In this document: positions 1 to 57,303 of the stretch, piece by piece
Position numbering within the stretch: position 1 is the stretch's first letter
How the letters are laid out: every line of letters begins with the position of its first letter
Virus record (IMG/VR): IMGVR_UViG_3300005965_000006
Span: 1-57,303 of that record
Source of the DNA: a virus
Taxonomy: Duplodnaviria > Caudoviricetes
Reading direction: 5' to 3' (one strand)
Length of the DNA stretch: 57,303 bases
Translations under genes and position numbers: made by a program
Notes under the pieces: generated by a model
What the model was told of the DNA's origin: nothing
The model's input: the letters and a program-made list of their open reading frames with translations, nothing else
The model's database searches: none

Positions 1-72
1 AAGATCATCTCTAAAATCTACTAACATCTCACAACACTCTGAGAACTGGTTTATAACTCCTAACTTTTCCAT
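1..72 (-). CDS. 5' part of a small early protein (MEKLGVINQFSECCEMLVDFRDDL...), variant of 56970..57203; runs off the window
   Basis: ATG at 72 with GAAAGGAAGG RBS; near-identical to the N-terminus of 56970..57203. Confidence 0.7.
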   Translation of the reverse strand, partial: MEKLGVINQFSECCEMLVDFRDDL

Positions 73-172
73 GAGGTCCTTCCTTTCAAATGTTACTAAT
101 ACAAACTAATGGTTTCAATATTCATTATACTTATATTATAATTTAATAATTGTCAAAAGTGAATCTGCTTAG
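1..172. repeat. Terminal direct repeat or assembly overlap with 57132-57303
   Basis: 1-50 matches 57132-57181 and 60-172 matches 57191-57303 exactly; there are 3 substitutions in between (51, 58, 59). Confidence 0.9.
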
Positions 173-230
173 GAACACAATGCCTCATGTGTTGACAACT
201 CTAACAACGACCGTGCCTCATGACTGAGGT
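61..230 (-). promoter_or_regulatory. Repeated early promoter/leader cassette, copy A
   Basis: The minus strand reads TTCACT-17 bp-TATAAT (163-158, 140-135), then a leader, RBS and ATG. Near-identical copies lie at 55111-55217, 56656-56830 and 57191-57303. Confidence 0.75.
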
Positions 231-385
231 AGTGAATGGGCTAGTTATAAAGGGTAGGTTAATAACTAGCCAGTTATAACTAGCCTGTTGGGTGGTTAAA
301 TAAAATCAATATTAAATTATAATAATATTATAAGGTTGAATAATTAAACCTTATTATGTTATTATTTTATTATAGGAGATTTATC

Positions 386-526
386 ATGTTCAACAAAACT
401 TCGGACCTTATTAAACATGTTTTAGCCGATTTTGAACTTATTCGGAATAATCCGGATAACTATGAGGAAATAGTTGAAAGGTATGAAAACCTCTATAATT
501 ATTATCTTGAGGTTGAGGGGGATTAA
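386..526 (+). CDS. Small acidic hypothetical protein (46 aa, MFNKTSDLIK...YLEVEGD)
   Basis: AGGAGA RBS; ATG at 386, TAA at 524-526; followed by a GAGGGGG/CCCCCTC hairpin. Below the ORF-track cutoff. Confidence 0.65.
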   Translation: MFNKTSDLIKHVLADFELIRNNPDNYEEIVERYENLYNYYLEVEGD

Positions 527-550
527 ACCCCCTCCCCTTATTAATTCAAA

Positions 551-581
551 AAAGACCTCTTGGCTAGTCCAAGAGGTCTTT
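551..581. terminator. Bidirectional hairpin built from two copies of the dispersed motif
   Basis: AAAGACCTCTTGG-ctagt-CCAAGAGGTCTTT, flanked by A and T tracts, between convergent ORFs. Confidence 0.7.
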
Positions 582-598
582 GATTTTAGGGGAATTAA

Positions 599-688
599 CT
601 ATAAGGAATTAGCTATACCTCTTACTATACAAGTGAGTAATAGTAATGTTACTATTACCCAATAAGGGTCCATATTCTCTTCATTCAT
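599..688 (-). CDS. Small membrane peptide (29 aa, MNEENMDPYWVIVTLLLLTCIVRGIANSL)
   Basis: GAAAGGAG RBS; single hydrophobic stretch; paralog at 56887..56967. Confidence 0.65.
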   Translation of the reverse strand: MNEENMDPYWVIVTLLLLTCIVRGIANSL

Positions 689-718
689 GATACTATTCTC
701 CTTTCTTAATTACACACA

Positions 719-1222
719 ATTGAATACTAAACACATGACTATTAGACAATGGATTACTAGCTAGCTGGCTGAGCTATTTTCATATCTTTTTCATTGAGTT
801 GTTTAAGTAATGTGTCTTGATACTTTGTGGCTAATTCTAACAAGATTTTGTCTCTAGATTTCTTGTCAAGACTATCAACATAGTTCTTGAATTGAACTCT
901 AATCTTAGACTTTGAGTCTTGTTGTTTCATTTTGTTCTTATACCAACTAATACATTGACTAGTAGTCTTAGTTGTCAATCCATATTTTTCAAATATCATT
1001 TGAACTAAGTCAGCCGCCTGGTTAGCAGTCAGCTTGACACCATCTTGATAGTCATCAAACATGTGATTGACTATGAGAGTCTCAGCAACTACTTTAACAG
1101 TACTATTGGCATTGAACTGTGAACTATACTTCTTTACTAATTTATCCATGTGGCTACCTCGCTTTCATTTATTGTACTAATACTAAAAGGAAAGTCTAAT
1201 AGCCATGTGTATAGTATTCAAT
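719..1222. repeat. 29-bp inverted repeat pair (719-747 and 1194-1222) enclosing gene 757..1149
   Basis: ATTGAATACTAAACACATGACTATTAGAC vs GTCTAATAGCCATGTGTATAGTATTCAAT; 27 of 29 positions are complementary. Confidence 0.85.
757..1149 (-). CDS. Putative HTH-like DNA-binding protein, 'IxWY[KR]' paralog 1
   Basis: GAAAGCGAGGT RBS; motif TTSQCISWYKNKMK; aligns by eye with 48130, 49640 and 52420. Confidence 0.7.
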   Translation of the reverse strand: MDKLVKKYSSQFNANSTVKVVAETLIVNHMFDDYQDGVKLTANQAADLVQMIFEKYGLTTKTTSQCISWYKNKMKQQDSKSKIRVQFKNYVDSLDKKSRDKILLELATKYQDTLLKQLNEKDMKIAQPAS

Positions 1223-1453
1223 ACGTATTCAATTGTCAAGGTTCAAATTTGATTTGTTGTATTTTTGATTATATATGTATTATAGTCTTTGATTGAATGT
1301 TTTTAATCGCCTGTGTGACTAGTTCTAACTGTCTAATTAAAATATAATATCATAAACCACCAGGGTTAGTACACCTGTTCATTGTCTAAACAATTTTTCC
1401 CATGTGGGATTTAGCTAATGTAGATAGTAGTGATGCTAACTAGCTGTAGTGTT

Positions 1454-1810
1454 CGGTGGGCCGAAGGGCCTAGACAGGTTATTACAAGAATGCCTAGACA
1501 GGTTACTACAAGGTTGTAACAATCGGTGGGCCGAAGGGCCTAATACAGGTTATTACAAGAACCTAGTATAGGTTACTACAAGAACCTAGTATAGGTTACT
1601 ACAAGACTGTAACAATCGGTGGTCCGGAGGGCCTGGTGTCCGGACTGGCCTGGGAGCCAACCACCTGTGTGGCTTACAAACCTTCAGGTCTAGTAACCTT
1701 ACTACCAACCACCTGTGTGGCTTACAAACCTTCAGGTCTAGTAACCTTACTACCAACCACCTGTGTAGCCTGGGGGCCTAGGAGCCTAGTAACCTTACTA
1801 CCAACCAACA
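1454..1810. repeat. Complex tandem repeats: ~23-bp AGGTTAYTACAAG units, then ~3 x 48-bp units; probable packaging/terminus or origin region
   Basis: Five AGGTTAYTACAAG units in ~1476-1605, three CGGTGGKCCGRAGGGCCT, and 48-bp CCAACCACCTGTGT...TAGTAACCTTACTA units in ~1657-1808. Confidence 0.85.
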
Positions 1811-1950
1811 GGGCAGCCTAAGAGCCTTGGGACCTGGAAGCCTGGATACCAGACGGCAGGCTGGGGTACTAGCCTATGGACTACTGGTTGTGTGACTAGA
1901 GGGCCCGGGGGGCGAACCAGCCAGGTGGGCTAGGTCAGGTGGCCCGTAGC

Positions 1951-2082
1951 TAATAAAACACAGCCCATTTTTTGGTCTGGAAGGTTCCAACTACGGGAAT
2001 ATATAATACCGTAATAATAAAACACAGCCCATTTTTGGTCTGGAAGGTTCCAACTACGGGAATATATAATACCGTAATAATA
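1951..2082. repeat. Tandem duplication of ~63 bp
   Basis: TAATAAAACACAGCCCATTTTT(T)GGTCTGGAAGGTTCCAACTACGGGAATATATAATACCGTAA occurs twice; the copies differ only in T-run length. Confidence 0.9.
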
Positions 2083-2376
2083 AATTAGTAGCACGGCTGT
2101 ACGACACACCGATAAAACAACACGAATTTTTGCAATGTAAAAATATTACAGTGCCGTATGTGCCGTATGCGCCTGGTAGCTTAGAAGTGTTGCTATGACT
2201 GTATTTCGGCGGCACCGCGAGAGCACATAGTCTATGTATAGATATGTGCTTTTTTACTTAGTTATTGCCTACATATAGATAGTTCCATTGCTTAGGCTCG
2301 CCTACCCCTCGCGCGCAGGTATGTGCTAATTTTTCTTGGATTTCTCGGACAATGGGACAGAAAATTAATCAAATCC

Positions 2377-2520
2377 AATAACGGTATTATACAAAATCTT
2401 TTGGTCGATGGACAAATAATGGTATTATATAAAATCTTTTGGTCGCCGATGGACAAATAACTGTATTATACAAAATCTTTTGGCCGATGTACAAATAAAA
2501 CTTATTATGATATTATATAA
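2377..2520 (+). repeat. Three ~38-bp tandem units ending in a sigma70-type promoter
   Basis: AATAA..GTATTATA.AAAATCTTTTGG.CGATG.AC x3; the last unit runs into TGTACA-17-TATTAT with an extended TG, upstream of 2550. Confidence 0.7.
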
Positions 2521-2549
2521 GCATAATAAAGCAATACTTTGGGGTAAGC

Positions 2550-2852
2550 ATGAAACAGTGTAGTAAATGTAAAGAATATTATGAGGCTAACTTAAATAAT
2601 TTCCCTAGGGACAGTCGAACCAGAGATGGTCTTAGTAGTCATTGCAAGAACTGTGTTAGATTATATAATAGAAAGAATAGTCTTGCCTATTATGCGCGTA
2701 AAAAGGGAATGACTCTTATAGAATATTATAAATACCTTGAGGAAAAGTTTCCATATAAGAAAGAAGACTATATAGAGAAACGTGAAGAGTTAGAACATAA
2801 GGAACGATTAAAAGTAGAACCTAAATTAATAGTCAATGGAAGGATATTTTAA
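2550..2852 (+). CDS. Zinc-finger protein (CxxC...CxxC of the type found N-terminal to HNH endonucleases)
   Basis: MKQCSKC...RDGLSSHCKNC; no nuclease domain visible. Confidence 0.65.
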   Translation: MKQCSKCKEYYEANLNNFPRDSRTRDGLSSHCKNCVRLYNRKNSLAYYARKKGMTLIEYYKYLEEKFPYKKEDYIEKREELEHKERLKVEPKLIVNGRIF

Positions 2853-3190
2853 TGTATACAAAGGAACAGTTGAACCAAATAGCCACAGTTTTAGGTATAG
2901 ATATTGAGGACGTGAAAGGTGATATTGTAGAAAATCATTCTATTAGCCTTGATATAAAGAAAAGAATAAAGCGTATTGAGAAGAAAATACGTATTAGACA
3001 GATACGGATAAAATTAAACCAACAAAAATTAGATTTTGGAATAGAGCCCCATCGGGCCGCCCATCAACGGGCCCAAATTAAGTATGACCTTTATGACCTA
3101 CCATTACTAGAGAATGAGATTGAAGAAGCAAACAATGAGTTAGAGCGTGCAATGGAGAAATTATGTAATGAGCTTTTCCCAGGAGAATGA
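2852..3190 (+). CDS. Hypothetical coiled-coil protein
   Basis: Start overlaps the upstream stop codon; helical, charged composition. Confidence 0.6.
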   Translation: MYTKEQLNQIATVLGIDIEDVKGDIVENHSISLDIKKRIKRIEKKIRIRQIRIKLNQQKLDFGIEPHRAAHQRAQIKYDLYDLPLLENEIEEANNELERAMEKLCNELFPGE

Positions 3191-3803
3191 TAAGGACTTC
3201 ATTATAGATGATGAGAACATCATCGAGCCTGAAGAGGTCCTTGAGCAGACGGTCGAGAGGACGAAAGATGAGTTGGAAGCTCTACCCTATCAGCTTACGA
3301 AGACTCAGCTGACAGAAGGGCAGAAGGCCAACAGGTCCTTCCACCTCAAGAAGACAATGAAAGAGAAGTTTAATGTCCCGGAGTCCAAGTGGAAGAGGTT
3401 TCTCCACCCGAGTATCCGGGAGAAGTTTTTGCATTATGTCCGGGAGACCGGGAGCCTGACGGGTGCTGTGGTCAAGCTGAGGAAGAGGCAGGAGTTCGAT
3501 ATAGCAGCCAGCACTGTGAAGAATCTAATAAATAGATTCCCCACATTCGGTCTTATGTACGAGGAGGCCATTGAGGAATATAAGTTCTGCCTGGAAGAAG
3601 AGGCCAAACGACGGGCAGTAGATGGAGTAGACGAAGCAGTCTATTACCAGGGTGAAGTTTGTGGTTATCAGAAGAAATATAGTGATTCATTATTAAGCAA
3701 GCTCTTAGAGGCTAATGTTGGAAAGTATCAGAAGAAAAGTGCTGGTGGCAGCAACACATTTAATGGACCGATTCAGATTAATATAAAGAAGGATTTTGGA
3801 TGA
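3168..3803 (+). CDS. terS: Terminase small subunit
   Basis: Motif LEEEAKRRAVDG..VYYQG...KYSDSLL is typical of phage TerS; directly upstream of TerL; start uncertain (3147 or 3168). Confidence 0.8.
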   Translation: MSFSQENDKDFIIDDENIIEPEEVLEQTVERTKDELEALPYQLTKTQLTEGQKANRSFHLKKTMKEKFNVPESKWKRFLHPSIREKFLHYVRETGSLTGAVVKLRKRQEFDIAASTVKNLINRFPTFGLMYEEAIEEYKFCLEEEAKRRAVDGVDEAVYYQGEVCGYQKKYSDSLLSKLLEANVGKYQKKSAGGSNTFNGPIQINIKKDFG

Positions 3804-3873
3804 TGGAAAAATTAGCTTCTTGGACCTGTCTTCAAGTACGTGAGTTGAGGAGTCAACCTATGGGAGGATTGCT

Positions 3874-6309
3874 TTGTTAGTTCAGAATCAAGAGATTAAC
3901 TTACCTCACAACTGGGAACCTTGGGAACATCAGCTCCCGGGGTGGAATGCTATGATGAAGAGGAACATCAAGAGAGCTGTCTGGGTCTGGCACCGTCGGG
4001 CCGGGAAGGATTTGACCGCTTTGAATGTTCTCGTCTGCAAGGCGTTAGAGAGAGTCGGGGTCTATTGGTATGTGTTGCCTGAGTACGCGCAGGCTCGTAA
4101 GATTATCTGGGGCGGTCAGCGGGACGATGGTAAGAAGTTTATAGACCACATACCCGAGGAGCTCATTAAAAGGAAGCGTGACGACACTATGTTCCTGGAG
4201 CTCATTAACGGCTCTACTATCCACATGATTGGTTCCGATAAAGCTGACTCTCTTGTAGGAACTAACCCTGTGGGGGTTATATTTTCCGAGTACAGTATCC
4301 AGAATCCGAAGGCCTGGAACCTCGTTCGTCCTATTCTTAATGCGAACAATGGTTGGGCTATATTTGTTTATACACCTAGGGGATACAACCACGGGTTTGA
4401 CCTTTATGAAATGGCCAAGAAGCAGGAAGAAAAATTTCCCGAGAGATGGCACGTGCAGCTTCTCACAGTAGATGATACGGACAAGATACTTGTTGGGGAT
4501 GATGGTAATTGGTTAAAAGATGAAGATGGCAATTGGATTCGGGGGCCCATTGTTACTGAGGAGATGATGGATGAAGACAGGGCGACCGGTATGCCCGAGG
4601 AGATGGTTCAACAGGAATATTATTGCTTTAAGCCCGAGGCGCCTGTTGTTACTACAGTAGGCATCAAGCCTATCGGCCAGATAGAGCCTGGGGACCTTGT
4701 GCTTACTGACAAGAATAGGTATAAGCCAGTTAAAAATATTATCAGTAGACCGTATAGCGGGGAATTAGTAAGAATTAAATCTTACGGTAATAATGACGAT
4801 ATTATTTGCACACCAGAGCACCCGATTAAATTGGTAGACAAATCTACTCAAACGTATAGATGGGAACAAGCTCAGAATATACAGATAGGCGATAGGTTAA
4901 CTTTTCCACGAGTCAATCTTGGTAAAAATCCTATTGTCAAAAAAGAAATGGCCCAGTTAATTGGCTGGTTTATTGCTGAAGGCTCAATTAGTAATAATCA
5001 AGTTAACTTTACTTTAAATATTACTGAGGTATCTTACCAGCAAGAGATTCAAAATTTACTAACTTCTCTTGGCTATGCCAGTAAGGTATATCTAAACAAA
5101 AAAGGCAATAGTCAAAATATAGTAGTTAATTCTGTGGAGCTCCAACAATTTTTAATTTCTACTTGTGGTTGTGGTGCTAAGTATAAGAAAATACCCTTTG
5201 GGCTTATCTCTAGCTATGAGAAAGAAGTTTTTGATTGTTTAATGAAAGGCGATGGTTGTATAAAGACCGAGGCTAGTCACAAAAGGCAACATTTGCTTTC
5301 TTACGCAACTGTCTCTCAGTCTCTAGCCTATCAAGTACAGTTGTTAGCTCATTCTCTAGGTTATACTGCTGGAATATCTAAGCGAGTAAGCTCACCAAGT
5401 CAAATACAGGGAAGAGCAATAAAACCTGGTGAGTATTACACAATTCAGATAAATCAGCCGAAAGAAGCCACTAAAATGGGTATACATAAGTATAGTGTGT
5501 CAGGTTATGTAAAAGAAATTACTAGAGAACAGTATACAGGTAGAGTGTATAATTTGTCTGTCCTAGGCGATGAATCCTATGTGGTGTGCGGGCGTAGTGT
5601 ACATAATTGTTCCTTCGACGCCGCGATGGTGGGCTCCTATTACGGAGACCTGATGACGGCCGCCCGTAAAGAGGACCGTATTGGTGAGTTCCCTTATGAT
5701 GAACGGTTCCCTGTACATACTTGCTGGGACCTTGGTAAGGCTGACGCTACTTCTGTATGGTTCATGCAGATTATTAATAAGAAGTTATACTGGATTGATT
5801 ATCAGGAGTGGAAGGGTAAATCTTTCCAGGAGATTATTAAAGAAGTGAAGGAGAAGCCGTATGTATACGGAACGCACTTGGGACCGCATGACCTTAAGGT
5901 ATCTGACTATACTTCTCGCCAGTCTCGATGGGCTATTGCAAAAGGTCTGGGTATACGGTTCAGTATCGTTCCGAAGTTATCCATCCAGGACGGCATTGAT
6001 GCTGTTAGGAGAGTATTGCCGCGTTCTCATTTTGATAGAGAGAAGGCTGCTCAGGGGATTGCGTGCCTATGTCAATACCAGAAAACCTATGATGATGTAC
6101 GGAAGATTTATTCGGACAAACCACTCCATAACTGGTGTTCTCATGGCTCTGACGCCTTCAGAACCTATGCTGTGGGTGCTCATTTCATTCGCGAGAATAT
6201 TGAAGATGAGTTCAACTCTCCTGGAGTTGCTAAGGCAGATTACGACCTTTTCACACATGAGGGGGTTGACAAGAAATATATTGCTGGGTCGGATTATGAT
6301 ATAATGTAG
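3874..6309 (+). CDS. terL: Terminase large subunit, intein-containing
   Basis: Walker A-like HRRAGKD, Walker B-like VIFSEY, TPRG coupling motif, RNase H-like WDLG and HGSDAFR. Confidence 0.95.
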   Translation: MLVQNQEINLPHNWEPWEHQLPGWNAMMKRNIKRAVWVWHRRAGKDLTALNVLVCKALERVGVYWYVLPEYAQARKIIWGGQRDDGKKFIDHIPEELIKRKRDDTMFLELINGSTIHMIGSDKADSLVGTNPVGVIFSEYSIQNPKAWNLVRPILNANNGWAIFVYTPRGYNHGFDLYEMAKKQEEKFPERWHVQLLTVDDTDKILVGDDGNWLKDEDGNWIRGPIVTEEMMDEDRATGMPEEMVQQEYYCFKPEAPVVTTVGIKPIGQIEPGDLVLTDKNRYKPVKNIISRPYSGELVRIKSYGNNDDIICTPEHPIKLVDKSTQTYRWEQAQNIQIGDRLTFPRVNLGKNPIVKKEMAQLIGWFIAEGSISNNQVNFTLNITEVSYQQEIQNLLTSLGYASKVYLNKKGNSQNIVVNSVELQQFLISTCGCGAKYKKIPFGLISSYEKEVFDCLMKGDGCIKTEASHKRQHLLSYATVSQSLAYQVQLLAHSLGYTAGISKRVSSPSQIQGRAIKPGEYYTIQINQPKEATKMGIHKYSVSGYVKEITREQYTGRVYNLSVLGDESYVVCGRSVHNCSFDAAMVGSYYGDLMTAARKEDRIGEFPYDERFPVHTCWDLGKADATSVWFMQIINKKLYWIDYQEWKGKSFQEIIKEVKEKPYVYGTHLGPHDLKVSDYTSRQSRWAIAKGLGIRFSIVPKLSIQDGIDAVRRVLPRSHFDREKAAQGIACLCQYQKTYDDVRKIYSDKPLHNWCSHGSDAFRTYAVGAHFIRENIEDEFNSPGVAKADYDLFTHEGVDKKYIAGSDYDIM
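4624..5607 (+). mobile_element. Intein (328 aa) with LAGLIDADG homing endonuclease inside TerL
   Basis: QEYY|CFKPEAPV start; block B CTPEHP; LAGLIDADG helices LIGWFIAEGS and LMKGDG; VYNLSV...VHN|C end; removal restores QEYYCSF. Confidence 0.93.
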
Positions 6310-6318
6310 CGGGTTAAG

Positions 6319-6618
6319 ATGGAAATACTTAATGGTAATAAAGATAATATAGTAAGGCTCCCTGAAAGATACCAAGTTGATGGTTTTCAAGATATTCATA
6401 GGGGTTTTATATTACCGTGGTCCGATATAGATAGGTCTGAGGTTAAGATATTCAATTTTACTGATGAGGATACAGGTGAAAATGTCTCTTATTATGTAGT
6501 ACGGGTAGACCTTAAAGGTGGCTCACGTATTTATATAAAGGCTGATACTGAGGACGAAGCTTATCTTATAGAACGTGACCTAAATAAGATTAGAATGAAT
6601 GAGCTTAACAGAGTATGA
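6319..6618 (+). CDS. Hypothetical protein
   Basis: ORF in operon position after terL. Confidence 0.6.
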   Translation: MEILNGNKDNIVRLPERYQVDGFQDIHRGFILPWSDIDRSEVKIFNFTDEDTGENVSYYVVRVDLKGGSRIYIKADTEDEAYLIERDLNKIRMNELNRV

Positions 6619-6664
6619 TATTATAATATTATAGGTTAATTAGTTTGATTAAGGGAGATAAATA

Positions 6665-6877
6665 ATGGGTTCACCTAAACCTAAACCACAACCTTATCAG
6701 CCACCACCAGCTCCCAAACCTCCGAAGAAAGATACACAAGTCCAAGAGGAGGTTGCTGAAACTTCAAGGGTCGCTCGTCAAAAACGGCGTTTTGCAGGCG
6801 GTTATCGTTCCACTATACTTACAGGTGGACTCGGTGTATTAGATGAGGCTAGTACAAGGCGAAATACGTTAGGATAA
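6665..6877 (+). CDS. Small Pro-rich virion-associated protein preceding the portal
   Basis: MGSPKPKP...PPP and GYRSTILTG...TLG ending, a pattern common before podovirus portals; AAGGGAG RBS. Confidence 0.7.
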   Translation: MGSPKPKPQPYQPPPAPKPPKKDTQVQEEVAETSRVARQKRRFAGGYRSTILTGGLGVLDEASTRRNTLG

Positions 6878-6881
6878 ATAT

Positions 6882-8585
6882 ATGATAAGTAATAAACAGC
6901 TTAAGTTCCATATAAAACGACAAAAGGAACTCCGTGCTGGTAGAAGTAACTGGGATACAAATTGGCAAGAACTCTCAACCTATCTAGCTCCGGGGCGTAT
7001 TACTGTTAATTATAAAAGGTCCCCTGGTTCAAAGACTAAGACATTATATGACCATACTGGAGCACTTGCTGCCCAGAGACTTGCTGCTGGATTATACTCT
7101 CGTACAGTTAACCCTGCATCAAAATGGTTCTTTCTTGGTCCTGACGAACAAAATCAAGAATTATTATATATTCCTCGTGTTGCTACCTGGCTGGATAATG
7201 CTCGGGATACGGCTCAAGCAACTATGAATAAAAAAGCTGCTGGGTCGTTTTATCAAATCTACTTAGACCTGGTTACCTTGGGCTCGGCTGTTCTGTTCAT
7301 TGACGAGGTTCCTCTTAAGGGGCCTCGTTATTTTACTTATCCTATTGACCAGATAGATATTGCTGAAAATGCTGAAGGTATAGTTGATACAGTTTATAGA
7401 AGTTACAAGATGGCTCTAAGGCAGATTGAGCAAGAGTTCCCTGATACAGTTGGACAAATTAAGAAGTATGCTGAGCTTATAGATAAGGAACCAGATAAGC
7501 AATATGATATTATGCACGCTGTATTTCCACGTACAGACCGTGACCCTGATAAGTATGATAATGTTAATATGCCTGTAGCCTCAGTTTATATATTAACTGA
7601 GGAAAATCTTGTACTTCAAGAATCAGGCTATCCTGAGATGCCTTATATAGTACCACGTTTAGAGGTCCTATCTGGTGAAAAATATGGTAGAGGTCCTGGA
7701 AATATCGCTCTTCCTGAAGTCAAATCTCTTAATGAGCTTCAAAAAGTCCGCTTAGATAATGCCCACCTTAAGAGCAGGCCACCTCTTGATGTACCTCTTC
7801 ATGCGTATGTCAACCCGCTTCACATGATTCCTGGTTATAAGAACCTTAACCAAGACGAGAGTGGCAAGATTGCGAAGCCTTTGCATGTGGCTGGTGACCT
7901 CAGCTATCAGACAGCTGATATTAAAGAATCCCGTGCGATTATTAAAGAGATGTTCTATAATGACCAGCTCTATCTCAGAGAAGGGCCTCAGATGACAGCT
8001 ACTGAAGTTAGAGAACGTATGGACCTCCAAATGCAACTTATGGGTCCATGGCAAGGTAGATTAGAACCTGAGTTCTTCGAGCCTGTTGTTGTACGTACCT
8101 TAGGCATATTGATGAGACAGGGAATTATACCTCCACCTCCTGAAGAACTTATCGAGGTTGAGTATGACCACATGGCTAAAGCTTGGACACCTACAGGTGA
8201 AACAAAGAATATCAAGGTTATTTATGACTCACCACTTGCTCGGGCACAGCGGCTTGCTGATGTAAGTGTCATAGATAATACGAAAAACTCCTTGGCCCTG
8301 ATTTCATCTGTTAATCCTGAAGAGGGAATGAGAATTTCTCAACACTTTAATCTAGCTCAAATGGAAATTGATAGAGCTCGCGCCCTCGGCTTACCTAACA
8401 AATATATCAAGCAACCAGAGCAAGTTCAGGCTGAAGAGGGTGCTGCTGCTCAGAAACAACAGCAAGCTGAAGCACTTACTGTAGCTAAAGAGGGTTCTGA
8501 AGCACTTAAAAATATTAAAGATGTTCCTGGTGGTGGTAAGGTAACAAAAGATATACTTGCTAAGTTGGCTGCAATGGGAACTTAA
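6882..8585 (+). CDS. Portal (head-tail connector), T7/BPP-1 type
   Basis: 567 aa; motifs GEKYGRGPG, MTATEVRER, YDSPLARAQ. Confidence 0.93.
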   Translation: MISNKQLKFHIKRQKELRAGRSNWDTNWQELSTYLAPGRITVNYKRSPGSKTKTLYDHTGALAAQRLAAGLYSRTVNPASKWFFLGPDEQNQELLYIPRVATWLDNARDTAQATMNKKAAGSFYQIYLDLVTLGSAVLFIDEVPLKGPRYFTYPIDQIDIAENAEGIVDTVYRSYKMALRQIEQEFPDTVGQIKKYAELIDKEPDKQYDIMHAVFPRTDRDPDKYDNVNMPVASVYILTEENLVLQESGYPEMPYIVPRLEVLSGEKYGRGPGNIALPEVKSLNELQKVRLDNAHLKSRPPLDVPLHAYVNPLHMIPGYKNLNQDESGKIAKPLHVAGDLSYQTADIKESRAIIKEMFYNDQLYLREGPQMTATEVRERMDLQMQLMGPWQGRLEPEFFEPVVVRTLGILMRQGIIPPPPEELIEVEYDHMAKAWTPTGETKNIKVIYDSPLARAQRLADVSVIDNTKNSLALISSVNPEEGMRISQHFNLAQMEIDRARALGLPNKYIKQPEQVQAEEGAAAQKQQQAEALTVAKEGSEALKNIKDVPGGGKVTKDILAKLAAMGT

Positions 8586-8650
8586 GAGCATATTTACCTT
8601 GTTGTACGGTTGCGTTATGATAAAAACGTACAATATTGAGGAAAGACTAT

Positions 8651-8944
8651 ATGGGATTTAAGATATTTGATTTTTTGAACAGAAATCAACAGGACAAGTA
8701 TGATAAGCGCATAGCTAGATTATATAAAGAAGTATTTAATTCTGATGCTGGTCAGGAAGTTTTAGCTGACCTTATTATGCACAGCCACGTATTAGAGTCC
8801 ACTGAAGGTGACCTTATTAAAGAAGGTTGTCGTAAAGGGACTTTACGTATATTAGGTATACTTAATTATGACCCTAAAAAACTTCAGAAAATGACAAAGA
8901 AAATGACTAGTGTAGAAGAAGAATTAGAAGATGAGGACGAATAA
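8651..8944 (+). CDS. Conserved podovirus protein between portal and scaffold (Bbp19-like)
   Basis: YKEVFNSDAGQEVLADL...EGCR motif; synteny. Confidence 0.7.
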   Translation: MGFKIFDFLNRNQQDKYDKRIARLYKEVFNSDAGQEVLADLIMHSHVLESTEGDLIKEGCRKGTLRILGILNYDPKKLQKMTKKMTSVEEELEDEDE

Positions 8945-9993
8945 TGAACTATGACGGAATTTTCAAAAGAAAAAGAGGTATGCTGCTCTGGGCCTATAAC
9001 AACCCTCCAGGTGATGGCAATAACCCTGGTGACGGTGGTGGCGGTACTGACCCTGGTAGTGGTGGCGGTGAGCCTAACCCACCTGGCGAAGGAGCTCCAG
9101 GAGACGGAAATACTCCTCCAGCAGACGATAAAGGAACTGGGGGAACTGGAGACAATAGCGATTCTGGAGACTCCGACGACTCGTTAAACATTAAATATGG
9201 AGATGATACTCCCATAGACAAGTTTCTTGAAGCCTATCCACAATTTAAGGATAATGGTTCTATTAAACGTTATAAGAATGTTGGTGAACTCCTTAAAGGC
9301 TTTACTGAGCTTGATTCTAAAATGGGTAATATGATTGCTCTTCCAGGCGAGGATGCTTCTGACGAAGAAAAGAATGCTGCTATGGATAAAATATTCCAGA
9401 AGCTTGGTAAGCCTGAGTCAGCTGACAAGTATGAACTTTCAAGTGATGTCCCAGATGGACTTCAGTTTAATGAAGAGTTACAAAAGGACTTTAAACAATT
9501 TGCTCATGAGAATAATTTCACTGCTGCTCAAGCCGCAGCAGCTCAGAAATTTTGGAATGATAAAATGGGCACTACACTTGAAGAGCATCAACGAAATCAA
9601 CGTATAGCTGAAGAAACCAATGCTCAAACTCAAGCTAAAGAACTTAAAGGTATGTGGGGTTCTGAATACAAAACTAGAACCCAGATAGCTATCAACACAG
9701 CAAAAAGTTTACTTTCTCAAGATATGCTTGATTACCTTGATGAAACAGGTCTTGGTAACAATGCAAAATTTATCAGAGATATGTATAATATAAGTAAGAA
9801 ATTCTCCGGCGACGGTCCACCTAAAGGACCCGGTGGCGGTGGTGGTGGAGAGGATTACGATTCTCTCACATCTGAAGCCATGTCAATTAAGAAAGAAAAA
9901 GATTGGCATCTTGACCCAGTCAAGAAAAAACGAGTCCAAGAGATAGACACGAAACGTGCGGAGTTAAGATTCGAGAAACCAAAACAACAGTAG
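8944..9993 (+). CDS. Capsid scaffolding protein
   Basis: G/P/D-rich N-terminus; KLGKPESADKY, LKGMWG and GLGNN motifs; precedes the major capsid gene. Confidence 0.8.
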   Translation: MNYDGIFKRKRGMLLWAYNNPPGDGNNPGDGGGGTDPGSGGGEPNPPGEGAPGDGNTPPADDKGTGGTGDNSDSGDSDDSLNIKYGDDTPIDKFLEAYPQFKDNGSIKRYKNVGELLKGFTELDSKMGNMIALPGEDASDEEKNAAMDKIFQKLGKPESADKYELSSDVPDGLQFNEELQKDFKQFAHENNFTAAQAAAAQKFWNDKMGTTLEEHQRNQRIAEETNAQTQAKELKGMWGSEYKTRTQIAINTAKSLLSQDMLDYLDETGLGNNAKFIRDMYNISKKFSGDGPPKGPGGGGGGEDYDSLTSEAMSIKKEKDWHLDPVKKKRVQEIDTKRAELRFEKPKQQ

Positions 9994-10120
9994 TAGACGA
10001 GGCACCCGGGGTCACCGGTCTCAGACAGCTACTATCGTCACAGGAAGAGTCCGAAAGGGCACCTCGAACTGGTGACATAAGTATGGTGTACAGTTAGATG
10101 ATAGTAAAAGGAGACTCAAA

Positions 10121-10987
10121 ATGTCTGATACAATTCCTAACAGTTTTAAGGTGGCCTTCGACGATGAGTGCAAACTTGTCTATCAAGACAGCGGCCAAAG
10201 AATGAAAAAGGTTGTTAGAACGGAAAAATCTGATGGTTCTACATATACCTTCCAACTCTTAGGTAAAGGTGAAGCTAGTCAAAAAGCTAGAGGAGCCCAA
10301 ATTCCTAGGATGAATTTAAACCACACCGCTCCAACAGCTACTCTCGGCAAATGGTATGCTTCTGAGCCTATCGATGACCTCGATAGATTAGTTCAATCTT
10401 ATGATGAGCTTAAGAAGCTAGCTAGTATTTGTACAATGGCTGTCGGTAGAGCTGAAGATACTATAATTAAGAATGCTATCGTTGCAGGTGCTGTGGGCGC
10501 TGGTAACACAATCGACCACAACTCACTTGGATGGACCTTAGTTAAAGCCAAAATGCTCCATAGGGCCTTTGGTCAAAACTTTATCTTTGATTCTGGTATG
10601 GGTAACAACGTTGTATTCGTCACTTCAATGGGTTTTGAAGACCTGTTAAGTATTGACGGATTCTCTAACGCTGATTACATGGGACAAGAAGAAATGCCTT
10701 TCAAAATGTCCGGTCTTCAAGGTAAGAGATGGATGGGATTTGAATGGTATACATGGGATTCACTAACCCATAACTCTTCAACTCACGTAACAACCAACGT
10801 CGCATTCAACTCAGAGTGTGTAGGTTATGCTCACGCGGCTGACATTATCACTAAAGTATACAATAATGATGATACTGATGAGACTGTTGCTATGGCAAAA
10901 ACCTACGGTGGTGCAACCGCTATTGATACAGATGGTCTGATGGTAATTTATACCTACGAACCAGACTTAACTGAATCAGGAACATAA
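10121..10987 (+). CDS. Major capsid protein
   Basis: 288 aa; LVYQDSG, AVGRAEDTII and WMGFEW motifs of BPP-1-like capsids; AAAGGAG RBS; hairpin terminator follows. Confidence 0.88.
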   Translation: MSDTIPNSFKVAFDDECKLVYQDSGQRMKKVVRTEKSDGSTYTFQLLGKGEASQKARGAQIPRMNLNHTAPTATLGKWYASEPIDDLDRLVQSYDELKKLASICTMAVGRAEDTIIKNAIVAGAVGAGNTIDHNSLGWTLVKAKMLHRAFGQNFIFDSGMGNNVVFVTSMGFEDLLSIDGFSNADYMGQEEMPFKMSGLQGKRWMGFEWYTWDSLTHNSSTHVTTNVAFNSECVGYAHAADIITKVYNNDDTDETVAMAKTYGGATAIDTDGLMVIYTYEPDLTESGT

Positions 10988-10993
10988 TGGGAT

Positions 10994-11014
10994 GGCCGGT
11001 AATCCCGGCCTTTT
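10994..11014 (+). terminator. Intrinsic terminator after the capsid gene
   Basis: GGCCGG-taatc-CCGGCC-TTTT. Confidence 0.6.
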
Positions 11015-11063
11015 CCCTTAACAAACAACAAGTAATAGTAGATAAGTAATAAAGGAGGCCCTC

Positions 11064-11768
11064 ATGGCTTTTAATATGGAAAAATTGGATATAATCAAAC
11101 AGTTCCATGGCGGTGAAGCATTGTGTCTTTATAGAAATGATTCTGACACACTTGCCACTATCATGGCATCTGGGTACTTTGATGATGCTGCAAATTACCT
11201 AGCTTCTGGAAGCTTGATTATAGCAACAGCATCAGACAACTATAGCATACTCAAGGTTACTAATACAGCTGATGTAATTACTACAGAGGGTGTTACAGCA
11301 ACTGTAGCAGAACTTAATGCAGTAGCGGATGTTTCTGGTAGAATAGTTAATGTCACAGACGACTTAACCATGACTGCTGCTCTTCACGGTGGAAGAATCA
11401 TAACTGTCAATAAAGATGACGGAGCTACAATCACTCTTCCCGCAGCTACCGGTTCCGGACAGAAGTATGAGATTTATGTAGGAACAACTATTACTTCTAG
11501 TAACCTGATAATAGAAGCTGCTTCAGCTGATGACAGCTTCACCGGATTTGCCTACGGCGTAGATACCGATGCTGAAGGCGATACAGGATATACCTGGAAC
11601 GCTGATGCTAATGATGACACTATCACTATGGATGGTGATTCTAGAGGCGGCGTAGCTGGTGACAGAGTAGAGATTATAGATATAGCGGACGGCATATTTG
11701 CTGTAACTGCTCATATAACTCAGTCTGGTGGCTCAGAAGTTACACCATTCAGCGCTGCTGTATCCTAA
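11064..11768 (+). CDS. Putative capsid decoration / minor structural protein
   Basis: DTLATIMASGYF N-terminus; T/A/D/G-rich beta composition with ITLPAATGSG. Confidence 0.65.
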   Translation: MAFNMEKLDIIKQFHGGEALCLYRNDSDTLATIMASGYFDDAANYLASGSLIIATASDNYSILKVTNTADVITTEGVTATVAELNAVADVSGRIVNVTDDLTMTAALHGGRIITVNKDDGATITLPAATGSGQKYEIYVGTTITSSNLIIEAASADDSFTGFAYGVDTDAEGDTGYTWNADANDDTITMDGDSRGGVAGDRVEIIDIADGIFAVTAHITQSGGSEVTPFSAAVS

Positions 11769-11793
11769 GATAACAGCTAGTTAATAATAGTAA

Positions 11794-11828
11794 TAAACCC
11801 CTGTCCGATTCGTACAGGGGTTTATTTA
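11794..11828 (+). terminator. Intrinsic terminator
   Basis: AAACCCCTGT...ACAGGGGTTT followed by a T-rich tail. Confidence 0.75.
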
Positions 11829-11886
11829 TTAAACATATTAACTGATTCGGTAGTCCGTGCTATAATAATATTAAGAAACAAGGATT

Positions 11887-12480
11887 ATGGTAGTGAAAAT
11901 AGCGATAATAGGAAATCAAATCCTCAATAGTGGACCAATTCCTCCCGGCTATACAAAGTGGGGTTTTAATAGACAAATAAAAGAAGCTGATTATTGGTTT
12001 GATATTCATAGAAAAACCTGTGAGCATCTTACAGATAAGTCTGACTATGGAAAATTTATAAAAGAGAAAGGGAATAAGGCTTTTCTTTCTTTTGATAACC
12101 CTAATTTCCCGAAAGCTGAACATTTCCCTTGGGAGCAGTTGGTTTATAAGCATGGAGCTTTATTCACAAATTCAGTCGATTGGTTAATGGCTTATGCCAT
12201 CACATTAAAACCTAAGGTAATACTTCTTTACGGTATAACAATTCACCCAGAAGATAATCACGCTTTTTGCCGCCCTGGTAATGAATACTTTATAGGTTTC
12301 GCAAGAGGACAAGGTATTGAAGTAATAATTCCATCAACCTCTTGGCTCTGTCGACCTGAATATATTACCCCCGAGTATTATATAGGTCTTGACCATGGTA
12401 GGGGTATTTATGTTAGTGAGGATGCACTAGAACAGACAGTATTATTTAAAAATAAACAGTTATATGGAATAGAAAATTAA
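11887..12480 (+). CDS. Phage protein with possible GT29/DUF115-like Rossmann fold
   Basis: N-terminal IAIIGN and FTNSVDWLMAYAI...ILLYG...EYFIGFARGQGIEVIIP; has its own TGCTATAAT promoter. The fold is an inference. Confidence 0.5.
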   Translation: MVVKIAIIGNQILNSGPIPPGYTKWGFNRQIKEADYWFDIHRKTCEHLTDKSDYGKFIKEKGNKAFLSFDNPNFPKAEHFPWEQLVYKHGALFTNSVDWLMAYAITLKPKVILLYGITIHPEDNHAFCRPGNEYFIGFARGQGIEVIIPSTSWLCRPEYITPEYYIGLDHGRGIYVSEDALEQTVLFKNKQLYGIEN

Positions 12481-12490
12481 GGAGAAAATT

Positions 12491-12931
12491 ATGGTATTAC
12501 AGAATGCAAGAAAAGTAGCTAATCCAACACATCTTATTTCAGTAGCACAAAATACTCATTATGGAGTATATTCAATTCAAACTACTCAGCCTGAGGAAAT
12601 TATTGATGACCCTAGGTTTTTAGGCAAATGTTATCAATTTTTAAAACCTCTTGATAGAGTACAAGTTATAGATAGGGATGCTCAAGTAATATATGAGTAT
12701 ATTATGAAGAGCTTTGACTCTGTTAAGCTTTTAGCTGAAAAAATAAAATTATCTAAAATAGATTTAATGAGGGGCGAAGTTACTTATTATACTAATATGG
12801 CAGTTGGTCCTCAATATGTTCAAACAGGTGAAGAATATTCACAGGCGCCTGAATCATTAAAACTTCCTCCTGTAAGTAAACTTGCCAAGGTTAATGAAGA
12901 CGAAGATGAAGAAGATGAAGGTAACGAATAA
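12491..12931 (+). CDS. Hypothetical protein
   Basis: AAGGAG RBS; acidic C-terminus. Confidence 0.65.
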   Translation: MVLQNARKVANPTHLISVAQNTHYGVYSIQTTQPEEIIDDPRFLGKCYQFLKPLDRVQVIDRDAQVIYEYIMKSFDSVKLLAEKIKLSKIDLMRGEVTYYTNMAVGPQYVQTGEEYSQAPESLKLPPVSKLAKVNEDEDEEDEGNE

Positions 12932-13650
12932 TGGTTGTAGACGTTAGCTCAAGCTTAGATATAATGAATAATGCGCTTATCCTTTTGGACCAGTCGCCAA
13001 TGGATTCAGCTGAGCTTACGGCTAATACAACGAAGACAGCTAAGGCTTGTAACATTAAATGGCCCACAACAAGGAACAGTTTGCTTAGACTTCATCCCTG
13101 GAATTGTGTTCGTGATAGGCAAGTACTTACTGTAGATGAGACAGCTCCAGCTTTTGGTTATTCCTATAGATATGAGCTACCTGATGGTACAGGTACGCCA
13201 CCAAAATGTATTAGACCATTAGCTATTCAATATGAACAAGATGGGCATTATTTTCCTTTTGCATCAGGAACATTTGGTGGAGATATTCCTCTTAAGTATT
13301 CTTTTGTAATTGAAAACAGTTATCTTCTTACCAATACTCAAGGTACCACACTTAATAGAGATGAAACTGAAGGAATAAATCTTGTTTATACTTTTTTACC
13401 TAAAAGTGATGCTGTAGCTGATTATGATGATACACTTATAGAACTTATGTATTATAAATTAGCCTCTGAGATTGCTTTTACTGTAACAGGTAGCAGAAAT
13501 CTCGGTTTAACTTTTAAAAAGGATTTTAAAGAGTTATTAAAAGAGGCTAGAGCTATTAATGCTCAAGAGATTGCTCCGGGTATTCCAGTAGGTGCTGTTC
13601 TTGGAGCATATTCTGGTTTATCTTATACAGGCGCTTCGGAGACTTGGTAA
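12931..13650 (+). CDS. Tail adaptor (tubular protein A-like)
   Basis: IMNNALILL, LLRLHPWNC, FGYSYRYELP and EARAINAQE motifs; synteny. Confidence 0.85.
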   Translation: MVVDVSSSLDIMNNALILLDQSPMDSAELTANTTKTAKACNIKWPTTRNSLLRLHPWNCVRDRQVLTVDETAPAFGYSYRYELPDGTGTPPKCIRPLAIQYEQDGHYFPFASGTFGGDIPLKYSFVIENSYLLTNTQGTTLNRDETEGINLVYTFLPKSDAVADYDDTLIELMYYKLASEIAFTVTGSRNLGLTFKKDFKELLKEARAINAQEIAPGIPVGAVLGAYSGLSYTGASETW

Positions 13651-16056
13651 ATGAGAATACATCCTGGAATAAATATATTTAATACAGGAGAAGTTACTCC
13701 ATTAATGTATCATAGAAGAGACTTTAAAAAGTTTCCTTCTTCTTGTGCTGTGATGGAAAATTGTATACCACTTATTTATGGCCCTTTTATGAAACGTTCA
13801 GGAACTAAATATGTAGCTGGCGCTAAAAGTGATACAACTGATGCTTTATTAATTCCTTTTGTTTTTAGTGAGACACAATCCTATATAATTGAACTTGGTC
13901 ACTATTATGTTCGTTTTTATACTAATGAGGGTCAAGTGGTAAAGACTCTTGCAACCACGGATGCTTGGGTTACTGGAACAAATTATATTAATGGTTACAG
14001 CTATGTAAAAGAAAGCGGAACTATTTATAGATGTGCTGAAACACATACATCTGGTACTTTTGCTGATGACCTTGCTGCAGGTAAATGGACAGAACAGTCT
14101 ATTTATGAAATACCTTCTCCTTATGCTGCTGCAAATTTAACTGATTTAGATTTTGAACAGAATAATGATATTTTATTTATAACTTATAGTGGTTATAGAC
14201 CAATGAAGCTTTCTCGCTATAATCATACTAAGTGGGTTATGGAAGAGGTTGCTTTTAAAGATGGACCATATATGCCAGAAAATACAAATGATAGTTATAA
14301 GCTAGCTGCTTCTGCCGCTACAGGTAATATTACTATTCAGGCTACTGGTCATGGACCATTTACATCAAGTGATGTAGGTAGACATGTATGGATTAGTGAT
14401 GGAGGCTCACCACCAACTATTGGTTGGGCTAAAATTACAGCATATAATGATTCTGGTAATGTTGACGCAACAGTACAGAGAACAATGCCTATAGGTAATC
14501 AAACTAAATGGCGTCTTGGACATTATTCTGATGGGCGTGGTTGGCCTTATACAAATGGTTTTCATAGTGGTAGACATTATTATGGTGGAACAGATTCTGA
14601 CCCAGGTAGAGTTGATGGTAGTGTTCCAGATGATTATGAAACATTTTCACCTGTAGACCAAGTTACTGGAGACCAAACCGATGCTTCAGCAATTCAAGCA
14701 CCAATTTCAACAGGTAAATCTAATATAATTAAATGGCTTCTATCTATGGAAACATTGTTTGTTGGAACACTAGGTAATGAGGTTGCCTTTGAAGCTGAGG
14801 GTGGTGATACTGCTTTTACACCTACTAACTATGTTGTTAAAGAGATTTCTCAACATGGCTCAAAGAAACTTAAACCAATTAAACTAAATAATACTGGAAT
14901 CTTTTTGCAAAAAGCTGGACGTAAATTAAGAGAAATTACTTATTCCTTTACAGACGATAAATATATTTTCCCAGACTTATCTGTATTTGCTGAGCATCTT
15001 ACTTATGGTGGAATTAAACAAATTGCTTATCAAGAAGAACCTATTTCTATGTTTTGGATAGTAAAAGAAAATGGAGAACTAGTTTCCTTTGCTTATGATA
15101 AAAGGCAAGAAGTTATTGCTTGGGGTAGACATCAATTAGGTGGTAATTTTGTAAAGGTCCTCTCTGCTGCCGCAATACCTCATCCTACTGAAAATAGGGA
15201 TAGAGTCTGGTTATTGGTTGAAAGATATATCGACGGTGGACTTAAACGCTATGTAGAATATTTTGAGTCTGAATTTGATACTAACACAGACCAAGAAGAT
15301 GGTTATTTTGTTGATTGTGGAGCTACAAGAGATGTAACACAAGATATTGAAGATATTGAATGGGATGCTATTAATAGCGTTACAAATATAACAATTACCG
15401 GGCATGGCTTATCTACAGGCGATACTGTTATATTTAGAGATATTCTTACTTATGTAGGTACAGACTATTCTGAGTTAAATGGAAATAGTTATGAGATTAC
15501 TAAAGTAAATAATGATACTTTTTCTATAGAAGTAGATTCTAGTAGTTATACAGAGTATAACACAAATCAAAATGGTACTATAAGCTCATTTATTTCTGAG
15601 ATAACTAGTGGCTTAGACCATCTTGAAGGCGAGACTGTTGATGTAGTAGTTGATGGTGTACCTCAAACACAGAAAACCGTAACAAATGGTGAAGTAGAAT
15701 TAGATAGTGCTGGAGCAACTATACATATTGGACTACCTTTCTCAGCCTATTGGAAATCTTTAAGAATGATGAAAGATATGGGGGATGGTTCTCACTCAGG
15801 AGCACGCCACCAAAAAATACATGCTATAGATATAGATATATACAAAACAAGCTATGCTAAATATGGTACAGAAATAAATGGTGTAGAAGAATTAGTTGAA
15901 TTACCTATTGGAAATTCAAATTATGCTTTATCAACTAAAAAAGTAACAACTGATTTTGGCGGTCGTTGGGGTAAAGAACCACAAGTTATTATTAAAAGTG
16001 ATAAGCCAACACCTTTATGTATTCAAGAAGTAACCCCGTTAGTGAGTGTGAATTAA
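13651..16056 (+). CDS. Tail nozzle (tubular protein B-like)
   Basis: FNTGEVTP, KRSGTKYV, LIPFVFS, DLSVFAEHL, IAYQEEP, GLDHLEGETV. Confidence 0.9.
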   Translation: MRIHPGINIFNTGEVTPLMYHRRDFKKFPSSCAVMENCIPLIYGPFMKRSGTKYVAGAKSDTTDALLIPFVFSETQSYIIELGHYYVRFYTNEGQVVKTLATTDAWVTGTNYINGYSYVKESGTIYRCAETHTSGTFADDLAAGKWTEQSIYEIPSPYAAANLTDLDFEQNNDILFITYSGYRPMKLSRYNHTKWVMEEVAFKDGPYMPENTNDSYKLAASAATGNITIQATGHGPFTSSDVGRHVWISDGGSPPTIGWAKITAYNDSGNVDATVQRTMPIGNQTKWRLGHYSDGRGWPYTNGFHSGRHYYGGTDSDPGRVDGSVPDDYETFSPVDQVTGDQTDASAIQAPISTGKSNIIKWLLSMETLFVGTLGNEVAFEAEGGDTAFTPTNYVVKEISQHGSKKLKPIKLNNTGIFLQKAGRKLREITYSFTDDKYIFPDLSVFAEHLTYGGIKQIAYQEEPISMFWIVKENGELVSFAYDKRQEVIAWGRHQLGGNFVKVLSAAAIPHPTENRDRVWLLVERYIDGGLKRYVEYFESEFDTNTDQEDGYFVDCGATRDVTQDIEDIEWDAINSVTNITITGHGLSTGDTVIFRDILTYVGTDYSELNGNSYEITKVNNDTFSIEVDSSSYTEYNTNQNGTISSFISEITSGLDHLEGETVDVVVDGVPQTQKTVTNGEVELDSAGATIHIGLPFSAYWKSLRMMKDMGDGSHSGARHQKIHAIDIDIYKTSYAKYGTEINGVEELVELPIGNSNYALSTKKVTTDFGGRWGKEPQVIIKSDKPTPLCIQEVTPLVSVN

Positions 16057-16057
16057 T

Positions 16058-16531
16058 ATGAAAAAGAAATTAGAGATAGTCAAAACAATTCCACAACATT
16101 TTAAAGATATTGAAATACAAGAAGCTCAAGCATTTTGCAGAGAACCATTCGAAACTAATCCTAATTATGCTATACTATTGTGCGAGCAAGGTTTTACACG
16201 TACAGGTATAGCTGAAGATGGAACAATAGTAGGTATTATGGGCTTATTATTTAATCATGCTAATAGTGCTAGTGGTTGGGGTATATTAAGTCCTCATTTT
16301 AAAAAGTATATTAGACAAGCAATCCCTGCAGTAAAAGAAGTTCTTGCGAGCTATTCACACATAAACCGTATTGAAGTAAGCGCCTCAGTAAAATTTCCAG
16401 AAGCTCACAAACTTCTCACAAAATCTTTTGGTTTTAAACCAGAAGCTATATTGGAAAAATATGATATATTAGGTCATGACCATATTCTATATACCCGTAT
16501 AGCTAATTCAATTGAATGGGAAATGAAATAA
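16058..16531 (+). CDS. GNAT-like protein at the T7 gp13 position
   Basis: RIEVSAS...FGFKPEAILEKY acetyltransferase-like C-terminus; synteny. Confidence 0.7.
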   Translation: MKKKLEIVKTIPQHFKDIEIQEAQAFCREPFETNPNYAILLCEQGFTRTGIAEDGTIVGIMGLLFNHANSASGWGILSPHFKKYIRQAIPAVKEVLASYSHINRIEVSASVKFPEAHKLLTKSFGFKPEAILEKYDILGHDHILYTRIANSIEWEMK

Positions 16532-16707
16532 TGAAAGTATGTTCTAAGTGTAAAATTGAATATCCTGAATATAGTAAAGTAAAAGATGTTCTTCGCAATA
16601 AACGTGTTAAAAACGTCACACCTTGTGATATAATAATTAAAGAGCAAATATTGGAAATACTTACTATAGAAGAGCATAAAGAAAAGCATAAATTGAGGTA
16701 TAACTAG
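16531..16707 (+). CDS. Small protein, possible decayed zinc-finger/HNH remnant
   Basis: MKVCSKCK start resembles 2550; ends LTIEEHKEKH. Confidence 0.4.
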   Translation: MKVCSKCKIEYPEYSKVKDVLRNKRVKNVTPCDIIIKEQILEILTIEEHKEKHKLRYN

Positions 16708-17283
16708 ATGGCCGACCCTCTTACCTTGTTAATTATAGGCGGCATTCTCGCTGTAACAGGAACCGCAGTATCAACTGGGGTTGTTGCTCATCAAGCAAAT
16801 GAAAGTCGCAAATATCAGCAAGAGGTTCTTGACAAACAAAGACTTGTTGCTGAAGAGAATGCTGCATTAGCTAGGCAACAAGCAGATGTTAAAGCTTGGG
16901 AAGTCAAACGTCAAGCACATAGGTTTAGAGCCACCCAACTTACGAAAATGGGGGCTTCTGGCGTAGGTATGGAAGGCAACTTCTTGGACTTAGTAGGTCA
17001 ATCTGCTGCAGACCAAGAATGGGATATTTTAAATACTAAATATGAAGGTAAATTAACAGCTCGTCAACATATGATACAAGCAATGGGTGCTCAAGACCAA
17101 ATAGATTTACTTGATAAGCAAATGCAGAATCCATGGCTTGAGAGTGGTATTGCGGGAGCAACTACTGCAGGCTCAACGATGTTCTCTATTGCTGGTTCCG
17201 GCGTTGGTAGCGGCTCAGGCGGCTCAGGCGGTGGTTCCGGTGGAGGCGGCTCAGGCGGTGGTTCCGGTGGAGGCGGTAGCTAA
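16708..17283 (+). CDS. Ejection (internal virion) protein with Gly/Ser tail
   Basis: Hydrophobic N-terminus, GASGV motif, GGS repeats; synteny. Confidence 0.75.
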   Translation: MADPLTLLIIGGILAVTGTAVSTGVVAHQANESRKYQQEVLDKQRLVAEENAALARQQADVKAWEVKRQAHRFRATQLTKMGASGVGMEGNFLDLVGQSAADQEWDILNTKYEGKLTARQHMIQAMGAQDQIDLLDKQMQNPWLESGIAGATTAGSTMFSIAGSGVGSGSGGSGGGSGGGGSGGGSGGGGS

Positions 17284-20159
17284 TGGGAATTAAATATTAT
17301 ACTCCTCAAACAACAGTAGGTATAGGACAAGGTGCTGCTACCTATCCTACAACAAGAAAAGGTGTCTCAGGTTCAGCGGTTGCTATGGGTCATTTAGCTC
17401 AAGGTTTTGCGGCCTTGGGTAAATCTGCTGCTCAATATGGAGCTCAATTAGAAAAACGCAGAAATTTAGAAGAAACATCTAATGCTCAAGTAGAATTTAT
17501 GACTCAGCTAGATAAACAAACAGCTAATTATCTTAGTGATACAGAATTTGAGGATTTCGAGACTTATACAGGACAGGCTAAAGACCAATTTGACAATCTT
17601 TTAACAACTACCTCACAAAGAATAACAAACCCTCAAATAAGGCAAGAATTTGTCAATAAAATGAGACTAGCTAAAGAAGCGCAGTATGTAGATAAAATTG
17701 CTTCACAAGGTAGACAATTATCTGAATCTCATTTTAAAGCTAGTGCTCAGAGAGATATAAATCAAATAAATTCTCTTTTACAGAACCCTGATTCTATGCT
17801 TTCTTATGAAGAGGCTGTTACAAACCTTGCTGATAAGATAGAGCAATATTCAGAAGGCCAAGAGGTTTCCGAGGAAGTTAAGGAACAGTTCTATAAAGAA
17901 GAGCAATTAAAGATGATTTTGTCCCATTCCTATGGGCAAATAGAGAAAGACCCAATTGCTTATAAAAAAGCCTTACTAGGCGATTATAATACTTTCTTAC
18001 AAGAACGAGGTTATGATATTGAAGGTCAACCTGATGAGGAAGTTCTAAAGGAATTTTTTGAATCTGAGCATGCCCCTAATTTTGCCCGTGAGATGCCTCA
18101 GCATATTAGAGCTCGTTTATTAGGCGCTGCTGATAATAAGATTGCTGCCCTTCGTAAAAAAGCTGAGAAAGCTATGAAAGAGCAAGCCGTTATTGATAGG
18201 GCCCTGTTTGATAAGAACAATGAGCTTCATCTTATGAGTATAGAAAATGAAGGTAAACCTATACAACCCAATTATATTCCTCGGGTCATGGGTGATACTT
18301 CTAATATACTTGGAGAAAAATACAACCTTATTAATAAAGTAGCTAACGAGGCAGGAATAGACCCTATTCTATTTCTTTCTATGCTTGAACAGGAATCTGG
18401 TGCTTCTCATATTACTAAAGATGGTAAAATTATTACTTCTAAGGTTGGGGCTCTTGGTATAGGACAATTAATGCCGGCTACAGCCAAAGGTTTAGGGGTA
18501 GACCCTCATGATGAAGAAGATAACCTCCGAGGCGCTGCTAAGTATTTAAAACAACAATTGGCAACTTTTGGTGGCGATGTTTCCAAAGCTATTGCTGCTT
18601 ATAATGCTGGACCAGGCGCCGTTAAAAAATACAAAGGTATTCCTCCATATGAGGAAACTCAGAAACACGTGAAAAGTATAATGGCTAAGTATAAAAAGAA
18701 CTTAGCTGAGTACACACCTGAATTAGCTGGCACATCTATGCAAGAACAAGCTTATAATATTACTTTAGCTGAAACGGGTTCTGAAGCTCAAGCAAAAGTT
18801 GCTGCAATGAAACAACGAGACAAAGAAGTAAAAGCTGAATTAACTTATCAAATAAAGCAAGAAATAGGTGCCTTATTTACTGAAGGTGACCTAAGAGGCT
18901 TCCTAGAACAATACAAAGCCGAAGTAGCTCAGATTCCTGCTAATGACCCAAGAAAGGCCGTCTTCTCGGACAAGTTGAAATTAGCTGAAGCTCAAGTTGA
19001 GTCAAAAATAAAAGAAATGAAAAAGGACCCTGCTGCTTATATTGATAAGTATGCAAATGTAGTTGATGGTTTAGAAGGTGCTACTCGTTTTGAAGCTCGT
19101 CGAGTTGGACAACGCGCAATGGGTATTCCTGACGGTGGGGTTAAAGTTCTTACTAAAGCGGAACAAAACTTTTTTACACAAAACATCCTTGAACAAGATA
19201 ATCCTGAAGCACGTATAGAAACTATAAGAGGATTACAACAAATAGTTGGACCAGAAAACTATGGCTTAGCTATTAGACAACTAGCTAATGAAGAAGACGC
19301 TCTTCATTCAGCTTATTGGATGCTTCCTCAGTTAGATGCTATTGGTAGTTCTGCCTCAAATCAAATAGCTAAGGCTTTGACTTATTTTGATACTAAAGAA
19401 CTTAAGAAGATAAATACAGAAAATGAATTTGTAGATAGAGATTTATTAAATAAGCTCAATAGTAAATTAGCACCATTGCTAGGTTCTAATATGCTTACTA
19501 GCGACCCTAGAGCAGCTAAGATGTTTAGGGACACAGCTTATTTATTGGGTAGATATTATATAGCTACTAGTAATGCTAGTGACAATGAAGTAGCTGATTT
19601 AGTAAAAAAACAATTAATGGATGATTCTTACCATATAGTAGATTCTGGTTTTTGGACTGACAAGAATATTCTTATTTCAAAAAATCAAGAGGATAACTTA
19701 GACCCAGTTCCTATACAAAAACTATTATCAAAATATAGGGAAGTGCCTTTCCAAAAAGAAGATTTACTTTTTTTAGATGATGTTATTCAAGCTGAATTAG
19801 AAATAGGTCAAGATATTTATGAAGAGTATAGGGATATGTATAATGAGAACTTTTTAGATATAGTTAATGAGAATATTACCTATATCCCTACTGTTACAGG
19901 AACAGGTGTTTATGTTGGATACAAAAGCCCTACTATGTTAGATAAAACTATCCTCCTTTACGATAAGAATAAAAAACCTATCTATATAGATTTTAATAAG
20001 GGTCAAAAAGTTATTCAGGAAGCTGACGCTTATACCCCACCTACTCATAAAGAAGTAACTACTATGGTAGGCAAAAAATCGAAAACATTAACTAGTCAAT
20101 TAGATAAGCATAAAATGAGAGAAGATTATTTTTCTCAAGCAATACAGGATTTTAGATAA
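17283..20159 (+). CDS. Ejection protein with soluble lytic transglycosylase (SLT) domain
   Basis: QESG, GALGIGQLMPATA, AYNAGPGAV, IPPYEETQ. Confidence 0.9.
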   Translation: MGIKYYTPQTTVGIGQGAATYPTTRKGVSGSAVAMGHLAQGFAALGKSAAQYGAQLEKRRNLEETSNAQVEFMTQLDKQTANYLSDTEFEDFETYTGQAKDQFDNLLTTTSQRITNPQIRQEFVNKMRLAKEAQYVDKIASQGRQLSESHFKASAQRDINQINSLLQNPDSMLSYEEAVTNLADKIEQYSEGQEVSEEVKEQFYKEEQLKMILSHSYGQIEKDPIAYKKALLGDYNTFLQERGYDIEGQPDEEVLKEFFESEHAPNFAREMPQHIRARLLGAADNKIAALRKKAEKAMKEQAVIDRALFDKNNELHLMSIENEGKPIQPNYIPRVMGDTSNILGEKYNLINKVANEAGIDPILFLSMLEQESGASHITKDGKIITSKVGALGIGQLMPATAKGLGVDPHDEEDNLRGAAKYLKQQLATFGGDVSKAIAAYNAGPGAVKKYKGIPPYEETQKHVKSIMAKYKKNLAEYTPELAGTSMQEQAYNITLAETGSEAQAKVAAMKQRDKEVKAELTYQIKQEIGALFTEGDLRGFLEQYKAEVAQIPANDPRKAVFSDKLKLAEAQVESKIKEMKKDPAAYIDKYANVVDGLEGATRFEARRVGQRAMGIPDGGVKVLTKAEQNFFTQNILEQDNPEARIETIRGLQQIVGPENYGLAIRQLANEEDALHSAYWMLPQLDAIGSSASNQIAKALTYFDTKELKKINTENEFVDRDLLNKLNSKLAPLLGSNMLTSDPRAAKMFRDTAYLLGRYYIATSNASDNEVADLVKKQLMDDSYHIVDSGFWTDKNILISKNQEDNLDPVPIQKLLSKYREVPFQKEDLLFLDDVIQAELEIGQDIYEEYRDMYNENFLDIVNENITYIPTVTGTGVYVGYKSPTMLDKTILLYDKNKKPIYIDFNKGQKVIQEADAYTPPTHKEVTTMVGKKSKTLTSQLDKHKMREDYFSQAIQDFR

Positions 20160-22183
20160 TGCCTTCATTATTCCCAGAAACAAATATAGAAAATGTGTTT
20201 TCCCCTTCTGGCTATTTAAAGCAACAGGAAGAGGAGCCACTTACTAAAGGTAGATTATTTGATATTTCTGCTGATGAAGCACAGTTAGATTCCCCTACTG
20301 CTTCATTATTTAGGATGCATGATATGGCTGAAATAAGTCGTATTGCTCAAGGTACTGAAACTTATGAGCCAGCTAAAGCTAATGAATTATATAAGAAGTA
20401 TGGTCTTAACTTTAATGAGCCTATAACAAAAATTGAAGCTGATTATATGGCAAGACAGAAAATGCGTGAGTATCAAGCAAGACAGGCACTTGCTCGGAGT
20501 GAGGGGGATTTTATGAGCGGGGCAGCATCTTTTGGTGGGTCTATTTTTGGTTCATTTATGGACCCTATAAACATTGCTGCCTCTGCTATTCCTATTACAA
20601 AATTATTTCCAGGAATGAAAGCTATGCACGCTACGGGTTCAGCTTTTAATAAAATGAAACTAGGCTTTGTAGATGCTGCTATAGGTAATGCCATAGTTGA
20701 GCCACTTGCTGTAGGTGCTGCAACTATGGACCAACGGGATTATACTGTAACAGATGCCATGACAAATATATTTATTGGCGGCTTACTTGGTGTAGGTATT
20801 ACAGGTCTTGGTGAAGGTGTTCGTTATTTATCTCGAGCAAATAAATTCAATGCCTTAGCTACTGGTTTAAAAGAATATTCCAATAGCCAAATACCTACAG
20901 CAAAAGACGGAATTATAGACACTAGTCCTCAGGCCTCGCGCTTCACTTTCGAAGATTTAGTGAATTTAAGTGATGATATGTTACAGGTTAATAAATCGGA
21001 TGCTGCTGAATATAGGGTTCAATTAAAAGATGATGGTCCGTTAGGTAAACTTATTGGTATAGGCGATGATTTGCAATCAGCTAAACAGGACCTTAAACAG
21101 CAATATGGTGTTTTATTGGATAATGATATTCTTTCTAAAGGCTACGACACTAATACAGTTGCTACTAAGATAGAGTCTACTTTATTTGAACACTTCCCTA
21201 ATTTAGACTCTGAAGATTTAACTAGAATGTTAGATACATTAGGTCCAAGAGAAGATTTATTAGACTTTGTTTATAGAGAAACTAATGGACTTAAAGACTT
21301 GGATACCTATGTTAAAAATCTTAAAGTCAAAGAAGGCGCTAGAGCTAAAACAACAGTTAAGAGAATAGCAAGGGCCTTAGAAGAAAGAATTGAAGATAAA
21401 GTCCAAGAGGTCGCGGTTCGAACTGAGGCCCGTAAGTTACTTTTGCAACGTAGTAAGCGAGGTAGTGTAAAAGAATTACTTCGTATGGCTAGAGGAGAAG
21501 AAAAAGAATTATTTACACCTGAAGTAAGGCAACAACGTCTCGAAGAGCTTCAAACTAAACGTGACAAAGCTTCTGGAGCTCTTGAGGACTTAAATGCTCA
21601 AATGCGTCAACTTGAGGAAGATTTTGCTCTTAAACAAAAACAGCTAGATAAAACTAATAAATTAGCTCGCCGCGAAAAATTAAAGTCTGAAATAACTGAC
21701 ATAAGTCGCGCCATTAATACGCTACAAAACGATATTACTACGGCCCGAAACTTATCGAACTTAGACCCAGAGGCTACACTTAAATCTAGGCAAGATAGAA
21801 TAGGTGCTATGAAGTCTGTTCTGGAAGACTTGCAAAAAGATGCCCGGACAGTCGATGATATTCGTAATATAATAGAAGGTAAGAAAAAGCCGCGGCATGA
21901 ATTAAATCAACCTGAGACTGTTGCTGAATTTAATGATTATTTATCTCAGGCACAGGAAACAATAGAGGTTGAGAGTGCTGAAGTAACTGAGTTAGCTAAT
22001 AATATCCAACGACAAGTAGAAGATATTAAGGAAGATAATATCTATAGTAAACTTGGTGCTGAACTTGAAAAAGAAGTTAACGAGATAAATGAGGAATTTG
22101 ATAAAGTAAGTAAGGACCTTAAGAAAGATTATCAAGATTACCTCGATTGTAGAATTGTAGAAGGAATAAGTAATGCCAATTAG
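20159..22183 (+). CDS. Ejection (internal virion) protein
   Basis: DPINIAAS plus Gly-rich hydrophobic segments and coiled coil; synteny. Confidence 0.75.
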   Translation: MPSLFPETNIENVFSPSGYLKQQEEEPLTKGRLFDISADEAQLDSPTASLFRMHDMAEISRIAQGTETYEPAKANELYKKYGLNFNEPITKIEADYMARQKMREYQARQALARSEGDFMSGAASFGGSIFGSFMDPINIAASAIPITKLFPGMKAMHATGSAFNKMKLGFVDAAIGNAIVEPLAVGAATMDQRDYTVTDAMTNIFIGGLLGVGITGLGEGVRYLSRANKFNALATGLKEYSNSQIPTAKDGIIDTSPQASRFTFEDLVNLSDDMLQVNKSDAAEYRVQLKDDGPLGKLIGIGDDLQSAKQDLKQQYGVLLDNDILSKGYDTNTVATKIESTLFEHFPNLDSEDLTRMLDTLGPREDLLDFVYRETNGLKDLDTYVKNLKVKEGARAKTTVKRIARALEERIEDKVQEVAVRTEARKLLLQRSKRGSVKELLRMARGEEKELFTPEVRQQRLEELQTKRDKASGALEDLNAQMRQLEEDFALKQKQLDKTNKLARREKLKSEITDISRAINTLQNDITTARNLSNLDPEATLKSRQDRIGAMKSVLEDLQKDARTVDDIRNIIEGKKKPRHELNQPETVAEFNDYLSQAQETIEVESAEVTELANNIQRQVEDIKEDNIYSKLGAELEKEVNEINEEFDKVSKDLKKDYQDYLDCRIVEGISNAN

Positions 22184-24701
22184 TAAAAAGAATTGTTATA
22201 CCTCATTTAAAGCAATTGCTGCTAAGTATATGGCGCCTGAAGATGTTGGCTCTTTCATACAAGAACACGCTATGCTGGTTAAAAAATTACAGAAGGAAAA
22301 TAGCTCCCTTAACCTCGAGCGTGCTGAAGCAAAAGCAGGTGAACAACTACTTAATAAGATAGAACAACAAGCATTACAAATAAAGAAAAACAAACTTTTC
22401 AGCATGCAGAAAAAACTAGAAATAATTAAGTATGTTACTGAAACATATAAAGATAGTCCTATAGAAGGTATAAATGCTTTTCTTGCAGGTGCTGGCGGGG
22501 ATATAAATGCTATGTTTAAAGGTTCTAAAGGTTATGTAGAAGGTTCTATGAACTCCCTAGCTTCCGAAGTAGACTTACAACAAAGTAAAGCAGTAGGAGC
22601 TTATTATACAGAATTAAAAGATGCTAATGTATTCCAAGAATATGTTTCTGGTAAACTAGACAAACATATTATAGATGAGTTAATTGCCCTACAAAAAAAT
22701 AGACCTCTTGGACAATCAGGTTCTCAGAGTGCTCGGAAAATAGCTGAAGTTCTTAATAAACACAGTGAAATATGGAGAAATAAATTAAATGAATATGGTG
22801 CTGGTTTAGAGCCCGAATTTACTTCTATATTAACTATATCTCATGATGTACCTAAACTTGAATTAAAAGGTTCAACTAAAGCTGAATCTAGGCAACACTG
22901 GATAAATTTTGTTAAACCTTTACTTGACTGGGATAATATGATTGGTGCTGAAACACCTGATGAATTTCTCTCTGGTATGTTTGATACACTATTATCCGGT
23001 AAACATCTTGATTATGAAAATCCTTTAAGTGAAAGATTAACCACAACTCTGGCTGAAAGAATGAGATCCAAGAGGTTTTTAAAATTTAAGGATGCTGATA
23101 GTTATATGAAATATAATAAGGAATATGGCTATCATAACTTAAGAGAATCTTTCCACTATGGGCTGATGAATATTTCAAGTAATTTTGCTTTAACTAAGAG
23201 ACTTGGGGTTAGTGCTAGACATACGTTATTATCTGCCATTAAAGATATAGCTCAATTATACTCTCGTAGTGATGATTTAAAGGCCATTAGAGCTTTTAGA
23301 AATACTGGGCCGGAAGGTATACCTGAATCAAGTAAACATCTTATAGCAGAGATTTTTGGTGATACTAAACGTCCAGTTAACCACGCATTATCTAAATGGG
23401 CTGCTACATTGAGAAATATAGAAAGTATGGCTAAATTAGGTATGGCTACAATTTCTTCTTTCTCCGATATTCATAATGTAGCCTATGAAGCAGTATTCCA
23501 AGGTAGAAATTATCATCAACAATTATTCGGTACAGTAAATAATTTAGTTAAGAATCTTGCGGGAGTTAAATCAGCTGAAAGGCGTAGGATTCTTAATTCC
23601 ATAGGTATATTTTCTGATTCAATTCCAGGCCTTATTGTGGAACGTTATGGGATGGATAGTTCTACTCCAGGCTTTTTATCTAAACAGCTTAGAACCTTTT
23701 TTAATATAAATGGTTTAAGATGGTGGGCTGATGGTATAAGAGAGTCTTCAGCAATGGGTTTACTTAATTATCTAGGCCAGCACGCGTCAGAAAAAACCTC
23801 TTGGCTAGGTCTTCCTGAACCAACACGTCAATTATTAAAATCCTATAGTATCAATAAAAAAGAGTGGGATATATTATTACAAGCAGGTGTAGATACTCTT
23901 GAAGGTAAAACTTTTCTTACTATAGAAAAATTACAAGAGCTTGGTGATGATTTGTTTGTAGATATAAAAAAAGAAGATTTTCTTGATAACTATAGAAGAT
24001 TAATATTAGATAGGTCTAATAATGCTGCTATTTTACCAGGTGCTCATGAGAGAGCTTTATTTCGTAGAAGTACAAAACCTGGAACATATGACGGCGAATT
24101 TTTTAGAATGCTTGCACAATTCAAATCTTTTCCTGTAGCTATAATAAATAAAAATCTCAATAAGATGTTATATGCTAAAGGAGGAGCAAATAATGCAATA
24201 GACGCTTTTATGAATGGAAGTGCTGATAAATTAGGTCTTATAAATACTATATTAACTATGACTACTATAGGTTATGCGTCTATGACAATTAAGGACTATT
24301 TTAAAGGTAGAAACCCTAGAGAATTTAGTGCTGAGACATTAGGTGCTGCTATGATTCAAGGTGGTGCATTAGGTTTATATGGTGATTTACTTTTATCAGA
24401 TGCCACTAAGTATGGAGGTAGATTTACAGATAATTTTGCTGATACACCTGTCGCAGGGCTTATAAATGATATTTATTCTGTAGCTCGTTCTGGCGAAGAT
24501 TTTATGCCTACATTAGTAAAGCGAGGTAAAAACCATATTCCATATAGTAATTTATTCTGGACTAAGCCTATTGTAGATTATATGTTATTATATAGACTAC
24601 AAGAAGAACTTGACCCTGGTTATCTTAGACGTATGGAGCGGAGGATTGAACGAGATAATAAACAGTCTTTTTGGCTTCAACCATCAGATGCAGTAAAGTA
24701 G
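22173..24701 (+). CDS. Large ejection (internal virion) protein
   Basis: AKLGMATISSFSD, QFKSFP, QGGALGLYGD, LDPGYLRRMERR. Confidence 0.8.
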   Translation: MPISKKNCYTSFKAIAAKYMAPEDVGSFIQEHAMLVKKLQKENSSLNLERAEAKAGEQLLNKIEQQALQIKKNKLFSMQKKLEIIKYVTETYKDSPIEGINAFLAGAGGDINAMFKGSKGYVEGSMNSLASEVDLQQSKAVGAYYTELKDANVFQEYVSGKLDKHIIDELIALQKNRPLGQSGSQSARKIAEVLNKHSEIWRNKLNEYGAGLEPEFTSILTISHDVPKLELKGSTKAESRQHWINFVKPLLDWDNMIGAETPDEFLSGMFDTLLSGKHLDYENPLSERLTTTLAERMRSKRFLKFKDADSYMKYNKEYGYHNLRESFHYGLMNISSNFALTKRLGVSARHTLLSAIKDIAQLYSRSDDLKAIRAFRNTGPEGIPESSKHLIAEIFGDTKRPVNHALSKWAATLRNIESMAKLGMATISSFSDIHNVAYEAVFQGRNYHQQLFGTVNNLVKNLAGVKSAERRRILNSIGIFSDSIPGLIVERYGMDSSTPGFLSKQLRTFFNINGLRWWADGIRESSAMGLLNYLGQHASEKTSWLGLPEPTRQLLKSYSINKKEWDILLQAGVDTLEGKTFLTIEKLQELGDDLFVDIKKEDFLDNYRRLILDRSNNAAILPGAHERALFRRSTKPGTYDGEFFRMLAQFKSFPVAIINKNLNKMLYAKGGANNAIDAFMNGSADKLGLINTILTMTTIGYASMTIKDYFKGRNPREFSAETLGAAMIQGGALGLYGDLLLSDATKYGGRFTDNFADTPVAGLINDIYSVARSGEDFMPTLVKRGKNHIPYSNLFWTKPIVDYMLLYRLQEELDPGYLRRMERRIERDNKQSFWLQPSDAVK

Positions 24702-24764
24702 CTAATGTAATGTAAACTTTATTTAACTTATGATAGTATTAGTTAAGTAGTAAAAAGGTTTACT

Positions 24765-25022
24765 ATGTCTGAGTTAAGAAATAAAATATGGGATATGCAC
24801 GGAAAAGTTTCATCTTTGGAGACTTGGGCTCAAGGTATGGATGAAAAGCTAGATACTGTTATTAAGGCTGCAGCTAATCCAAGTCGAAAGTGTAATGGTC
24901 TTCAGAAAGTGGAAAAGATTCTCATAGGATTGGAAGTCTTAGTTATTATTTCATTACTTTTAAACCCTACCACAGCTGCATTAACTAAACAGGTAATAGA
25001 TTTAGTAAAGGCAGTTTCATAA
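24765..25022 (+). CDS. Putative holin-like membrane protein
   Basis: Coiled coil plus one transmembrane segment, directly before the endolysin. Confidence 0.5.
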   Translation: MSELRNKIWDMHGKVSSLETWAQGMDEKLDTVIKAAANPSRKCNGLQKVEKILIGLEVLVIISLLLNPTTAALTKQVIDLVKAVS

Positions 25023-25495
25023 TGACTTTGATTTATGTACCAAAATATTACAATATTAAAGAGCTTGTTAGTCCAGTAGTATATAATAAATATGGAAATA
25101 GTGCTTGGATGTTTTTTCAAGGTGACCCTGAGTATCTTATGGACCTTGATTTTTTAAGAGAAGAATGGGGTTCGGGTATTTATCTTAATACTTGGGCTTT
25201 TCCTGGAGTAAAACCTTATAGAGATGAGGCGGCTTACAGATGTAATGTTGATGATATAGTACGTAAGAAACGTGGCCCTTATTGTAGTGGGCATACTATG
25301 TGTAAGGCTTTTGACCCAATGCCCGCAAATGGTCAGTATGAAAAATTTTGGCATTTTATATGGGCTTTAATAACAAATGGAAAATTTAAAAGGTTTAATC
25401 GTATAGAACATCATAAACATACAGTAGCTAAAGGTTATGTTCATATAGATAGTTTTAGTCCAAGTGGTAAGCCTGAAGTGTTTACAATTAAGTAA
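25022..25495 (+). CDS. Endolysin, peptidase M15-like zinc peptidase
   Basis: SGHxxxxAFD and HID zinc-ligand motifs; IKELV N-terminus. Confidence 0.75.
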   Translation: MTLIYVPKYYNIKELVSPVVYNKYGNSAWMFFQGDPEYLMDLDFLREEWGSGIYLNTWAFPGVKPYRDEAAYRCNVDDIVRKKRGPYCSGHTMCKAFDPMPANGQYEKFWHFIWALITNGKFKRFNRIEHHKHTVAKGYVHIDSFSPSGKPEVFTIK

Positions 25496-25531
25496 GGTCG
25501 AGTTATAATAAAAATAAAAGGAGGTAACATC

Positions 25532-25858
25532 ATGGGATTTAATTTACAGGTAATTGCAAACTTATTAACAGCTGCTTATCCTATACTTAAATTAGCCGTA
25601 GACAAAATCTTTAATTCAACTACAGTAGATGAAAAAGCTAAAGAGGTCTTTGGTAAATTTGCCGAAGCTAGCAATGAAGCTATTGATAAAACTATGGAAG
25701 CTATCAAAATTGCAGAAGAAAATAGAAACCCTGTAACTGATGGTTTAGTTTTTAAATTTGGTAGAATGCTAAAAGCCTTTACAACAAAAGCAAATGGTAT
25801 TGTTGCTTATATTGAAGAAAACTTCGGTGAAATTGATTTAGACCCATCTAAGTATTAA
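25532..25858 (+). CDS. Hypothetical protein (lysis region)
   Basis: AAGGAGG RBS; amphipathic N-terminus. Confidence 0.65.
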   Translation: MGFNLQVIANLLTAAYPILKLAVDKIFNSTTVDEKAKEVFGKFAEASNEAIDKTMEAIKIAEENRNPVTDGLVFKFGRMLKAFTTKANGIVAYIEENFGEIDLDPSKY

Positions 25859-25870
25859 TAAGGAGACGTC

Positions 25871-28021
25871 ATGGGACGTATTATAGACCAAGACACTCTA
25901 GCATTACAAACACTTCAAGACTATATAATTATAGCTAATACAGCTAAAGATTATAAGATGAGTATTGAAGATTTTATTGATGTTATACAGCAAAAAATGG
26001 ACTTTTCTATACCTACTGGTGTAGGAGTTACTATTAATGGGCAAAGTTACACAACAACTCAATTAGATAATGCTCGGGATATATTCTGTGATATAGTGCG
26101 TTTTGACCTTAAATGGGATGTAGTTGAGACAACAGCAGGAGTATATGATTGGACTACTTATGATACTCTCATAGATGAATTAAAATCAAGAGGACTTATA
26201 CCATTTGCTATTCTTGATTATAATAATACGATAGCTCCTTATAGTGCTACTTCTGCAATGCATGGTATTGAAAATGCTACTCAACAAGCGGGGTTTGTGG
26301 CATTTGCTGTGGCGGCTGCTGATAGGTATAAAGATACTTTAATGATATTTGAAATCTGGAACGAACCTAACTTAGCTGCATTCTGGGCACCCGCTCCAGA
26401 TGTTGATGCTTACTGTGATTTAGTTAAGGCGGTAGTCCCAGCTATGAAAGCTGCTGACCCTTATTGTATTTGTGTAGGACCTGCGGTAGCCTTTGTTGCT
26501 AATACCCACAGTTTTATACAATCCTGTGGAGATAACGGAATCTTTGATATACTAGATGCGTGCAGTGTTCACCCTTATAAAGACGCTGAACCAGAGGCAG
26601 GGGACGCTGAATATATTTACTGGATGTGCCAAACTGAAATTGATGATTCAGCTAAGCCTAACATGCCTATCATAGCAAGTGAAATGGGATACTCTGTCAA
26701 TTGGACTAACGTGGACAATGAGACTAATAGAAAGAACTGGCTTGCTCGTAAGGTTCTTTATAATATGAAAATGAAAGATATATGGCCTTATAGTACAGTT
26801 CAGAATCAGATAATTTATTCTTTATGGAATAGTGAAGCTCTTCCAGGAGACCTTACTCACAATGGATTTGGTCTTTATGACTACGAGGGAAACATCTACG
26901 ATTCTGGAACCTTCTTATCATGGGTACTGTATAATCTTCAAGGTTATACTTATTCAACTGATGTAAGTAATCATCTTTATTGTTTATCTTATGGGCCATT
27001 TGCAGAAAGTACATCTTATACTTGGAGAGGTGTAGGAAGCGCTACTTGGATTAAAGTGGAAAAAGAAAGTGGTACCTTTGATATTACTTCTGTTAAAATT
27101 ACAGGTCCTGCTGACACAGAGGAAGCTCCTAAAGACTTTACTATTAAAGACGAGAGTGATAGTGTATTAGCTACATTTACTAGTGAGTCTTTTACTTCAG
27201 GGGAAGAACGAGAATTTACTTGTGTAGCTAATGGAATCTCTGCTATTAAAATAGATATTACAGATAATAATGGTGCTAATAACACAAGGATTGCCAAGAT
27301 TGAATTAATGGATGGCACAACTTCTCTTGTTGGAGATAAGACTGAAGATGATGGGTCAGCTTCCGGTGATGAATCTGGATGGACCTCTTCTGCCAAAGAC
27401 CAGACTAAGAATGACTACCACCTTAAGTTTACAGACGGACAGGGTGGTATTAAATATTGGTCATGGACTACAGGAGATGGACATTATGCTACCTTTGATG
27501 GTAACACAGAATATATTTATGAAACACCTCTCCTTACTCAATTAGCTACACCTGTTACAACTACAGGTAATCAAAGTATTTCTGGAACCAAAACATTTAC
27601 AGGTACTGTAAAAATAGATGCTGAAAATGACGCTGTATTAGAAGGACAACCCATACATCTTACAATTCCTGTAGTCCTTTTAAATGATACTATAGTAGCT
27701 GGTAATTCAGAAGCTTTTTACATAGCACCCTTTAATATGACTGTTACAGGGGTAAGAGCTGCCTTAGCCGTAGCACAATCTAGTGGAGATATTGTTACTA
27801 TCGATGTTAATGTAGGTGGAACATCTATACTATCCACTGAAATAACTATAGATAATGGAGAGAAAACAAGTGATACAGCAGAAACAGAACCAGTTATAGA
27901 TACTTCAGAGGATACTATATCTGCTGGGGATGAGATTACTATAGACGTAGACCAAATTGGTGATGGAACAGCCAAAGGACTCTATGTACAACTAACAGGT
28001 TATATAACACCTTCAACATAA
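25871..28021 (+). CDS. Tail spike-like protein with clan GH-A glycoside hydrolase domain (GH39/GH5-like) and beta-sandwich modules
   Basis: GVYDW, EIWNEPN acid/base, SVHPY, SEMGY nucleophile; discoidin-like segment; QSISGTKTF fibre motif. Confidence 0.8.
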   Translation: MGRIIDQDTLALQTLQDYIIIANTAKDYKMSIEDFIDVIQQKMDFSIPTGVGVTINGQSYTTTQLDNARDIFCDIVRFDLKWDVVETTAGVYDWTTYDTLIDELKSRGLIPFAILDYNNTIAPYSATSAMHGIENATQQAGFVAFAVAAADRYKDTLMIFEIWNEPNLAAFWAPAPDVDAYCDLVKAVVPAMKAADPYCICVGPAVAFVANTHSFIQSCGDNGIFDILDACSVHPYKDAEPEAGDAEYIYWMCQTEIDDSAKPNMPIIASEMGYSVNWTNVDNETNRKNWLARKVLYNMKMKDIWPYSTVQNQIIYSLWNSEALPGDLTHNGFGLYDYEGNIYDSGTFLSWVLYNLQGYTYSTDVSNHLYCLSYGPFAESTSYTWRGVGSATWIKVEKESGTFDITSVKITGPADTEEAPKDFTIKDESDSVLATFTSESFTSGEEREFTCVANGISAIKIDITDNNGANNTRIAKIELMDGTTSLVGDKTEDDGSASGDESGWTSSAKDQTKNDYHLKFTDGQGGIKYWSWTTGDGHYATFDGNTEYIYETPLLTQLATPVTTTGNQSISGTKTFTGTVKIDAENDAVLEGQPIHLTIPVVLLNDTIVAGNSEAFYIAPFNMTVTGVRAALAVAQSSGDIVTIDVNVGGTSILSTEITIDNGEKTSDTAETEPVIDTSEDTISAGDEITIDVDQIGDGTAKGLYVQLTGYITPST

Positions 28022-28031
28022 GGAGAATAAA

Positions 28032-28373
28032 ATGAGCGGTAAAGGACGCAACCAAACTGAAACAGAGTTCATGAATCAAGGAGCAAATCCTATAGCTAAT
28101 GCACTGGCCGAGGTTCTTCAACCTGATACACAAGAAGATATAGATGTAACAACAGAAGATTTTGATTGCCCTAGTGATGCTCCTTGGGGTTTTAAAATCT
28201 ATATACCAGAAGATTTTGGTGGTGGGAATATTGTAGCCACACCTTTTGGTAATGATGCTGCTGTAACTTATCCAGATACAGCATACACAAAAGGAACCTA
28301 CTTGAGAGAAGGTCGATTCAAGAAGGTAACAACTAGTACAGCAACTAAAACAGGTTTGGAGGCCTGGTACTAA
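28032..28373 (+). CDS. Hypothetical tail-region protein
   Basis: AAGGAG RBS; operon position. Confidence 0.65.
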   Translation: MSGKGRNQTETEFMNQGANPIANALAEVLQPDTQEDIDVTTEDFDCPSDAPWGFKIYIPEDFGGGNIVATPFGNDAAVTYPDTAYTKGTYLREGRFKKVTTSTATKTGLEAWY

Positions 28374-28531
28374 TGGGACAAGGATTTGGACTAGGTATTG
28401 GAATAGGTGTAGCTGTAAAAAAATTAGTCAACTATGTTGAAAGTCTATTCAATGCCTGGACCGACCATACAGGACAAGAATATGAAGACCACGAAGGAAA
28501 TACTTATGAGCTACTCGCCACAGATGAATAA
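28373..28531 (+). CDS. Small protein (52 aa, MGQGFGLGIGIG...ATDE)
   Basis: Overlaps both neighbouring genes at start and stop; GLGIG N-terminus is common in tail modules; below the ORF-track cutoff. Confidence 0.6.
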   Translation: MGQGFGLGIGIGVAVKKLVNYVESLFNAWTDHTGQEYEDHEGNTYELLATDE

Positions 28532-29120
28532 ATTTCAAAAATATTTTCCCACAATCTATAACCTCTTGGACAAGTTAATTGAAAAAACCCTTAATCCTAT
28601 TATAGATAAGAAAGTAGATAAACGACTTGAGGAACGTACTAATGATATAGTAGTAGCTGTTGATGCCACTATTAGAAAAATGATGGATGATAGAACTATC
28701 AAAATTAAATCTAATGTAGAAGACCTTTTTAAACAACTTATGTGGGAAAAACTTAAGCAAGCTGACGGTAGCCTAAAAGAAAAATTTGAAAAGGATATTG
28801 CTGAAGTTAATGCTTATGCAGAAAAGAAAATCCAAGAGGTTGATGATAAACTAGAAATATTGAAACAAAAACCTGAATACCAAGCCTCTACTGAGTTAGA
28901 GAAACTTGTGACAGATATTTGTTATGATATGGAAAAGAAATATCCGCAAAAAGGTATGGGTAAAGTAAAGAAACATAGAGCTTGTCTTGAGATTGATACT
29001 GTACCGTATCTCCCCGATAAAAGAGTTCAATGGCTTAGACAATCTACTCGCAAAATTGATAATGCTGAATTTAGGGCTATAATGTATTCTATGATAGATA
29101 AAATAGGTGGTGGTCTCTAA
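28524..29120 (+). CDS. Hypothetical coiled-coil protein
   Basis: Probable start MNKFQK overlapping the previous stop; the track ORF starts at 28434. Confidence 0.6.
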   Translation: MNKFQKYFPTIYNLLDKLIEKTLNPIIDKKVDKRLEERTNDIVVAVDATIRKMMDDRTIKIKSNVEDLFKQLMWEKLKQADGSLKEKFEKDIAEVNAYAEKKIQEVDDKLEILKQKPEYQASTELEKLVTDICYDMEKKYPQKGMGKVKKHRACLEIDTVPYLPDKRVQWLRQSTRKIDNAEFRAIMYSMIDKIGGGL

Positions 29121-29389
29121 TGGTCCGTTTGATAAATCAAAATGCAAAACTTGCTTTAGACTTTGATGACGTTACAGGTTATTATACTTCTACTGAAGAC
29201 TTTAAAATTACCTGGCAGGTTATTTATGATGCCTTTGTGTCCCAATTATCTACTGATAATGATTTTATAGAAAGTGATACAAGTGCTGTGTCAGGCTCTA
29301 CTCAAGTTAGGAATATTCTTATTGTAACTCAGGCTCAATATGATGCAATAACACCTGATGCCAATACTGTGTATCATATAGTGGGGTAA
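29120..29389 (+). CDS. Small tail-fibre-associated protein
   Basis: C-terminal TQAQYDAITPDANTVY motif typical of fibre junction domains. Confidence 0.65.
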   Translation: MVRLINQNAKLALDFDDVTGYYTSTEDFKITWQVIYDAFVSQLSTDNDFIESDTSAVSGSTQVRNILIVTQAQYDAITPDANTVYHIVG

Positions 29390-29392
29390 CTT

Positions 29393-31027
29393 ATGACACA
29401 AATAGGTTCAAATGACGTAGATAAAATATTGGCTGGAAGTGCGCCTATAGAAAAATCTTTTAATGGGGATAATCTTATATATAGTAGAGATTGGTTACCT
29501 ACTGATTTATTTTATTTACTTGTTTGGTATGATTTTTTAGATACAGATACTGTGTCTGTTGATGGCTCTAATGGTCTTACAGATATACTAGATAAAAGTG
29601 GTAATGATTATCATGGAAGTCAGAATGATGCTGAAAAAAGACCTGTTTATACTGATAATAATAAAGTTGTTTTCAGCGGTAATGAGTATATAGATATGAA
29701 GCCTACTGTGCCAGGACTTGTTAGGGCCACTTCAGTATTTAATTGTTTTACCTTGTGCCAATTTTCTTCTACAGCAGAAAATCAATATATAGCCGCATTC
29801 AGTATAGCAACAGCTACAGCAGTAAGATTTGGTCTAAGTTCTACAAGCGGAGCATTCAGTACAACAGGAAGAAGACAAGATATTGACGCTTTTACAGCGG
29901 TATCAGGAAGTGCTATAGATACAAATCTACATTTATTCCACGGGCAACATGACCATACTGTAGGTACAGCAACTGTATGGAAAGATGGTGTACAAGATGC
30001 CTATGACCCTGCTTTTAATGGTATAGGAACTACATATAACTCAGACTCTGCTTATGTAGGTTTAGGTAGTTTAAATGAAACTAGTTCTGGTTATTTCTAT
30101 AATGGTAATCTCTATGAAGTAGTTATAGCTAATGCTATGACTAAAAAAGAAAGACAAAAATTAGAAGGTTGGTGCGCTCATTATACAAATAATACGTCAT
30201 TATTAAATGTAAATCATCGTTATAAATCAAATAAACCTAAAAAATATGAGCCTTGTATCCTAGATGATTATGATGATATTTTAGTCGCTGCTGGATTAGA
30301 ACGCATGAGGTCTAATTATAATGGATATTGTATTAGAGTACAACGGGCCTCCGATTCTCAAGAACAAGATATAGGTTTTTCTGGTGATGAGATAGATAGA
30401 GTAGCTCTTGAGACCTTCTGCTCTGGCACTAATGGAGTAATTACTCGTATTTACCTACAGAATATGCCTAGCCTCTATTTTACCCCAGATTCAGACCCAC
30501 CTGTTATAGTAGAGAGTGGTATAATGGTAACAGACCCTGATGGTAATCCTGCAGCTAAAATGGTAGATAAAGCAGTTGATATGGAATATACACCTGGTTT
30601 ACCGGGAGATAGCTATAGTGTTTATGTTGATTACACTGTAATAGATTCTACTGATGATGGTAGAGCTTATACACACGGTTGGAACGGTGGAAATAATAAA
30701 GGTTTCTATATAGGTAATGATGGTTCAGGTAACTTCTCTCAATATTGGGGTGGAACTAGTTATTCAGAGGCTGGAGTAATTTCAGACAATACACGATACC
30801 AAATAGCTGTAGTAGTAGATGGAACACCTTCCTTTAAAACATACAATGAAACAACTAAATGGTTTGACGTGTGGTCAGGAGCTAGAGAATTAAATGATGA
30901 TTGGTTAATGATTGGAACACAGTGGGGCGCTGAAGTACCTAATTGTAATATGTATTTCAGAAAACTAGCTATACTCAATCACGCTATTAATGAAACTGAA
31001 CTAAGTCAATTAACTAGTTTTTCTTAA
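29393..31027 (+). CDS. Receptor-binding/fibre protein with two LamG (concanavalin-like) domains
   Basis: WYD...DKSGNDYH, KLEGW, CIRVQRASDSQEQDIGF. Confidence 0.75.
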   Translation: MTQIGSNDVDKILAGSAPIEKSFNGDNLIYSRDWLPTDLFYLLVWYDFLDTDTVSVDGSNGLTDILDKSGNDYHGSQNDAEKRPVYTDNNKVVFSGNEYIDMKPTVPGLVRATSVFNCFTLCQFSSTAENQYIAAFSIATATAVRFGLSSTSGAFSTTGRRQDIDAFTAVSGSAIDTNLHLFHGQHDHTVGTATVWKDGVQDAYDPAFNGIGTTYNSDSAYVGLGSLNETSSGYFYNGNLYEVVIANAMTKKERQKLEGWCAHYTNNTSLLNVNHRYKSNKPKKYEPCILDDYDDILVAAGLERMRSNYNGYCIRVQRASDSQEQDIGFSGDEIDRVALETFCSGTNGVITRIYLQNMPSLYFTPDSDPPVIVESGIMVTDPDGNPAAKMVDKAVDMEYTPGLPGDSYSVYVDYTVIDSTDDGRAYTHGWNGGNNKGFYIGNDGSGNFSQYWGGTSYSEAGVISDNTRYQIAVVVDGTPSFKTYNETTKWFDVWSGARELNDDWLMIGTQWGAEVPNCNMYFRKLAILNHAINETELSQLTSFS

Positions 31028-32588
31028 GCCAATCTAATATATGGTCTTTAAGTACCTTAGCGGATATATGATACTTATTTACAAGTGCTTCAACAATCTT
31101 TTCTTCAATAGTTCCTTTAGTAATTAAATCAATATATGTAACTTTATTCTTTTGTCCTATACGATAGTTCCGAGTTTCTGACTGTTGCCGCTTTTCTAAA
31201 TCGTAGTCTGAGTCGTAATATATGACATAACTAGCTGCATTAAGTGTTAAGCCCATTCCACCTACTGCCGGGTTAGCTATAAAGAACCTACACTCTGGGT
31301 CATTTTCAAACTTTTCTAATGGAGTCTCCCGGTCCTTCGTACCACCGTAGTATGTAACATAAGAGTCAGGACCATAAATCTTCTCAATCATTTCAGCAAT
31401 CTTAAGTATTCCCTTTTCAACAAAGTGAGACCAGATAATAACCTTCCCATTAATTTCCTCGAGAGTTTCCTCAAGTTCCTTCATCTTATTACACTTAATA
31501 TCTATAAACTTTCCACTATCTGTCTTAAGGAACCCATCACATATCTGTCTGAATCTAAGAAGTTGTGTCAACACAATAGTCACTGATACTTCATCATCTT
31601 CTAATACTATAAGAGCTTCCTTCTTAAGTTGCTCGTAATACTTCTTCTGCTCGGGGGTTAACTCAACCTGACGTGTAAGGTATTGTTTATCTGGAAGGTC
31701 CAAGCACTGTTCTTTAATAAGACGTATAGAAAATGTTTGAAGTTTAGCTGAGAGCTCTTCCTCATTTTGATAATCAACAATTTTCTTATATGATTGCCCA
31801 CCAAATGTAGTACAATCCTCTAGGATAGCATAGCGATTACGGAAAGCATAGAAATTACCGAAGCCTAAAAGGTCCTTAGATAAAAAGGCGCATTGAGCAT
31901 ATACATCAAGTGGAGCCTTAGTTATAGGTGACCCAGTAAGTATCCTACGAAACTTAGCTAGCTTTCCTACATCATATGCAGCAATCGACCTAATAGCCTT
32001 AGGGTTCTTTATCTTTGTAGACTCATCAATTACCATCAAACTGTTATGAACTTTAAGGAAGTTCTTCGCTAGCCGGTTCCCTTTACCCGAGGATGATTTA
32101 CCCTCAGGCATAAGAGCATCAATATTCATTACAAGAATATCTAAAAACGGCTCCGACTTCTTGGACAACATTTTCTTGTACTCTTCCATCTTAGTATTAG
32201 TAGGCCTACTTCCAGTCCACTTTGTTATCTTATAAGGTATATTATCTGGAATATGTTTTGGTATTTCTTTGTTAACCCAGTTTCCGTAAACACCTTTTGG
32301 AGCTATAATTAATAAACCTGTTATCTGATTATTAAGAAAAAGAAGCCCAGCAGTATCAAGAGTGACTTTTGATTTGCCGAGACCCATATCTAAGAACAGA
32401 GCAGCAGTTGTATAATCCCAAGTAGCGTATAGGGAAGCACGTTGATAATCATATGGTTTATATGTATATTGGTACATATCTGGAGTATGAAAACGGGTCC
32501 AAGAAGTATCTTTGTCGATTTCAAGAGTGAGTACTTCTACTCGCTCTTTCAGTGCATCAAAATAAGTATATGGATTAACAGACATCAT
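31014..32588 (-). CDS. SNF2-family SF2 helicase
   Basis: DMGLGKS, DEST, LTGSP, GGMGLTL, QSETRNYRIGQ. Confidence 0.92.
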   Translation of the reverse strand: MMSVNPYTYFDALKERVEVLTLEIDKDTSWTRFHTPDMYQYTYKPYDYQRASLYATWDYTTAALFLDMGLGKSKVTLDTAGLLFLNNQITGLLIIAPKGVYGNWVNKEIPKHIPDNIPYKITKWTGSRPTNTKMEEYKKMLSKKSEPFLDILVMNIDALMPEGKSSSGKGNRLAKNFLKVHNSLMVIDESTKIKNPKAIRSIAAYDVGKLAKFRRILTGSPITKAPLDVYAQCAFLSKDLLGFGNFYAFRNRYAILEDCTTFGGQSYKKIVDYQNEEELSAKLQTFSIRLIKEQCLDLPDKQYLTRQVELTPEQKKYYEQLKKEALIVLEDDEVSVTIVLTQLLRFRQICDGFLKTDSGKFIDIKCNKMKELEETLEEINGKVIIWSHFVEKGILKIAEMIEKIYGPDSYVTYYGGTKDRETPLEKFENDPECRFFIANPAVGGMGLTLNAASYVIYYDSDYDLEKRQQSETRNYRIGQKNKVTYIDLITKGTIEEKIVEALVNKYHISAKVLKDHILDWLKKN

Positions 32589-32784
32589 AAACTTCCTCCG
32601 CTCTACCTTTAGTAATATAATAAAGAATCATACACTCTCTATAAACTACTGTTGTTGAGGTATAGCAAGGAACTATTTTTACAATCTTTGCCCCTTTTTC
32701 ATGTAATTCTTTTAAAGCTTTATTAATATCTTCCTGAAATTTTTGGTATGTATCAGTACTACTACATACAATTTTTACCTGCAT
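32575..32784 (-). CDS. Small hypothetical protein
   Basis: AGGAG RBS; overlaps the helicase start. Confidence 0.6.
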   Translation of the reverse strand: MQVKIVCSSTDTYQKFQEDINKALKELHEKGAKIVKIVPCYTSTTVVYRECMILYYITKGRAEEVYDVC

Positions 32785-32879
32785 AATTCAAACTCCTAAT
32801 TTAATCTAACATTTATATAATATCGCGGAATCGACTGCTTGAGAATATGTTTCTAAATTATTTCTATAGTTGTAAATAT

Positions 32880-33200
32880 ACGTAGTGCTTTTTCAAAAAC
32901 AGAATAAAGAATATATAATATATAATATATAATATAAAAGCCTATAGCACGATGCAAAAATATTTTTTATTGACAGTCGATAAAAATCGAAAAATCGCTA
33001 TGTGCCGTATGTGCCGACGGCTCGAAAGTATTATTATAACTGCAATTGAGAAGCACTACCTCAATAACATTGAACTATGTGCTCTAATAGTGCCGTATGT
33101 GCTGGCGATAAAATTCTCGCGCGGTAATATATTCTAAACTACTTCTTCTTGCACATATACGCATATAATAGAAATTCAATTTCAATTCAAGCCATTCGTT
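32880..33200. other. Candidate replication origin (AT-rich tract plus TATGTGC iterons)
   Basis: TA-rich run at ~32905-32940; TATGTGC at 32999, 33008, 33076, 33096 and inverted at 33151; lies between divergent replication genes. Confidence 0.55.
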
Positions 33201-33308
33201 CGATATATCTCTTGGCTTAGTTAGTGTTTACCGGTCAGCCGACGCTACATATTCTCTAGCCGATTGTTTTATGTTATACTATAATTACAAGTTAAACAGG
33301 AGATTATT

Positions 33309-33950
33309 ATGACGGACCAATTTAATAAGTTTCTCGATAAAATGGAAGGTATCGATGGAGCTTTAGACGCAGCAGCCCCAAAGGCAGAAAACTTAGCTGA
33401 AATGAATGATTTAGTCCAAGATAAGTTGGACCTTGAAAAAGAGATTGCTGAAATGGAAGCAGAACTCAATAGTAAGAAAAAGGATTTAACAGACCTCGAT
33501 AGAGAAAAAATTCCTAACAAAATGATAGAGCTTGGCTTGAGTAAACTGGTAACAAAATCTGGCGCAGAGTTGTCTATAAATAAAGTTTATAGAGGAAACA
33601 TTTCAGAGAAGTATGCTGAGCATGCCTTAGATTGGTTTATAGAAACTAATCAAGCAGACAGTATAAAAAACGCTTATACTGTAACTCTAGGAGTAGGTAA
33701 GTCTGAGGAAGCTAGAAAGTTAGAACAGGCTCTAATAAATGAAGGTTTCGACTTTAAGAATAAGAAAGATATTGCTTGGAATACACTTGCTAGTATTATA
33801 AAGGATTTAGACCAATCAGAAGAGCTTTCAGATAATGAGGCTTGGAATAAATTACAAGAACAAGGTAAAGTGCCAAAAGGTCTTACTCTTAAAGATGCTT
33901 TAGGTGTCTATGATTATTATGAAACAAAGGTTAAGTTTAAGAAAAAATAG
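33309..33950 (+). CDS. Conserved replication-module protein
   Basis: AGGAG RBS; coiled coil then IPNKMIELGL and IAWNTL motifs. Confidence 0.7.
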   Translation: MTDQFNKFLDKMEGIDGALDAAAPKAENLAEMNDLVQDKLDLEKEIAEMEAELNSKKKDLTDLDREKIPNKMIELGLSKLVTKSGAELSINKVYRGNISEKYAEHALDWFIETNQADSIKNAYTVTLGVGKSEEARKLEQALINEGFDFKNKKDIAWNTLASIIKDLDQSEELSDNEAWNKLQEQGKVPKGLTLKDALGVYDYYETKVKFKKK

Positions 33951-33997
33951 GGCTAATTGTCAATTAGTCCTGGTATACTAAAGAAAAGGAGATTAAC

Positions 33998-34876
33998 ATG
34001 ACAAAAAAAGAACAGACCGAAGAAAAGAAAAACGAGGTAGTAACAACTAAATCAACAAGTTTATCTGCAGGCTTTAGTCAGTATGCAGGTGCTGGGGCTG
34101 AAAATATCACAAGAGACGATATTAAAATGCCTCATCTCAAAATTATCGAAGGTGGTTCTGATTATGTAAAGCAAGGCTCAGATGATTATATCGACGAAGC
34201 TAAGGTTGGTGATATAATCAATACAGCCACAAAAGAACTTTACACTAATAAAACAGATGGAGTTCTTATTATCCCTGTTATCAATAAGAAACTTTTTACT
34301 GAGTGGGCTCCACGTGGTTCAGAAGAGAGTACTGGTAGACCAGTAGCTTATCATGAATTACCACCAGCGGATGCTAAAGAAGTAGAAGTTTCTACTGAGA
34401 TTGGTACTAAAAAAGTACTTAAAAGAGAAAATGGTAATGAGATAGTAGAAACTCAATACTACTTTGTAATTATTTTAGATAAAGATAATAATCCTATACC
34501 TGGTATTATTGATATGTCAAGTACCCGTTTATCTAGCGCAAGGGAACTTAATACTTGCATATATAATTATACTCAAAAAGGTCTTCCAGCTTTTGCTGCA
34601 ATAATCAAACTAAAAACAGTATTTAAACAAAAGGGTGGAAAATCTTGGAATATTTACACTGTCAGTAAAGTTAAAGAACATGCTCTTTTAAAAGATGGCT
34701 TTTTAGATATTGAAGGTAGTGCAAAAGAATTATTTGAATATACCGCTAACCAATATAATATAGCTTTAAAAGATAAAAACTTCTTTATCAATGTTGCTAC
34801 AACTGATTCAGATAACCAAGGCGAAGGTAAAAAAGGTTCAGATACTAAATCTGAAGCTGTAAAAGGGATACTTTGA
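33998..34876 (+). CDS. Putative ssDNA-binding/replication accessory protein
   Basis: GAGAENITRDDIKMPHLKI, EWAPR, GNEIVET; position in the replication module. Confidence 0.6.
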   Translation: MTKKEQTEEKKNEVVTTKSTSLSAGFSQYAGAGAENITRDDIKMPHLKIIEGGSDYVKQGSDDYIDEAKVGDIINTATKELYTNKTDGVLIIPVINKKLFTEWAPRGSEESTGRPVAYHELPPADAKEVEVSTEIGTKKVLKRENGNEIVETQYYFVIILDKDNNPIPGIIDMSSTRLSSARELNTCIYNYTQKGLPAFAAIIKLKTVFKQKGGKSWNIYTVSKVKEHALLKDGFLDIEGSAKELFEYTANQYNIALKDKNFFINVATTDSDNQGEGKKGSDTKSEAVKGIL

Positions 34877-35024
34877 GAATATAGGCCCGTATTCCCTGGT
34901 GGTTAAGACCTATATTCAATAGTCCGTGGACAAATAAAAGACAGTAATGTCAATGTCGAGGAGAGGCTGAAGACTCCCAAACCGGCAAGCAGGTGGAAAG
35001 CCTGCATTATGGGGTTATTATTTT

Positions 35025-35070
35025 CCTGGTTTAGTGTTCCCCTGCAAAACCCCAAACCAGGGCCTTTTTT
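35025..35070 (+). terminator. Intrinsic terminator upstream of the primase
   Basis: CCTGGTTT...AAACCAGG stem followed by a T run. Confidence 0.55.
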
Positions 35071-35094
35071 GTCAGCGCAGAATTAGGAAGAGCT

Positions 35095-36660
35095 ATGAAT
35101 ATAGAACAGATTGCAAAGGAGCTAATGGAACTCTTTAGCGGGCTGGAAAATGGTCATGGGACATATAATCCACAGGTTACTGATGCCAAGGGTAAGTTAG
35201 TTGGACATGCTGAATTTATTCACGAACCTGCTACACTTACTACCTGGATTAATCATGTTAAAGGTGACCTTGGGGTAGGAATGGGTCCTATAAACAATTC
35301 AAGCCAGTGTCGTTGGGGGGCTATAGATATTGATGACTACAATATTAACCATTCAAAACTTATAAAGAAAATAATAGAATTAAAGTTTCCACTAATCTGT
35401 GTAAAGTCTAAATCAGGTGGCGCTCACTTGATGATGTTTATGACAGATTGGGTTCCAGCAGAGCTTGTTAAAGATAGATTAACTGAGATGGCTGCTGCTT
35501 TAGGGCATGCTTATGGTAAGAATAATAAGCCGACAGAGGTTTTTCCTAGGCAGTCGACTATCCTCTCGGACAGAGGCGATTGTGGTAACTGGTTGAATAT
35601 TCCTTATTTTGGTGGGGATGATTCAAATAGATATGCTCTTGATGAGAATGCTGAAAGATTGTCTACAGAGAAGTTTATAGAGGTCGCTAATAAGAGCAAG
35701 ATAACAGAAGACCAATTAAAAGCATTGGATGTTGCTGCTGTTCAATTAACCAAGTCTGAGTTTGCTGACGCCCCTTTTTGTTTAGGACAAATTTGTGAAG
35801 AAGGAAGTGTTTTAGAAGGTAACAGGAATATTTTTATGTATAATATGGGTGTATTGGCTCAAAAGATACATCCACACAATAGAGAAGAACGAAATGCTCT
35901 TATGGAGCGTTGGAATCAAGAACTATGCGACCCAGCTCTTTCAGCTAAAGAAATATGTGACTTACAATCCTCGCTAGATAAACACCCTGATTATAAGTAT
36001 CAATGTAAAGAATCTTTACTGCGGAGCTATTGTAATAATGCTATTTGTAAAACAAGGAAGCATGGTTTAAGTGGTGCTTGCCACATGCCTGCTCTTGCAG
36101 ACTTAACTAGATTGAATAGTAGTCCAGCAATATTTTTCTTACAGGTGAATAATGTTAGAGTAGAATTTGCTGATGTTAATGAATTAATTCAACAACCTAG
36201 ATTTCAAGCTTGTTGTGTAGAACAGGCAAACGTGATGCCTCCAACACTAAAGAAGTCAGAATGGACAGACCTTATAAATCAATTACTTGAAGATGTTAGA
36301 ATAATAGAGGCTTCACCAGATGCTTCTATAGAGGCTAAGTTAGAAGAGTTACTTGAATCTTTTGCTGAACAAATGTCTGCAGGATTAGACAGACAAGATA
36401 TTACAAGAGGATTACCGTGGTTTGATAAGAAAACACAGAAAACTGTATTTAAACTTCATGCCCTTGAGTCATTCCTTGCAAATAACAAATTTAGACAAAT
36501 GTCCAGGGGCCAATTAATAAATAAATTAAAATCCTGGGGCGGAGAGAGCAAACAAATAAAGATAAACGGTAAGAACCATAATGTATGGCAACTAACTATA
36601 GATAACATAGCTAATAAAGTATTTGATATTGAATTGAAAACGGAGAAAGATATATTGTGA
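35095..36660 (+). CDS. Archaeo-eukaryotic-type primase (prim-pol) with PriCT-like domain
   Basis: WGAIDIDDY, SKSGGAH, GNWLNIPY, EGNRNIFMY. Confidence 0.88.
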   Translation: MNIEQIAKELMELFSGLENGHGTYNPQVTDAKGKLVGHAEFIHEPATLTTWINHVKGDLGVGMGPINNSSQCRWGAIDIDDYNINHSKLIKKIIELKFPLICVKSKSGGAHLMMFMTDWVPAELVKDRLTEMAAALGHAYGKNNKPTEVFPRQSTILSDRGDCGNWLNIPYFGGDDSNRYALDENAERLSTEKFIEVANKSKITEDQLKALDVAAVQLTKSEFADAPFCLGQICEEGSVLEGNRNIFMYNMGVLAQKIHPHNREERNALMERWNQELCDPALSAKEICDLQSSLDKHPDYKYQCKESLLRSYCNNAICKTRKHGLSGACHMPALADLTRLNSSPAIFFLQVNNVRVEFADVNELIQQPRFQACCVEQANVMPPTLKKSEWTDLINQLLEDVRIIEASPDASIEAKLEELLESFAEQMSAGLDRQDITRGLPWFDKKTQKTVFKLHALESFLANNKFRQMSRGQLINKLKSWGGESKQIKINGKNHNVWQLTIDNIANKVFDIELKTEKDIL

Positions 36661-36860
36661 TGGGAAAACAAATGAAAATAATACCAATATATAAATGTTG
36701 GCTTATAGGGTATAAAGGCCAAAGACAAAAAGTTGAATGGGAAACATCTAATAAAGAATACGCAGAAGAATTTGCTCGTGTAAAAAATGAATATTATAAA
36801 GAGCAAGGTTTTGGCTTACATATAGAAATTGAAGAGGTTACTCATGAAGAAATCAGTTAA
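36660..36860 (+). CDS. Small hypothetical protein
   Basis: Overlaps the primase stop and the helicase start. Confidence 0.55.
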   Translation: MGKQMKIIPIYKCWLIGYKGQRQKVEWETSNKEYAEEFARVKNEYYKEQGFGLHIEIEEVTHEEIS

Positions 36861-38379
36861 GGTCTTAGGTCCTCCGGGCACAGGGAAAACTACTCATTTA
36901 TTAAATCTTGTAGGAGAAGCTTTAAATGAAGGGGTTCAACCCACAGATATATGTTTTACAACATTCTCAAGGGCAGGTGTTATAGAAGCTAAAGAGAGAG
37001 CAAGAGAAAAATTTGGTCTCTCCCGAGATGATATGAGATATTTCACTACTATTCATGCAATGTGTTTCAGAGCGCTTAATCTCTCCAGGGATAAAGTATT
37101 CGGTGGGAAACTGCTCGGAGCTTTCGCTAAACAATTGGGCCTAAAGCTCACGTGGGAAACTGAAGAAGGAATCTTTGCTGCCACTAAGGATGATAGGATT
37201 ATTAATATAATCAATTATGCAGAGGTTACAAGGCAAAATGTACGGGAAGTCTGGGAGCAGCATAAAGATATAGTTCCTTGGTACGAGCTTGTACGGGTAA
37301 TTGATGCTATGAAGATATTTAAAGAACAGAATAAGTTAACCTCATACAATGATATGATTATAGAAGTAGCTGAGAACCCACATATACAGTTACCTAAGTT
37401 CAAGTACTTGTTCATTGACGAAGCGCAAGATTCCTCTACCATTCAATGGAGCGTCATCAAAAATAAACTTCTTGGACAAGCTGAAAATGTTTACTTTGCT
37501 GGAGATGATGACCAAGCTATATTTGCCTGGGCCGGGGCTGATGTTAATGAGTTCATAGATATAAAGACTGATGAGACCACTGTCCTTGGTCAATCTTACC
37601 GTTGCCCTAAGACAGTGCAGACAATAGCTGATAGGGTCACTAACCGCATATCCAAGAGGTTGCCGAAAGAGTGGGCACCTGTTGAAGATGAGGGTGAGAT
37701 ACAAATTATCCGTAGTATTCACGAGGCTCCGCTAGAGAAAGGTAAGTGGTTGTTTTTAGGTAGGAATAGGAGTGTATTAAAGAATTTTGAGAAGGACCTT
37801 AGACTCAAGGGCTTTTATTATGAGACTAAAAATAATACAGCAACAGACCGCGCTTGGAAACCTTCTATGGAATATGCTCTGTATGAGCTTGCTCGGAAGT
37901 ACTGGTATTTTCAGGAATATAAAATGACAGATAAGAAAAGTCTCCTTCACGTTCTAGAAAATACTGCGCTCGCCCCTAATCTAAATAAGTATAAGAAGGA
38001 GTTACCTGATTTCATTAAGATGTCAAGTGCTCCTTCCGAGATTAGGGATTATTTCAATAATAGAAGTTGGGCAGAAGGAATAGTTACACATTCCTTTAAA
38101 GCTAAAGGCTATATTCAGGCTATGATAATGAGAGGAGAACAGCTTAATGAGACACCTCGTTTAAGACTTTCTACTATACATTCAATAAAAGGAGGGGAGA
38201 GCGAAAATGTTATTATTAGTTTGGACCTATCGGAATCTAGCTATAATGCTTTACAGAACAGTAAGTTTAGAGATGAAGAACTGCGGGTATTATATGTTGG
38301 TCTTACCCGCGCTAGTAAGAGACTTTATCTTTTGTATCCAGAGACTGACATGAACTATTTAGAGTACTTAAGAAAATAG
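36844..38379 (+). CDS. UvrD/Rep-like SF1 helicase
   Basis: GPPGTGKT, DEAQD, GDDDQAIF, QSYRCP, TIHSIKGGE, YVGLTRA. Confidence 0.93.
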   Translation: MKKSVKVLGPPGTGKTTHLLNLVGEALNEGVQPTDICFTTFSRAGVIEAKERAREKFGLSRDDMRYFTTIHAMCFRALNLSRDKVFGGKLLGAFAKQLGLKLTWETEEGIFAATKDDRIINIINYAEVTRQNVREVWEQHKDIVPWYELVRVIDAMKIFKEQNKLTSYNDMIIEVAENPHIQLPKFKYLFIDEAQDSSTIQWSVIKNKLLGQAENVYFAGDDDQAIFAWAGADVNEFIDIKTDETTVLGQSYRCPKTVQTIADRVTNRISKRLPKEWAPVEDEGEIQIIRSIHEAPLEKGKWLFLGRNRSVLKNFEKDLRLKGFYYETKNNTATDRAWKPSMEYALYELARKYWYFQEYKMTDKKSLLHVLENTALAPNLNKYKKELPDFIKMSSAPSEIRDYFNNRSWAEGIVTHSFKAKGYIQAMIMRGEQLNETPRLRLSTIHSIKGGESENVIISLDLSESSYNALQNSKFRDEELRVLYVGLTRASKRLYLLYPETDMNYLEYLRK

Positions 38380-38389
38380 GAGACACAGT

Positions 38390-38740
38390 ATGGAAATCTT
38401 TGTAGAAAGCCTATGTAAAGGTAAAAAATTTGAACCTGTAAAATTGGTAGTTCGTGCTGACCAATTAGTGAAAAAGGAAAATCTTGCAGCACTTAAAGAC
38501 CAGGTTATTGATGTATTAGAAAAAAATAGCCAGACTTATGTTGATAAGTTTATACCTGGTAAATTTGGAAAAGGTGAGAAGTATGCTCTTGTGTTTGTCT
38601 ATAGTATTATAGATACTTATAACTTTGAGAAGGATGAGTGGACTGACCCGCAAGCAAGTATAGATTTGTTTGAAGTAAGAGCTTTTCAATCTACTCCAAT
38701 TATACAGACAGCAGGAGGTATGCCGCCCCAAAAAGGATAG
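38390..38740 (+). CDS. Hypothetical protein
   Basis: AGGAG RBS. Confidence 0.6.
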   Translation: MEIFVESLCKGKKFEPVKLVVRADQLVKKENLAALKDQVIDVLEKNSQTYVDKFIPGKFGKGEKYALVFVYSIIDTYNFEKDEWTDPQASIDLFEVRAFQSTPIIQTAGGMPPQKG

Positions 38741-38872
38741 AAAAACAAGCCGATTCTATCATCAGCTAGAAAAATGTATAATAAATTTGTAGACAGTTAG
38801 TTGTAAATTAAAGTAGACGAAAGGATTAAATCATGGAAAAAAAACAATTATAAAAATACAGGTGGTAACAAC

Positions 38873-39232
38873 ATGAATATAAGAGATGTACAAGAACAAG
38901 TAAAACGAGAACTTGAGGATGCTCATTTCAGGCGTCGTGTTGAAATGGAAAAGAAAAGACTATTATCTAAACAAACATTTAAAGGGTTTATAGATAACTT
39001 AATCCCTTTTACACTTATCTCTAAATTAACTATAGACGGTTATAGAGAGATAATAAAACATCAAAGAGATAAAATAAAAGAACTTACTTTTGATAAAGAA
39101 CCTCTTCAACAACGTATCTTAACACTCCAAGAAGAGAACTTTAAATTAAAACATGGTGAAGAGGTTCTTTCTCTCACTGAACAACAAATTATAGATGATA
39201 TGAAGAAGTTGAATCCGAAAGGTTGGGACTAA
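38873..39232 (+). CDS. Hypothetical coiled-coil protein
   Basis: ORF overlapping the next start codon. Confidence 0.6.
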   Translation: MNIRDVQEQVKRELEDAHFRRRVEMEKKRLLSKQTFKGFIDNLIPFTLISKLTIDGYREIIKHQRDKIKELTFDKEPLQQRILTLQEENFKLKHGEEVLSLTEQQIIDDMKKLNPKGWD

Positions 39233-40143
39233 TGAATAGAAAAAATATAAAAGCTGTATTATCTAAAAAGTTTAATGCTTTTGTGGATAGTATAGAAGAT
39301 GAGAAAGTTAAGAAGTTGGTTAAGAAAAATTCCATGATAACGGGAGGGGCAATAGTCTCCATGTTAATGAAGGAGAAGATTAATGACTTCGATATATACT
39401 TTACTAATAAGGAGACAGCTCTTGCTGTAGCTGAATACTATGTTGCTAAGTTCAGAGAAGCACATAAAAATAAGTTCAATGATGTCAATTTAAAAGTTAT
39501 AGATATGACACAAAATGAAAAGAACCCTCAGGAACGTATAAAAATATTCATACGTTCTGATGGAGTAATAGAAGAAGATGATAGCGGAATAACTGATGAA
39601 ACAGAACCAAATGAACCTGACGCTATGGAATATATGTTGGATGACGAAGTAAAGGAGAAAGAGGATGCGCAAGAAAAACCAAAATACAGACCAATCTGGT
39701 TATCTGCCAATGCTATATCCTTATCCGAGAAGGTTCAACTCATCGTTAGATTCTACGGGGACCCTGAGACTATCCACAGTAACTATGATTTTGTGCATTG
39801 CACTAGCTACTGGCTTTCTGGCACCAGCGAGCTTGTCCTTCGTCCAGAAGCATTGGAAGCAATTATTGCCAGGGAACTACGGTATATTGGTTCCAAGTAC
39901 CCAGTCTGTTCACTCATTAGAACAAGAAAGTTTATCAAAAGAGGTTTCACAATCAATGCAGGACAATATCTAAAGATGTGTCTTCAAGTTTCGCAATTAA
40001 ACCTCTTGGACCTGCAAACCTTAGAAGACCAGCTTATAGGTGTTGATTCAGCTTATTTCAATCAGGTAATAAACTACTTTAATGAGAACCCTGATAAATT
40101 AGATGCCTCTTATTTAGTAGAAGTAATTAATAGAATTTTTTAA
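39232..40143 (+). CDS. Pol-beta-superfamily nucleotidyltransferase-like protein
   Basis: ITGGAIVS...NDFDIYF (GG...DxD) and QLI...YDFVH. Confidence 0.7.
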   Translation: MNRKNIKAVLSKKFNAFVDSIEDEKVKKLVKKNSMITGGAIVSMLMKEKINDFDIYFTNKETALAVAEYYVAKFREAHKNKFNDVNLKVIDMTQNEKNPQERIKIFIRSDGVIEEDDSGITDETEPNEPDAMEYMLDDEVKEKEDAQEKPKYRPIWLSANAISLSEKVQLIVRFYGDPETIHSNYDFVHCTSYWLSGTSELVLRPEALEAIIARELRYIGSKYPVCSLIRTRKFIKRGFTINAGQYLKMCLQVSQLNLLDLQTLEDQLIGVDSAYFNQVINYFNENPDKLDASYLVEVINRIF

Positions 40144-40200
40144 CTTGGTAGCGTTGAGAGTCAGCGGCCAAGGGTAGTAGACAAAAGAGGGAGACAAATT

Positions 40201-40488
40201 ATGTCAATGCTAAAAACAACAAAACGAGTAAGAAGAGAAACTACTTTCAGGTATATTGTTTGCGATGATTGTGGTAAAAAGTTGACGAAAGATTTCGAAG
40301 ACTGGCAAAAAGTAGTCGATGATTTCAACAACAAAAAAGATTCTCACGATTACTCCATAGCCCGTACGAACCAAGGGTGGAAACATTCTTGTTGTTCTAC
40401 TCAACAGGAACTCTTAGATAAACACAATAGGAAAGTCGAAAAATTACCAGCTTGTGTAGCTGATGCTATGAAAGTAGTAACAGCCTAG
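40201..40488 (+). CDS. Small Cys-rich protein
   Basis: CDDC...WKHSCC; similar to the next gene. Confidence 0.6.
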   Translation: MSMLKTTKRVRRETTFRYIVCDDCGKKLTKDFEDWQKVVDDFNNKKDSHDYSIARTNQGWKHSCCSTQQELLDKHNRKVEKLPACVADAMKVVTA

Positions 40489-40511
40489 GCTATTGGGAAA
40501 GGAGTTCTATA

Positions 40512-40700
40512 GTGAGTATTCATACGAAGTATGGGGAAACTATAGTCGTATGCGACAGCTGCCAATCTGAGGCAGCTGTTGGCATCGATTTTGAAACCGC
40601 CCTACAAAACTTTAAATCCCTTGATGGAAAGTTTCATAAAGAAGACGGTACTTGGTACCATTATTGTAGTCAAATATGCAAGGATAATGAAAGGGTATAG
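40512..40700 (+). CDS. Small Cys-rich protein
   Basis: CDSC...WYHYCSQIC; AAGGAG RBS. Confidence 0.6.
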   Translation: MSIHTKYGETIVVCDSCQSEAAVGIDFETALQNFKSLDGKFHKEDGTWYHYCSQICKDNERV

Positions 40701-40702
40701 TT

Positions 40703-41677
40703 ATGGAAGAAAAGAAATTCACTGATAATTCAGCTTTAAAGGCAATACTTTATGCTGATGTTATTCAATTTAACAGGGATGTTATTGGAACACCTGTAAG
40801 AATGGATACAGGTTGTTTATCAGAGCCTAGATTAGAATTTGCTAAGAAAGTTTTAACAGAGGAAATAAGTGAGTTTGAGGAGGCTCATACAATGAACGAT
40901 AGCTCTGAGGCTCTAGACGCTATGATAGATTTAATCTACTATGCTTTTGGTAGGCTTTATGAAATGGGTGTTTCAGCTTTAGATTTTGTTAAAGCTTGGG
41001 ATGCTGTGCATGAAGCTAATATGAAGAAAGTCAAAGGAGATAAAGGTAGAGGCTCTGACCAGGATGCTATTAAACCCGAAGGTTGGAAGAAACCTGAAAT
41101 AAAACAGATAGTGGAAACTTATTCTGTTCCTACAGATAATCTTTCAGTAGAACAACAAGCTTATATACGTGGTCTTGAGGAAGAGAATCAAAGACTATTG
41201 CAAGAACAAAATAAACCTGGTGTTAAATTTACACTTGAAAGTTGGACTGAAGCAGTAAATGTAGCAGCTGAAGCTAAGCTTAGGGAGGGTGGTTATACCC
41301 ATCATACAGCAAAGGAAGCTCATGGAACTTGTACAGGAAGATTCTCTCATAAAAAACCTAATATGTCTGATACCTCAGAAGTACTAGATTATCAAAATTA
41401 TTTAGGTGAATTAGATATTGCACAACCTTTTATAGAATGTGCAGAACTCCGTAAAAAGAAGGGTGCCGATTACAGGGGGTCTGATATAGAAATGAAGGAC
41501 TACTTTCCCTTCGGATTATTATCTTACACACAAATGCTCCATACTAAAAACCTCAGGCTCAGGAGCCTTGTGGCAAATGGTAGAACCCCCAAGAATGAAT
41601 CAGTTCGGGATACGCTCCTCGATATGATAAACTATGCTTGTTTTGCAATCGAGGCAATTGACAAAGGAGAAGTGTAA
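40703..41677 (+). CDS. MazG/HisE-like all-alpha NTP pyrophosphatase fused to an Nmad1 (DUF1599)-like domain
   Basis: EEISEF...DAMIDLIY...VHEANMKK...IKPEGW; C-terminal KKGADY...ESVRDTLLDMINY. Confidence 0.8.
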   Translation: MEEKKFTDNSALKAILYADVIQFNRDVIGTPVRMDTGCLSEPRLEFAKKVLTEEISEFEEAHTMNDSSEALDAMIDLIYYAFGRLYEMGVSALDFVKAWDAVHEANMKKVKGDKGRGSDQDAIKPEGWKKPEIKQIVETYSVPTDNLSVEQQAYIRGLEEENQRLLQEQNKPGVKFTLESWTEAVNVAAEAKLREGGYTHHTAKEAHGTCTGRFSHKKPNMSDTSEVLDYQNYLGELDIAQPFIECAELRKKKGADYRGSDIEMKDYFPFGLLSYTQMLHTKNLRLRSLVANGRTPKNESVRDTLLDMINYACFAIEAIDKGEV

Positions 41678-42567
41678 TGCCAACATATCTCAATTCATTT
41701 AATGCACAATACCATCATTTACTTCATAGAGTAATGGAGCATGGAATAGAAGAAGTTAATGAGAGAACAGGAGCAAGAAGTAAAGCTCTTCCTCACATGG
41801 TGCTATCTTCTCCAATACAACGACATATTGAAGTAGTTGGAGCCCGGAGAGTATTTCCTAAATCTGCAGCAGCTGAACTTGCTTGGTGTTTATCAGGAGA
41901 TAAAAATATTGAATGGCTTCAACAGCATACTCCCATGTGGAACCAATTTACTAATGAACATAATGAAATAGATTGTGCTTATGGATGGAGATGGCAAACA
42001 GCTTTCAACCGAGACCAGTTACAAATGGCAATTGATGCTCTCAAGAAAGACACAACAGACAGGCAAATTGTAGTTATGGCATGGGACCCAAGAGTCGATG
42101 GGCTGGGGAATCGTTGGTCAAAGAACGTTCCCTGCCCCATTGGCTTCATGGTTAATATTATTGACAATAAATTAAACCTCACTATGTTGATGAGAAGCTC
42201 CGATGTAGTTGTGGGATTGGTATATGATTCCATTTTTTACGAACTCCTCTTGGTCGCGCTGGCTAATGAACTTGGTGTTGGTTATGGAATGTTTACTGCT
42301 TTTCTTAATCACGCTCATATATATAAAAGTCATTGGGGTATAGCTGAGCAGATGATTAGAAATCTTGATGATTACCTCTGTACTGGAATACCTAAACAAG
42401 ATATGTATATTCCACAAGATTTTCTTATCTCAGGTCTTATAGAAGCCTGGGGTATTACAGAGATTAAAAAGGACCCAGATTCTTATGTGGATTATATTAA
42501 AAGTTTAACTACAAAACCTAAAAGTAGTCCTAAGGCAATGTTAGTAAAACCAGAGGTAATAGAATGA
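41677..42567 (+). CDS. Thymidylate synthase-family methyl/hydroxymethyl transferase (Asp variant)
   Basis: AELAW, AYGWRW, catalytic PC, RSSDVVVGLVYD, HAHIY. Confidence 0.9.
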   Translation: MPTYLNSFNAQYHHLLHRVMEHGIEEVNERTGARSKALPHMVLSSPIQRHIEVVGARRVFPKSAAAELAWCLSGDKNIEWLQQHTPMWNQFTNEHNEIDCAYGWRWQTAFNRDQLQMAIDALKKDTTDRQIVVMAWDPRVDGLGNRWSKNVPCPIGFMVNIIDNKLNLTMLMRSSDVVVGLVYDSIFYELLLVALANELGVGYGMFTAFLNHAHIYKSHWGIAEQMIRNLDDYLCTGIPKQDMYIPQDFLISGLIEAWGITEIKKDPDSYVDYIKSLTTKPKSSPKAMLVKPEVIE

Positions 42568-43124
42568 AAAGAAAAGAGATTGAGTTAATACGTACTTTCC
42601 CCGATAAAATAGCTAAAGAAGTCTATTATATGAATTTAGCAATTGCAGTGTCCAAGAGGTCGACTTGTTTAGATAAGCAAGTTGGCGCTGTCCTAGTAGA
42701 CAACTACGGTAAAATTATAAGTTCAGGTTTTAACGGGGCTCCTTCTGGTTTTATTCATTGTACTGATACTAATCACTGTCATAAAGATAACGGTGATGCC
42801 TGTATAGCAGTACACGCTGAAGCTAATGCTATAGCCCAAGCAGGACGAGAGGCTACAGGTTGCACCTTATATGTAACACATTCTCCTTGTCTTGAATGTA
42901 CAAAGTTGATACTTAATGCTAAGATACTTCAAGTAGTAGCTTTAGAAATGTATTCAAAACATAAGAAGTATCCTAAATTATGTCCTGATATGCTATTTAA
43001 TGATACAAAGACAAATTTACTTTACCTTAAACCTATGTTAAACAATACACCAAAACAACCTTGTTTTAGGGACCCAATACAAGAATGTACTGGTTGCTAT
43101 GAACGTTGTTACGAAGACAGCTAG
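42564..43124 (+). CDS. dCMP deaminase family protein
   Basis: RSTC..QVGA, GFNGAPSG, HAEANA, PCLEC. Confidence 0.92.
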   Translation: MKRKEIELIRTFPDKIAKEVYYMNLAIAVSKRSTCLDKQVGAVLVDNYGKIISSGFNGAPSGFIHCTDTNHCHKDNGDACIAVHAEANAIAQAGREATGCTLYVTHSPCLECTKLILNAKILQVVALEMYSKHKKYPKLCPDMLFNDTKTNLLYLKPMLNNTPKQPCFRDPIQECTGCYERCYEDS

Positions 43125-43206
43125 TTAACGGCTATAAGTTAATATATAACTATATATTTTAGAAGCAAAAAATTCGACTGTATAAACTTCAACTGGAGCC
43201 TATTTT

Positions 43207-43479
43207 ATGTATTATAGTTTTTATTTAAACGATAAACAAGAACTCTTTAAAATAAAGCCTTTAGGACAAAATTTTGAAATGGCTATTTATAGATTTAGAG
43301 AAGATGTAAAAGCTTTTAAAGGATTATTCCCAGTAGAAAGTGATTCAAAGTTTAGAACAGTATTTCCTACATTTGAAATGAGATTCATAAACACTAAGAA
43401 TAAAGGAGCAACAAAAGGCCATAAACCTAAGAAATCAATAGAAAGAGAATATATGAGGATAAGTGCATTATATGACTAA
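43207..43479 (+). CDS. Hypothetical protein
   Basis: GGAG RBS. Confidence 0.5.
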   Translation: MYYSFYLNDKQELFKIKPLGQNFEMAIYRFREDVKAFKGLFPVESDSKFRTVFPTFEMRFINTKNKGATKGHKPKKSIEREYMRISALYD

Positions 43480-43645
43480 TCAATTAATACTATCAAATAG
43501 TACAGATAAATGGGTAACTTTTGCTGTATTCTATGAGGAAGGTTATAGACCAAATAATACACCACTTATTATAGAAGTACCTCCTCACATACAACCAAAA
43601 GTTAATGGACCAGTAATAGAAGTGAGGATATTAAAAAATGAGTAA
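43472..43645 (+). CDS. Small hypothetical protein
   Basis: Overlaps neighbours at both ends. Confidence 0.45.
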   Translation: MTNQLILSNSTDKWVTFAVFYEEGYRPNNTPLIIEVPPHIQPKVNGPVIEVRILKNE

Positions 43646-43897
43646 TTGGAATGAGATATTACTAATACCCCAAATAGAAAAAAGATAGCAATACTTCAAG
43701 AAGCAAAATTTAAACCAGTTTTGTTACTTATACCTGATGCCACTATGGCACGGCTTAGAAGAGAAATAGAAAATGTTGCTGGTTTTAGAGGCTTAGAGGA
43801 AGTAGAAGAGTTCAAGGGCCTTCGGGTTAAAGTACTTAATGAGTATGCTCTTGAAAAGAAAACTACAGAGTTCACCTTCTGGATAGGAGTAGACTAA
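43638..43897 (+). pseudogene. ~86-aa gene interrupted by a one-base frameshift near the A6 run at 43678-43683
   Basis: ATG 43638 with GAGG RBS stops at 43686; the -1 frame is open to TAA 43895-43897, which overlaps the next ATG. Confidence 0.5.
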
Positions 43898-44169
43898 TGA
43901 GAGACTACACTAAGTATGTAGGAAAATTTTCTCATGCTATGATAGAGACACTTATAACTAATGAGAAATATAGAAATAAACGTGGATGGGAAAATCTTTC
44001 TAATGAGCATATACTCAAAAGAATAAAAGAGGAAACAGCCGAAATAGAGACGGCACTAATAAATCAAGCTCCGACACGTGATATAATAAAAGAGTGCACA
44101 GACGTTGCAAACTTTTGCATGATGTTAGCTGATAACCTGGAGAGACGAGATGAAGGAGATAAGAAATGA
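43897..44169 (+). CDS. Small MazG-like protein
   Basis: EETAEI...ECTDVANFCMM. Confidence 0.7.
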   Translation: MRDYTKYVGKFSHAMIETLITNEKYRNKRGWENLSNEHILKRIKEETAEIETALINQAPTRDIIKECTDVANFCMMLADNLERRDEGDKK

Positions 44170-44645
44170 AATTCATGTGCGCAGTCAGTCCAGAGGGCTA
44201 CATGGCCCAGGGACCGGAGGACGATATGGTATGGACTCCCCAAATAGACAAACAAATTTTTCAGATTGTGTCAGCCCTGGACGGAGGAATCTGTCTGGTG
44301 TCAAAACAGACACTTTCGAATATGCCAAGGTTCCTGACCGGAAGGACTCTAATTCCAATATCAAGCAACGGGTTAACTTTGGAGCAAGCCTACGAAAAGT
44401 TTCCAAACGCCTTATTAGTTTCGGGGCCAACATTGCTAAAGGATGCCAACCGCTTATCAGATTATGACACACCAATAATACAGGACCTAATAATTAACCA
44501 GGTCGATATACAACTTCTTGGACAAGATATTCCTGAAGAGTATCGTTTTCCTTTTGATATTCTAACAAATTACCATAAAGTAATTGAAGTACAATTCCAG
44601 GATATGAAAACTACTATATATAGACATAGCTTAAGGAGTGAATAA
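44166..44645 (+). CDS. Divergent dihydrofolate reductase-like protein
   Basis: CAVSPEGYMA..DDMVW...DK..F, LVSKQT, LTGR, LVSGP match DHFR segment order. Confidence 0.7.
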   Translation: MKFMCAVSPEGYMAQGPEDDMVWTPQIDKQIFQIVSALDGGICLVSKQTLSNMPRFLTGRTLIPISSNGLTLEQAYEKFPNALLVSGPTLLKDANRLSDYDTPIIQDLIINQVDIQLLGQDIPEEYRFPFDILTNYHKVIEVQFQDMKTTIYRHSLRSE

Positions 44646-44650
44646 TTATA

Positions 44651-44881
44651 ATGCAGTACCCGGATGGAACAGCTATATGGAAAAAAGAATCTTATAAAAG
44701 TAGAGCTAATGGAGAAATAACTCCTTATTTAAAAAGGCGAATAGATAGATTATTTATGTATAAACCTAATTTATCTTTTGAACAAAAAATGGCATATATT
44801 TTTGCTTGGTTAAATATAGAGAAAGATTCTGATTTAGATGCTTTTAGAGAATTCTATGGAATAAATATACATATAAAGTAA
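44651..44881 (+). CDS. Hypothetical protein
   Basis: AAGGAG RBS. Confidence 0.55.
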   Translation: MQYPDGTAIWKKESYKSRANGEITPYLKRRIDRLFMYKPNLSFEQKMAYIFAWLNIEKDSDLDAFREFYGINIHIK

Positions 44882-44891
44882 GGAGTTAAAT

Positions 44892-46961
44892 ATGAAAAAA
44901 GATGATAGCTGGCGAGTGAAGGAAACTATTAAATTTGAGGACCTTCACAGTGATTGGGAATACCCAACAGAATTTCCCGAACTTAGTAAGGCAGATATAA
45001 TATCAATAGATACAGAGACTTGTGACCCGGGTCTTTCTGAGTTTGGACCAGGGTGGACTAGGGGAGAAGGAAATGTAGCTGGTATATCTATTGCTGCTCG
45101 TTTTGGTACAGAAGTATTTTCAGGGTATTATCCTATAGGTCATGGTGTTCATGGGCGAGATGGTAATATGGACCGAGCAATGGTAACTGATTGGCTAAGG
45201 AGAGAATTAAAAAGTAATACCCATAAAGTATATGCCAATGCTAATTATGATATGGGTTGGCTTTCTACTGAGAATATAGAAACAGTGGACTATGGTAGAA
45301 CAGAAGATATTCAGATAATGGCTCCCTTGATTAATGAACACATGTGGAGCTATTCTCTTGATACTCTTGGTAAATATTACCTTAAAGAATCTAAAGATGA
45401 GGCCTTGCTTAATTTGGCTATAGGTAAATATGGTTTAAAGCATCCTAAGAAAGAAATGTGGAAACTTCATCCTAAGTTTGTAGGACCTTATGCAGAGCAA
45501 GATGCTATTCTTACTTTGAAGCTATATGAGCACTTTAACCCACTTATAGATAAAGACCCTGTAAGTGGCCAATCGTTAAGACAGGTTTATGACCTTGAAA
45601 CTAAGTTAATTCCAATTCTCTTTAAAATGCAAAGACGTGGTATAAGAGTTGATGTTGGTAGAGCTGAAAAAGTAAAAGAAGAATTTCAAAAGCAAATAGC
45701 AGAGAGACAAAAGTGGTTAAATACTAAGGCTGGTTTTGAGATAAATGTTAACTCTGGAGATGATTTAGGTAGAGCTTGTGATGATTTAGGAATAGAGTAT
45801 CCGAGAACAGCTAAGACTAATAAACCATCTTTCACTAAAGACTTTATTGAATTTCATGATGCTGAGTTCCTCCGAGAGGTCCGTAAAGTTAGACAAATGA
45901 TGAAAGCTCAATCAACCTTTATTGAAAGTGCTATATTAAATAAAGTACATAATGGAAGAGTTCACCCACAATTCCACCAGTTACGTAGAAGTGATGACCA
46001 GAATGATGCTCTTAAAGGGACTATATCAGGTAGATTCTCTTGTACTACACCTAATATTCAACAAGTTAGCTCAAGAGATGAGGTTGTGGCTCCTCTTATA
46101 CGTCAGATATTCCTTCCTGAGGAAGATACGTTATGGGGTTCTTTTGACTATAGTTCTCAGGAGCCTAGGCACACGGTTCATAAAGCAGCTCAGCTATATA
46201 GAGCAGGCGTTACTACCTATTGGTTAGACCATTTAGCTAAATCTGAGGACGCTGTAAGGAAATATCACGAGGATCCAAAGACCGATTACCACCAGATGGT
46301 TGCAGACCTTTGTGGAATATCTCGTAAAGAAGCTAAGACTATCAACCTCGGTATTGCTTATGGAATGGGTGGAGCAAAGCTCTGTAAGTCCTTGGGCCTT
46401 CCAACTGAGATGCGAAGGATGTTTGGGAAGATGATTGAAATGGCCGGTCCCGAAGGGCAAGAGATTCTTGATAAGTATCACGCTGGGGCAGCATATATTA
46501 AAGGTCTTTCAAAGTTCTGTGAAAAATTTGCTAAGGATAACGGTTATATAAGAACCGAGCTTGGTAGACACGCTAGATTCAATGATTGGACTTCCACAGA
46601 CTTTGATACAGCACGAAAGACTAAACCTGAACCATTTGAAACTATGAGAGCCTATACCCGCGACCCTGAGAACCCTCTTTATGGTCATAGTATAGAAAGA
46701 GCAAAAACCTATGTAGCAATGAACAGGGTAGTCCAGGGTTCATCTGCAGACCAAACAAAATTAGCTATGCTTCAATGTTATGAAGCAGGTTATCTACCTT
46801 TAGCTCAAGTGCATGATGAACTCGCTATTCCAATATCTATTGTTAATAAAGAACAACAAGGCCAAGAGGTTAAAGAAATTATGGAAAACTGTATGCCTTT
46901 AATTGTACCTTCTCTAGTAGATTACGGCTTAGGTAGAACTTGGGGAGATGCTAAAGGATAA
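44892..46961 (+). CDS. polA: Family A DNA polymerase with 3'-5' exonuclease
   Basis: DTET exonuclease motif, YAEQD, SGRFS..PNIQQ, DYSSQE, RKEAKTINLGIAYG, QVHDE. Confidence 0.95.
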   Translation: MKKDDSWRVKETIKFEDLHSDWEYPTEFPELSKADIISIDTETCDPGLSEFGPGWTRGEGNVAGISIAARFGTEVFSGYYPIGHGVHGRDGNMDRAMVTDWLRRELKSNTHKVYANANYDMGWLSTENIETVDYGRTEDIQIMAPLINEHMWSYSLDTLGKYYLKESKDEALLNLAIGKYGLKHPKKEMWKLHPKFVGPYAEQDAILTLKLYEHFNPLIDKDPVSGQSLRQVYDLETKLIPILFKMQRRGIRVDVGRAEKVKEEFQKQIAERQKWLNTKAGFEINVNSGDDLGRACDDLGIEYPRTAKTNKPSFTKDFIEFHDAEFLREVRKVRQMMKAQSTFIESAILNKVHNGRVHPQFHQLRRSDDQNDALKGTISGRFSCTTPNIQQVSSRDEVVAPLIRQIFLPEEDTLWGSFDYSSQEPRHTVHKAAQLYRAGVTTYWLDHLAKSEDAVRKYHEDPKTDYHQMVADLCGISRKEAKTINLGIAYGMGGAKLCKSLGLPTEMRRMFGKMIEMAGPEGQEILDKYHAGAAYIKGLSKFCEKFAKDNGYIRTELGRHARFNDWTSTDFDTARKTKPEPFETMRAYTRDPENPLYGHSIERAKTYVAMNRVVQGSSADQTKLAMLQCYEAGYLPLAQVHDELAIPISIVNKEQQGQEVKEIMENCMPLIVPSLVDYGLGRTWGDAKG

Positions 46962-46993
46962 AGGATAAAGGATAAAGGATAAAGGATAAAGGA
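46952..46993 (+). repeat. (TAAAGGA)6 tandem heptamer
   Basis: Six perfect copies spanning the polA stop and the next RBS. Confidence 0.9.
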
Positions 46994-47001
46994 AGAAGAT
47001 T

Positions 47002-47244
47002 ATGCCATTGAGAAAAGATACACCTAACTACAAGAAAGCTGATGCTAATGAGCGTCTTAAACGTTACCATGCTCGTCAGGCCGCAATTAAGAAGTATGGG
47101 GCTGATGCTGTTAAAGGAAAAACTGTCCATCACAAAGACCACAACAACAAGAACAATAGCCCTTCGAACCTGGAGCTAAAGACTCGTAGTGCACATGGTA
47201 AGGAACATGGTAGAGGAAATGGAAAACGAGGTAAGAAAAAATAG
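47002..47244 (+). CDS. Small HNH-motif protein
   Basis: VHHKDHNNKNNSPSNL...H. Confidence 0.8.
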   Translation: MPLRKDTPNYKKADANERLKRYHARQAAIKKYGADAVKGKTVHHKDHNNKNNSPSNLELKTRSAHGKEHGRGNGKRGKKK

Positions 47245-47632
47245 ATACTGGCGGCCTGAGGTTAAAGAGTATAAGAGACGTCAGCTAGAAAACCATGAGC
47301 ATATAGCTCAGAAAGTTAAAAATATTAAAGATAATGGACGCGTGGCTTTTTATGTAAATAAAGAGCGTTCTATTGAAAGACACAAATATATACTCAGAGT
47401 ATTCAAAAGATGGAGCGATGATTATGTAGAAGGTAAGACGGACCAATTACCGCATATACCTACTATAGCCAATTATTGTGAAGTATCTTGTAAACTTGCC
47501 AGGAAAGTCCTTGCTCCTTATTATAAGCAGTATCTTACTTATAATACTATATCTAAGGAAGAGATAGACAATTATGGTTTATCTGACGAAGAGTATGAAC
47601 AAATATGGATGGGAGAGTGGATAGATGAGTGA
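47207..47632 (+). CDS. Hypothetical protein with possible HTH
   Basis: IPTIANYCEVSCKLARKVL; start uncertain. Confidence 0.55.
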   Translation: MVEEMENEVRKNRYWRPEVKEYKRRQLENHEHIAQKVKNIKDNGRVAFYVNKERSIERHKYILRVFKRWSDDYVEGKTDQLPHIPTIANYCEVSCKLARKVLAPYYKQYLTYNTISKEEIDNYGLSDEEYEQIWMGEWIDE

Positions 47633-48059
47633 AGCCTTATTTAGAAAACGAATACAAGATTTTTCAAAGCATTGTAATTATCCTTCACATTGGCAGTCAA
47701 TAGAATCCTCAGCCACCGGTCAGGGTATTCCTGATTTAAACGGTTGTTATGCGGGAATAGATGTTTGGATTGAAACAAAATACACAGAGCACCACCGGAC
47801 AAAGAATATAGGACTTAAGCCTATGCAGATTGCGTGGCTATATAAAAGAGCAAAAGCTGGTGGCAATGTGTGGATTGCTCTTTATATGAAGTCTAAGATG
47901 AGGAATGTAGGTTTTATTTATATTTGGCATGGAAAAGATGTTCGGAAGGTCAATGAATTAGGAACTTTCTTTCCTCCTTTCAGGCTCCTTCGAGTAGAAA
48001 AACTTAAGGATTGGGAAGATTTCTATGAAACAATATTTAAACAGCTAGATAACGTATAA
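47625..48059 (+). CDS. PD-(D/E)xK nuclease (VRR-NUC/Holliday junction resolvase-like)
   Basis: MSEALF, GIPDL, WIETK, PMQIAW...GG. Confidence 0.85.
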   Translation: MSEALFRKRIQDFSKHCNYPSHWQSIESSATGQGIPDLNGCYAGIDVWIETKYTEHHRTKNIGLKPMQIAWLYKRAKAGGNVWIALYMKSKMRNVGFIYIWHGKDVRKVNELGTFFPPFRLLRVEKLKDWEDFYETIFKQLDNV

Positions 48060-48068
48060 TAATTAATA

Positions 48069-48104
48069 AGTAAGCTCGATTTAAAGTTTAAAATCGAGCT
48101 TACT
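48069..48104. terminator. Bidirectional terminator between the convergent genome arms
   Basis: Perfect 14-bp stem AGTAAGCTCGATTT/AAATCGAGCTTACT. Confidence 0.85.
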
Positions 48105-48129
48105 GTTTTATTCTATTTGCTATCTATTT

Positions 48130-48654
48130 TTAATTATTTTCGAACATTTGTTCATAATTATTCTGGTCTACTACTTCCATGCCCAAGTTAGTTAGAAAAG
48201 CAACCGCGGTAGGTACTGAATAAATAGATTCTTGGGCAATCTGTCTATCCCCACCGTCGCGGATAAGAGCTTTGCGCGCATAGGTTATCAGCTTCTTAGC
48301 TGATAATACTTCAATCTCACCATCCGGGTCAATAACTTCATAAGAGAGTTCAGAGGCATATCTTCTTGCTGCTCGCGGTTTCGCAGGCTCTAGGATTCCT
48401 TCTTCTCTCATTTTATGTCTATACCATTGAATTGCTTTAACAGAAGTTGCTCCTCCAAACTTAGCTACTACCATCGCGGCAATCTCTTTATCATTGGCCT
48501 GAAGGTCCCCATCAGCATGCTTTTTAATAAGAGAGCGAGCATAAGTAGCAACATCTCCTCGTTTATATGAGTTTTTAATACCAGTTTTCATATATTCGTT
48601 AACTGTTCCTTTAAAAGCATTTTCTTTGGTTTTAGTGCTAGTTCTTTTTTGCAT
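48130..48654 (-). CDS. Putative HTH-like DNA-binding protein, 'IxWY[KR]' paralog 2
   Basis: DKEIAAMVVAKFGGATSVKAIQWYRHKMR. Confidence 0.7.
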   Translation of the reverse strand: MQKRTSTKTKENAFKGTVNEYMKTGIKNSYKRGDVATYARSLIKKHADGDLQANDKEIAAMVVAKFGGATSVKAIQWYRHKMREEGILEPAKPRAARRYASELSYEVIDPDGEIEVLSAKKLITYARKALIRDGGDRQIAQESIYSVPTAVAFLTNLGMEVVDQNNYEQMFENN

Positions 48655-49285
48655 CTTTATTCTCCTCGCATATATCTCTTAATGGACATTTTTTACAATC
48701 ACCTCTCTTGGACCCGCAGATTAAAGACCCAAAGTCCAAGAGGTGGTAGTTAAATTCCACATAGTTCTCATTGGGTAGTAATTTATTTAGGATATATTCA
48801 ACTTCAGTCTTACCCTCAATACCAAAAACCCTCCTAACAAATTTCTTTGTATTGGTATCATATATAATACGTCTCTCTTTATGGAAGAAGCAAGCTACGG
48901 CATTTGCACAATAGTCTCCACAACCAGGAAGGAATATTAAATCATTAAAGCCTATTGGGAGTGTTTGGTTTAAAAATGTTTCAGCTGCTTTCTTGAGAAC
49001 TGAGGCTCTATTGTGTTCAAGACCTAAAGAGAATAAATCTTTAGCTAATTCAGCTTCAGTAGTAGCATAAATATCCCAGAAGTTTTCATACTTAGCTAAA
49101 AAGAAATCTAATACATTTTCAACAGCTTCAGCTTTAGTCCGTGAAAGCAATATCTCCGCAATCAATATCCGCCAAAAAGTTGAGTTGGGCTGGCGCCAAG
49201 AGAAGAGCCGGAAGTTCTTCTGGCCCCATGATTTTAATCTCTTCCTCACTTCCTTTATCCTCTGTTGTTCCTGCTGTATATTCAT
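48638..49285 (-). CDS. HhH-GPD DNA glycosylase with 4Fe-4S motif (Mig/MutY-like)
   Basis: ILIAEILLSRT, LPGCGDY, DTN, Cx6Cx2Cx5C; AGGAGG RBS before ATG 49285. Confidence 0.9.
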   Translation of the reverse strand: MNIQQEQQRIKEVRKRLKSWGQKNFRLFSWRQPNSTFWRILIAEILLSRTKAEAVENVLDFFLAKYENFWDIYATTEAELAKDLFSLGLEHNRASVLKKAAETFLNQTLPIGFNDLIFLPGCGDYCANAVACFFHKERRIIYDTNTKKFVRRVFGIEGKTEVEYILNKLLPNENYVEFNYHLLDFGSLICGSKRGDCKKCPLRDICEENKDAKKN

Positions 49286-49508
49286 TATCTTCCTCCTTTG
49301 GAGCGTGCTCCTTTTTAAGTACACCTACTTCAATAAGTTTTTCTTCAAGACATTTACTACATAAGTTCCAACCATTAAAACACCCAAACTTCCAGTCTAA
49401 TCTACTACACTTCCAGCAACGTGCAAAGAAGAGTGGTCCACTATAAGGAACTTGTTCTAATTGAAAAGCTTGTAAACCATATACCGTAATTGGAAACTGT
49501 GCGGGCAT
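49134..49508 (-). CDS. Cys-rich hypothetical protein
   Basis: CWKC, CSKC; upstream TTTACG-17-TATAAT promoter; 3' end overlaps the glycosylase. Confidence 0.55.
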   Translation of the reverse strand: MPAQFPITVYGLQAFQLEQVPYSGPLFFARCWKCSRLDWKFGCFNGWNLCSKCLEEKLIEVGVLKKEHAPKEEDNEYTAGTTEDKGSEEEIKIMGPEELPALLLAPAQLNFLADIDCGDIAFTD

Positions 49509-49639
49509 AATTATCCTCTCGTTTAATTATCTATATATCTATTATAATATAAAAGTATCTGCTCGTAAATCAGTATAAAAAATCCTAGCCGGTTGACTAG
49601 GATTATTATTTTGGGAGGAGATTTGGGGGTTGTTTGTAA

Positions 49640-50155
49640 TTACTCCCCGAAAGGAGCAACTTCAGGTTGTTGTCCTTCTGCAACTGGTGCTTCAGGAGCT
49701 GTTTCAGCTTCAGCTTTTTTACCTTTACCTTTTTTAGCTTTAGGTTCTTTAGGCTCTTTAGGAGCTTTCTCAGGAGCTTTAGGAAGTAAATCTTCAGGAA
49801 TATATACTTTAAGGTCTTCAACAGGAATTTTCTGAATAAAGCTGTCAAAGTACTTTTGAACTAATTCAAGAACAACTTCAACTCTTTTCTCATCTGTCAT
49901 ACCATTAAGTGCTTCTCTGAATGCTGAATGAATCTCTGCTTTTTTAACTGACGTAGTTCTAGGACGTCCAGTAAGCTGCGGGTCTTGGTATCTGTACCAT
50001 CTTATACAGTTAATTTTTCCAGCGCCTTCACCGAACACTTCATCAAGTTTAGCTGCAATTTCCTGATCAGTTAAACCATCTCTAATACCTTGCCTTGTAA
50101 TCTCGGCGATGGTTGGTTTTTTAAACTTTTCCTTGTTTTCCTTTTGTTCTGCCAT
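49640..50155 (-). CDS. Putative HTH-like DNA-binding protein, 'IxWY[KR]' paralog 3, with K/A/P/E-rich tail
   Basis: LTDQEIAAKL...NCIRWYR; AAGGAG RBS; downstream hairpin at ~49581-49605. Confidence 0.75.
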   Translation of the reverse strand: MAEQKENKEKFKKPTIAEITRQGIRDGLTDQEIAAKLDEVFGEGAGKINCIRWYRYQDPQLTGRPRTTSVKKAEIHSAFREALNGMTDEKRVEVVLELVQKYFDSFIQKIPVEDLKVYIPEDLLPKAPEKAPKEPKEPKAKKGKGKKAEAETAPEAPVAEGQQPEVAPFGE

Positions 50156-50361
50156 GTGCTTCTCCTTTTGGCTTCTCTTACTTAACACGAATCATTGAAC
50201 TGATTTCTATAATTATAATATCTTAAAAAGATAAAATGTACATAGGTATATAGAACGAGATTTTATCTAGCTATTCACAACTTTTTGAGCCACACCTTGG
50301 ACACTGTGCACAATAAGTTGGTTTCTCGTCAAGAAACTGGGAACTCCAATTTCTTGTTTTA

Positions 50362-50670
50362 TCAGACATACCATTCCTTTTCCAAATAATGATAATAACT
50401 ATCGCCCGCCACGAACACGTTATTAAATACCCTTATGACCTCCTGCTCGGCGAGCTTATTAGTAGCAGGGTCGAATATATATTGTTTTAAAAAGAATACC
50501 CAATTATATCTCTTCCAAATATCTGACTCTTCGGGCCGGAAGCCCAGGACCCCGAGTATAAAATGAATAGCATTCTGGTCTCCCATTATCCTAAATAAAA
50601 TTTCGAGGTCCTTGACTTTAGCCGGTTTGCCCTTAGGCCAGACTAGTGCTTGTCTATTAATTACTTGCAC
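50362..50670 (-). CDS. Hypothetical protein
   Basis: ORF whose start overlaps the upstream stop. Confidence 0.55.
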   Translation of the reverse strand: MQVINRQALVWPKGKPAKVKDLEILFRIMGDQNAIHFILGVLGFRPEESDIWKRYNWVFFLKQYIFDPATNKLAEQEVIRVFNNVFVAGDSYYHYLEKEWYV

Positions 50671-51056
50671 TAGTTACCTACCATACCTTTTACTGATGCG
50701 TCCATAGTAGGAACGCCCGCTTCTCTATAGATTTCTTCAACTTTAGCCTTAGCTTCAGTGGCCATCTCATTAAAGCGTTCCTCGGTTATTTGCTCTCTAG
50801 TTATGCGCTCACTTTTCATAAGAGCATCAGTAATATTTACAAGCAGAAGAGCAGGAGGTATTTCCATCTTATCTGCCAATGTCTGAATAATTGCTGCTAC
50901 CATAAACATGTGGACCTGGGGATGCCCTTTCATGCTTACAGCGATACCTTTGTTGGGGATTTGTTGAATGTTGATATGGGCGGACCCATTACATACATTA
51001 CAGTTACTGCAATCATCGCAGTTTTGTTCCATGTTCTGTTCATTTTTGTTTTCCAT
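50670..51056 (-). CDS. Hypothetical protein
   Basis: GAGGAG RBS before MENKNEQ. Confidence 0.6.
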   Translation of the reverse strand: MENKNEQNMEQNCDDCSNCNVCNGSAHINIQQIPNKGIAVSMKGHPQVHMFMVAAIIQTLADKMEIPPALLLVNITDALMKSERITREQITEERFNEMATEAKAKVEEIYREAGVPTMDASVKGMVGN

Positions 51057-51069
51057 AAGGTGTCTCCTC

Positions 51070-51393
51070 TTAATTATTCTCTGGTCGCTCTGGACACGGT
51101 GGAATATTCCGTACCACATTTCTAATATACTTGTCCAAGAAGTCAGACCCCTTGGACTCGAAGCCTGATTCAATTTTCTGTATCTCATCAGGTGCACCTT
51201 GAAGCAAATCCTCAAGAAATGCTTTAGGTGATATTTTTCTTTTCATGGACAGCGTTACTATAATCATTTGTAAGAGTGTCATGAGATTGTCATTAGTACC
51301 ATCTGTATTTATTTGTACTTGGTCATTTGGAAACATTCTAGCGCATAATTCAGCAATCATCTTCTTCTTCCTTTTGTTCGCTGAATAAAGCAT
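51070..51393 (-). CDS. Hypothetical protein
   Basis: ORF in the early-gene string; start uncertain. Confidence 0.55.
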   Translation of the reverse strand: MLYSANKRKKKMIAELCARMFPNDQVQINTDGTNDNLMTLLQMIIVTLSMKRKISPKAFLEDLLQGAPDEIQKIESGFESKGSDFLDKYIRNVVRNIPPCPERPENN

Positions 51394-51715
51394 CTATTTG
51401 TTCTTTTTTCATATCTGTCTTATCGTCTACTAAACAGAAGCAATAATCATTCTGCCATTGAACATTGTGGCATTTATAGTGACCAAGCATTTCCTCTTCA
51501 ACATTCAGATAACCATACTCAGACTCGAATAAGGTTAAATCCTCACTAGTAACAGTAATTACCTTACCATCAATCATCTGAATGATGTCACACTCGCCGG
51601 CTCCAGGAATCTTTTGAGCCAGTCTAATTGTGCCTATATTCGAGGGTTTGAATGCAGGGTATACCTTCTTCAAGTGGCTTATCTTTACCGTAAACATATA
51701 TCGCTCTCCTTTCAT
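51350..51715 (-). CDS. Hypothetical protein
   Basis: AAGGAG RBS before an internal ATG (MFTVK). Confidence 0.55.
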   Translation of the reverse strand: MKGERYMFTVKISHLKKVYPAFKPSNIGTIRLAQKIPGAGECDIIQMIDGKVITVTSEDLTLFESEYGYLNVEEEMLGHYKCHNVQWQNDYCFCLVDDKTDMKKEQIDALFSEQKEEEDDC

Positions 51716-51857
51716 ATTTCAACTCTTTTACTGGTTCTTGCTCTGGTTGTAAATAATAATATAACCATGTACCTGTCGTATATAATCCTACACAGAACAT
51801 TAAAAATACCCAAGCAATTGTGCAACCTATTAATGCTGATAAAATTTTAGTATCCAT
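51624..51857 (-). CDS. Small membrane protein
   Basis: N-terminal transmembrane segment; AAGGAG RBS. Confidence 0.55.
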   Translation of the reverse strand: MDTKILSALIGCTIAWVFLMFCVGLYTTGTWLYYYLQPEQEPVKELKYERRAIYVYGKDKPLEEGIPCIQTLEYRHN

Positions 51858-52047
51858 GTTGACTCTCCTTTACTGTATCTATCACTACTTTGGCTATCAT
51901 ACTTAATTGGAATGCTTCGTTTAAATCTATAGCCTCTGGTAATTCTCCATCATATAATTCTATTTCTATCATTTTCAAGAGATGACTAGTATTTGTTATA
52001 TTTGTCATATTAACCAATGTATCGGGAGCTTCAATTTTATCCGTCAT
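51847..52047 (-). CDS. Small hypothetical protein (MTDKIEAP...)
   Basis: 3' half of track ORF 51847..52203 with a plausible RBS. Confidence 0.45.
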   Translation of the reverse strand: MTDKIEAPDTLVNMTNITNTSHLLKMIEIELYDGELPEAIDLNEAFQLSMIAKVVIDTVKESQHGY

Positions 52048-52339
52048 AGTGCGCTCGCTTTCTACATTTACTAGAGCCAAGAAAACTACAGGCAACGTAA
52101 TTATCAGTAATAGCAAACCTACCTGGGTCAAAAGTTCCACGAGGTTCATGTAAAAGCCAATTAGGGACATTCGACGTGTACTCCACATTATTAATTCCAG
52201 CATCCATCAATATTTGCTTCCTATTTATACAGTATTCAAACTCGGGACAAGACCAACATTTACCTACATCTAATTCTTTGTGTGGGCATCTATATTCTTT
52301 CTTAAAATCCATGTTGATATATTTAGTGTAATCCTTCAT
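52037..52339 (-). CDS. Cys-rich hypothetical protein
   Basis: CPH..CWSC..C; GAGAGG RBS. Confidence 0.5.
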   Translation of the reverse strand: MKDYTKYINMDFKKEYRCPHKELDVGKCWSCPEFEYCINRKQILMDAGINNVEYTSNVPNWLLHEPRGTFDPGRFAITDNYVACSFLGSSKCRKRAHYDG

Positions 52340-52419
52340 CCTCTCACCCTTTCATTCAGCTATCAGGTTAATCCTAGGACCGAGGATATTGTAGTCCCCG
52401 GTCCCTAGGAACCTTAGAG

Positions 52420-52980
52420 TTATTTAGCTTTAGCGCTCTTTCCTCCTTTAGTAAGCGGGGCAACTTCGGCTGGCTCTTCATTTTTCTTGGGCTCAGTTTC
52501 TTTTGCTTTACCTTTGTTCCGTCTAGCAGCAGCCACTTGTGCCTCCGAAGGTTTCTTTTCAGGTTTATCTTCTACAGGAATGTATTGCTCAAGGTCTTCT
52601 ACATCAGCTGCCTTAACTAAGTCAATTATATTTTTCTTAGCTAAGTCTATTAGAATTTGTTCTCTCTCATCGGGTGCAAGAGTCTGGAGATGAGCAGCAA
52701 ATGTTGACCTGAGTTCCTCGTGATTGCCTTTCTTTTTCATGTCCTGTTTGTACCAAGCAATTGAACTTCCTGTTGTTTTAGCTTGTTGCCCGAATAGATG
52801 TTTAACATAAACAACTACATCAGCTATTTGGTCGTGAGTCAATTCATCGCACCAAGGTTTGTTAACTATTAGGTGTGTAGCTATAGACCTGACTGTTGAT
52901 TGTGGAGTAAAGTTGTCTTTAATTTGTTCCGCTACTACTTTGGGGTCCCACTTTTCTTGGGGGTTTTGGTTGTTTGTCAT
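52420..52980 (-). CDS. Putative HTH-like DNA-binding protein, 'IxWY[KR]' paralog 4, with K/A/E-rich tail
   Basis: LTHDQIADVV...TTGSSIAWYKQDMK; AAGGAG RBS; TTCGCA-17-TATTAT promoter upstream. Confidence 0.75.
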   Translation of the reverse strand: MTNNQNPQEKWDPKVVAEQIKDNFTPQSTVRSIATHLIVNKPWCDELTHDQIADVVVYVKHLFGQQAKTTGSSIAWYKQDMKKKGNHEELRSTFAAHLQTLAPDEREQILIDLAKKNIIDLVKAADVEDLEQYIPVEDKPEKKPSEAQVAAARRNKGKAKETEPKKNEEPAEVAPLTKGGKSAKAK

Positions 52981-53095
52981 GATAGTTCTCCTTCTGTTCT
53001 GTTCTAATACGCTCTGTTCGTTAAATTGTTTTTTAACCATTAAAAATATAATATCAAATAAAATGTGTTTTGCGAATATGCTTTGTTCTTCTAAC

Positions 53096-53314
53096 CTATA
53101 TTAGTTCGATAACTACTTCCTCCTTTCCTTCTGTTATCTTGAGAGATTGAGTTGTAACTAACTCTGTACTAGCAACACTTGGATTAGTGAATCCAAATAT
53201 AAGGTTCTTATTCTCAAGCTGGTCCCTCTTCATAATCGCATATAATTGACTTACAAACTCATCCACGGTCGCTACTTCAACTACTTGCTGGTTTTTGATT
53301 GTGTTGTTTGTCAT
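53096..53314 (-). CDS. Hypothetical protein
   Basis: AAAGGAG RBS. Confidence 0.6.
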   Translation of the reverse strand: MTNNTIKNQQVVEVATVDEFVSQLYAIMKRDQLENKNLIFGFTNPSVASTELVTTQSLKITEGKEEVVIELI

Positions 53315-53433
53315 AGTGATTCTCCTTTTCTATTATATATACTCGGTCCTTAGGTAGAGGGCTCAACGGTGAATCCTCTAAGAAAAGACCTGAGTGAAAG
53401 CGTGGTAAACGCTCAGGTCAATGAAGGCCTCAA

Positions 53434-53739
53434 TTAACCGCATTCATTCTCTTCTTCCGCGACTTTAAACATATAAGCAGCTTGACCACCAGGAATATCT
53501 TCTATTTTTACTTTCCATTTTTGACCACAATTTTTACATATCTCAATGGCTTCATGTTGATTACCAGCACAATCACTAGTACTGAAATGTAATGAATAAT
53601 CAAAGGTATTCTCATCAAAATAAAGCGGTTCAGGTGCACATGGGCAATAAGCACTAATACTAGTTATACCTTTAGCGTGGTAATGTTTTTTCCCATTAAT
53701 CTTTTCTCCTTTTCTTCTTCCTTTTACTTTCACTTTCAC
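53434..53739 (-). CDS. Hypothetical protein with CxxC
   Basis: ORF track; CKNC. Confidence 0.5.
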   Translation of the reverse strand: MKVKVKGRRKGEKINGKKHYHAKGITSISAYCPCAPEPLYFDENTFDYSLHFSTSDCAGNQHEAIEICKNCGQKWKVKIEDIPGGQAAYMFKVAEEENECG

Positions 53740-53745
53740 TTTCTT

Positions 53746-54078
53746 TTACTTAACAAATGCAGGACTTTCAAAAATCTCTTCCAAGAAGTTTATTTGTGCT
53801 ATTCTCTTCGCTATCTCGTATTGCACATACTCCATATAGACTGGATTAATTGAGTCTATAGTTATCTCTATCTGGTATCCATCACTACAGAATGGCTCAT
53901 AGTCATAGATAACATAACTATTATACTTGCTTCGCCATTCCATCTTAAGTATGATACAATTATTTTCTAATATCAGAGCTTTTATCCATTCACGAAGCTC
54001 TTGTGTACAAGGTCCGCTATCATGTATTATTATCATATTAGCTGGTTTATCTGGTGCCTTAGGTACTTGTAGTTTCAT
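53746..54078 (-). CDS. Hypothetical protein
   Basis: AGGAG RBS. Confidence 0.6.
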   Translation of the reverse strand: MKLQVPKAPDKPANMIIIHDSGPCTQELREWIKALILENNCIILKMEWRSKYNSYVIYDYEPFCSDGYQIEITIDSINPVYMEYVQYEIAKRIAQINFLEEIFESPAFVK

Positions 54079-54241
54079 TAATCAACTCCTGTCTTTTCTT
54101 AAACTTCTCGCACTTTATTATGTACTCTTTAGTGTAAGATGAGGAAGTCCAATCATGCAGTTGAGCACTCCAATTAGTCATCTTTCTGTATCGAGTACAA
54201 GACTTCTTGGACTTACAGTTCCAGTTACTGCATAGTATCAT
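54059..54241 (-). CDS. Small Cys-rich protein (MILCSNWNC...)
   Basis: AAGGGAG RBS before ATG 54241. Confidence 0.55.
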   Translation of the reverse strand: MILCSNWNCKSKKSCTRYRKMTNWSAQLHDWTSSSYTKEYIIKCEKFKKRQELINETTST

Positions 54242-54386
54242 TGATTCAACTCCCTTACAAATATAGTTAGTATCAATATCCCCGGTCCCGCTACTACAGG
54301 ATGTATCCATCCATTATGGATACAAAATCCTGTAGCAAAGACCAGTGTCACGCATATAAGATTAAACAACCCTCTACCCCAACGAC

Positions 54387-54662
54387 TCATCCGCATTCAT
54401 GCTTACCCTCAACACAAGCACTATCAAGAGAAAGACAGTGCTCTAGAAATACTTCCATCTTAATATTCTTAGGTCTTATCATAATAGGTTCAGACATTAA
54501 ACCTTCTTTGCGATATCTAGCATAACCCTTTTGAAGCATATCCTTAGCTTCTTTCATGGTCAAATGCTTTCTGTCCGCCAACATCTTTACAGTATTATCT
54601 TCATCATTAGGCCTATCTAAGAAGCTATATACTTCAGCTTCCATAATATCGAATTTATCCAT
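54387..54662 (-). CDS. Hypothetical protein
   Basis: GAGGAG RBS; upstream TTCACC-17-TAATAT promoter. Confidence 0.55.
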   Translation of the reverse strand: MDKFDIMEAEVYSFLDRPNDEDNTVKMLADRKHLTMKEAKDMLQKGYARYRKEGLMSEPIMIRPKNIKMEVFLEHCLSLDSACVEGKHECG

Positions 54663-54741
54663 AGTGTTTCTCCTCAACAATTTTCATTCATACATACATA
54701 CATATTAACATAAAATGTTCAGCTGGTGAATAAGATTAGTT

Positions 54742-54993
54742 TCATCTTTCCTTATTAGGTTCGACTGCAAATAGGACCTGAGAATGTTCACCATCATCGC
54801 CATTATTGCATTCTATATAGTGTACATTCTCAAATGACCCCAAAAAATTACATACATCTTGAATAATATCTGCTGCACAGTCATCATCATCTAACCTGTC
54901 ATAGGTTGTTACAGTGACAGAGAGACCGTCGGTCAGGGAGTCCCCGAATTTTTGCATAAACTCTTGGCCTAGTGTTTGAAATTGTATCTGCAT
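54742..54993 (-). CDS. Acidic hypothetical protein
   Basis: AAGGAGG RBS before MQIQF. Confidence 0.6.
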   Translation of the reverse strand: MQIQFQTLGQEFMQKFGDSLTDGLSVTVTTYDRLDDDDCAADIIQDVCNFLGSFENVHYIECNNGDDGEHSQVLFAVEPNKER

Positions 54994-55003
54994 CTTTCCT
55001 CCT

Positions 55004-55102
55004 TTATTCTCCAAATAATTGCTTCCATACTAAGTTAGCTAATGGGTATAATACAAACTTGAAGATTAATACCCATAACAAGATTGCAATAAATTGTTCC
55101 AT
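55004..55102 (-). CDS. Small membrane peptide (32 aa, MEQFIAILLWVLIFKFVLYPLANLVWKQLFGE)
   Basis: First gene behind promoter copy B; GAAAGGAG RBS. Confidence 0.65.
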   Translation of the reverse strand: MEQFIAILLWVLIFKFVLYPLANLVWKQLFGE

Positions 55103-55110
55103 ACTATTCT

Positions 55111-55217
55111 CCTTTCAAATGTTACTAATACAAACTAATGGTTTCAATATTCATTATACTTATATTATAATTTAATAATTGTCAAAAGTGAATCTGCTTA
55201 GGAACACAATGCCTCAG
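55111..55217 (-). promoter_or_regulatory. Repeated early promoter/leader cassette, copy B
   Basis: ~105 bp matching ~82-187. Confidence 0.8.
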
Positions 55218-55393
55218 CTTCTCCACGGCCAAAGACCCTCATAAAATCATGGTCAAGTACTTGAAAATATATGTGCATCAGTCTTCCTCCTTTCTGATGA
55301 CTGTATCTAACCATCTTGGTATGCCTGAATAATAAACAAACCAGATAATACCTATAAATAAGAGTAGTGTATATGGGAAAGGTATGTGTTCAT

Positions 55394-56071
55394 TTACGAT
55401 GTATACCCGTACCTTCCTGTTATTATTTGTTCTATTTGCTCATCAATAAGAGAGTCCATATCCTTACGGAGTTGATACTTGATAAAGTATTTGAGACGTT
55501 CATTTTTTTCTTTAAGCTGAGTTACTTGTTCATCCAAGTTTTGTGTCAAAGCTTTCGCTGCTTCTATTCTTTTAACCATATCTATATTAGCCCCTACTTG
55601 TAGAGATTGAAGGTCTACAGTATCTTCACCAAATTTATTATTCCAAGCATTTATCTCAATCTTGGGTATCTCGACAATTGGACCCTCGGGCCCGGAGCCG
55701 TAGACCTTGCGCTCAACACCGAATACCTTCATAAGTGGTTGGCCATCTTTGTGCTTAGTTCTTTTCATACCTTTGACTTTAGGTGCTTTGTAGCCGAAGC
55801 TTTTGTTTTTCTTGCCTCTGTCCCGCCAATCAGTCTCTTCATAAACATCTGCTAGAGTCTTGCCAAACTCCGCTGCAATGGCTGTCATCAGCTTCTTGGC
55901 TGGATGATATGGCTGCTTTTCAGGGCCAACAGGATAGCCTCTCTCGATACTCTCAAGAGTAGTCTTAGTGCAACCAACGCGGTTGGCTAGTTCTTTAATT
56001 GTTAAGGGTGGCTCGAGAAATGTTTCTCTGTGCTTACGCACCCATTTGCCTAGTTTCATTTTCTCTGTCAT
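55394..56071 (-). CDS. XRE-family HTH transcriptional regulator
   Basis: LTIKELANRVGCTKTTLESIERG; C-terminal coiled coil. Confidence 0.85.
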   Translation of the reverse strand: MTEKMKLGKWVRKHRETFLEPPLTIKELANRVGCTKTTLESIERGYPVGPEKQPYHPAKKLMTAIAAEFGKTLADVYEETDWRDRGKKNKSFGYKAPKVKGMKRTKHKDGQPLMKVFGVERKVYGSGPEGPIVEIPKIEINAWNNKFGEDTVDLQSLQVGANIDMVKRIEAAKALTQNLDEQVTQLKEKNERLKYFIKYQLRKDMDSLIDEQIEQIITGRYGYTS

Positions 56072-56220
56072 ATTGCTACCTCGCTTTCATATTCACATTC
56101 TAAACATATACTTTCATGCAACTCTGATGTACATTGTGGACACACTGTAGCTCCACAAAACACACATTCAAAGAGTGTCTGGTCTTTTTGTTTGCAATGC
56201 TCGCAGGTTCCTTTAGCCAT
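56068..56220 (-). CDS. Small zinc-finger protein (50 aa, four CxxC pairs)
   Basis: MAKGTCEHC...CVFC..CPQC...CLEC; GAAAGCGAGGT RBS; ATGA overlap with the XRE gene. Confidence 0.7.
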   Translation of the reverse strand: MAKGTCEHCKQKDQTLFECVFCGATVCPQCTSELHESICLECEYESEVAI

Positions 56221-56328
56221 AGCTATACCTCGCTTTCATTATTATCTCTACATGGTAGTACATGGAGCCTGCTGGTCGGACTTTGCCACTACCATGTTTC
56301 GCCCAACTTTCATGGGCTCATCAGGAGG

Positions 56329-56667
56329 TTATAGTACCTGTAAGGTCATGGATACATTAGTTCCATCAGGCATATCTAAAGTTATGACTTTGATATAATC
56401 ATCAGATATGAACCAGTTAGCTTTGGCAATCATCTTCTCTACATCACTAAATTCAATATCAGCATCTATTGGTTTAATATCTTTATATATCAATACATTA
56501 TATATGTTCTTGTCTTTCCAATCGGGAAAAACTTCCTCATCAATAGGTTCTATCTCTACTTTAAGGTCGCCACATTTTGCCACACATTCATCTTTATTAA
56601 GTGTTGGTACAAAGTCCACACCGGTTCCACAGCTACTTGCCTTTAAGATTTCAATTAACTTTTCCAT
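56329..56667 (-). CDS. Acidic hypothetical early protein
   Basis: First gene behind promoter copy C; starts MEKL like the copy A and D genes. Confidence 0.65.
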   Translation of the reverse strand: MEKLIEILKASSCGTGVDFVPTLNKDECVAKCGDLKVEIEPIDEEVFPDWKDKNIYNVLIYKDIKPIDADIEFSDVEKMIAKANWFISDDYIKVITLDMPDGTNVSMTLQVL

Positions 56668-56830
56668 GAGGTCCTTCCTTTCAAATGTTACTAATACAAA
56701 CTAATGGTTTCAATATTCATTATACTTATATTATAATTTAATAATTGTCAAAAGTGAATCTGTTTAGGAATACAATGCCTCATGTGTTGACAACTCTAAC
56801 AACGACCATACCTTAAGGCTGAGGTGATGC
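56656..56830 (-). promoter_or_regulatory. Repeated early promoter/leader cassette, copy C
   Basis: Near-identical to 61-230. Confidence 0.8.
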
Positions 56831-56886
56831 ATAAGAACAGACCTCCTAGACTAGCCTAGACAGACAGGTCCAAGAGGTCTGTGTTC

Positions 56887-56967
56887 TTAGTTAAGGGTTA
56901 CTACTAGACACATAAGTAGTAGGGTTACTACTAGTATCCATTTCCCGTCATTGTATTCTTCATTCAT
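56887..56967 (-). CDS. Small membrane peptide (26 aa, MNEEYNDGKWILVVTLLLMCLVVTLN)
   Basis: Paralog of 599..688; followed by a motif-bearing hairpin at 56832-56889. Confidence 0.6.
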   Translation of the reverse strand: MNEEYNDGKWILVVTLLLMCLVVTLN

Positions 56968-56969
56968 AA

Positions 56970-57203
56970 CTATTCTTTTATATGTTTTTCTAAGTCATTG
57001 AATGATATGATTAGTTTAAGATTCTCTTTTTGTTGTGGAGTAAGATCATCTCTAAAATCTACTAACATCTCACAACACACTGAGAACTGGTTTATAACAC
57101 CATCTAAGACCGTCTCTTTTTGTTGTGGAGTAAGATCATCTCTAAAATCTACTAACATCTCACAACACTCTGAGAACTGGTGTATAACATCTAACTTTTC
57201 CAT
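56970..57203 (-). CDS. Small early protein with an internal 30-aa (90-bp) tandem duplication
   Basis: VIxQFSxCCEMLVDFRDDLTPQQKE occurs twice. Confidence 0.7.
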   Translation of the reverse strand: MEKLDVIHQFSECCEMLVDFRDDLTPQQKETVLDGVINQFSVCCEMLVDFRDDLTPQQKENLKLIISFNDLEKHIKE

Positions 57204-57303
57204 GAGGTCCTTCCTTTCAAATGTTACTAATACAAACTAATGGTTTCAATATTCATTATACTTATATTATAATTTAATAATTGTCAAAAGTGAATCTGCT
57301 TAG
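57191..57303 (-). promoter_or_regulatory. Repeated early promoter/leader cassette, copy D (may be the same locus as copy A)
   Basis: Identical to 60-172. Confidence 0.75.

What the first reader, a model, noticed from the sequence alone, without database searches (positions are those of the whole stretch)
555..56878. Genome-wide 10-bp motif TCCAAGARGT embedded in genes in every reading phase
Seen: exact TCCAAGARGT on + at 568, 21402, 23067, 28831, 32498, 37651, 42651, 48735, 51134, 53780, 56869 and on - at 16979, 22703, 28561, 32156, 37467, 40001, 44513, 54202 (19 sites). GCCAAGAGGT adds 555, 12337, 17857, 23796, 46861. One-mismatch copies lie at 3815, 6741 and 9935. The count was made by eye and may be incomplete. 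A rough base-composition estimate (assuming ~36% GC) predicts about 0.2 copies of the 10-mer. The sites encode unrelated peptides (VQEV, SKRF, NLLD, PLGQ, TSW) in structural, replication and early genes, so selection acts on the DNA and not the protein. Inference: a dispersed recognition signal, such as operator/stoperator-like sites, sites for a phage nucleoid protein, self-marking against a nuclease, a Chi/parS-like host signal, or ejection/packaging checkpoints. I do not recognise it as a described motif.
Basis: partly seen in the sequence, partly recalled or inferred. Interest (0 to 1): 0.9.

Follow-up and report, generated by a model that had tools for sequence, protein, structure and literature searches.

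The report
Phage-private DNA word on both strands
An uncultured 57-kb phage from a salt lake keeps about two dozen copies of one 10-12-letter DNA word, spread evenly along each strand and written straight through its genes, which looks like a signal read on the DNA by a phage enzyme, though what reads it is still unknown.

Summary
TCCAAGARGT occurs 19 times (11+, 8-) against 0.34 expected. With GCCAAGAGGT there are 24 sites. Synonymous-codon shuffles give a mean of 2.6 and a maximum of 7 in 1000. The full word is R-K-CCAAGARGT-Y.

Sites lie in genes in 5 of 6 frames, sense and antisense. At 11 of 12 mappable sites the peptide differs in relatives.

New here: no two same-strand sites are closer than 1093 bp, while 8 opposite-strand pairs lie within 1 kb (P about 0.005), so the word is read strand by strand.

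The nearest complete relatives lack this word but carry their own: CCAGGGAG and GGCG[C/T]CC.

No enriched host genome turned up, but the host is unknown.

My best guess, at about 0.3, is site-specific nicking by a phage nuclease, a both-strand variant of the tf/T5-type nick motifs. Priming signals, Chi-like sites and repressor sites remain open. No raw reads exist to test nicks.

This scan has noted the same kind of evenly spaced, strand-alternating private word on other phage DNA.

The parts
555..564 (-). word copy GCCAAGAGGT; left arm of terminator hairpin
568..577 (+). word copy TCCAAGAGGT; right arm of terminator hairpin
12337..12346 (-). word copy GCCAAGAGGT, antisense in ORF 11887-12480
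16979..16988 (-). word copy TCCAAGAAGT, antisense in ORF 16708-17283
17857..17866 (+). word copy GCCAAGAGGT, sense in internal-virion/transglycosylase gene 17283-20159
21402..21411 (+). word copy TCCAAGAGGT, sense in ORF 20159-22183
22703..22712 (-). word copy TCCAAGAGGT, antisense in ORF 22173-24701
23067..23076 (+). word copy TCCAAGAGGT, sense in ORF 22173-24701
23796..23805 (-). word copy GCCAAGAGGT, antisense in ORF 22173-24701
28561..28570 (-). word copy TCCAAGAGGT, antisense in ORF 28434-29120
28831..28840 (+). word copy TCCAAGAGGT, sense in ORF 28434-29120
32156..32165 (-). word copy TCCAAGAAGT, sense in SNF2 helicase gene 31014-32588 (-)
32498..32507 (+). word copy TCCAAGAAGT, antisense in SNF2 helicase gene
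37467..37476 (-). word copy TCCAAGAAGT, antisense in UvrD-like helicase gene 36829-38379
37651..37660 (+). word copy TCCAAGAGGT, sense in UvrD-like helicase gene
40001..40010 (-). word copy TCCAAGAGGT, antisense in ORF 39223-40143
42651..42660 (+). word copy TCCAAGAGGT, sense in dCMP deaminase gene 42564-43124
44513..44522 (-). word copy TCCAAGAAGT, antisense in ORF 44166-44645
46861..46870 (+). word copy GCCAAGAGGT, sense in DNA polymerase A gene 44892-46961
48735..48744 (+). word copy TCCAAGAGGT, antisense in HhH-GPD glycosylase gene 48638-49324 (-); pairs with near-copy at 48706
51134..51143 (+). word copy TCCAAGAAGT, antisense in ORF 50670-51215 (-); pairs with near-copy TCCAAGGGGT at 51147-51156 (-)
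53780..53789 (+). word copy TCCAAGAAGT, antisense in ORF 53746-54078 (-)
54202..54211 (-). word copy TCCAAGAAGT, sense in ORF 54059-54310 (-)
56869..56878 (+). word copy TCCAAGAGGT, intergenic, 425 bases from the record's right end
3815..3824 (-). near-copy GTCCAAGAAGC (core GTCCAAGA kept); helps fill the 0.6-12.3 kb stretch without exact copies
6741..6750 (+). near-copy GTCCAAGAGGA
9935..9944 (+). near-copy GTCCAAGAGAT
14514..14521 (-). near-copy, core GTCCAAGA only
48706..48719 (-). near-copy GTCCAAGAGAGGTG (two extra letters), inverted partner of 48735
47002..47244 (+). HNH_3 endonuclease, 80 aa: candidate nicking enzyme (inferred, not shown)
   Evidence: (PF13392, 37.2 bits, cut-off 24.8), (71% identical in G003)
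47189..47632 (+). fast-evolving ORF that overlaps the end of the HNH gene in another frame: candidate specificity partner (speculative)
   Evidence: same arrangement in G003, no detectable similarity beyond the overlap
35095..36660 (+). AEP-type primase with conserved Cys cluster: candidate reader under the priming rival

Best explanation
The word R-K-CCAAGARGT-Y is a phage-private, strand-specific DNA signal that selection keeps at intervals of roughly 1-6 kb along each strand. The most likely mechanism is that a phage-encoded nuclease recognises it and nicks the strand that carries it, giving localized single-strand interruptions like those of phages T5, the phiKMV-like phages and tf/Rembedalsseter, but here on both strands. 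The candidate nuclease is the small HNH_3 protein at 47002-47244, perhaps with the variable ORF that overlaps it. Such nicks could serve as entry points for strand-displacement synthesis or recombination by the phage's PolA and UvrD-type helicase, or could ease packaging.

Shown: the enrichment, its independence from coding, the per-strand spacing, and the existence of other private words in relatives.

Inferred: that a phage protein reads the word, that the act is nicking, and which protein does it.
For: - Enrichment beyond composition and beyond the proteins: 19 against 0.34; 19 against a mean of 2.6 and a maximum of 7 in 1000 codon-preserving shuffles.
- Strand-specific reading: 0 same-strand pairs but 8 opposite-strand pairs within 1 kb (P=0.005 with strand labels shuffled). 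The smallest same-strand gap is 1093 bp (P=0.003). There are 17 strand alternations among 23 neighbours (P=0.027).
- Sites sit where proteins vary: at 11 of 12 mapped sites the peptide differs in G003/G002.
- Lineage-private words. G003 has CCAGGGAG 18 times against 0.75 in shuffles and GGCGCCC 21 times against 4.2. G002 has CCAGGGAG 10 times against 0.34 and GGCGTCC 9 times against 1.8. Of 10 aligned CCAGGGAG sites, 6 are identical between G003 and G002, with motif identity 0.90 against 0.74 in the flanks.
- The same combination is documented for nick motifs: a short word, mostly in coding DNA, with dialects between relatives. Phage tf has TACT/RTGMC at 14 sites, while PaP3 and LUZ24 use TACTATGAC (PMC3517423, passages read). 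Rembedalsseter has WACTRTGAC at 13 nicks, the motif is enriched in 61 phages, and 88% of copies lie in coding DNA (PMC11780129, passages read).
- An HNH_3 nuclease is present and 71% identical in the two word-bearing genomes where that region is covered. It gave no tblastn hit in 4 of 4 named phages that share the replication module. Those four have no comparable both-strand word.
Against: - All described nick motifs lie on one strand. Here the split is 13+/11-.
- Three tight inverted pairs (555/568 with 3 letters between the words; 51134/51147 with 3; 48706/48735 with about 16-20) would become double-strand breaks if both strands were nicked.
- The 555/568 pair is already explained as an intrinsic terminator (-20.4 kcal/mol, z -6.0, followed by a U run).
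- No physical evidence of nicks. Only assembled contigs of three runs exist, with no read ends.
- The HNH link rests on 2 genomes against 4, and many other genes share that distribution (IxWY proteins, the nucleotide-modification module, the whole structural module).
- The HNH is more conserved (71%) than the words are different, so it cannot by itself set the specificity.
- Known nick sites are not evenly spaced (tf: 11 of 14 in the left half).
Confidence: 0.3

Rival explanations
1. Priming signals. The word, or its complement, is the template site where the phage's AEP-type primase starts primers. Each strand then needs a site every few kb, like ssi signals of strand-displacement replicons or the 8-letter site reported for the NrS-1 primase-polymerase.
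For: - Both strands are used and each strand is evenly spaced.
- Close pairs are always on opposite strands, and 6 of 8 are in the same relative order.
- The genome has an AEP primase (PF22548, 37.7 bits, cut-off 27; PHROG primase E 8e-82) with invariant cysteines in its middle part.
- It has a UvrD-type helicase and PolA, and no DnaB-type helicase among the proteins I scanned.
- The NrS-1 and RSF1010 precedents are recalled or taken from earlier scan notes. I did not read those papers.
Against: - Four named phages with the same replication module (primase 24-35% identical) have no comparable both-strand word, and neither do most of the 66 IMG/VR loci of 12 kb or more that I screened at k=8.
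- There is no GC- or AT-skew change at the sites (|z|<2 at five window sizes).
- No known primase needs 10-12 letters.
- An earlier check in this scan marked a like reading down on other DNA.
Confidence: 0.2
2. Chi-like signal. The word tames a helicase-nuclease, either the host's RecBCD/AddAB type or a phage one, so that phage DNA with a free end or a broken fork is spared or recombined. This would resemble the Chi-rich lambdoid phages.
For: - The copy number per genome is like that of phage LLS (23 Chi sites in its genome) and MD8 (32) (PMC12315714, passages read).
- Chi is read on one strand, which would fit a strand-specific pattern.
- The outermost exact copies face outwards in the orientation that would meet an enzyme entering from either record end (555 on -, 56869 on +).
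- In G003/G002 the word CCAGGGAG is strand-biased, 12:6 and 8:2.
- GGCGCCC sites turn over fast: 1 of 11 is conserved between G003 and G002.
Against: - Known Chi sites have 5-8 letters (recalled). This word has 10-12 fixed positions.
- The orientation in G000 is balanced, 13:11, against 20:3 and 32:0 in the Chi-rich phages.
- The record ends lie inside a repeat and may not be the physical ends.
- No genome searched is enriched: 151 sampled Cyanobacteria and 5 others have at most 19 copies, like the reversed control.
- Five other IMG/VR phage records that hold the hairpin form have 2-5 copies each.
Confidence: 0.12
3. Binding sites of a phage repressor or nucleoid-type protein (stoperator-like), read on double-stranded DNA.
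For: - A 12-bp asymmetric site in about 24 copies inside genes resembles the Cluster A mycobacteriophage stoperators (recalled, and named in an earlier scan note).
- Private words differ between relatives.
- There are four paralogous early helical proteins of unknown function and an XRE-like protein with only a sub-threshold HTH match.
Against: - Orientation does not follow transcription: 10 sense, 13 antisense.
- A double-strand binder gives no reason for same-strand copies to avoid each other while opposite-strand copies sit close.
- No integrase or repressor family turned up among the 53 proteins I scanned against Pfam. About 35 small ORFs were not scanned.
- The IxWY model has no assignable DNA-binding fold.
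Confidence: 0.1
4. Uptake-sequence-like drive inherited from, or shared with, a naturally competent host (DUS/USS type).
For: - Both orientations occur in near-equal numbers and many frames are used.
- One tight inverted pair serves as a terminator.
- Relatives have dialects, and GGCG[C/T]CC sites turn over.
Against: - The scan for the hairpin form in 185,579 species' genomes gave scattered single hits in unrelated taxa. The 119 loci hold only 2-4 copies each.
- No enrichment in the 156 genomes searched.
- No known mechanism drives uptake words into a lytic-looking phage.
Confidence: 0.04

Closest known systems
Nick-associated motifs of phages with localized single-strand interruptions (tf TACT/RTGMC; Rembedalsseter and 60 relatives WACTRTGAC; phiKMV-like CGAC-N5-CCTACTCCGG; T5)
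   Same: Short non-palindromic word, 10-70 times over chance. It lies mostly inside coding DNA without regard to frame. Relatives have dialects, and positions are partly conserved among close relatives. The hosts are podoviruses with a T7-type portal. The function is unknown even in the known cases.
   Different: Known motifs lie on one strand only, have 4-14 copies and cluster towards one end. Here there are 24 copies on both strands (13:11), evenly spaced per strand, with tight inverted pairs. There is no sequence likeness, and nicks are not shown here.
Chi sites accumulated by lambdoid phages that lack their own recombination module (LLS, MD8)
   Same: About 20-30 copies per genome of a host-type strand-specific word, far above chance and written through genes.
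   Different: Chi has 8 letters, is strongly one-oriented (20:3, 32:0) and clusters at the free end. It is defined by the host enzyme. Here the word has 10-12 letters, its orientation is balanced, the host is unknown, and no enriched genome was found.
Single-strand initiation signals and sequence-specific primase sites (RSF1010 ssiA/ssiB with RepB'; NrS-1 primase-polymerase site). Recalled and named in earlier scan notes; papers not read here.
   Same: Strand-specific signals on opposite strands that let a replicon's own AEP-type primase start DNA chains. An AEP primase is present.
   Different: Those are one or two sites at an origin, or short sites. A genome-wide 12-letter word is not described. 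Relatives with the same primase family lack such words.
Stoperators of Cluster A mycobacteriophages (recalled)
   Same: Asymmetric 13-bp sites, about 25-35 per genome, many inside genes, differing between subclusters with the repressor.
   Different: Stoperators are oriented with transcription and belong to temperate phages with a known repressor. Here orientation is independent of transcription, and no repressor or integrase was identified.
DNA uptake sequences (DUS, USS)
   Same: Words of 10-12 letters in both orientations, in genes in many frames, with inverted pairs as terminators and dialects between lineages.
   Different: Those are features of competent bacterial genomes at about one copy per kb. 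Here the genome is a phage's, and no such host was found.

Membership tests
Nick-associated phage motifs (T5, phiKMV-like, tf/LUZ24-like) | Physical single-strand breaks at the motif in virion DNA | not testable with these tools
   Only Logan contigs of three runs are held. There are no raw reads and no read ends.
Nick-associated phage motifs (T5, phiKMV-like, tf/LUZ24-like) | All or nearly all copies on one strand | tested here: not met
   13 on + and 11 on -. In the literature cases all copies are on one strand.
Nick-associated phage motifs (T5, phiKMV-like, tf/LUZ24-like) | Word strongly over-represented and largely inside coding DNA | tested here: met
   19 against 0.34; 19 against 2.6 in codon-preserving shuffles; 21 of 24 in credible genes.
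Nick-associated phage motifs (T5, phiKMV-like, tf/LUZ24-like) | Relatives keep the word or a dialect at similar positions | tested here: inconclusive
   G003/G002 share CCAGGGAG at 6 of 10 aligned sites. None of the 14 G000 sites that mapped onto G003 lies within 100 bases of a G003 site. The only close relative of G000 could not be fetched.
Chi sites in phages | Strong orientation bias towards the free DNA end | tested here: not met
   13:11 overall. The strand does not depend on position (Mann-Whitney P=0.25). The outermost copies do face outwards.
Chi sites in phages | The same word is over-represented in the host genome | tested here: inconclusive
   Host unknown. 156 genomes searched, none enriched.
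Cluster A-type stoperators | Site orientation follows the direction of transcription | tested here: not met
   10 sense, 13 antisense, 1 intergenic.
Cluster A-type stoperators | Cognate repressor binds the site | not testable with these tools
   No repressor identified. The XRE-like protein 55394-56071 has only a sub-threshold HTH_3 match (17.6 bits, cut-off 23).
Primase start sites / ssi signals | Primer synthesis starts at the site | not testable with these tools
   No nascent-strand data.
Primase start sites / ssi signals | Phages with the same primase family also carry such words | tested here: not met
   0 of 4 named relatives (HTVC023P, HTVC027P, DSL-LC04, 023Pt_psg01) have a comparable both-strand word. 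Among 66 IMG/VR loci of 12 kb or more, I counted 5 with a both-strand 8-mer at P<1e-6: L013, L223, L261, L293 and L297. In three of them (L261, L293, L297) the word TCCWGGAG partly reflects protein motifs.
DNA uptake sequences | Host genome with about one copy per kb | tested here: inconclusive
   Not found in those searched. Host unknown.
Phage promoters (T7-type or T4-late-type) | Copies upstream of genes and co-oriented with them | tested here: not met
   21 of 24 lie inside genes and both orientations occur within the one-directional block 12-48 kb.

The most novel reading that the evidence does not exclude
This phage and its relatives each use a private 'licence word' that only their own DNA-processing enzyme reads on a single strand, about every 1-6 kb on each strand. 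The word marks where phage DNA synthesis or strand entry may begin, by nick or by primer. It thereby doubles as a self-mark that tells phage DNA from host DNA. The word and its reader drift together, giving dialects (TCCAAGAGGT here, ACCAGGGAGT in G003/G002). This would be a genome-wide, both-strand initiation code not described for any phage.
Probability: 0.2. Interest if true: 0.85.

Novelty: new variant of a known kind. Interest (0 to 1): 0.62.

Why it matters
If the word marks nicks or primer starts on both strands, it would extend a 50-year-old unexplained feature of phage DNA, localized nicks, to a new arrangement. That arrangement is on both strands, evenly spaced and lineage-private. 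It would also point to a function in replication or recombination, where most proposals so far concern packaging.

A 12-letter site with its own nicking or priming enzyme would be a useful rare-cutting tool.

The word is also a practical marker: private words could help to bin and classify uncultured phages.

The case is directly testable, because the sites, two candidate enzymes and the predicted read-outs are named.

Tried and rejected
**Close relatives.** A metagenome scan with a primase alignment returned only 4 distant loci. IMG/VR scans with portal, primase and HNH alignments gave no relative closer than about 50% portal identity apart from a 4.6-kb piece without sites. So conservation of this word at synonymous sites could not be tested.

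**Microdiversity and nicks.** Three hypersaline-lake runs hold the sequence, as contigs only. Over 21001-41000 they are identical apart from 2 single-contig differences outside the sites. No read starts or ends are given.

**Host search.**
- 151 Cyanobacteria and 5 other genomes were not enriched.
- The hairpin form in IMG/VR gave 8 loci. The 5 records checked hold 2-5 copies each.
- Ribosome-binding sites of the AGGAG type precede 42 of 63 genes, so a Bacteroidota host is unlikely.

**Composition and position.**
- Skew change at sites: none.
- AT-rich DNA between close pairs: none.
- Positional homology between G000 and G003 sites: none.
- Likeness of the two words (6 of 10 letters, the rest mostly purine for purine): not significant once offsets are allowed. 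I keep it as a remark only.

**Candidate reader proteins.**
- IxWY proteins: 8 homologous clusters in 1.84 billion representatives. The AF2 model has pLDDT 74. Foldseek found nothing at E<=0.001. VIA wide gave a best Z of 6.0, which is background for helical models.
- HNH with the ORF 47189-47632 product: the complex job gave no verdict.
- HNH against solved structures: the best match is I-HmuI at E 0.36, not significant.
- The primase profile and the VRR-NUC-like protein have no solved relative by sequence.

**Literature.**
- Search for the letters of the words: 25 of 1,616 papers listed, all primers or unrelated.
- A search for over-represented phage motifs gave nothing pertinent among the 15 listed.
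- Supplementary files were not opened. The supplementary tables of PMC12315714 and figure S2 of PMC3517423 may hold details that I did not see.

**Earlier scan notes by sequence.** Nothing for P0002 or P0007.

Full report
**What the window is.** The window is a whole IMG/VR virus record of 57,303 bases, rated 100% complete and 'linear', with GC 0.37.
- It encodes a T7-type head-tail connector (PF12236, E 1e-107) and a large terminase interrupted by an intein with a LAGLIDADG domain.
- It also encodes tail and internal-virion proteins, a family A DNA polymerase, an AEP-type primase, a UvrD-type helicase and an SNF2 helicase.
- Further genes are a MazG-Nmad1 protein, a thymidylate-synthase homologue, a dCMP deaminase, an HhH-GPD glycosylase, a small HNH_3 endonuclease and a protein with a PD-(D/E)XK-like motif.
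- Genes run rightwards to about 48 kb and leftwards from there to the end.
- AGGAG-type ribosome-binding sites precede 42 of 63 genes.
- The last 172 bases repeat the first 172 with 3 mismatches and belong to a set of repeated promoter-leader cassettes. The record ends therefore lie in a repeat and need not be the physical ends.
- Three runs labelled hypersaline lake metagenome hold the sequence.
- The nearest cultured phages are Pelagibacter podophages by portal (about 33%). By replication module they are the HTVC023P-type pelagiphages, DSL-LC04 and 023Pt_psg01 (primase 24-35%).

**The observation.**
- TCCAAGARGT occurs 19 times against 0.34 in dinucleotide shuffles. Adding GCCAAGAGGT gives 24 sites.
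- A de novo k-mer screen puts this word and its sub-words at the top at k=9-11. GTCCAAGAGGT occurs 8 times against 0.04 expected and GTCCAAGA 22 times against 2.5.
- The aligned sites give a compact 12-letter word, R-K-CCAAGARGT-Y, with no conservation outside it.
- Of the 24 sites, 21 lie in credible genes, 10 sense and 13 antisense by my crude calls, in five of six frames.
- At 11 of the 12 sites that can be mapped onto the proteins of relatives G003 and G002, the relatives encode a different peptide. The word therefore sits where the proteins tolerate change. Selection on the DNA is the only reading that fits.

**Near-copies.** With one mismatch allowed there are 40 matches against 8.8 expected. 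Seven further copies of the core GTCCAAGA lie outside full sites. Four of them (3818-, 6742+, 9936+, 14514-) fill the 0.6-12.3 kb stretch and its right edge, which has no exact copy.

**Strand pattern.**
- Neighbouring sites alternate in strand 17 times out of 23 (P=0.027).
- All 8 pairs closer than 1 kb are on opposite strands, and no same-strand pair is that close (P=0.005 when strand labels are shuffled).
- The smallest same-strand gap is 1093 bases (P=0.003 against random placement).
- Six of the 8 close pairs have the minus-strand copy on the left.
- Near-copies break the rule twice (21245+/21402+ and 32498+/33416+).
- Each strand thus carries its own fairly regular series. That is what one expects of a reader working on one strand or in one direction, and not of a protein that simply sits on the duplex.
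- I found no change of GC or AT skew at the sites, no AT-rich DNA between close pairs and no dependence of strand on position (P=0.25).

**Tight inverted pairs.** There are three.
- 555/568 is a 13-bp stem followed by a U run on the leftward transcript, directly after gene 757-1149. It is an intrinsic terminator (-20.4 kcal/mol, z -6.0).
- 48706/48735 and 51134/51147 each involve one near-copy, and both lie inside genes.

**Relatives.**
- The portal has many metagenomic relatives on contigs of 54-58 kb. I could reach only those in IMG/VR.
- The records G003 (56,025 bases) and G002 (43,753) have about 50% portal identity to the window and the same gene order. They hold only 2 and 1 chance copies of CCAAGARGT.
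- They have words of their own. CCAGGGAG occurs 18 times in G003 and 10 times in G002, against 0.75 and 0.34 in codon-preserving shuffles.
- GGCGCCC occurs 21 times in G003, and GGCGTCC 9 times in G002, against 4.2 and 1.8.
- Between G003 and G002 (74% nucleotide identity where alignable), 6 of 10 aligned CCAGGGAG sites are identical, and the word is 90% conserved against 74% in the flanks. Only 1 of 11 GGCGCCC sites is kept. One word is therefore old and held in place, while the other turns over.
- CCAGGGAG is strand-biased (12:6 and 8:2), unlike the window's word.
- None of the 14 G000 sites that mapped onto G003 lies within 100 bases of a G003 site.
- In a screen of 66 further IMG/VR loci of 12 kb or more from the wider family, most had no both-strand 8-mer beyond background. 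Those with TCCWGGAG owe part of it to protein motifs such as the Walker A loop.
- Four named phages that share the replication module have no comparable word. HTVC023P has CAGTTCC 34 times against 6.9, almost all on one strand.

**Who could read it.**
- Genes shared by the two word-bearing genomes but without a tblastn hit in the four word-less named phages are the HNH, the IxWY proteins, the nucleotide-modification module and the structural genes. The primase, both helicases and the polymerase are shared by all. This speaks weakly against the primase as reader and weakly for a clade-specific protein.
- The HNH (80 aa) is 71% identical between G000 and G003. In both genomes a fast-evolving ORF follows it and overlaps its end in another frame. 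A PD-(D/E)XK-type nuclease comes next.
- Small phage HNH proteins can be site-specific nickases. For N.phiGamma I saw only the abstracts in the listing.
- The link to this word is inference only. The complex job for the HNH and the adjacent ORF gave no verdict and counts for nothing.
- The IxWY family is tiny, with 8 clusters in 1.84 billion representatives. Its model has no assignable fold.

**Host-derived readings.**
- I scanned one genome per species for the hairpin form of the word.
They and 5 other genomes hold the 11-mer no more often than its reversed control.
- Five other phage records with the hairpin are not enriched.
- This does not exclude a host signal, since the host is unknown. 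It does leave that reading without support.

**Comparison with what is known.**
- The closest described things are the nick-associated motifs. In tf, 14 copies of TACT/RTGMC, all on one strand, are each nicked in most virions. Related phages use a one-letter variant at similar positions, and the authors suggest co-evolution of nickase and site (PMC3517423, passages).
- In Rembedalsseter, nanopore coverage of one strand drops at all 13 WACTRTGAC copies. 60 related phages are enriched in the motif, and 88% of copies are in coding DNA. The function is unknown (PMC11780129, passages).
- The present word shares length, enrichment, indifference to coding and dialects. It differs in lying on both strands, in being evenly spaced and in forming tight inverted pairs.
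- Chi-rich lambdoid phages have similar copy numbers, but an 8-letter, strongly one-oriented, end-clustered host word (PMC12315714, passages).
- Stoperators, uptake sequences and ssi/primase sites each share some features and fail others, as set out in the membership table.

**Earlier notes of this scan.** The scan has met the same kind of thing on other DNA: evenly spaced, strand-alternating private words in crAss-like phages, in a 54-kb phage with CTGGGACCACC and in a virus with GACCAGG. Later checks upheld the observations and priced specific reader claims low. I used these notes as leads. They led me to the 2025 nick paper, the skew test and caution about the primase. My skew test on this window was negative.

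**Verdict.** The feature is real and strongly selected at the DNA level. It is read strand by strand, it is private to this lineage, and I did not find it described in print. The mechanism is open. I put site-specific nicking by a phage nuclease first (about 0.3), then priming signals (0.2), a Chi-like nuclease control (0.12), a duplex-binding regulator (0.1) and an uptake-like drive (0.04). The rest goes to something not yet considered. I class it as a new variant of a known kind, with interest 0.62.

Noticed in passing
window 3874-6309: The large terminase gene is interrupted by an intein with a LAGLIDADG endonuclease domain (PF14528, PF14890; terminase parts at residues 9-251 and 578-771).
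   Followed up: no
window 40703-43124 and 48638-49324: A nucleotide-modification module (MazG-like plus Nmad1/DUF1599, thymidylate-synthase homologue, dCMP deaminase) and an HhH-GPD glycosylase. G003 and G002 also have the module, but the four named replication-module relatives gave no tblastn hit. The phage DNA may carry a modified pyrimidine, which would also change how the word looks to its reader.
   Followed up: partly
window 1-172 and 57132-57303; 55090-55201, 56656-56767, 57192-57303; 57023-57189: The record's two ends share 172 bases with 3 mismatches. They are part of repeated promoter-leader cassettes and a 77-nt tandem pair, so the assembly probably broke inside a repeat.
   Followed up: partly
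window 1430-1848 and 1969-2498: Several tandem repeat arrays (48-nt x4, 42-nt x3, 53-nt x2, 43-nt x3) lie at the switch between leftward and rightward genes. This is a candidate origin or packaging region.
   Followed up: no
window 757-1149(-), 48130-48654(-), 49640-50188(-), 52420-53040(-): Four paralogous early helical proteins share a C/S-I-x-W-Y-K/R motif. The family has only 8 clusters among 1.84 billion representatives and no assignable fold.
   Followed up: partly
window 47002-48059; G003 (reverse orientation) 49655-50559: The arrangement HNH / overlapping out-of-frame ORF / PD-(D/E)XK-like nuclease is conserved. The middle ORF is unrecognisably diverged between the two phages.
   Followed up: partly
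G003 (L091-L093), reverse orientation 5042/5055, 5943/6029, 37233/37303, 49090/49203, 50287/50480: In G003 the two different words CCAGGGAG and GGCGCCC lie within 200 bases of each other five times, always on opposite strands (one search lists). About 2.7 such neighbours are expected by chance, so this is suggestive only.
   Followed up: no
Pelagibacter phage HTVC023P (W01, L315-L318): CAGTTCC occurs at 34 dispersed places against 6.9 expected, 31 of 37 occurrences on one strand. ACCGGGAG occurs at 7 places against 0.31, on both strands. This is a cultured phage in which a word of this kind could be tested.
   Followed up: no
L021 (IMG/VR record of 34,455 bases): Two 8-mers, AGCAGGGA and ACGATCTA, each occur at about 19-20 places, almost all on one strand. 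They look like parts of one longer promoter-type repeat.
   Followed up: no
window 51134-51158: The inverted pair of a word copy and a near-copy would form an 11-bp stem with two G-U pairs only in the leftward (coding) transcript of ORF 50670-51215. I worked this out by hand from the sequence printed and did not fold it.
   Followed up: no
G004 (L097) 10-121: Eight head-to-tail copies of a 14-nt unit (GTTGAGTCATAAGA) lie at the very start of the record.
   Followed up: no

Follow-up and report, generated by a model that had tools for sequence, protein, structure and literature searches.

Xp12, a member of the Mesyanzhinovviridae that infects Xanthomonas, has DNA in which cytosine is fully replaced by 5-methylcytosine (5mC) (10.1101/2024.12.05.627091; PMC8670742). 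In Xp12 and the mSCD-B5 phage, the incorporation of 5mC and the supply of dT through deamination are described as running together (10.1101/2024.12.05.627091; PMC12088426). The Xp12 ThyA homolog is reported to yield 5-methyl-dCMP (10.1101/2024.12.05.627091; PMC12088426), and the Xp12 deaminase is reported to be specific for the conversion of 5m-dCTP to dTTP (PMC12088426). For mSCD-B5, 5mC on triphosphates is the preferred substrate, and 5mC preference is called "sporadically distributed" (10.1101/2024.12.05.627091). The 5mC-selective deaminases co-localize with Thymidylat_synt, PRA-PH, and DNA_pol_A, and the metavirome behind the mSCD-B5 neighborhood is from coastal seawater (10.1101/2024.12.05.627091).

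The ThyA-family enzymes of these systems are distinguished by a few active site residues, numbered here as in E. coli ThyA. An Asn-to-Asp exchange at position 177 moves the preference from dUMP to dCMP (PMC8670742; PMC13326640). The Xp12 homolog and five of seven deaminase-linked homologs gave 5mdC in vivo, while two of the seven tested Asp-type homologs gave none; therefore, the signature is not fully predictive (10.1101/2024.12.05.627091). L143D/E is typical of T4-like 5hmdCMP synthases, and D169N is a mark of 5-hydroxy-dCMP synthases (PMC13326640). T4 CH is without the 27 C-terminal TS residues that cover the folate site, and hydroxymethylation does not need DHFR because THF is released (PMC5175136).

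The window, i.e., the whole stretch of 57,303 nucleotides that was analyzed, is an uncultured marine-type phage record rated 100% complete. Between its helicase and DNA polymerase A genes lies a co-directional row encoding a MazG-Nmad1 fusion, a ThyA homolog, a deaminase, a small MazG, and a DHFR, with the polymerase just downstream (Table 1). The DHFR, deaminase, and MazG-Nmad1 genes that the original prediction placed around the ThyA homolog are all recovered by Pfam, PHROG, and PDB profile matches. We read the region, with a probability of roughly 0.7, as an Xp12-type pre-replicative cytosine-methylation cassette on an HTVC023P-like podovirus, the virion DNA of which would carry 5mC in place of C. 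The stop of the MazG-Nmad1 gene overlaps the start of the ThyA homolog by 1 nt, and overlaps of 4 nt join the ThyA homolog to the deaminase and the small MazG to the DHFR. The three small ORFs gave no match in Pfam and PHROG scans or in a tblastn search against 80 related viral loci; these loci form the survey set used below, with neighbors counted within 6 kb.

Table 1. Genes of the proposed cassette and its surroundings, in window coordinates.
Feature	Position	Strand	Match or location
MazG-Nmad1 fusion, 324 aa	40703..41677	+	Pfam PRA-PH 8.3e-10 + DUF1599 3.4e-7
ThyA-family enzyme, 296 aa	41677..42567	+	Pfam PF00303 Thymidylat_synt 1.2e-44
dCMP-family deaminase, zinc-dependent, 186 aa	42564..43124	+	Pfam dCMP_cyt_deam_1 1.5e-21
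Three small ORFs, 90, 60, and 58 aa	43207..43897	+	between deaminase and small MazG
Second, small MazG-like protein, 90 aa	43897..44169	+	PRA-PH 20.4 bits
Divergent dihydrofolate reductase (DHFR), 159 aa	44166..44645	+	PHROG 13578 2e-20
Family A DNA polymerase with 3'-5' exonuclease	44892..46961	+	Pfam DNA_pol_A 4.8e-46 + DNA_pol_A_exo1
HhH-GPD DNA glycosylase, iron-sulfur cluster loop, 228 aa	48638..49324	-	Pfam HhH-GPD 1.6e-11

The whole record holds one ThyA homolog, and a search of it for ThyX found none. The homolog contains the motif RSSDVVVGLVYD, the final residue of which is Asp184. As originally predicted, this Asp stands at the E. coli Asn177 position: it is aligned to the canonical thymidylate synthase Asn in each of the five printed PDB alignments and to Asn177 itself in a MAFFT alignment that also includes Xp12, Tedan, and T4 gp42. 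An Asp at this position, found in 70/70 database homologs and 76/80 related loci, is no chance event. The other active site equivalents (window = E. coli) are Cys153 = C146, Asp176 = D169, Pro154 = H147, and Asn150 = L143, the last being the third residue before the catalytic Cys. The C-terminal tail is conserved and ends in PEVIE; a terminal P-[ED]-[VI]-[IV]-x-like motif recurs, as judged by eye, in most of the 70 listed homologs, and is also found in Xp12 and Tedan. The AF2 model of the protein (pLDDT 94.6) has thymidylate synthases as its best Foldseek matches.

On the basis of these residues, the enzyme is predicted to be a dCMP methyltransferase that converts dCMP and CH2-THF to 5-methyl-dCMP and DHF. 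The earlier reading of Asn and Asp as selectors of dUMP and dCMP, respectively, agrees with PMC8670742 and PMC13326640. A dCMP deaminase, a thymidylate synthase, and a DHFR also make up the standard dTMP pathway, and the genes are so annotated in related phage records; the deaminase would then produce dUMP from dCMP, ThyA would methylate dUMP, DHFR would recycle the folate, and the DNA would be unmodified. Such an ordinary thymidylate supply is very unlikely given that the dUMP-selecting Asn is an Asp in every database homolog, that His147 is replaced by Pro, and that N177D moves the preference to dCMP. The surroundings argue likewise, as the four of 80 loci that retain Asn177 have no MazG, deaminase, or DHFR homolog. 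The Asn(-3)/Cys-Pro/Asp177 signature occurs in 69 of the 80 loci, which harbor MazG (59/69), deaminase (56/69), and DHFR (47/69) neighbors.

The Asp at position 177 is shared with T4 gp42, as are the ThyA fold, the catalytic Cys, and the equivalents of Glu58, Tyr94, Arg166, and Asp169. Moreover, Asp-type synthases beside deaminases have been predicted to make "5hmdC or 5mdC," and the mSCD enzymes were first detected through their action on 5hmdC (10.1101/2024.12.05.627091). The enzyme could thus be a gp42-like dCMP hydroxymethylase, with 5hmC or a derivative in the DNA and with the DHFR and deaminase serving general folate and dTMP metabolism. We consider this unlikely. T4 gp42 (24% identity to E. 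coli ThyA in the alignment) carries Asp at L143 and Thr at H147 and lacks the C-terminal tail, whereas the window enzyme has the Asn of Xp12 rather than the Asp/Glu of T4-like hydroxymethylases at L143 and keeps the tail. A DHFR accompanies the sole ThyA homolog, yet hydroxymethylation has no need of one (PMC5175136), and Pfam and PHROG scans found no 5hmC glycosyl- or carbamoyl-transferase. The nearest characterized relative is the Xp12 methylase. In a quick maximum-likelihood tree containing three sequences of known function only, the window joins Xp12 and Tedan in a group of 72 rows that excludes both E. coli ThyA and T4 gp42, the latter on a very long branch. The 9-row clade of the window is sister to the Xp12-containing clade and not nested in it, a joining with modest support in this quick search (SH-aLRT 83).

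The DHFR is divergent enough that the 159-aa protein alone gave no match in a Pfam scan, its PHROG match being to "dihydrofolate reductase." A profile built from the protein and 43 homologs gave 117 PDB matches at E ≤ 0.01 (best 4.3e-9), and the 60 listed are all DHFR chains. W23 and D28 are invariant and match a Trp and an Asp that are conserved in the solved DHFR, and the Xp12 protein, which is 36% identical, passes Pfam DHFR_1. Homologs are present in 48/80 related loci. The predicted role of the enzyme is the regeneration of THF from the DHF freed by reductive methylation.

The MazG-Nmad1 protein exceeds the Pfam cut-offs for both of its domains (PRA-PH/MazG, 39.4 versus 21.3 bits; DUF1599, i.e., Nmad1, 30.9 versus 25 bits). 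A MazG/PRA-PH-type NTP pyrophosphohydrolase domain (residues ~1–140) and the Nmad1/DUF1599 domain (~236–324) are separated by a lineage-specific linker of roughly 95 residues (~140–235). The best solved relative of the N-terminal domain is the MazG-like NTP pyrophosphohydrolase DR2231 (7e-8), and the motif residues E53, E54, E57, D72, and D76 are invariant among 38 homologs. A MazG homolog immediately precedes the ThyA homolog in 62/80 related loci and in Xp12, and its domain partner varies among relatives (Nmad1, a P-loop kinase-like domain, or dGTP_diPhyd_N). The predicted substrate is dCTP and/or dUTP, hydrolyzed to the monophosphate; if true, this would both supply the methylase and exclude C and U from the phage DNA. 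The small MazG scores slightly below the 21.3-bit PRA-PH cut-off, matches AF_0060 (2P06) in the PDB at 8e-5, and shows EETAE and E..D motifs in its translation; the survey of the 80 loci yielded no homolog of it.

The deaminase conserves the HAE and PCxxC motifs and has a Cys-rich C-terminal extension. Its PDB relatives include the S. mutans dCMP deaminase (2.2e-20), T4 Cd (1.5e-16), and the PBCV-1 dCMP/dCTP deaminase (9.4e-13), and a homolog adjoins the ThyA homolog in 59/80 related loci. It is predicted to convert 5-methyl-dC nucleotides to dT nucleotides. The original prediction placed this step at 5-methyl-dCMP; in the Xp12 and mSCD-B5 systems, it is reported at the triphosphate level, from 5-methyl-dCTP to dTTP. 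The window deaminase is 24–30% identical to that of Xp12 and scores higher against ordinary dCMP deaminases, which are stated to accept 5-methyl-dCMP as well (PMC12088426).

These deaminase observations, together with the lack of a recognizable 5-methyl-dCMP kinase in the window record, would suit a route in which 5-methyl-dCMP is merely an intermediate to dTMP/dTTP and the virion DNA contains ordinary cytosine. The original prediction had seen no dNMP kinase and had taken this absence to favor either such a route or the use of a host kinase. Pfam, PHROG, and kinase models indeed recognized no nucleotide kinase in the window record, and the same kinase models recognized none in the whole Xp12 record; the search is insensitive because the models also missed the kinase-like domain of Tedan. 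Since Xp12, with no recognizable kinase, has fully 5mC DNA, the absence is no argument for the dTMP route alone, which we regard as quite unlikely. In addition, two MazG-type pyrophosphohydrolases suit the clearing of competing dCTP, and the pairing of an Asp-type synthase with a deaminase is enriched among contigs selected for C5 modification (104/149 modified versus 17/277 unmodified contigs; 10.1101/2024.12.05.627091). Rather than being alternatives, as first posed, the incorporation of 5mC and the deaminase-based supply of dT probably hold together, as described for Xp12 and the mSCD-B5 phage.

The proposed methylation pathway would begin with the MazG-type pyrophosphohydrolases, which would cut dCTP and probably dUTP to monophosphates, thereby depleting the canonical triphosphate and feeding the next step. 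The Asp-type ThyA homolog would use methylene-THF to convert dCMP to 5-methyl-dCMP, forming DHF that DHFR would return to THF. A host or phage kinase would lift 5-methyl-dCMP to the triphosphate, and DNA polymerase A, the best cultured relative of which is that of Pelagibacter phage HTVC023P (40.1% identity), would have to use 5-methyl-dCTP, resulting in 5mC in place of C in virion DNA. The adjacent deaminase would turn part of the 5-methyl-dC nucleotide pool into dT nucleotides; because of this supply, the phage would not need a dUMP-methylating synthase. The HhH-GPD glycosylase is of the Mig/EndoIII/MutY type, with 1KEA, a "possible G-T mismatches repair enzyme," as its best PDB match (9.7e-27). 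In 15/80 related loci, a homolog occurs shortly before the MazG gene, and a 16th has one elsewhere in the 6-kb flank; the gene is absent from four of five other complete records checked. A possible accessory role is the Mig-like repair of T:G mismatches arising from 5mC deamination.

Xp12 and the window share the order and orientation of MazG (with an Nmad1-like domain), ThyA homolog, deaminase, and DHFR. Their ThyA homologs have identical states at C146, H147, D169, N177, and L143, and both end in PEVIE; no kinase-like domain was recognized in either whole record, and both encode an HhH-GPD protein. Identities are 24–43% (ThyA homolog, 35%; DHFR, 36%; MazG N-domain, 43%; deaminase, 24–30%). 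In Xp12, a shorter HhH-GPD gene (160 aa) directly precedes the cassette, whereas the window glycosylase is full length (228 aa), 4 kb away, and on the opposite strand. Only the window has the extra small MazG, the three orphan ORFs within the cassette, and the ~95-residue MazG-Nmad1 linker. Loci of the mSCD-B5 type (10.1101/2024.12.05.627091; MetaGPA, PMC8670742) resemble the window in pairing a dCMP_cyt_deam_1 deaminase with an adjacent Asp177-type synthase and in having PRA-PH and DNA_pol_A/DNA_pol_A_exo1 nearby; this likeness is one of gene neighborhood as described in 10.1101/2024.12.05.627091.

The phage background differs from that of Xp12, as the structural genes of the window are of podovirus type and its replication module is HTVC023P-like. 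HTVC023P and the window share the order of two conserved proteins, primase, helicase, DNA polymerase A, and endonuclease. In HTVC023P, the helicase–polymerase interval holds two small ORFs only, and all 60,878 bases of the phage are devoid of a ThyA homolog, whereas in the window this interval spans about 6.5 kb, including the cassette. The 5-methyl-dCMP pathway originally proposed retains its core through the comparison with Xp12 and loses its novelty, and the phage is a new example of the pathway already known from the Xp12 5-methylcytosine gene set. The new details are the helicase–polymerase location of the cassette within an HTVC023P-like backbone, the varied partners of the MazG domain, and the Mig-like glycosylase.

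The gene row that precedes the family A DNA polymerase is a divergent new member of the known Xp12-type system, carried on a different phage backbone. Xp12 (XP-12) is a Xanthomonas phage whose DNA has 5-methylcytosine (5mC) in place of cytosine, and the genes of its cassette stand in an order identical to that of the window. The MazG-Nmad1 protein, deaminase, and dihydrofolate reductase (DHFR) that the original prediction placed beside a thymidylate synthase (ThyA) homolog are borne out by Pfam, PHROG, and profile matches. Three gene pairs (MazG-Nmad1/ThyA, ThyA/deaminase, and small MazG/DHFR) share a stop–start overlap, suggesting co-expression of the cassette genes. The 57,303-base record, rated 100% complete, encodes a single ThyA homolog and no ThyX. 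Substrates and products named here for the window phage are those predicted from homology and synteny.

Features of the window and of two reference loci, with the basis of assignment
Feature	Coordinates	Strand	Length	Basis or remark
Cassette gene row	40703–44645	+		
MazG/PRA-PH (N-terminal) and Nmad1/DUF1599 (C-terminal) protein		+	324 aa	Pfam, PHROGs
ThyA homolog		+	296 aa	Pfam, PHROGs
dCMP-family zinc deaminase		+	186 aa	Pfam, PHROGs
Deaminase C-terminal extension	42990–43124	+	~45 residues	Cys-rich end (C..C..C..C)
Three small orphan ORFs	within 40703–44645	+		
MazG-like protein		+	90 aa	borderline PRA-PH score
Putative DHFR		+	159 aa	PHROG 13578
Family A DNA polymerase	from 44892			
HhH-GPD protein	48638–49324	-	228 aa	iron-sulfur loop, Mig-like
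Large terminase, apparently intein-split	3874–6309	+	811 aa	LAGLIDADG homing endonuclease
Tail-region proteins	25871–28021 and 29393–31027	+		GH39/GH5-like and arabinofuranosidase-like domains
Protein immediately 5′ of the cassette	39223–40143	+	306 aa	PHROG 4400 (unknown function), 8.5e-64
Minus-strand region	about 48100–57303	-		GC skew sign reversed
Xp12 gene labelled “hydrolase (HAD superfamily)”	MT664984.1 (L001) 5159–5932			
Tedan kinase-like MazG fusion	L002 5033–5992			

The ThyA homolog scores 152.9 bits on PF00303 (cut-off 24.3), and its AF2 model (pLDDT 94.6) retrieves ThyA structures as the top Foldseek matches (E about 1e-18). Its best matches among cultured phages are 34–39% identical, Xp12 among them. 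Cys153 is the equivalent of the catalytic Cys146, and Asp184, the final residue of RSSDVVVGLVYD, is the equivalent of N177. The Asp that had been noted at this place is found opposite the canonical Asn in all five printed PDB alignments, and direct alignment with the E. coli enzyme sets it against Asn177. Asp occupies the position in 70/70 database homologs and in 76 of 80 related viral loci, which were gathered with a 70-sequence ThyA alignment, a single-protein query having given no loci. Positions 177 and 147 are described as the discriminating ones (PMC8670742); the His147 position is Pro in the homolog, as it is in Xp12.

T4-like 5hm-dCMP synthases are recognized by an acidic residue (Asp or Glu) in place of L143, and 5-hydroxy-dCMP synthases by Asn in place of D169 (PMC13326640). 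Neither signature is seen in the ThyA homolog, in which the L143 position, the third residue before the catalytic Cys, is Asn150 and D169 is retained as Asp176, a column invariant in the 70 homologs. Asn at the L143 position is also found in Xp12, in the related phage locus Tedan, and in 70 of the 80 loci; the residue is Asp in T4 gp42 and Leu in the E. coli enzyme. The position was located by its fixed distance from the catalytic Cys because MAFFT moved the L143 column in one run, owing to a nearby five-residue insertion.

In thymidylate synthase, the folate site is covered by 27 C-terminal residues that are missing from the T4 hydroxymethylase, and hydroxymethylation is reported to require no DHFR (PMC5175136). 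The ThyA homolog has a 70-residue C-terminal region with the conserved end PEVIE, which is also present in Xp12; T4 gp42 ends before this region. A terminal P-[ED]-[VI]-[IV]-x-like motif is seen in Xp12, Tedan, and, judged by eye with no tally, most of the 70 listed homologs. For hydride transfer, such a tail would have to close over the folate site. The Asn at L143 and the C-terminal region with its conserved end depart from the signature of a T4 gp42-type dCMP hydroxymethylase, and Asp176, which stands where Asn would be expected, departs from that of a 5-hydroxy-dCMP synthase of the RB69 gp48 type. The homolog harbors the marks of an Xp12-type dCMP methyltransferase, namely, the thymidylate synthase fold and family, Cys146, and Asp for Asn177. 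The presence of DHFR beside the sole ThyA homolog fits reductive methylation.

The putative DHFR matches its PHROG (“dihydrofolate reductase”) at 2e-20, and the sequence alone gives no match to Pfam DHFR_1 at E ≤ 0.01. A profile built from this protein and 43 related-locus homologs returns 117 PDB matches (best 4.3e-9), and 60/60 of the matches listed are DHFR chains. W23 and D28, presumably residues 22 and 27 of E. coli DHFR, are invariant in the 44 homologs and lie opposite the W...D of solved DHFR in the printed alignment. Both the family profile and the active-site Trp/Asp pair of DHFR are, in sum, found.

The signature shared by the window and Xp12, Asn(−3)/Cys-Pro/Asp177 in E. coli ThyA numbering, occurs in 69 of the 80 related loci. 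When neighbors are counted by tblastn with the window proteins (E ≤ 1e-4, within 6 kb), these 69 loci include 59 with a MazG homolog, 56 with a deaminase homolog, and 47 with a DHFR homolog. Four Asn177 loci have an acidic L143 residue and no MazG, deaminase, or DHFR neighbor; the same three neighbors are missing from four loci that combine Asp177 with His or Tyr at 147. In a quick ML tree, in which three rows only are of known function, the window falls in a 9-row clade (SH-aLRT 96). The sister of this clade is a 63-row clade (93) containing Xp12 and Tedan, the join being supported at 83; the joined group excludes E. coli ThyA and T4 gp42.

The deaminase belongs to the dCMP_cyt_deam_1 family (PF00383, 76.7 bits), harbors the HAE and PCxxC catalytic motifs, and is encoded by a gene that overlaps that of its Asp-type ThyA partner by 4 nt. 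Family and neighborhood are those of the 5mC-selective deaminases (XP-12/mSCD). Among solved structures it comes closest to ordinary dCMP deaminases and to the dCMP/dCTP enzyme of PBCV-1, and its identity to the Xp12 deaminase is 24% in a MAFFT alignment and 30% over the tblastn segment. The C-terminal extension is missing in the 14 aligned homologs.

Trp128 of XP-12 and Tyr153 of T4 are described as aromatic contacts to the methyl group of the substrate (PMC12088426). In the window deaminase, Tyr136 is aligned opposite the former and Tyr130 opposite the latter (HMMER alignment). The XP-12 enzyme is specific for 5m-dCTP according to PMC12088426, which cites work from 1982. Since, according to the same source, 5-methyl-dCMP is a substrate of ordinary dCMP deaminases too, a supply of dT through the window deaminase would be plausible whichever its substrate preference.

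The N-terminal part of the 324-aa protein is a MazG/PRA-PH pyrophosphohydrolase domain (PF01503, 39.4 bits; DR2231 match at 7e-8), with invariant E53, E54, E57, D72, and D76 forming the acidic metal-binding motifs. The smaller MazG-like protein scores 20.4 bits and matches PDB 2P06 at 8e-5. Residues 273–316 of the 324-aa protein match Nmad1/DUF1599 (PF07659) at 30.9 bits against a gathering cut-off of 25. The Xp12 gene labelled as a HAD hydrolase has a PRA-PH/MazG score of 6.6e-15, resembles both the MazG and the Nmad1 parts of this protein, and is hit by the Nmad1 profile at 3.5e-41, and the label thus looks mistaken.

The predicted fold of the Nmad1 domain (pLDDT 85.3) is a small bundle of helices, for which Foldseek gives no match at E ≤ 0.001. 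Alignment of the domain covered 22 homologous domains, and a profile search of the PDB retrieves only a His-tag artefact plus AF_0060 at E 0.84. AF_0060 is also the best VIA-align match (Z 6.8), and several MazG, PRA-PH, and RS21-C6 chains follow at Z about 6, within the helical-bundle background. With hhalign, the match to the MazG N-domain covers the D..D helix only (probability 3%), and that to the small MazG protein has a probability of 0.9%. Because these structure and hhalign scores are at background level, a second MazG-like domain is a lead only. A search of the literature on Nmad1 found no title or abstract opening on DNA-modification domains.

The MazG domain of the relatives is followed by one of three alternative C-terminal domains. 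Nmad1 takes this place in Xp12 as it does in the window, Tedan has a P-loop kinase-like domain there, and the three nearest relatives of the window have dGTP_diPhyd_N. The kinase-like domain, also fused to MazG in the related loci L009–L013, L015, L018, L019, L028, and others, has a GRHGKDT Walker-A-like motif, a weak sub-threshold match to Pfam DNMK, and a dephospho-CoA kinase match at 2.2e-4. It may be the 5-methyl-dCMP kinase of the phages bearing it. A profile of this domain (A5) matches Tedan at 1.6e-65 and has no match in the whole window or the whole Xp12 record.

The absence of a dNMP kinase, already noted in the original prediction, is upheld in that Pfam, PHROG, and profile scans (Pfam DNMK, Thymidylate_kin, and AAA_18, and A5) find no nucleotide kinase in the window. 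The sole AAA_18 match there is the P-loop of the helicase. The three Pfam models have no real match in the window, Xp12, or Tedan, and they are considered insensitive because the Tedan kinase-like domain is also missed.

Profile searches of the 80 loci assign 27 to the kinase type, 30 to the Nmad1 type, and 23 to neither; the two domains are never found together within 6 kb. This exclusion, along with the record-wide lack of the kinase-like domain in the Nmad1-bearing Xp12 and window, would agree with Nmad1 replacing the kinase-like domain in passing 5-methyl-dCMP towards the triphosphate, or acting as an obligatory partner in that step. However, the weak best matches of the predicted helical bundle are MazG-type pyrophosphohydrolases rather than kinases, and the nearest relatives hold a third domain at that position, making such a substitution improbable.

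Megablast finds no near-identical DNA among cultured phages. The structural genes of the window are podovirus-like, with a portal nearest to pelagiphage portals (34% identity), and the DNA polymerase is nearest to that of Pelagibacter phage HTVC023P (40% identity). HTVC023P shares the replication gene order of the window, but its helicase–polymerase interval holds two small ORFs only, and no ThyA homolog is found anywhere in its record. The nearest uncultured relatives (L006–L008) carry the cassette at the equivalent place. Being absent from HTVC023P and present there in these relatives, the cassette behaves as an accessory module. In this record, an Xp12-type cassette is encountered as a movable module, inserted between helicase and polymerase, in an unrelated podovirus backbone of marine type.

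Several other features of this backbone were observed. Residues of about 250–580 of the large terminase match LAGLIDADG_3 (3.8e-13) and, below threshold, Intein_splicing and Hint_2 (Pfam), and terminase matches lie on both flanks of this intein-like stretch. The tail-region proteins with glycoside-hydrolase domains are probably receptor-degrading tail fibers or spikes. The 306-aa protein contains a GGAI...DFDIYF stretch that is, by eye, reminiscent of Pol-beta-type nucleotidyltransferases and has no homolog in the 80 related loci. From about 48 kb onward coding is on the minus strand, and the HhH-GPD protein is the only scanned ORF of that region with a family match.

The best PDB match of the HhH-GPD protein is 1KEA, a “possible G-T mismatches repair enzyme” (9.7e-27). 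Fifteen of the 80 loci have a homolog immediately 5′ of the MazG gene, and a 16th (L060) has one at another place in the flank. In Xp12, the MazG/Nmad1-like gene is preceded by a shorter HhH-GPD gene, directly ahead of the cassette. HTVC023P, Tedan, and two complete cassette-bearing nearest relatives have no HhH-GPD gene, and its absence from the last three shows that it is no fixed component of the cassette system. The protein may repair T:G mismatches arising from 5mC deamination, which would be a sensible function in a genome wholly of deamination-prone 5mC. A literature search for phage HhH-GPD proteins with 5-methylcytosine and thymidylate synthase returned none.

Full replacement of C by 5mC shields phage DNA against many restriction enzymes, and it has yielded enzymes of practical value, among them the 5mC-selective deaminases used in methylation sequencing. 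The pathway itself is already known, its biochemistry since about 1980 and its genomics since 2020–2024, and no new question is opened by the window. Two leads do emerge from the record, namely, the exchange of the MazG-fused domain and the Mig-like T:G glycosylase.

For Xp12, C is reported to be wholly replaced by 5mC, and 5mdC is formed in vivo by its ThyA homolog as well as by 5/7 deaminase-linked Asp-type homologs (10.1101/2024.12.05.627091). According to the same source, a thymidylate synthase gene lies within 3 kb of 104/149 deaminase genes where the contig has predicted cytosine modification, versus 17/277 on unmodified contigs. Its top co-localized domains are Thymidylat_synt, MafB19-deam, PRA-PH, DNA_pol_A, and DNA_pol_A_exo1, and such deaminases are proposed there to convert 5-methyl-dCTP to dTTP. 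The 5-methyl-dC pathway originally predicted for the window is close to the mark. It had been framed, however, as a choice between incorporation of 5mC from 5-methyl-dCMP and a route from dCMP through 5m-dCMP to dTMP via the deaminase, and in the type member Xp12 both operate together. Relative to Xp12, the window record offers each cassette enzyme in a divergent version (24–43% identity) for biochemical study.
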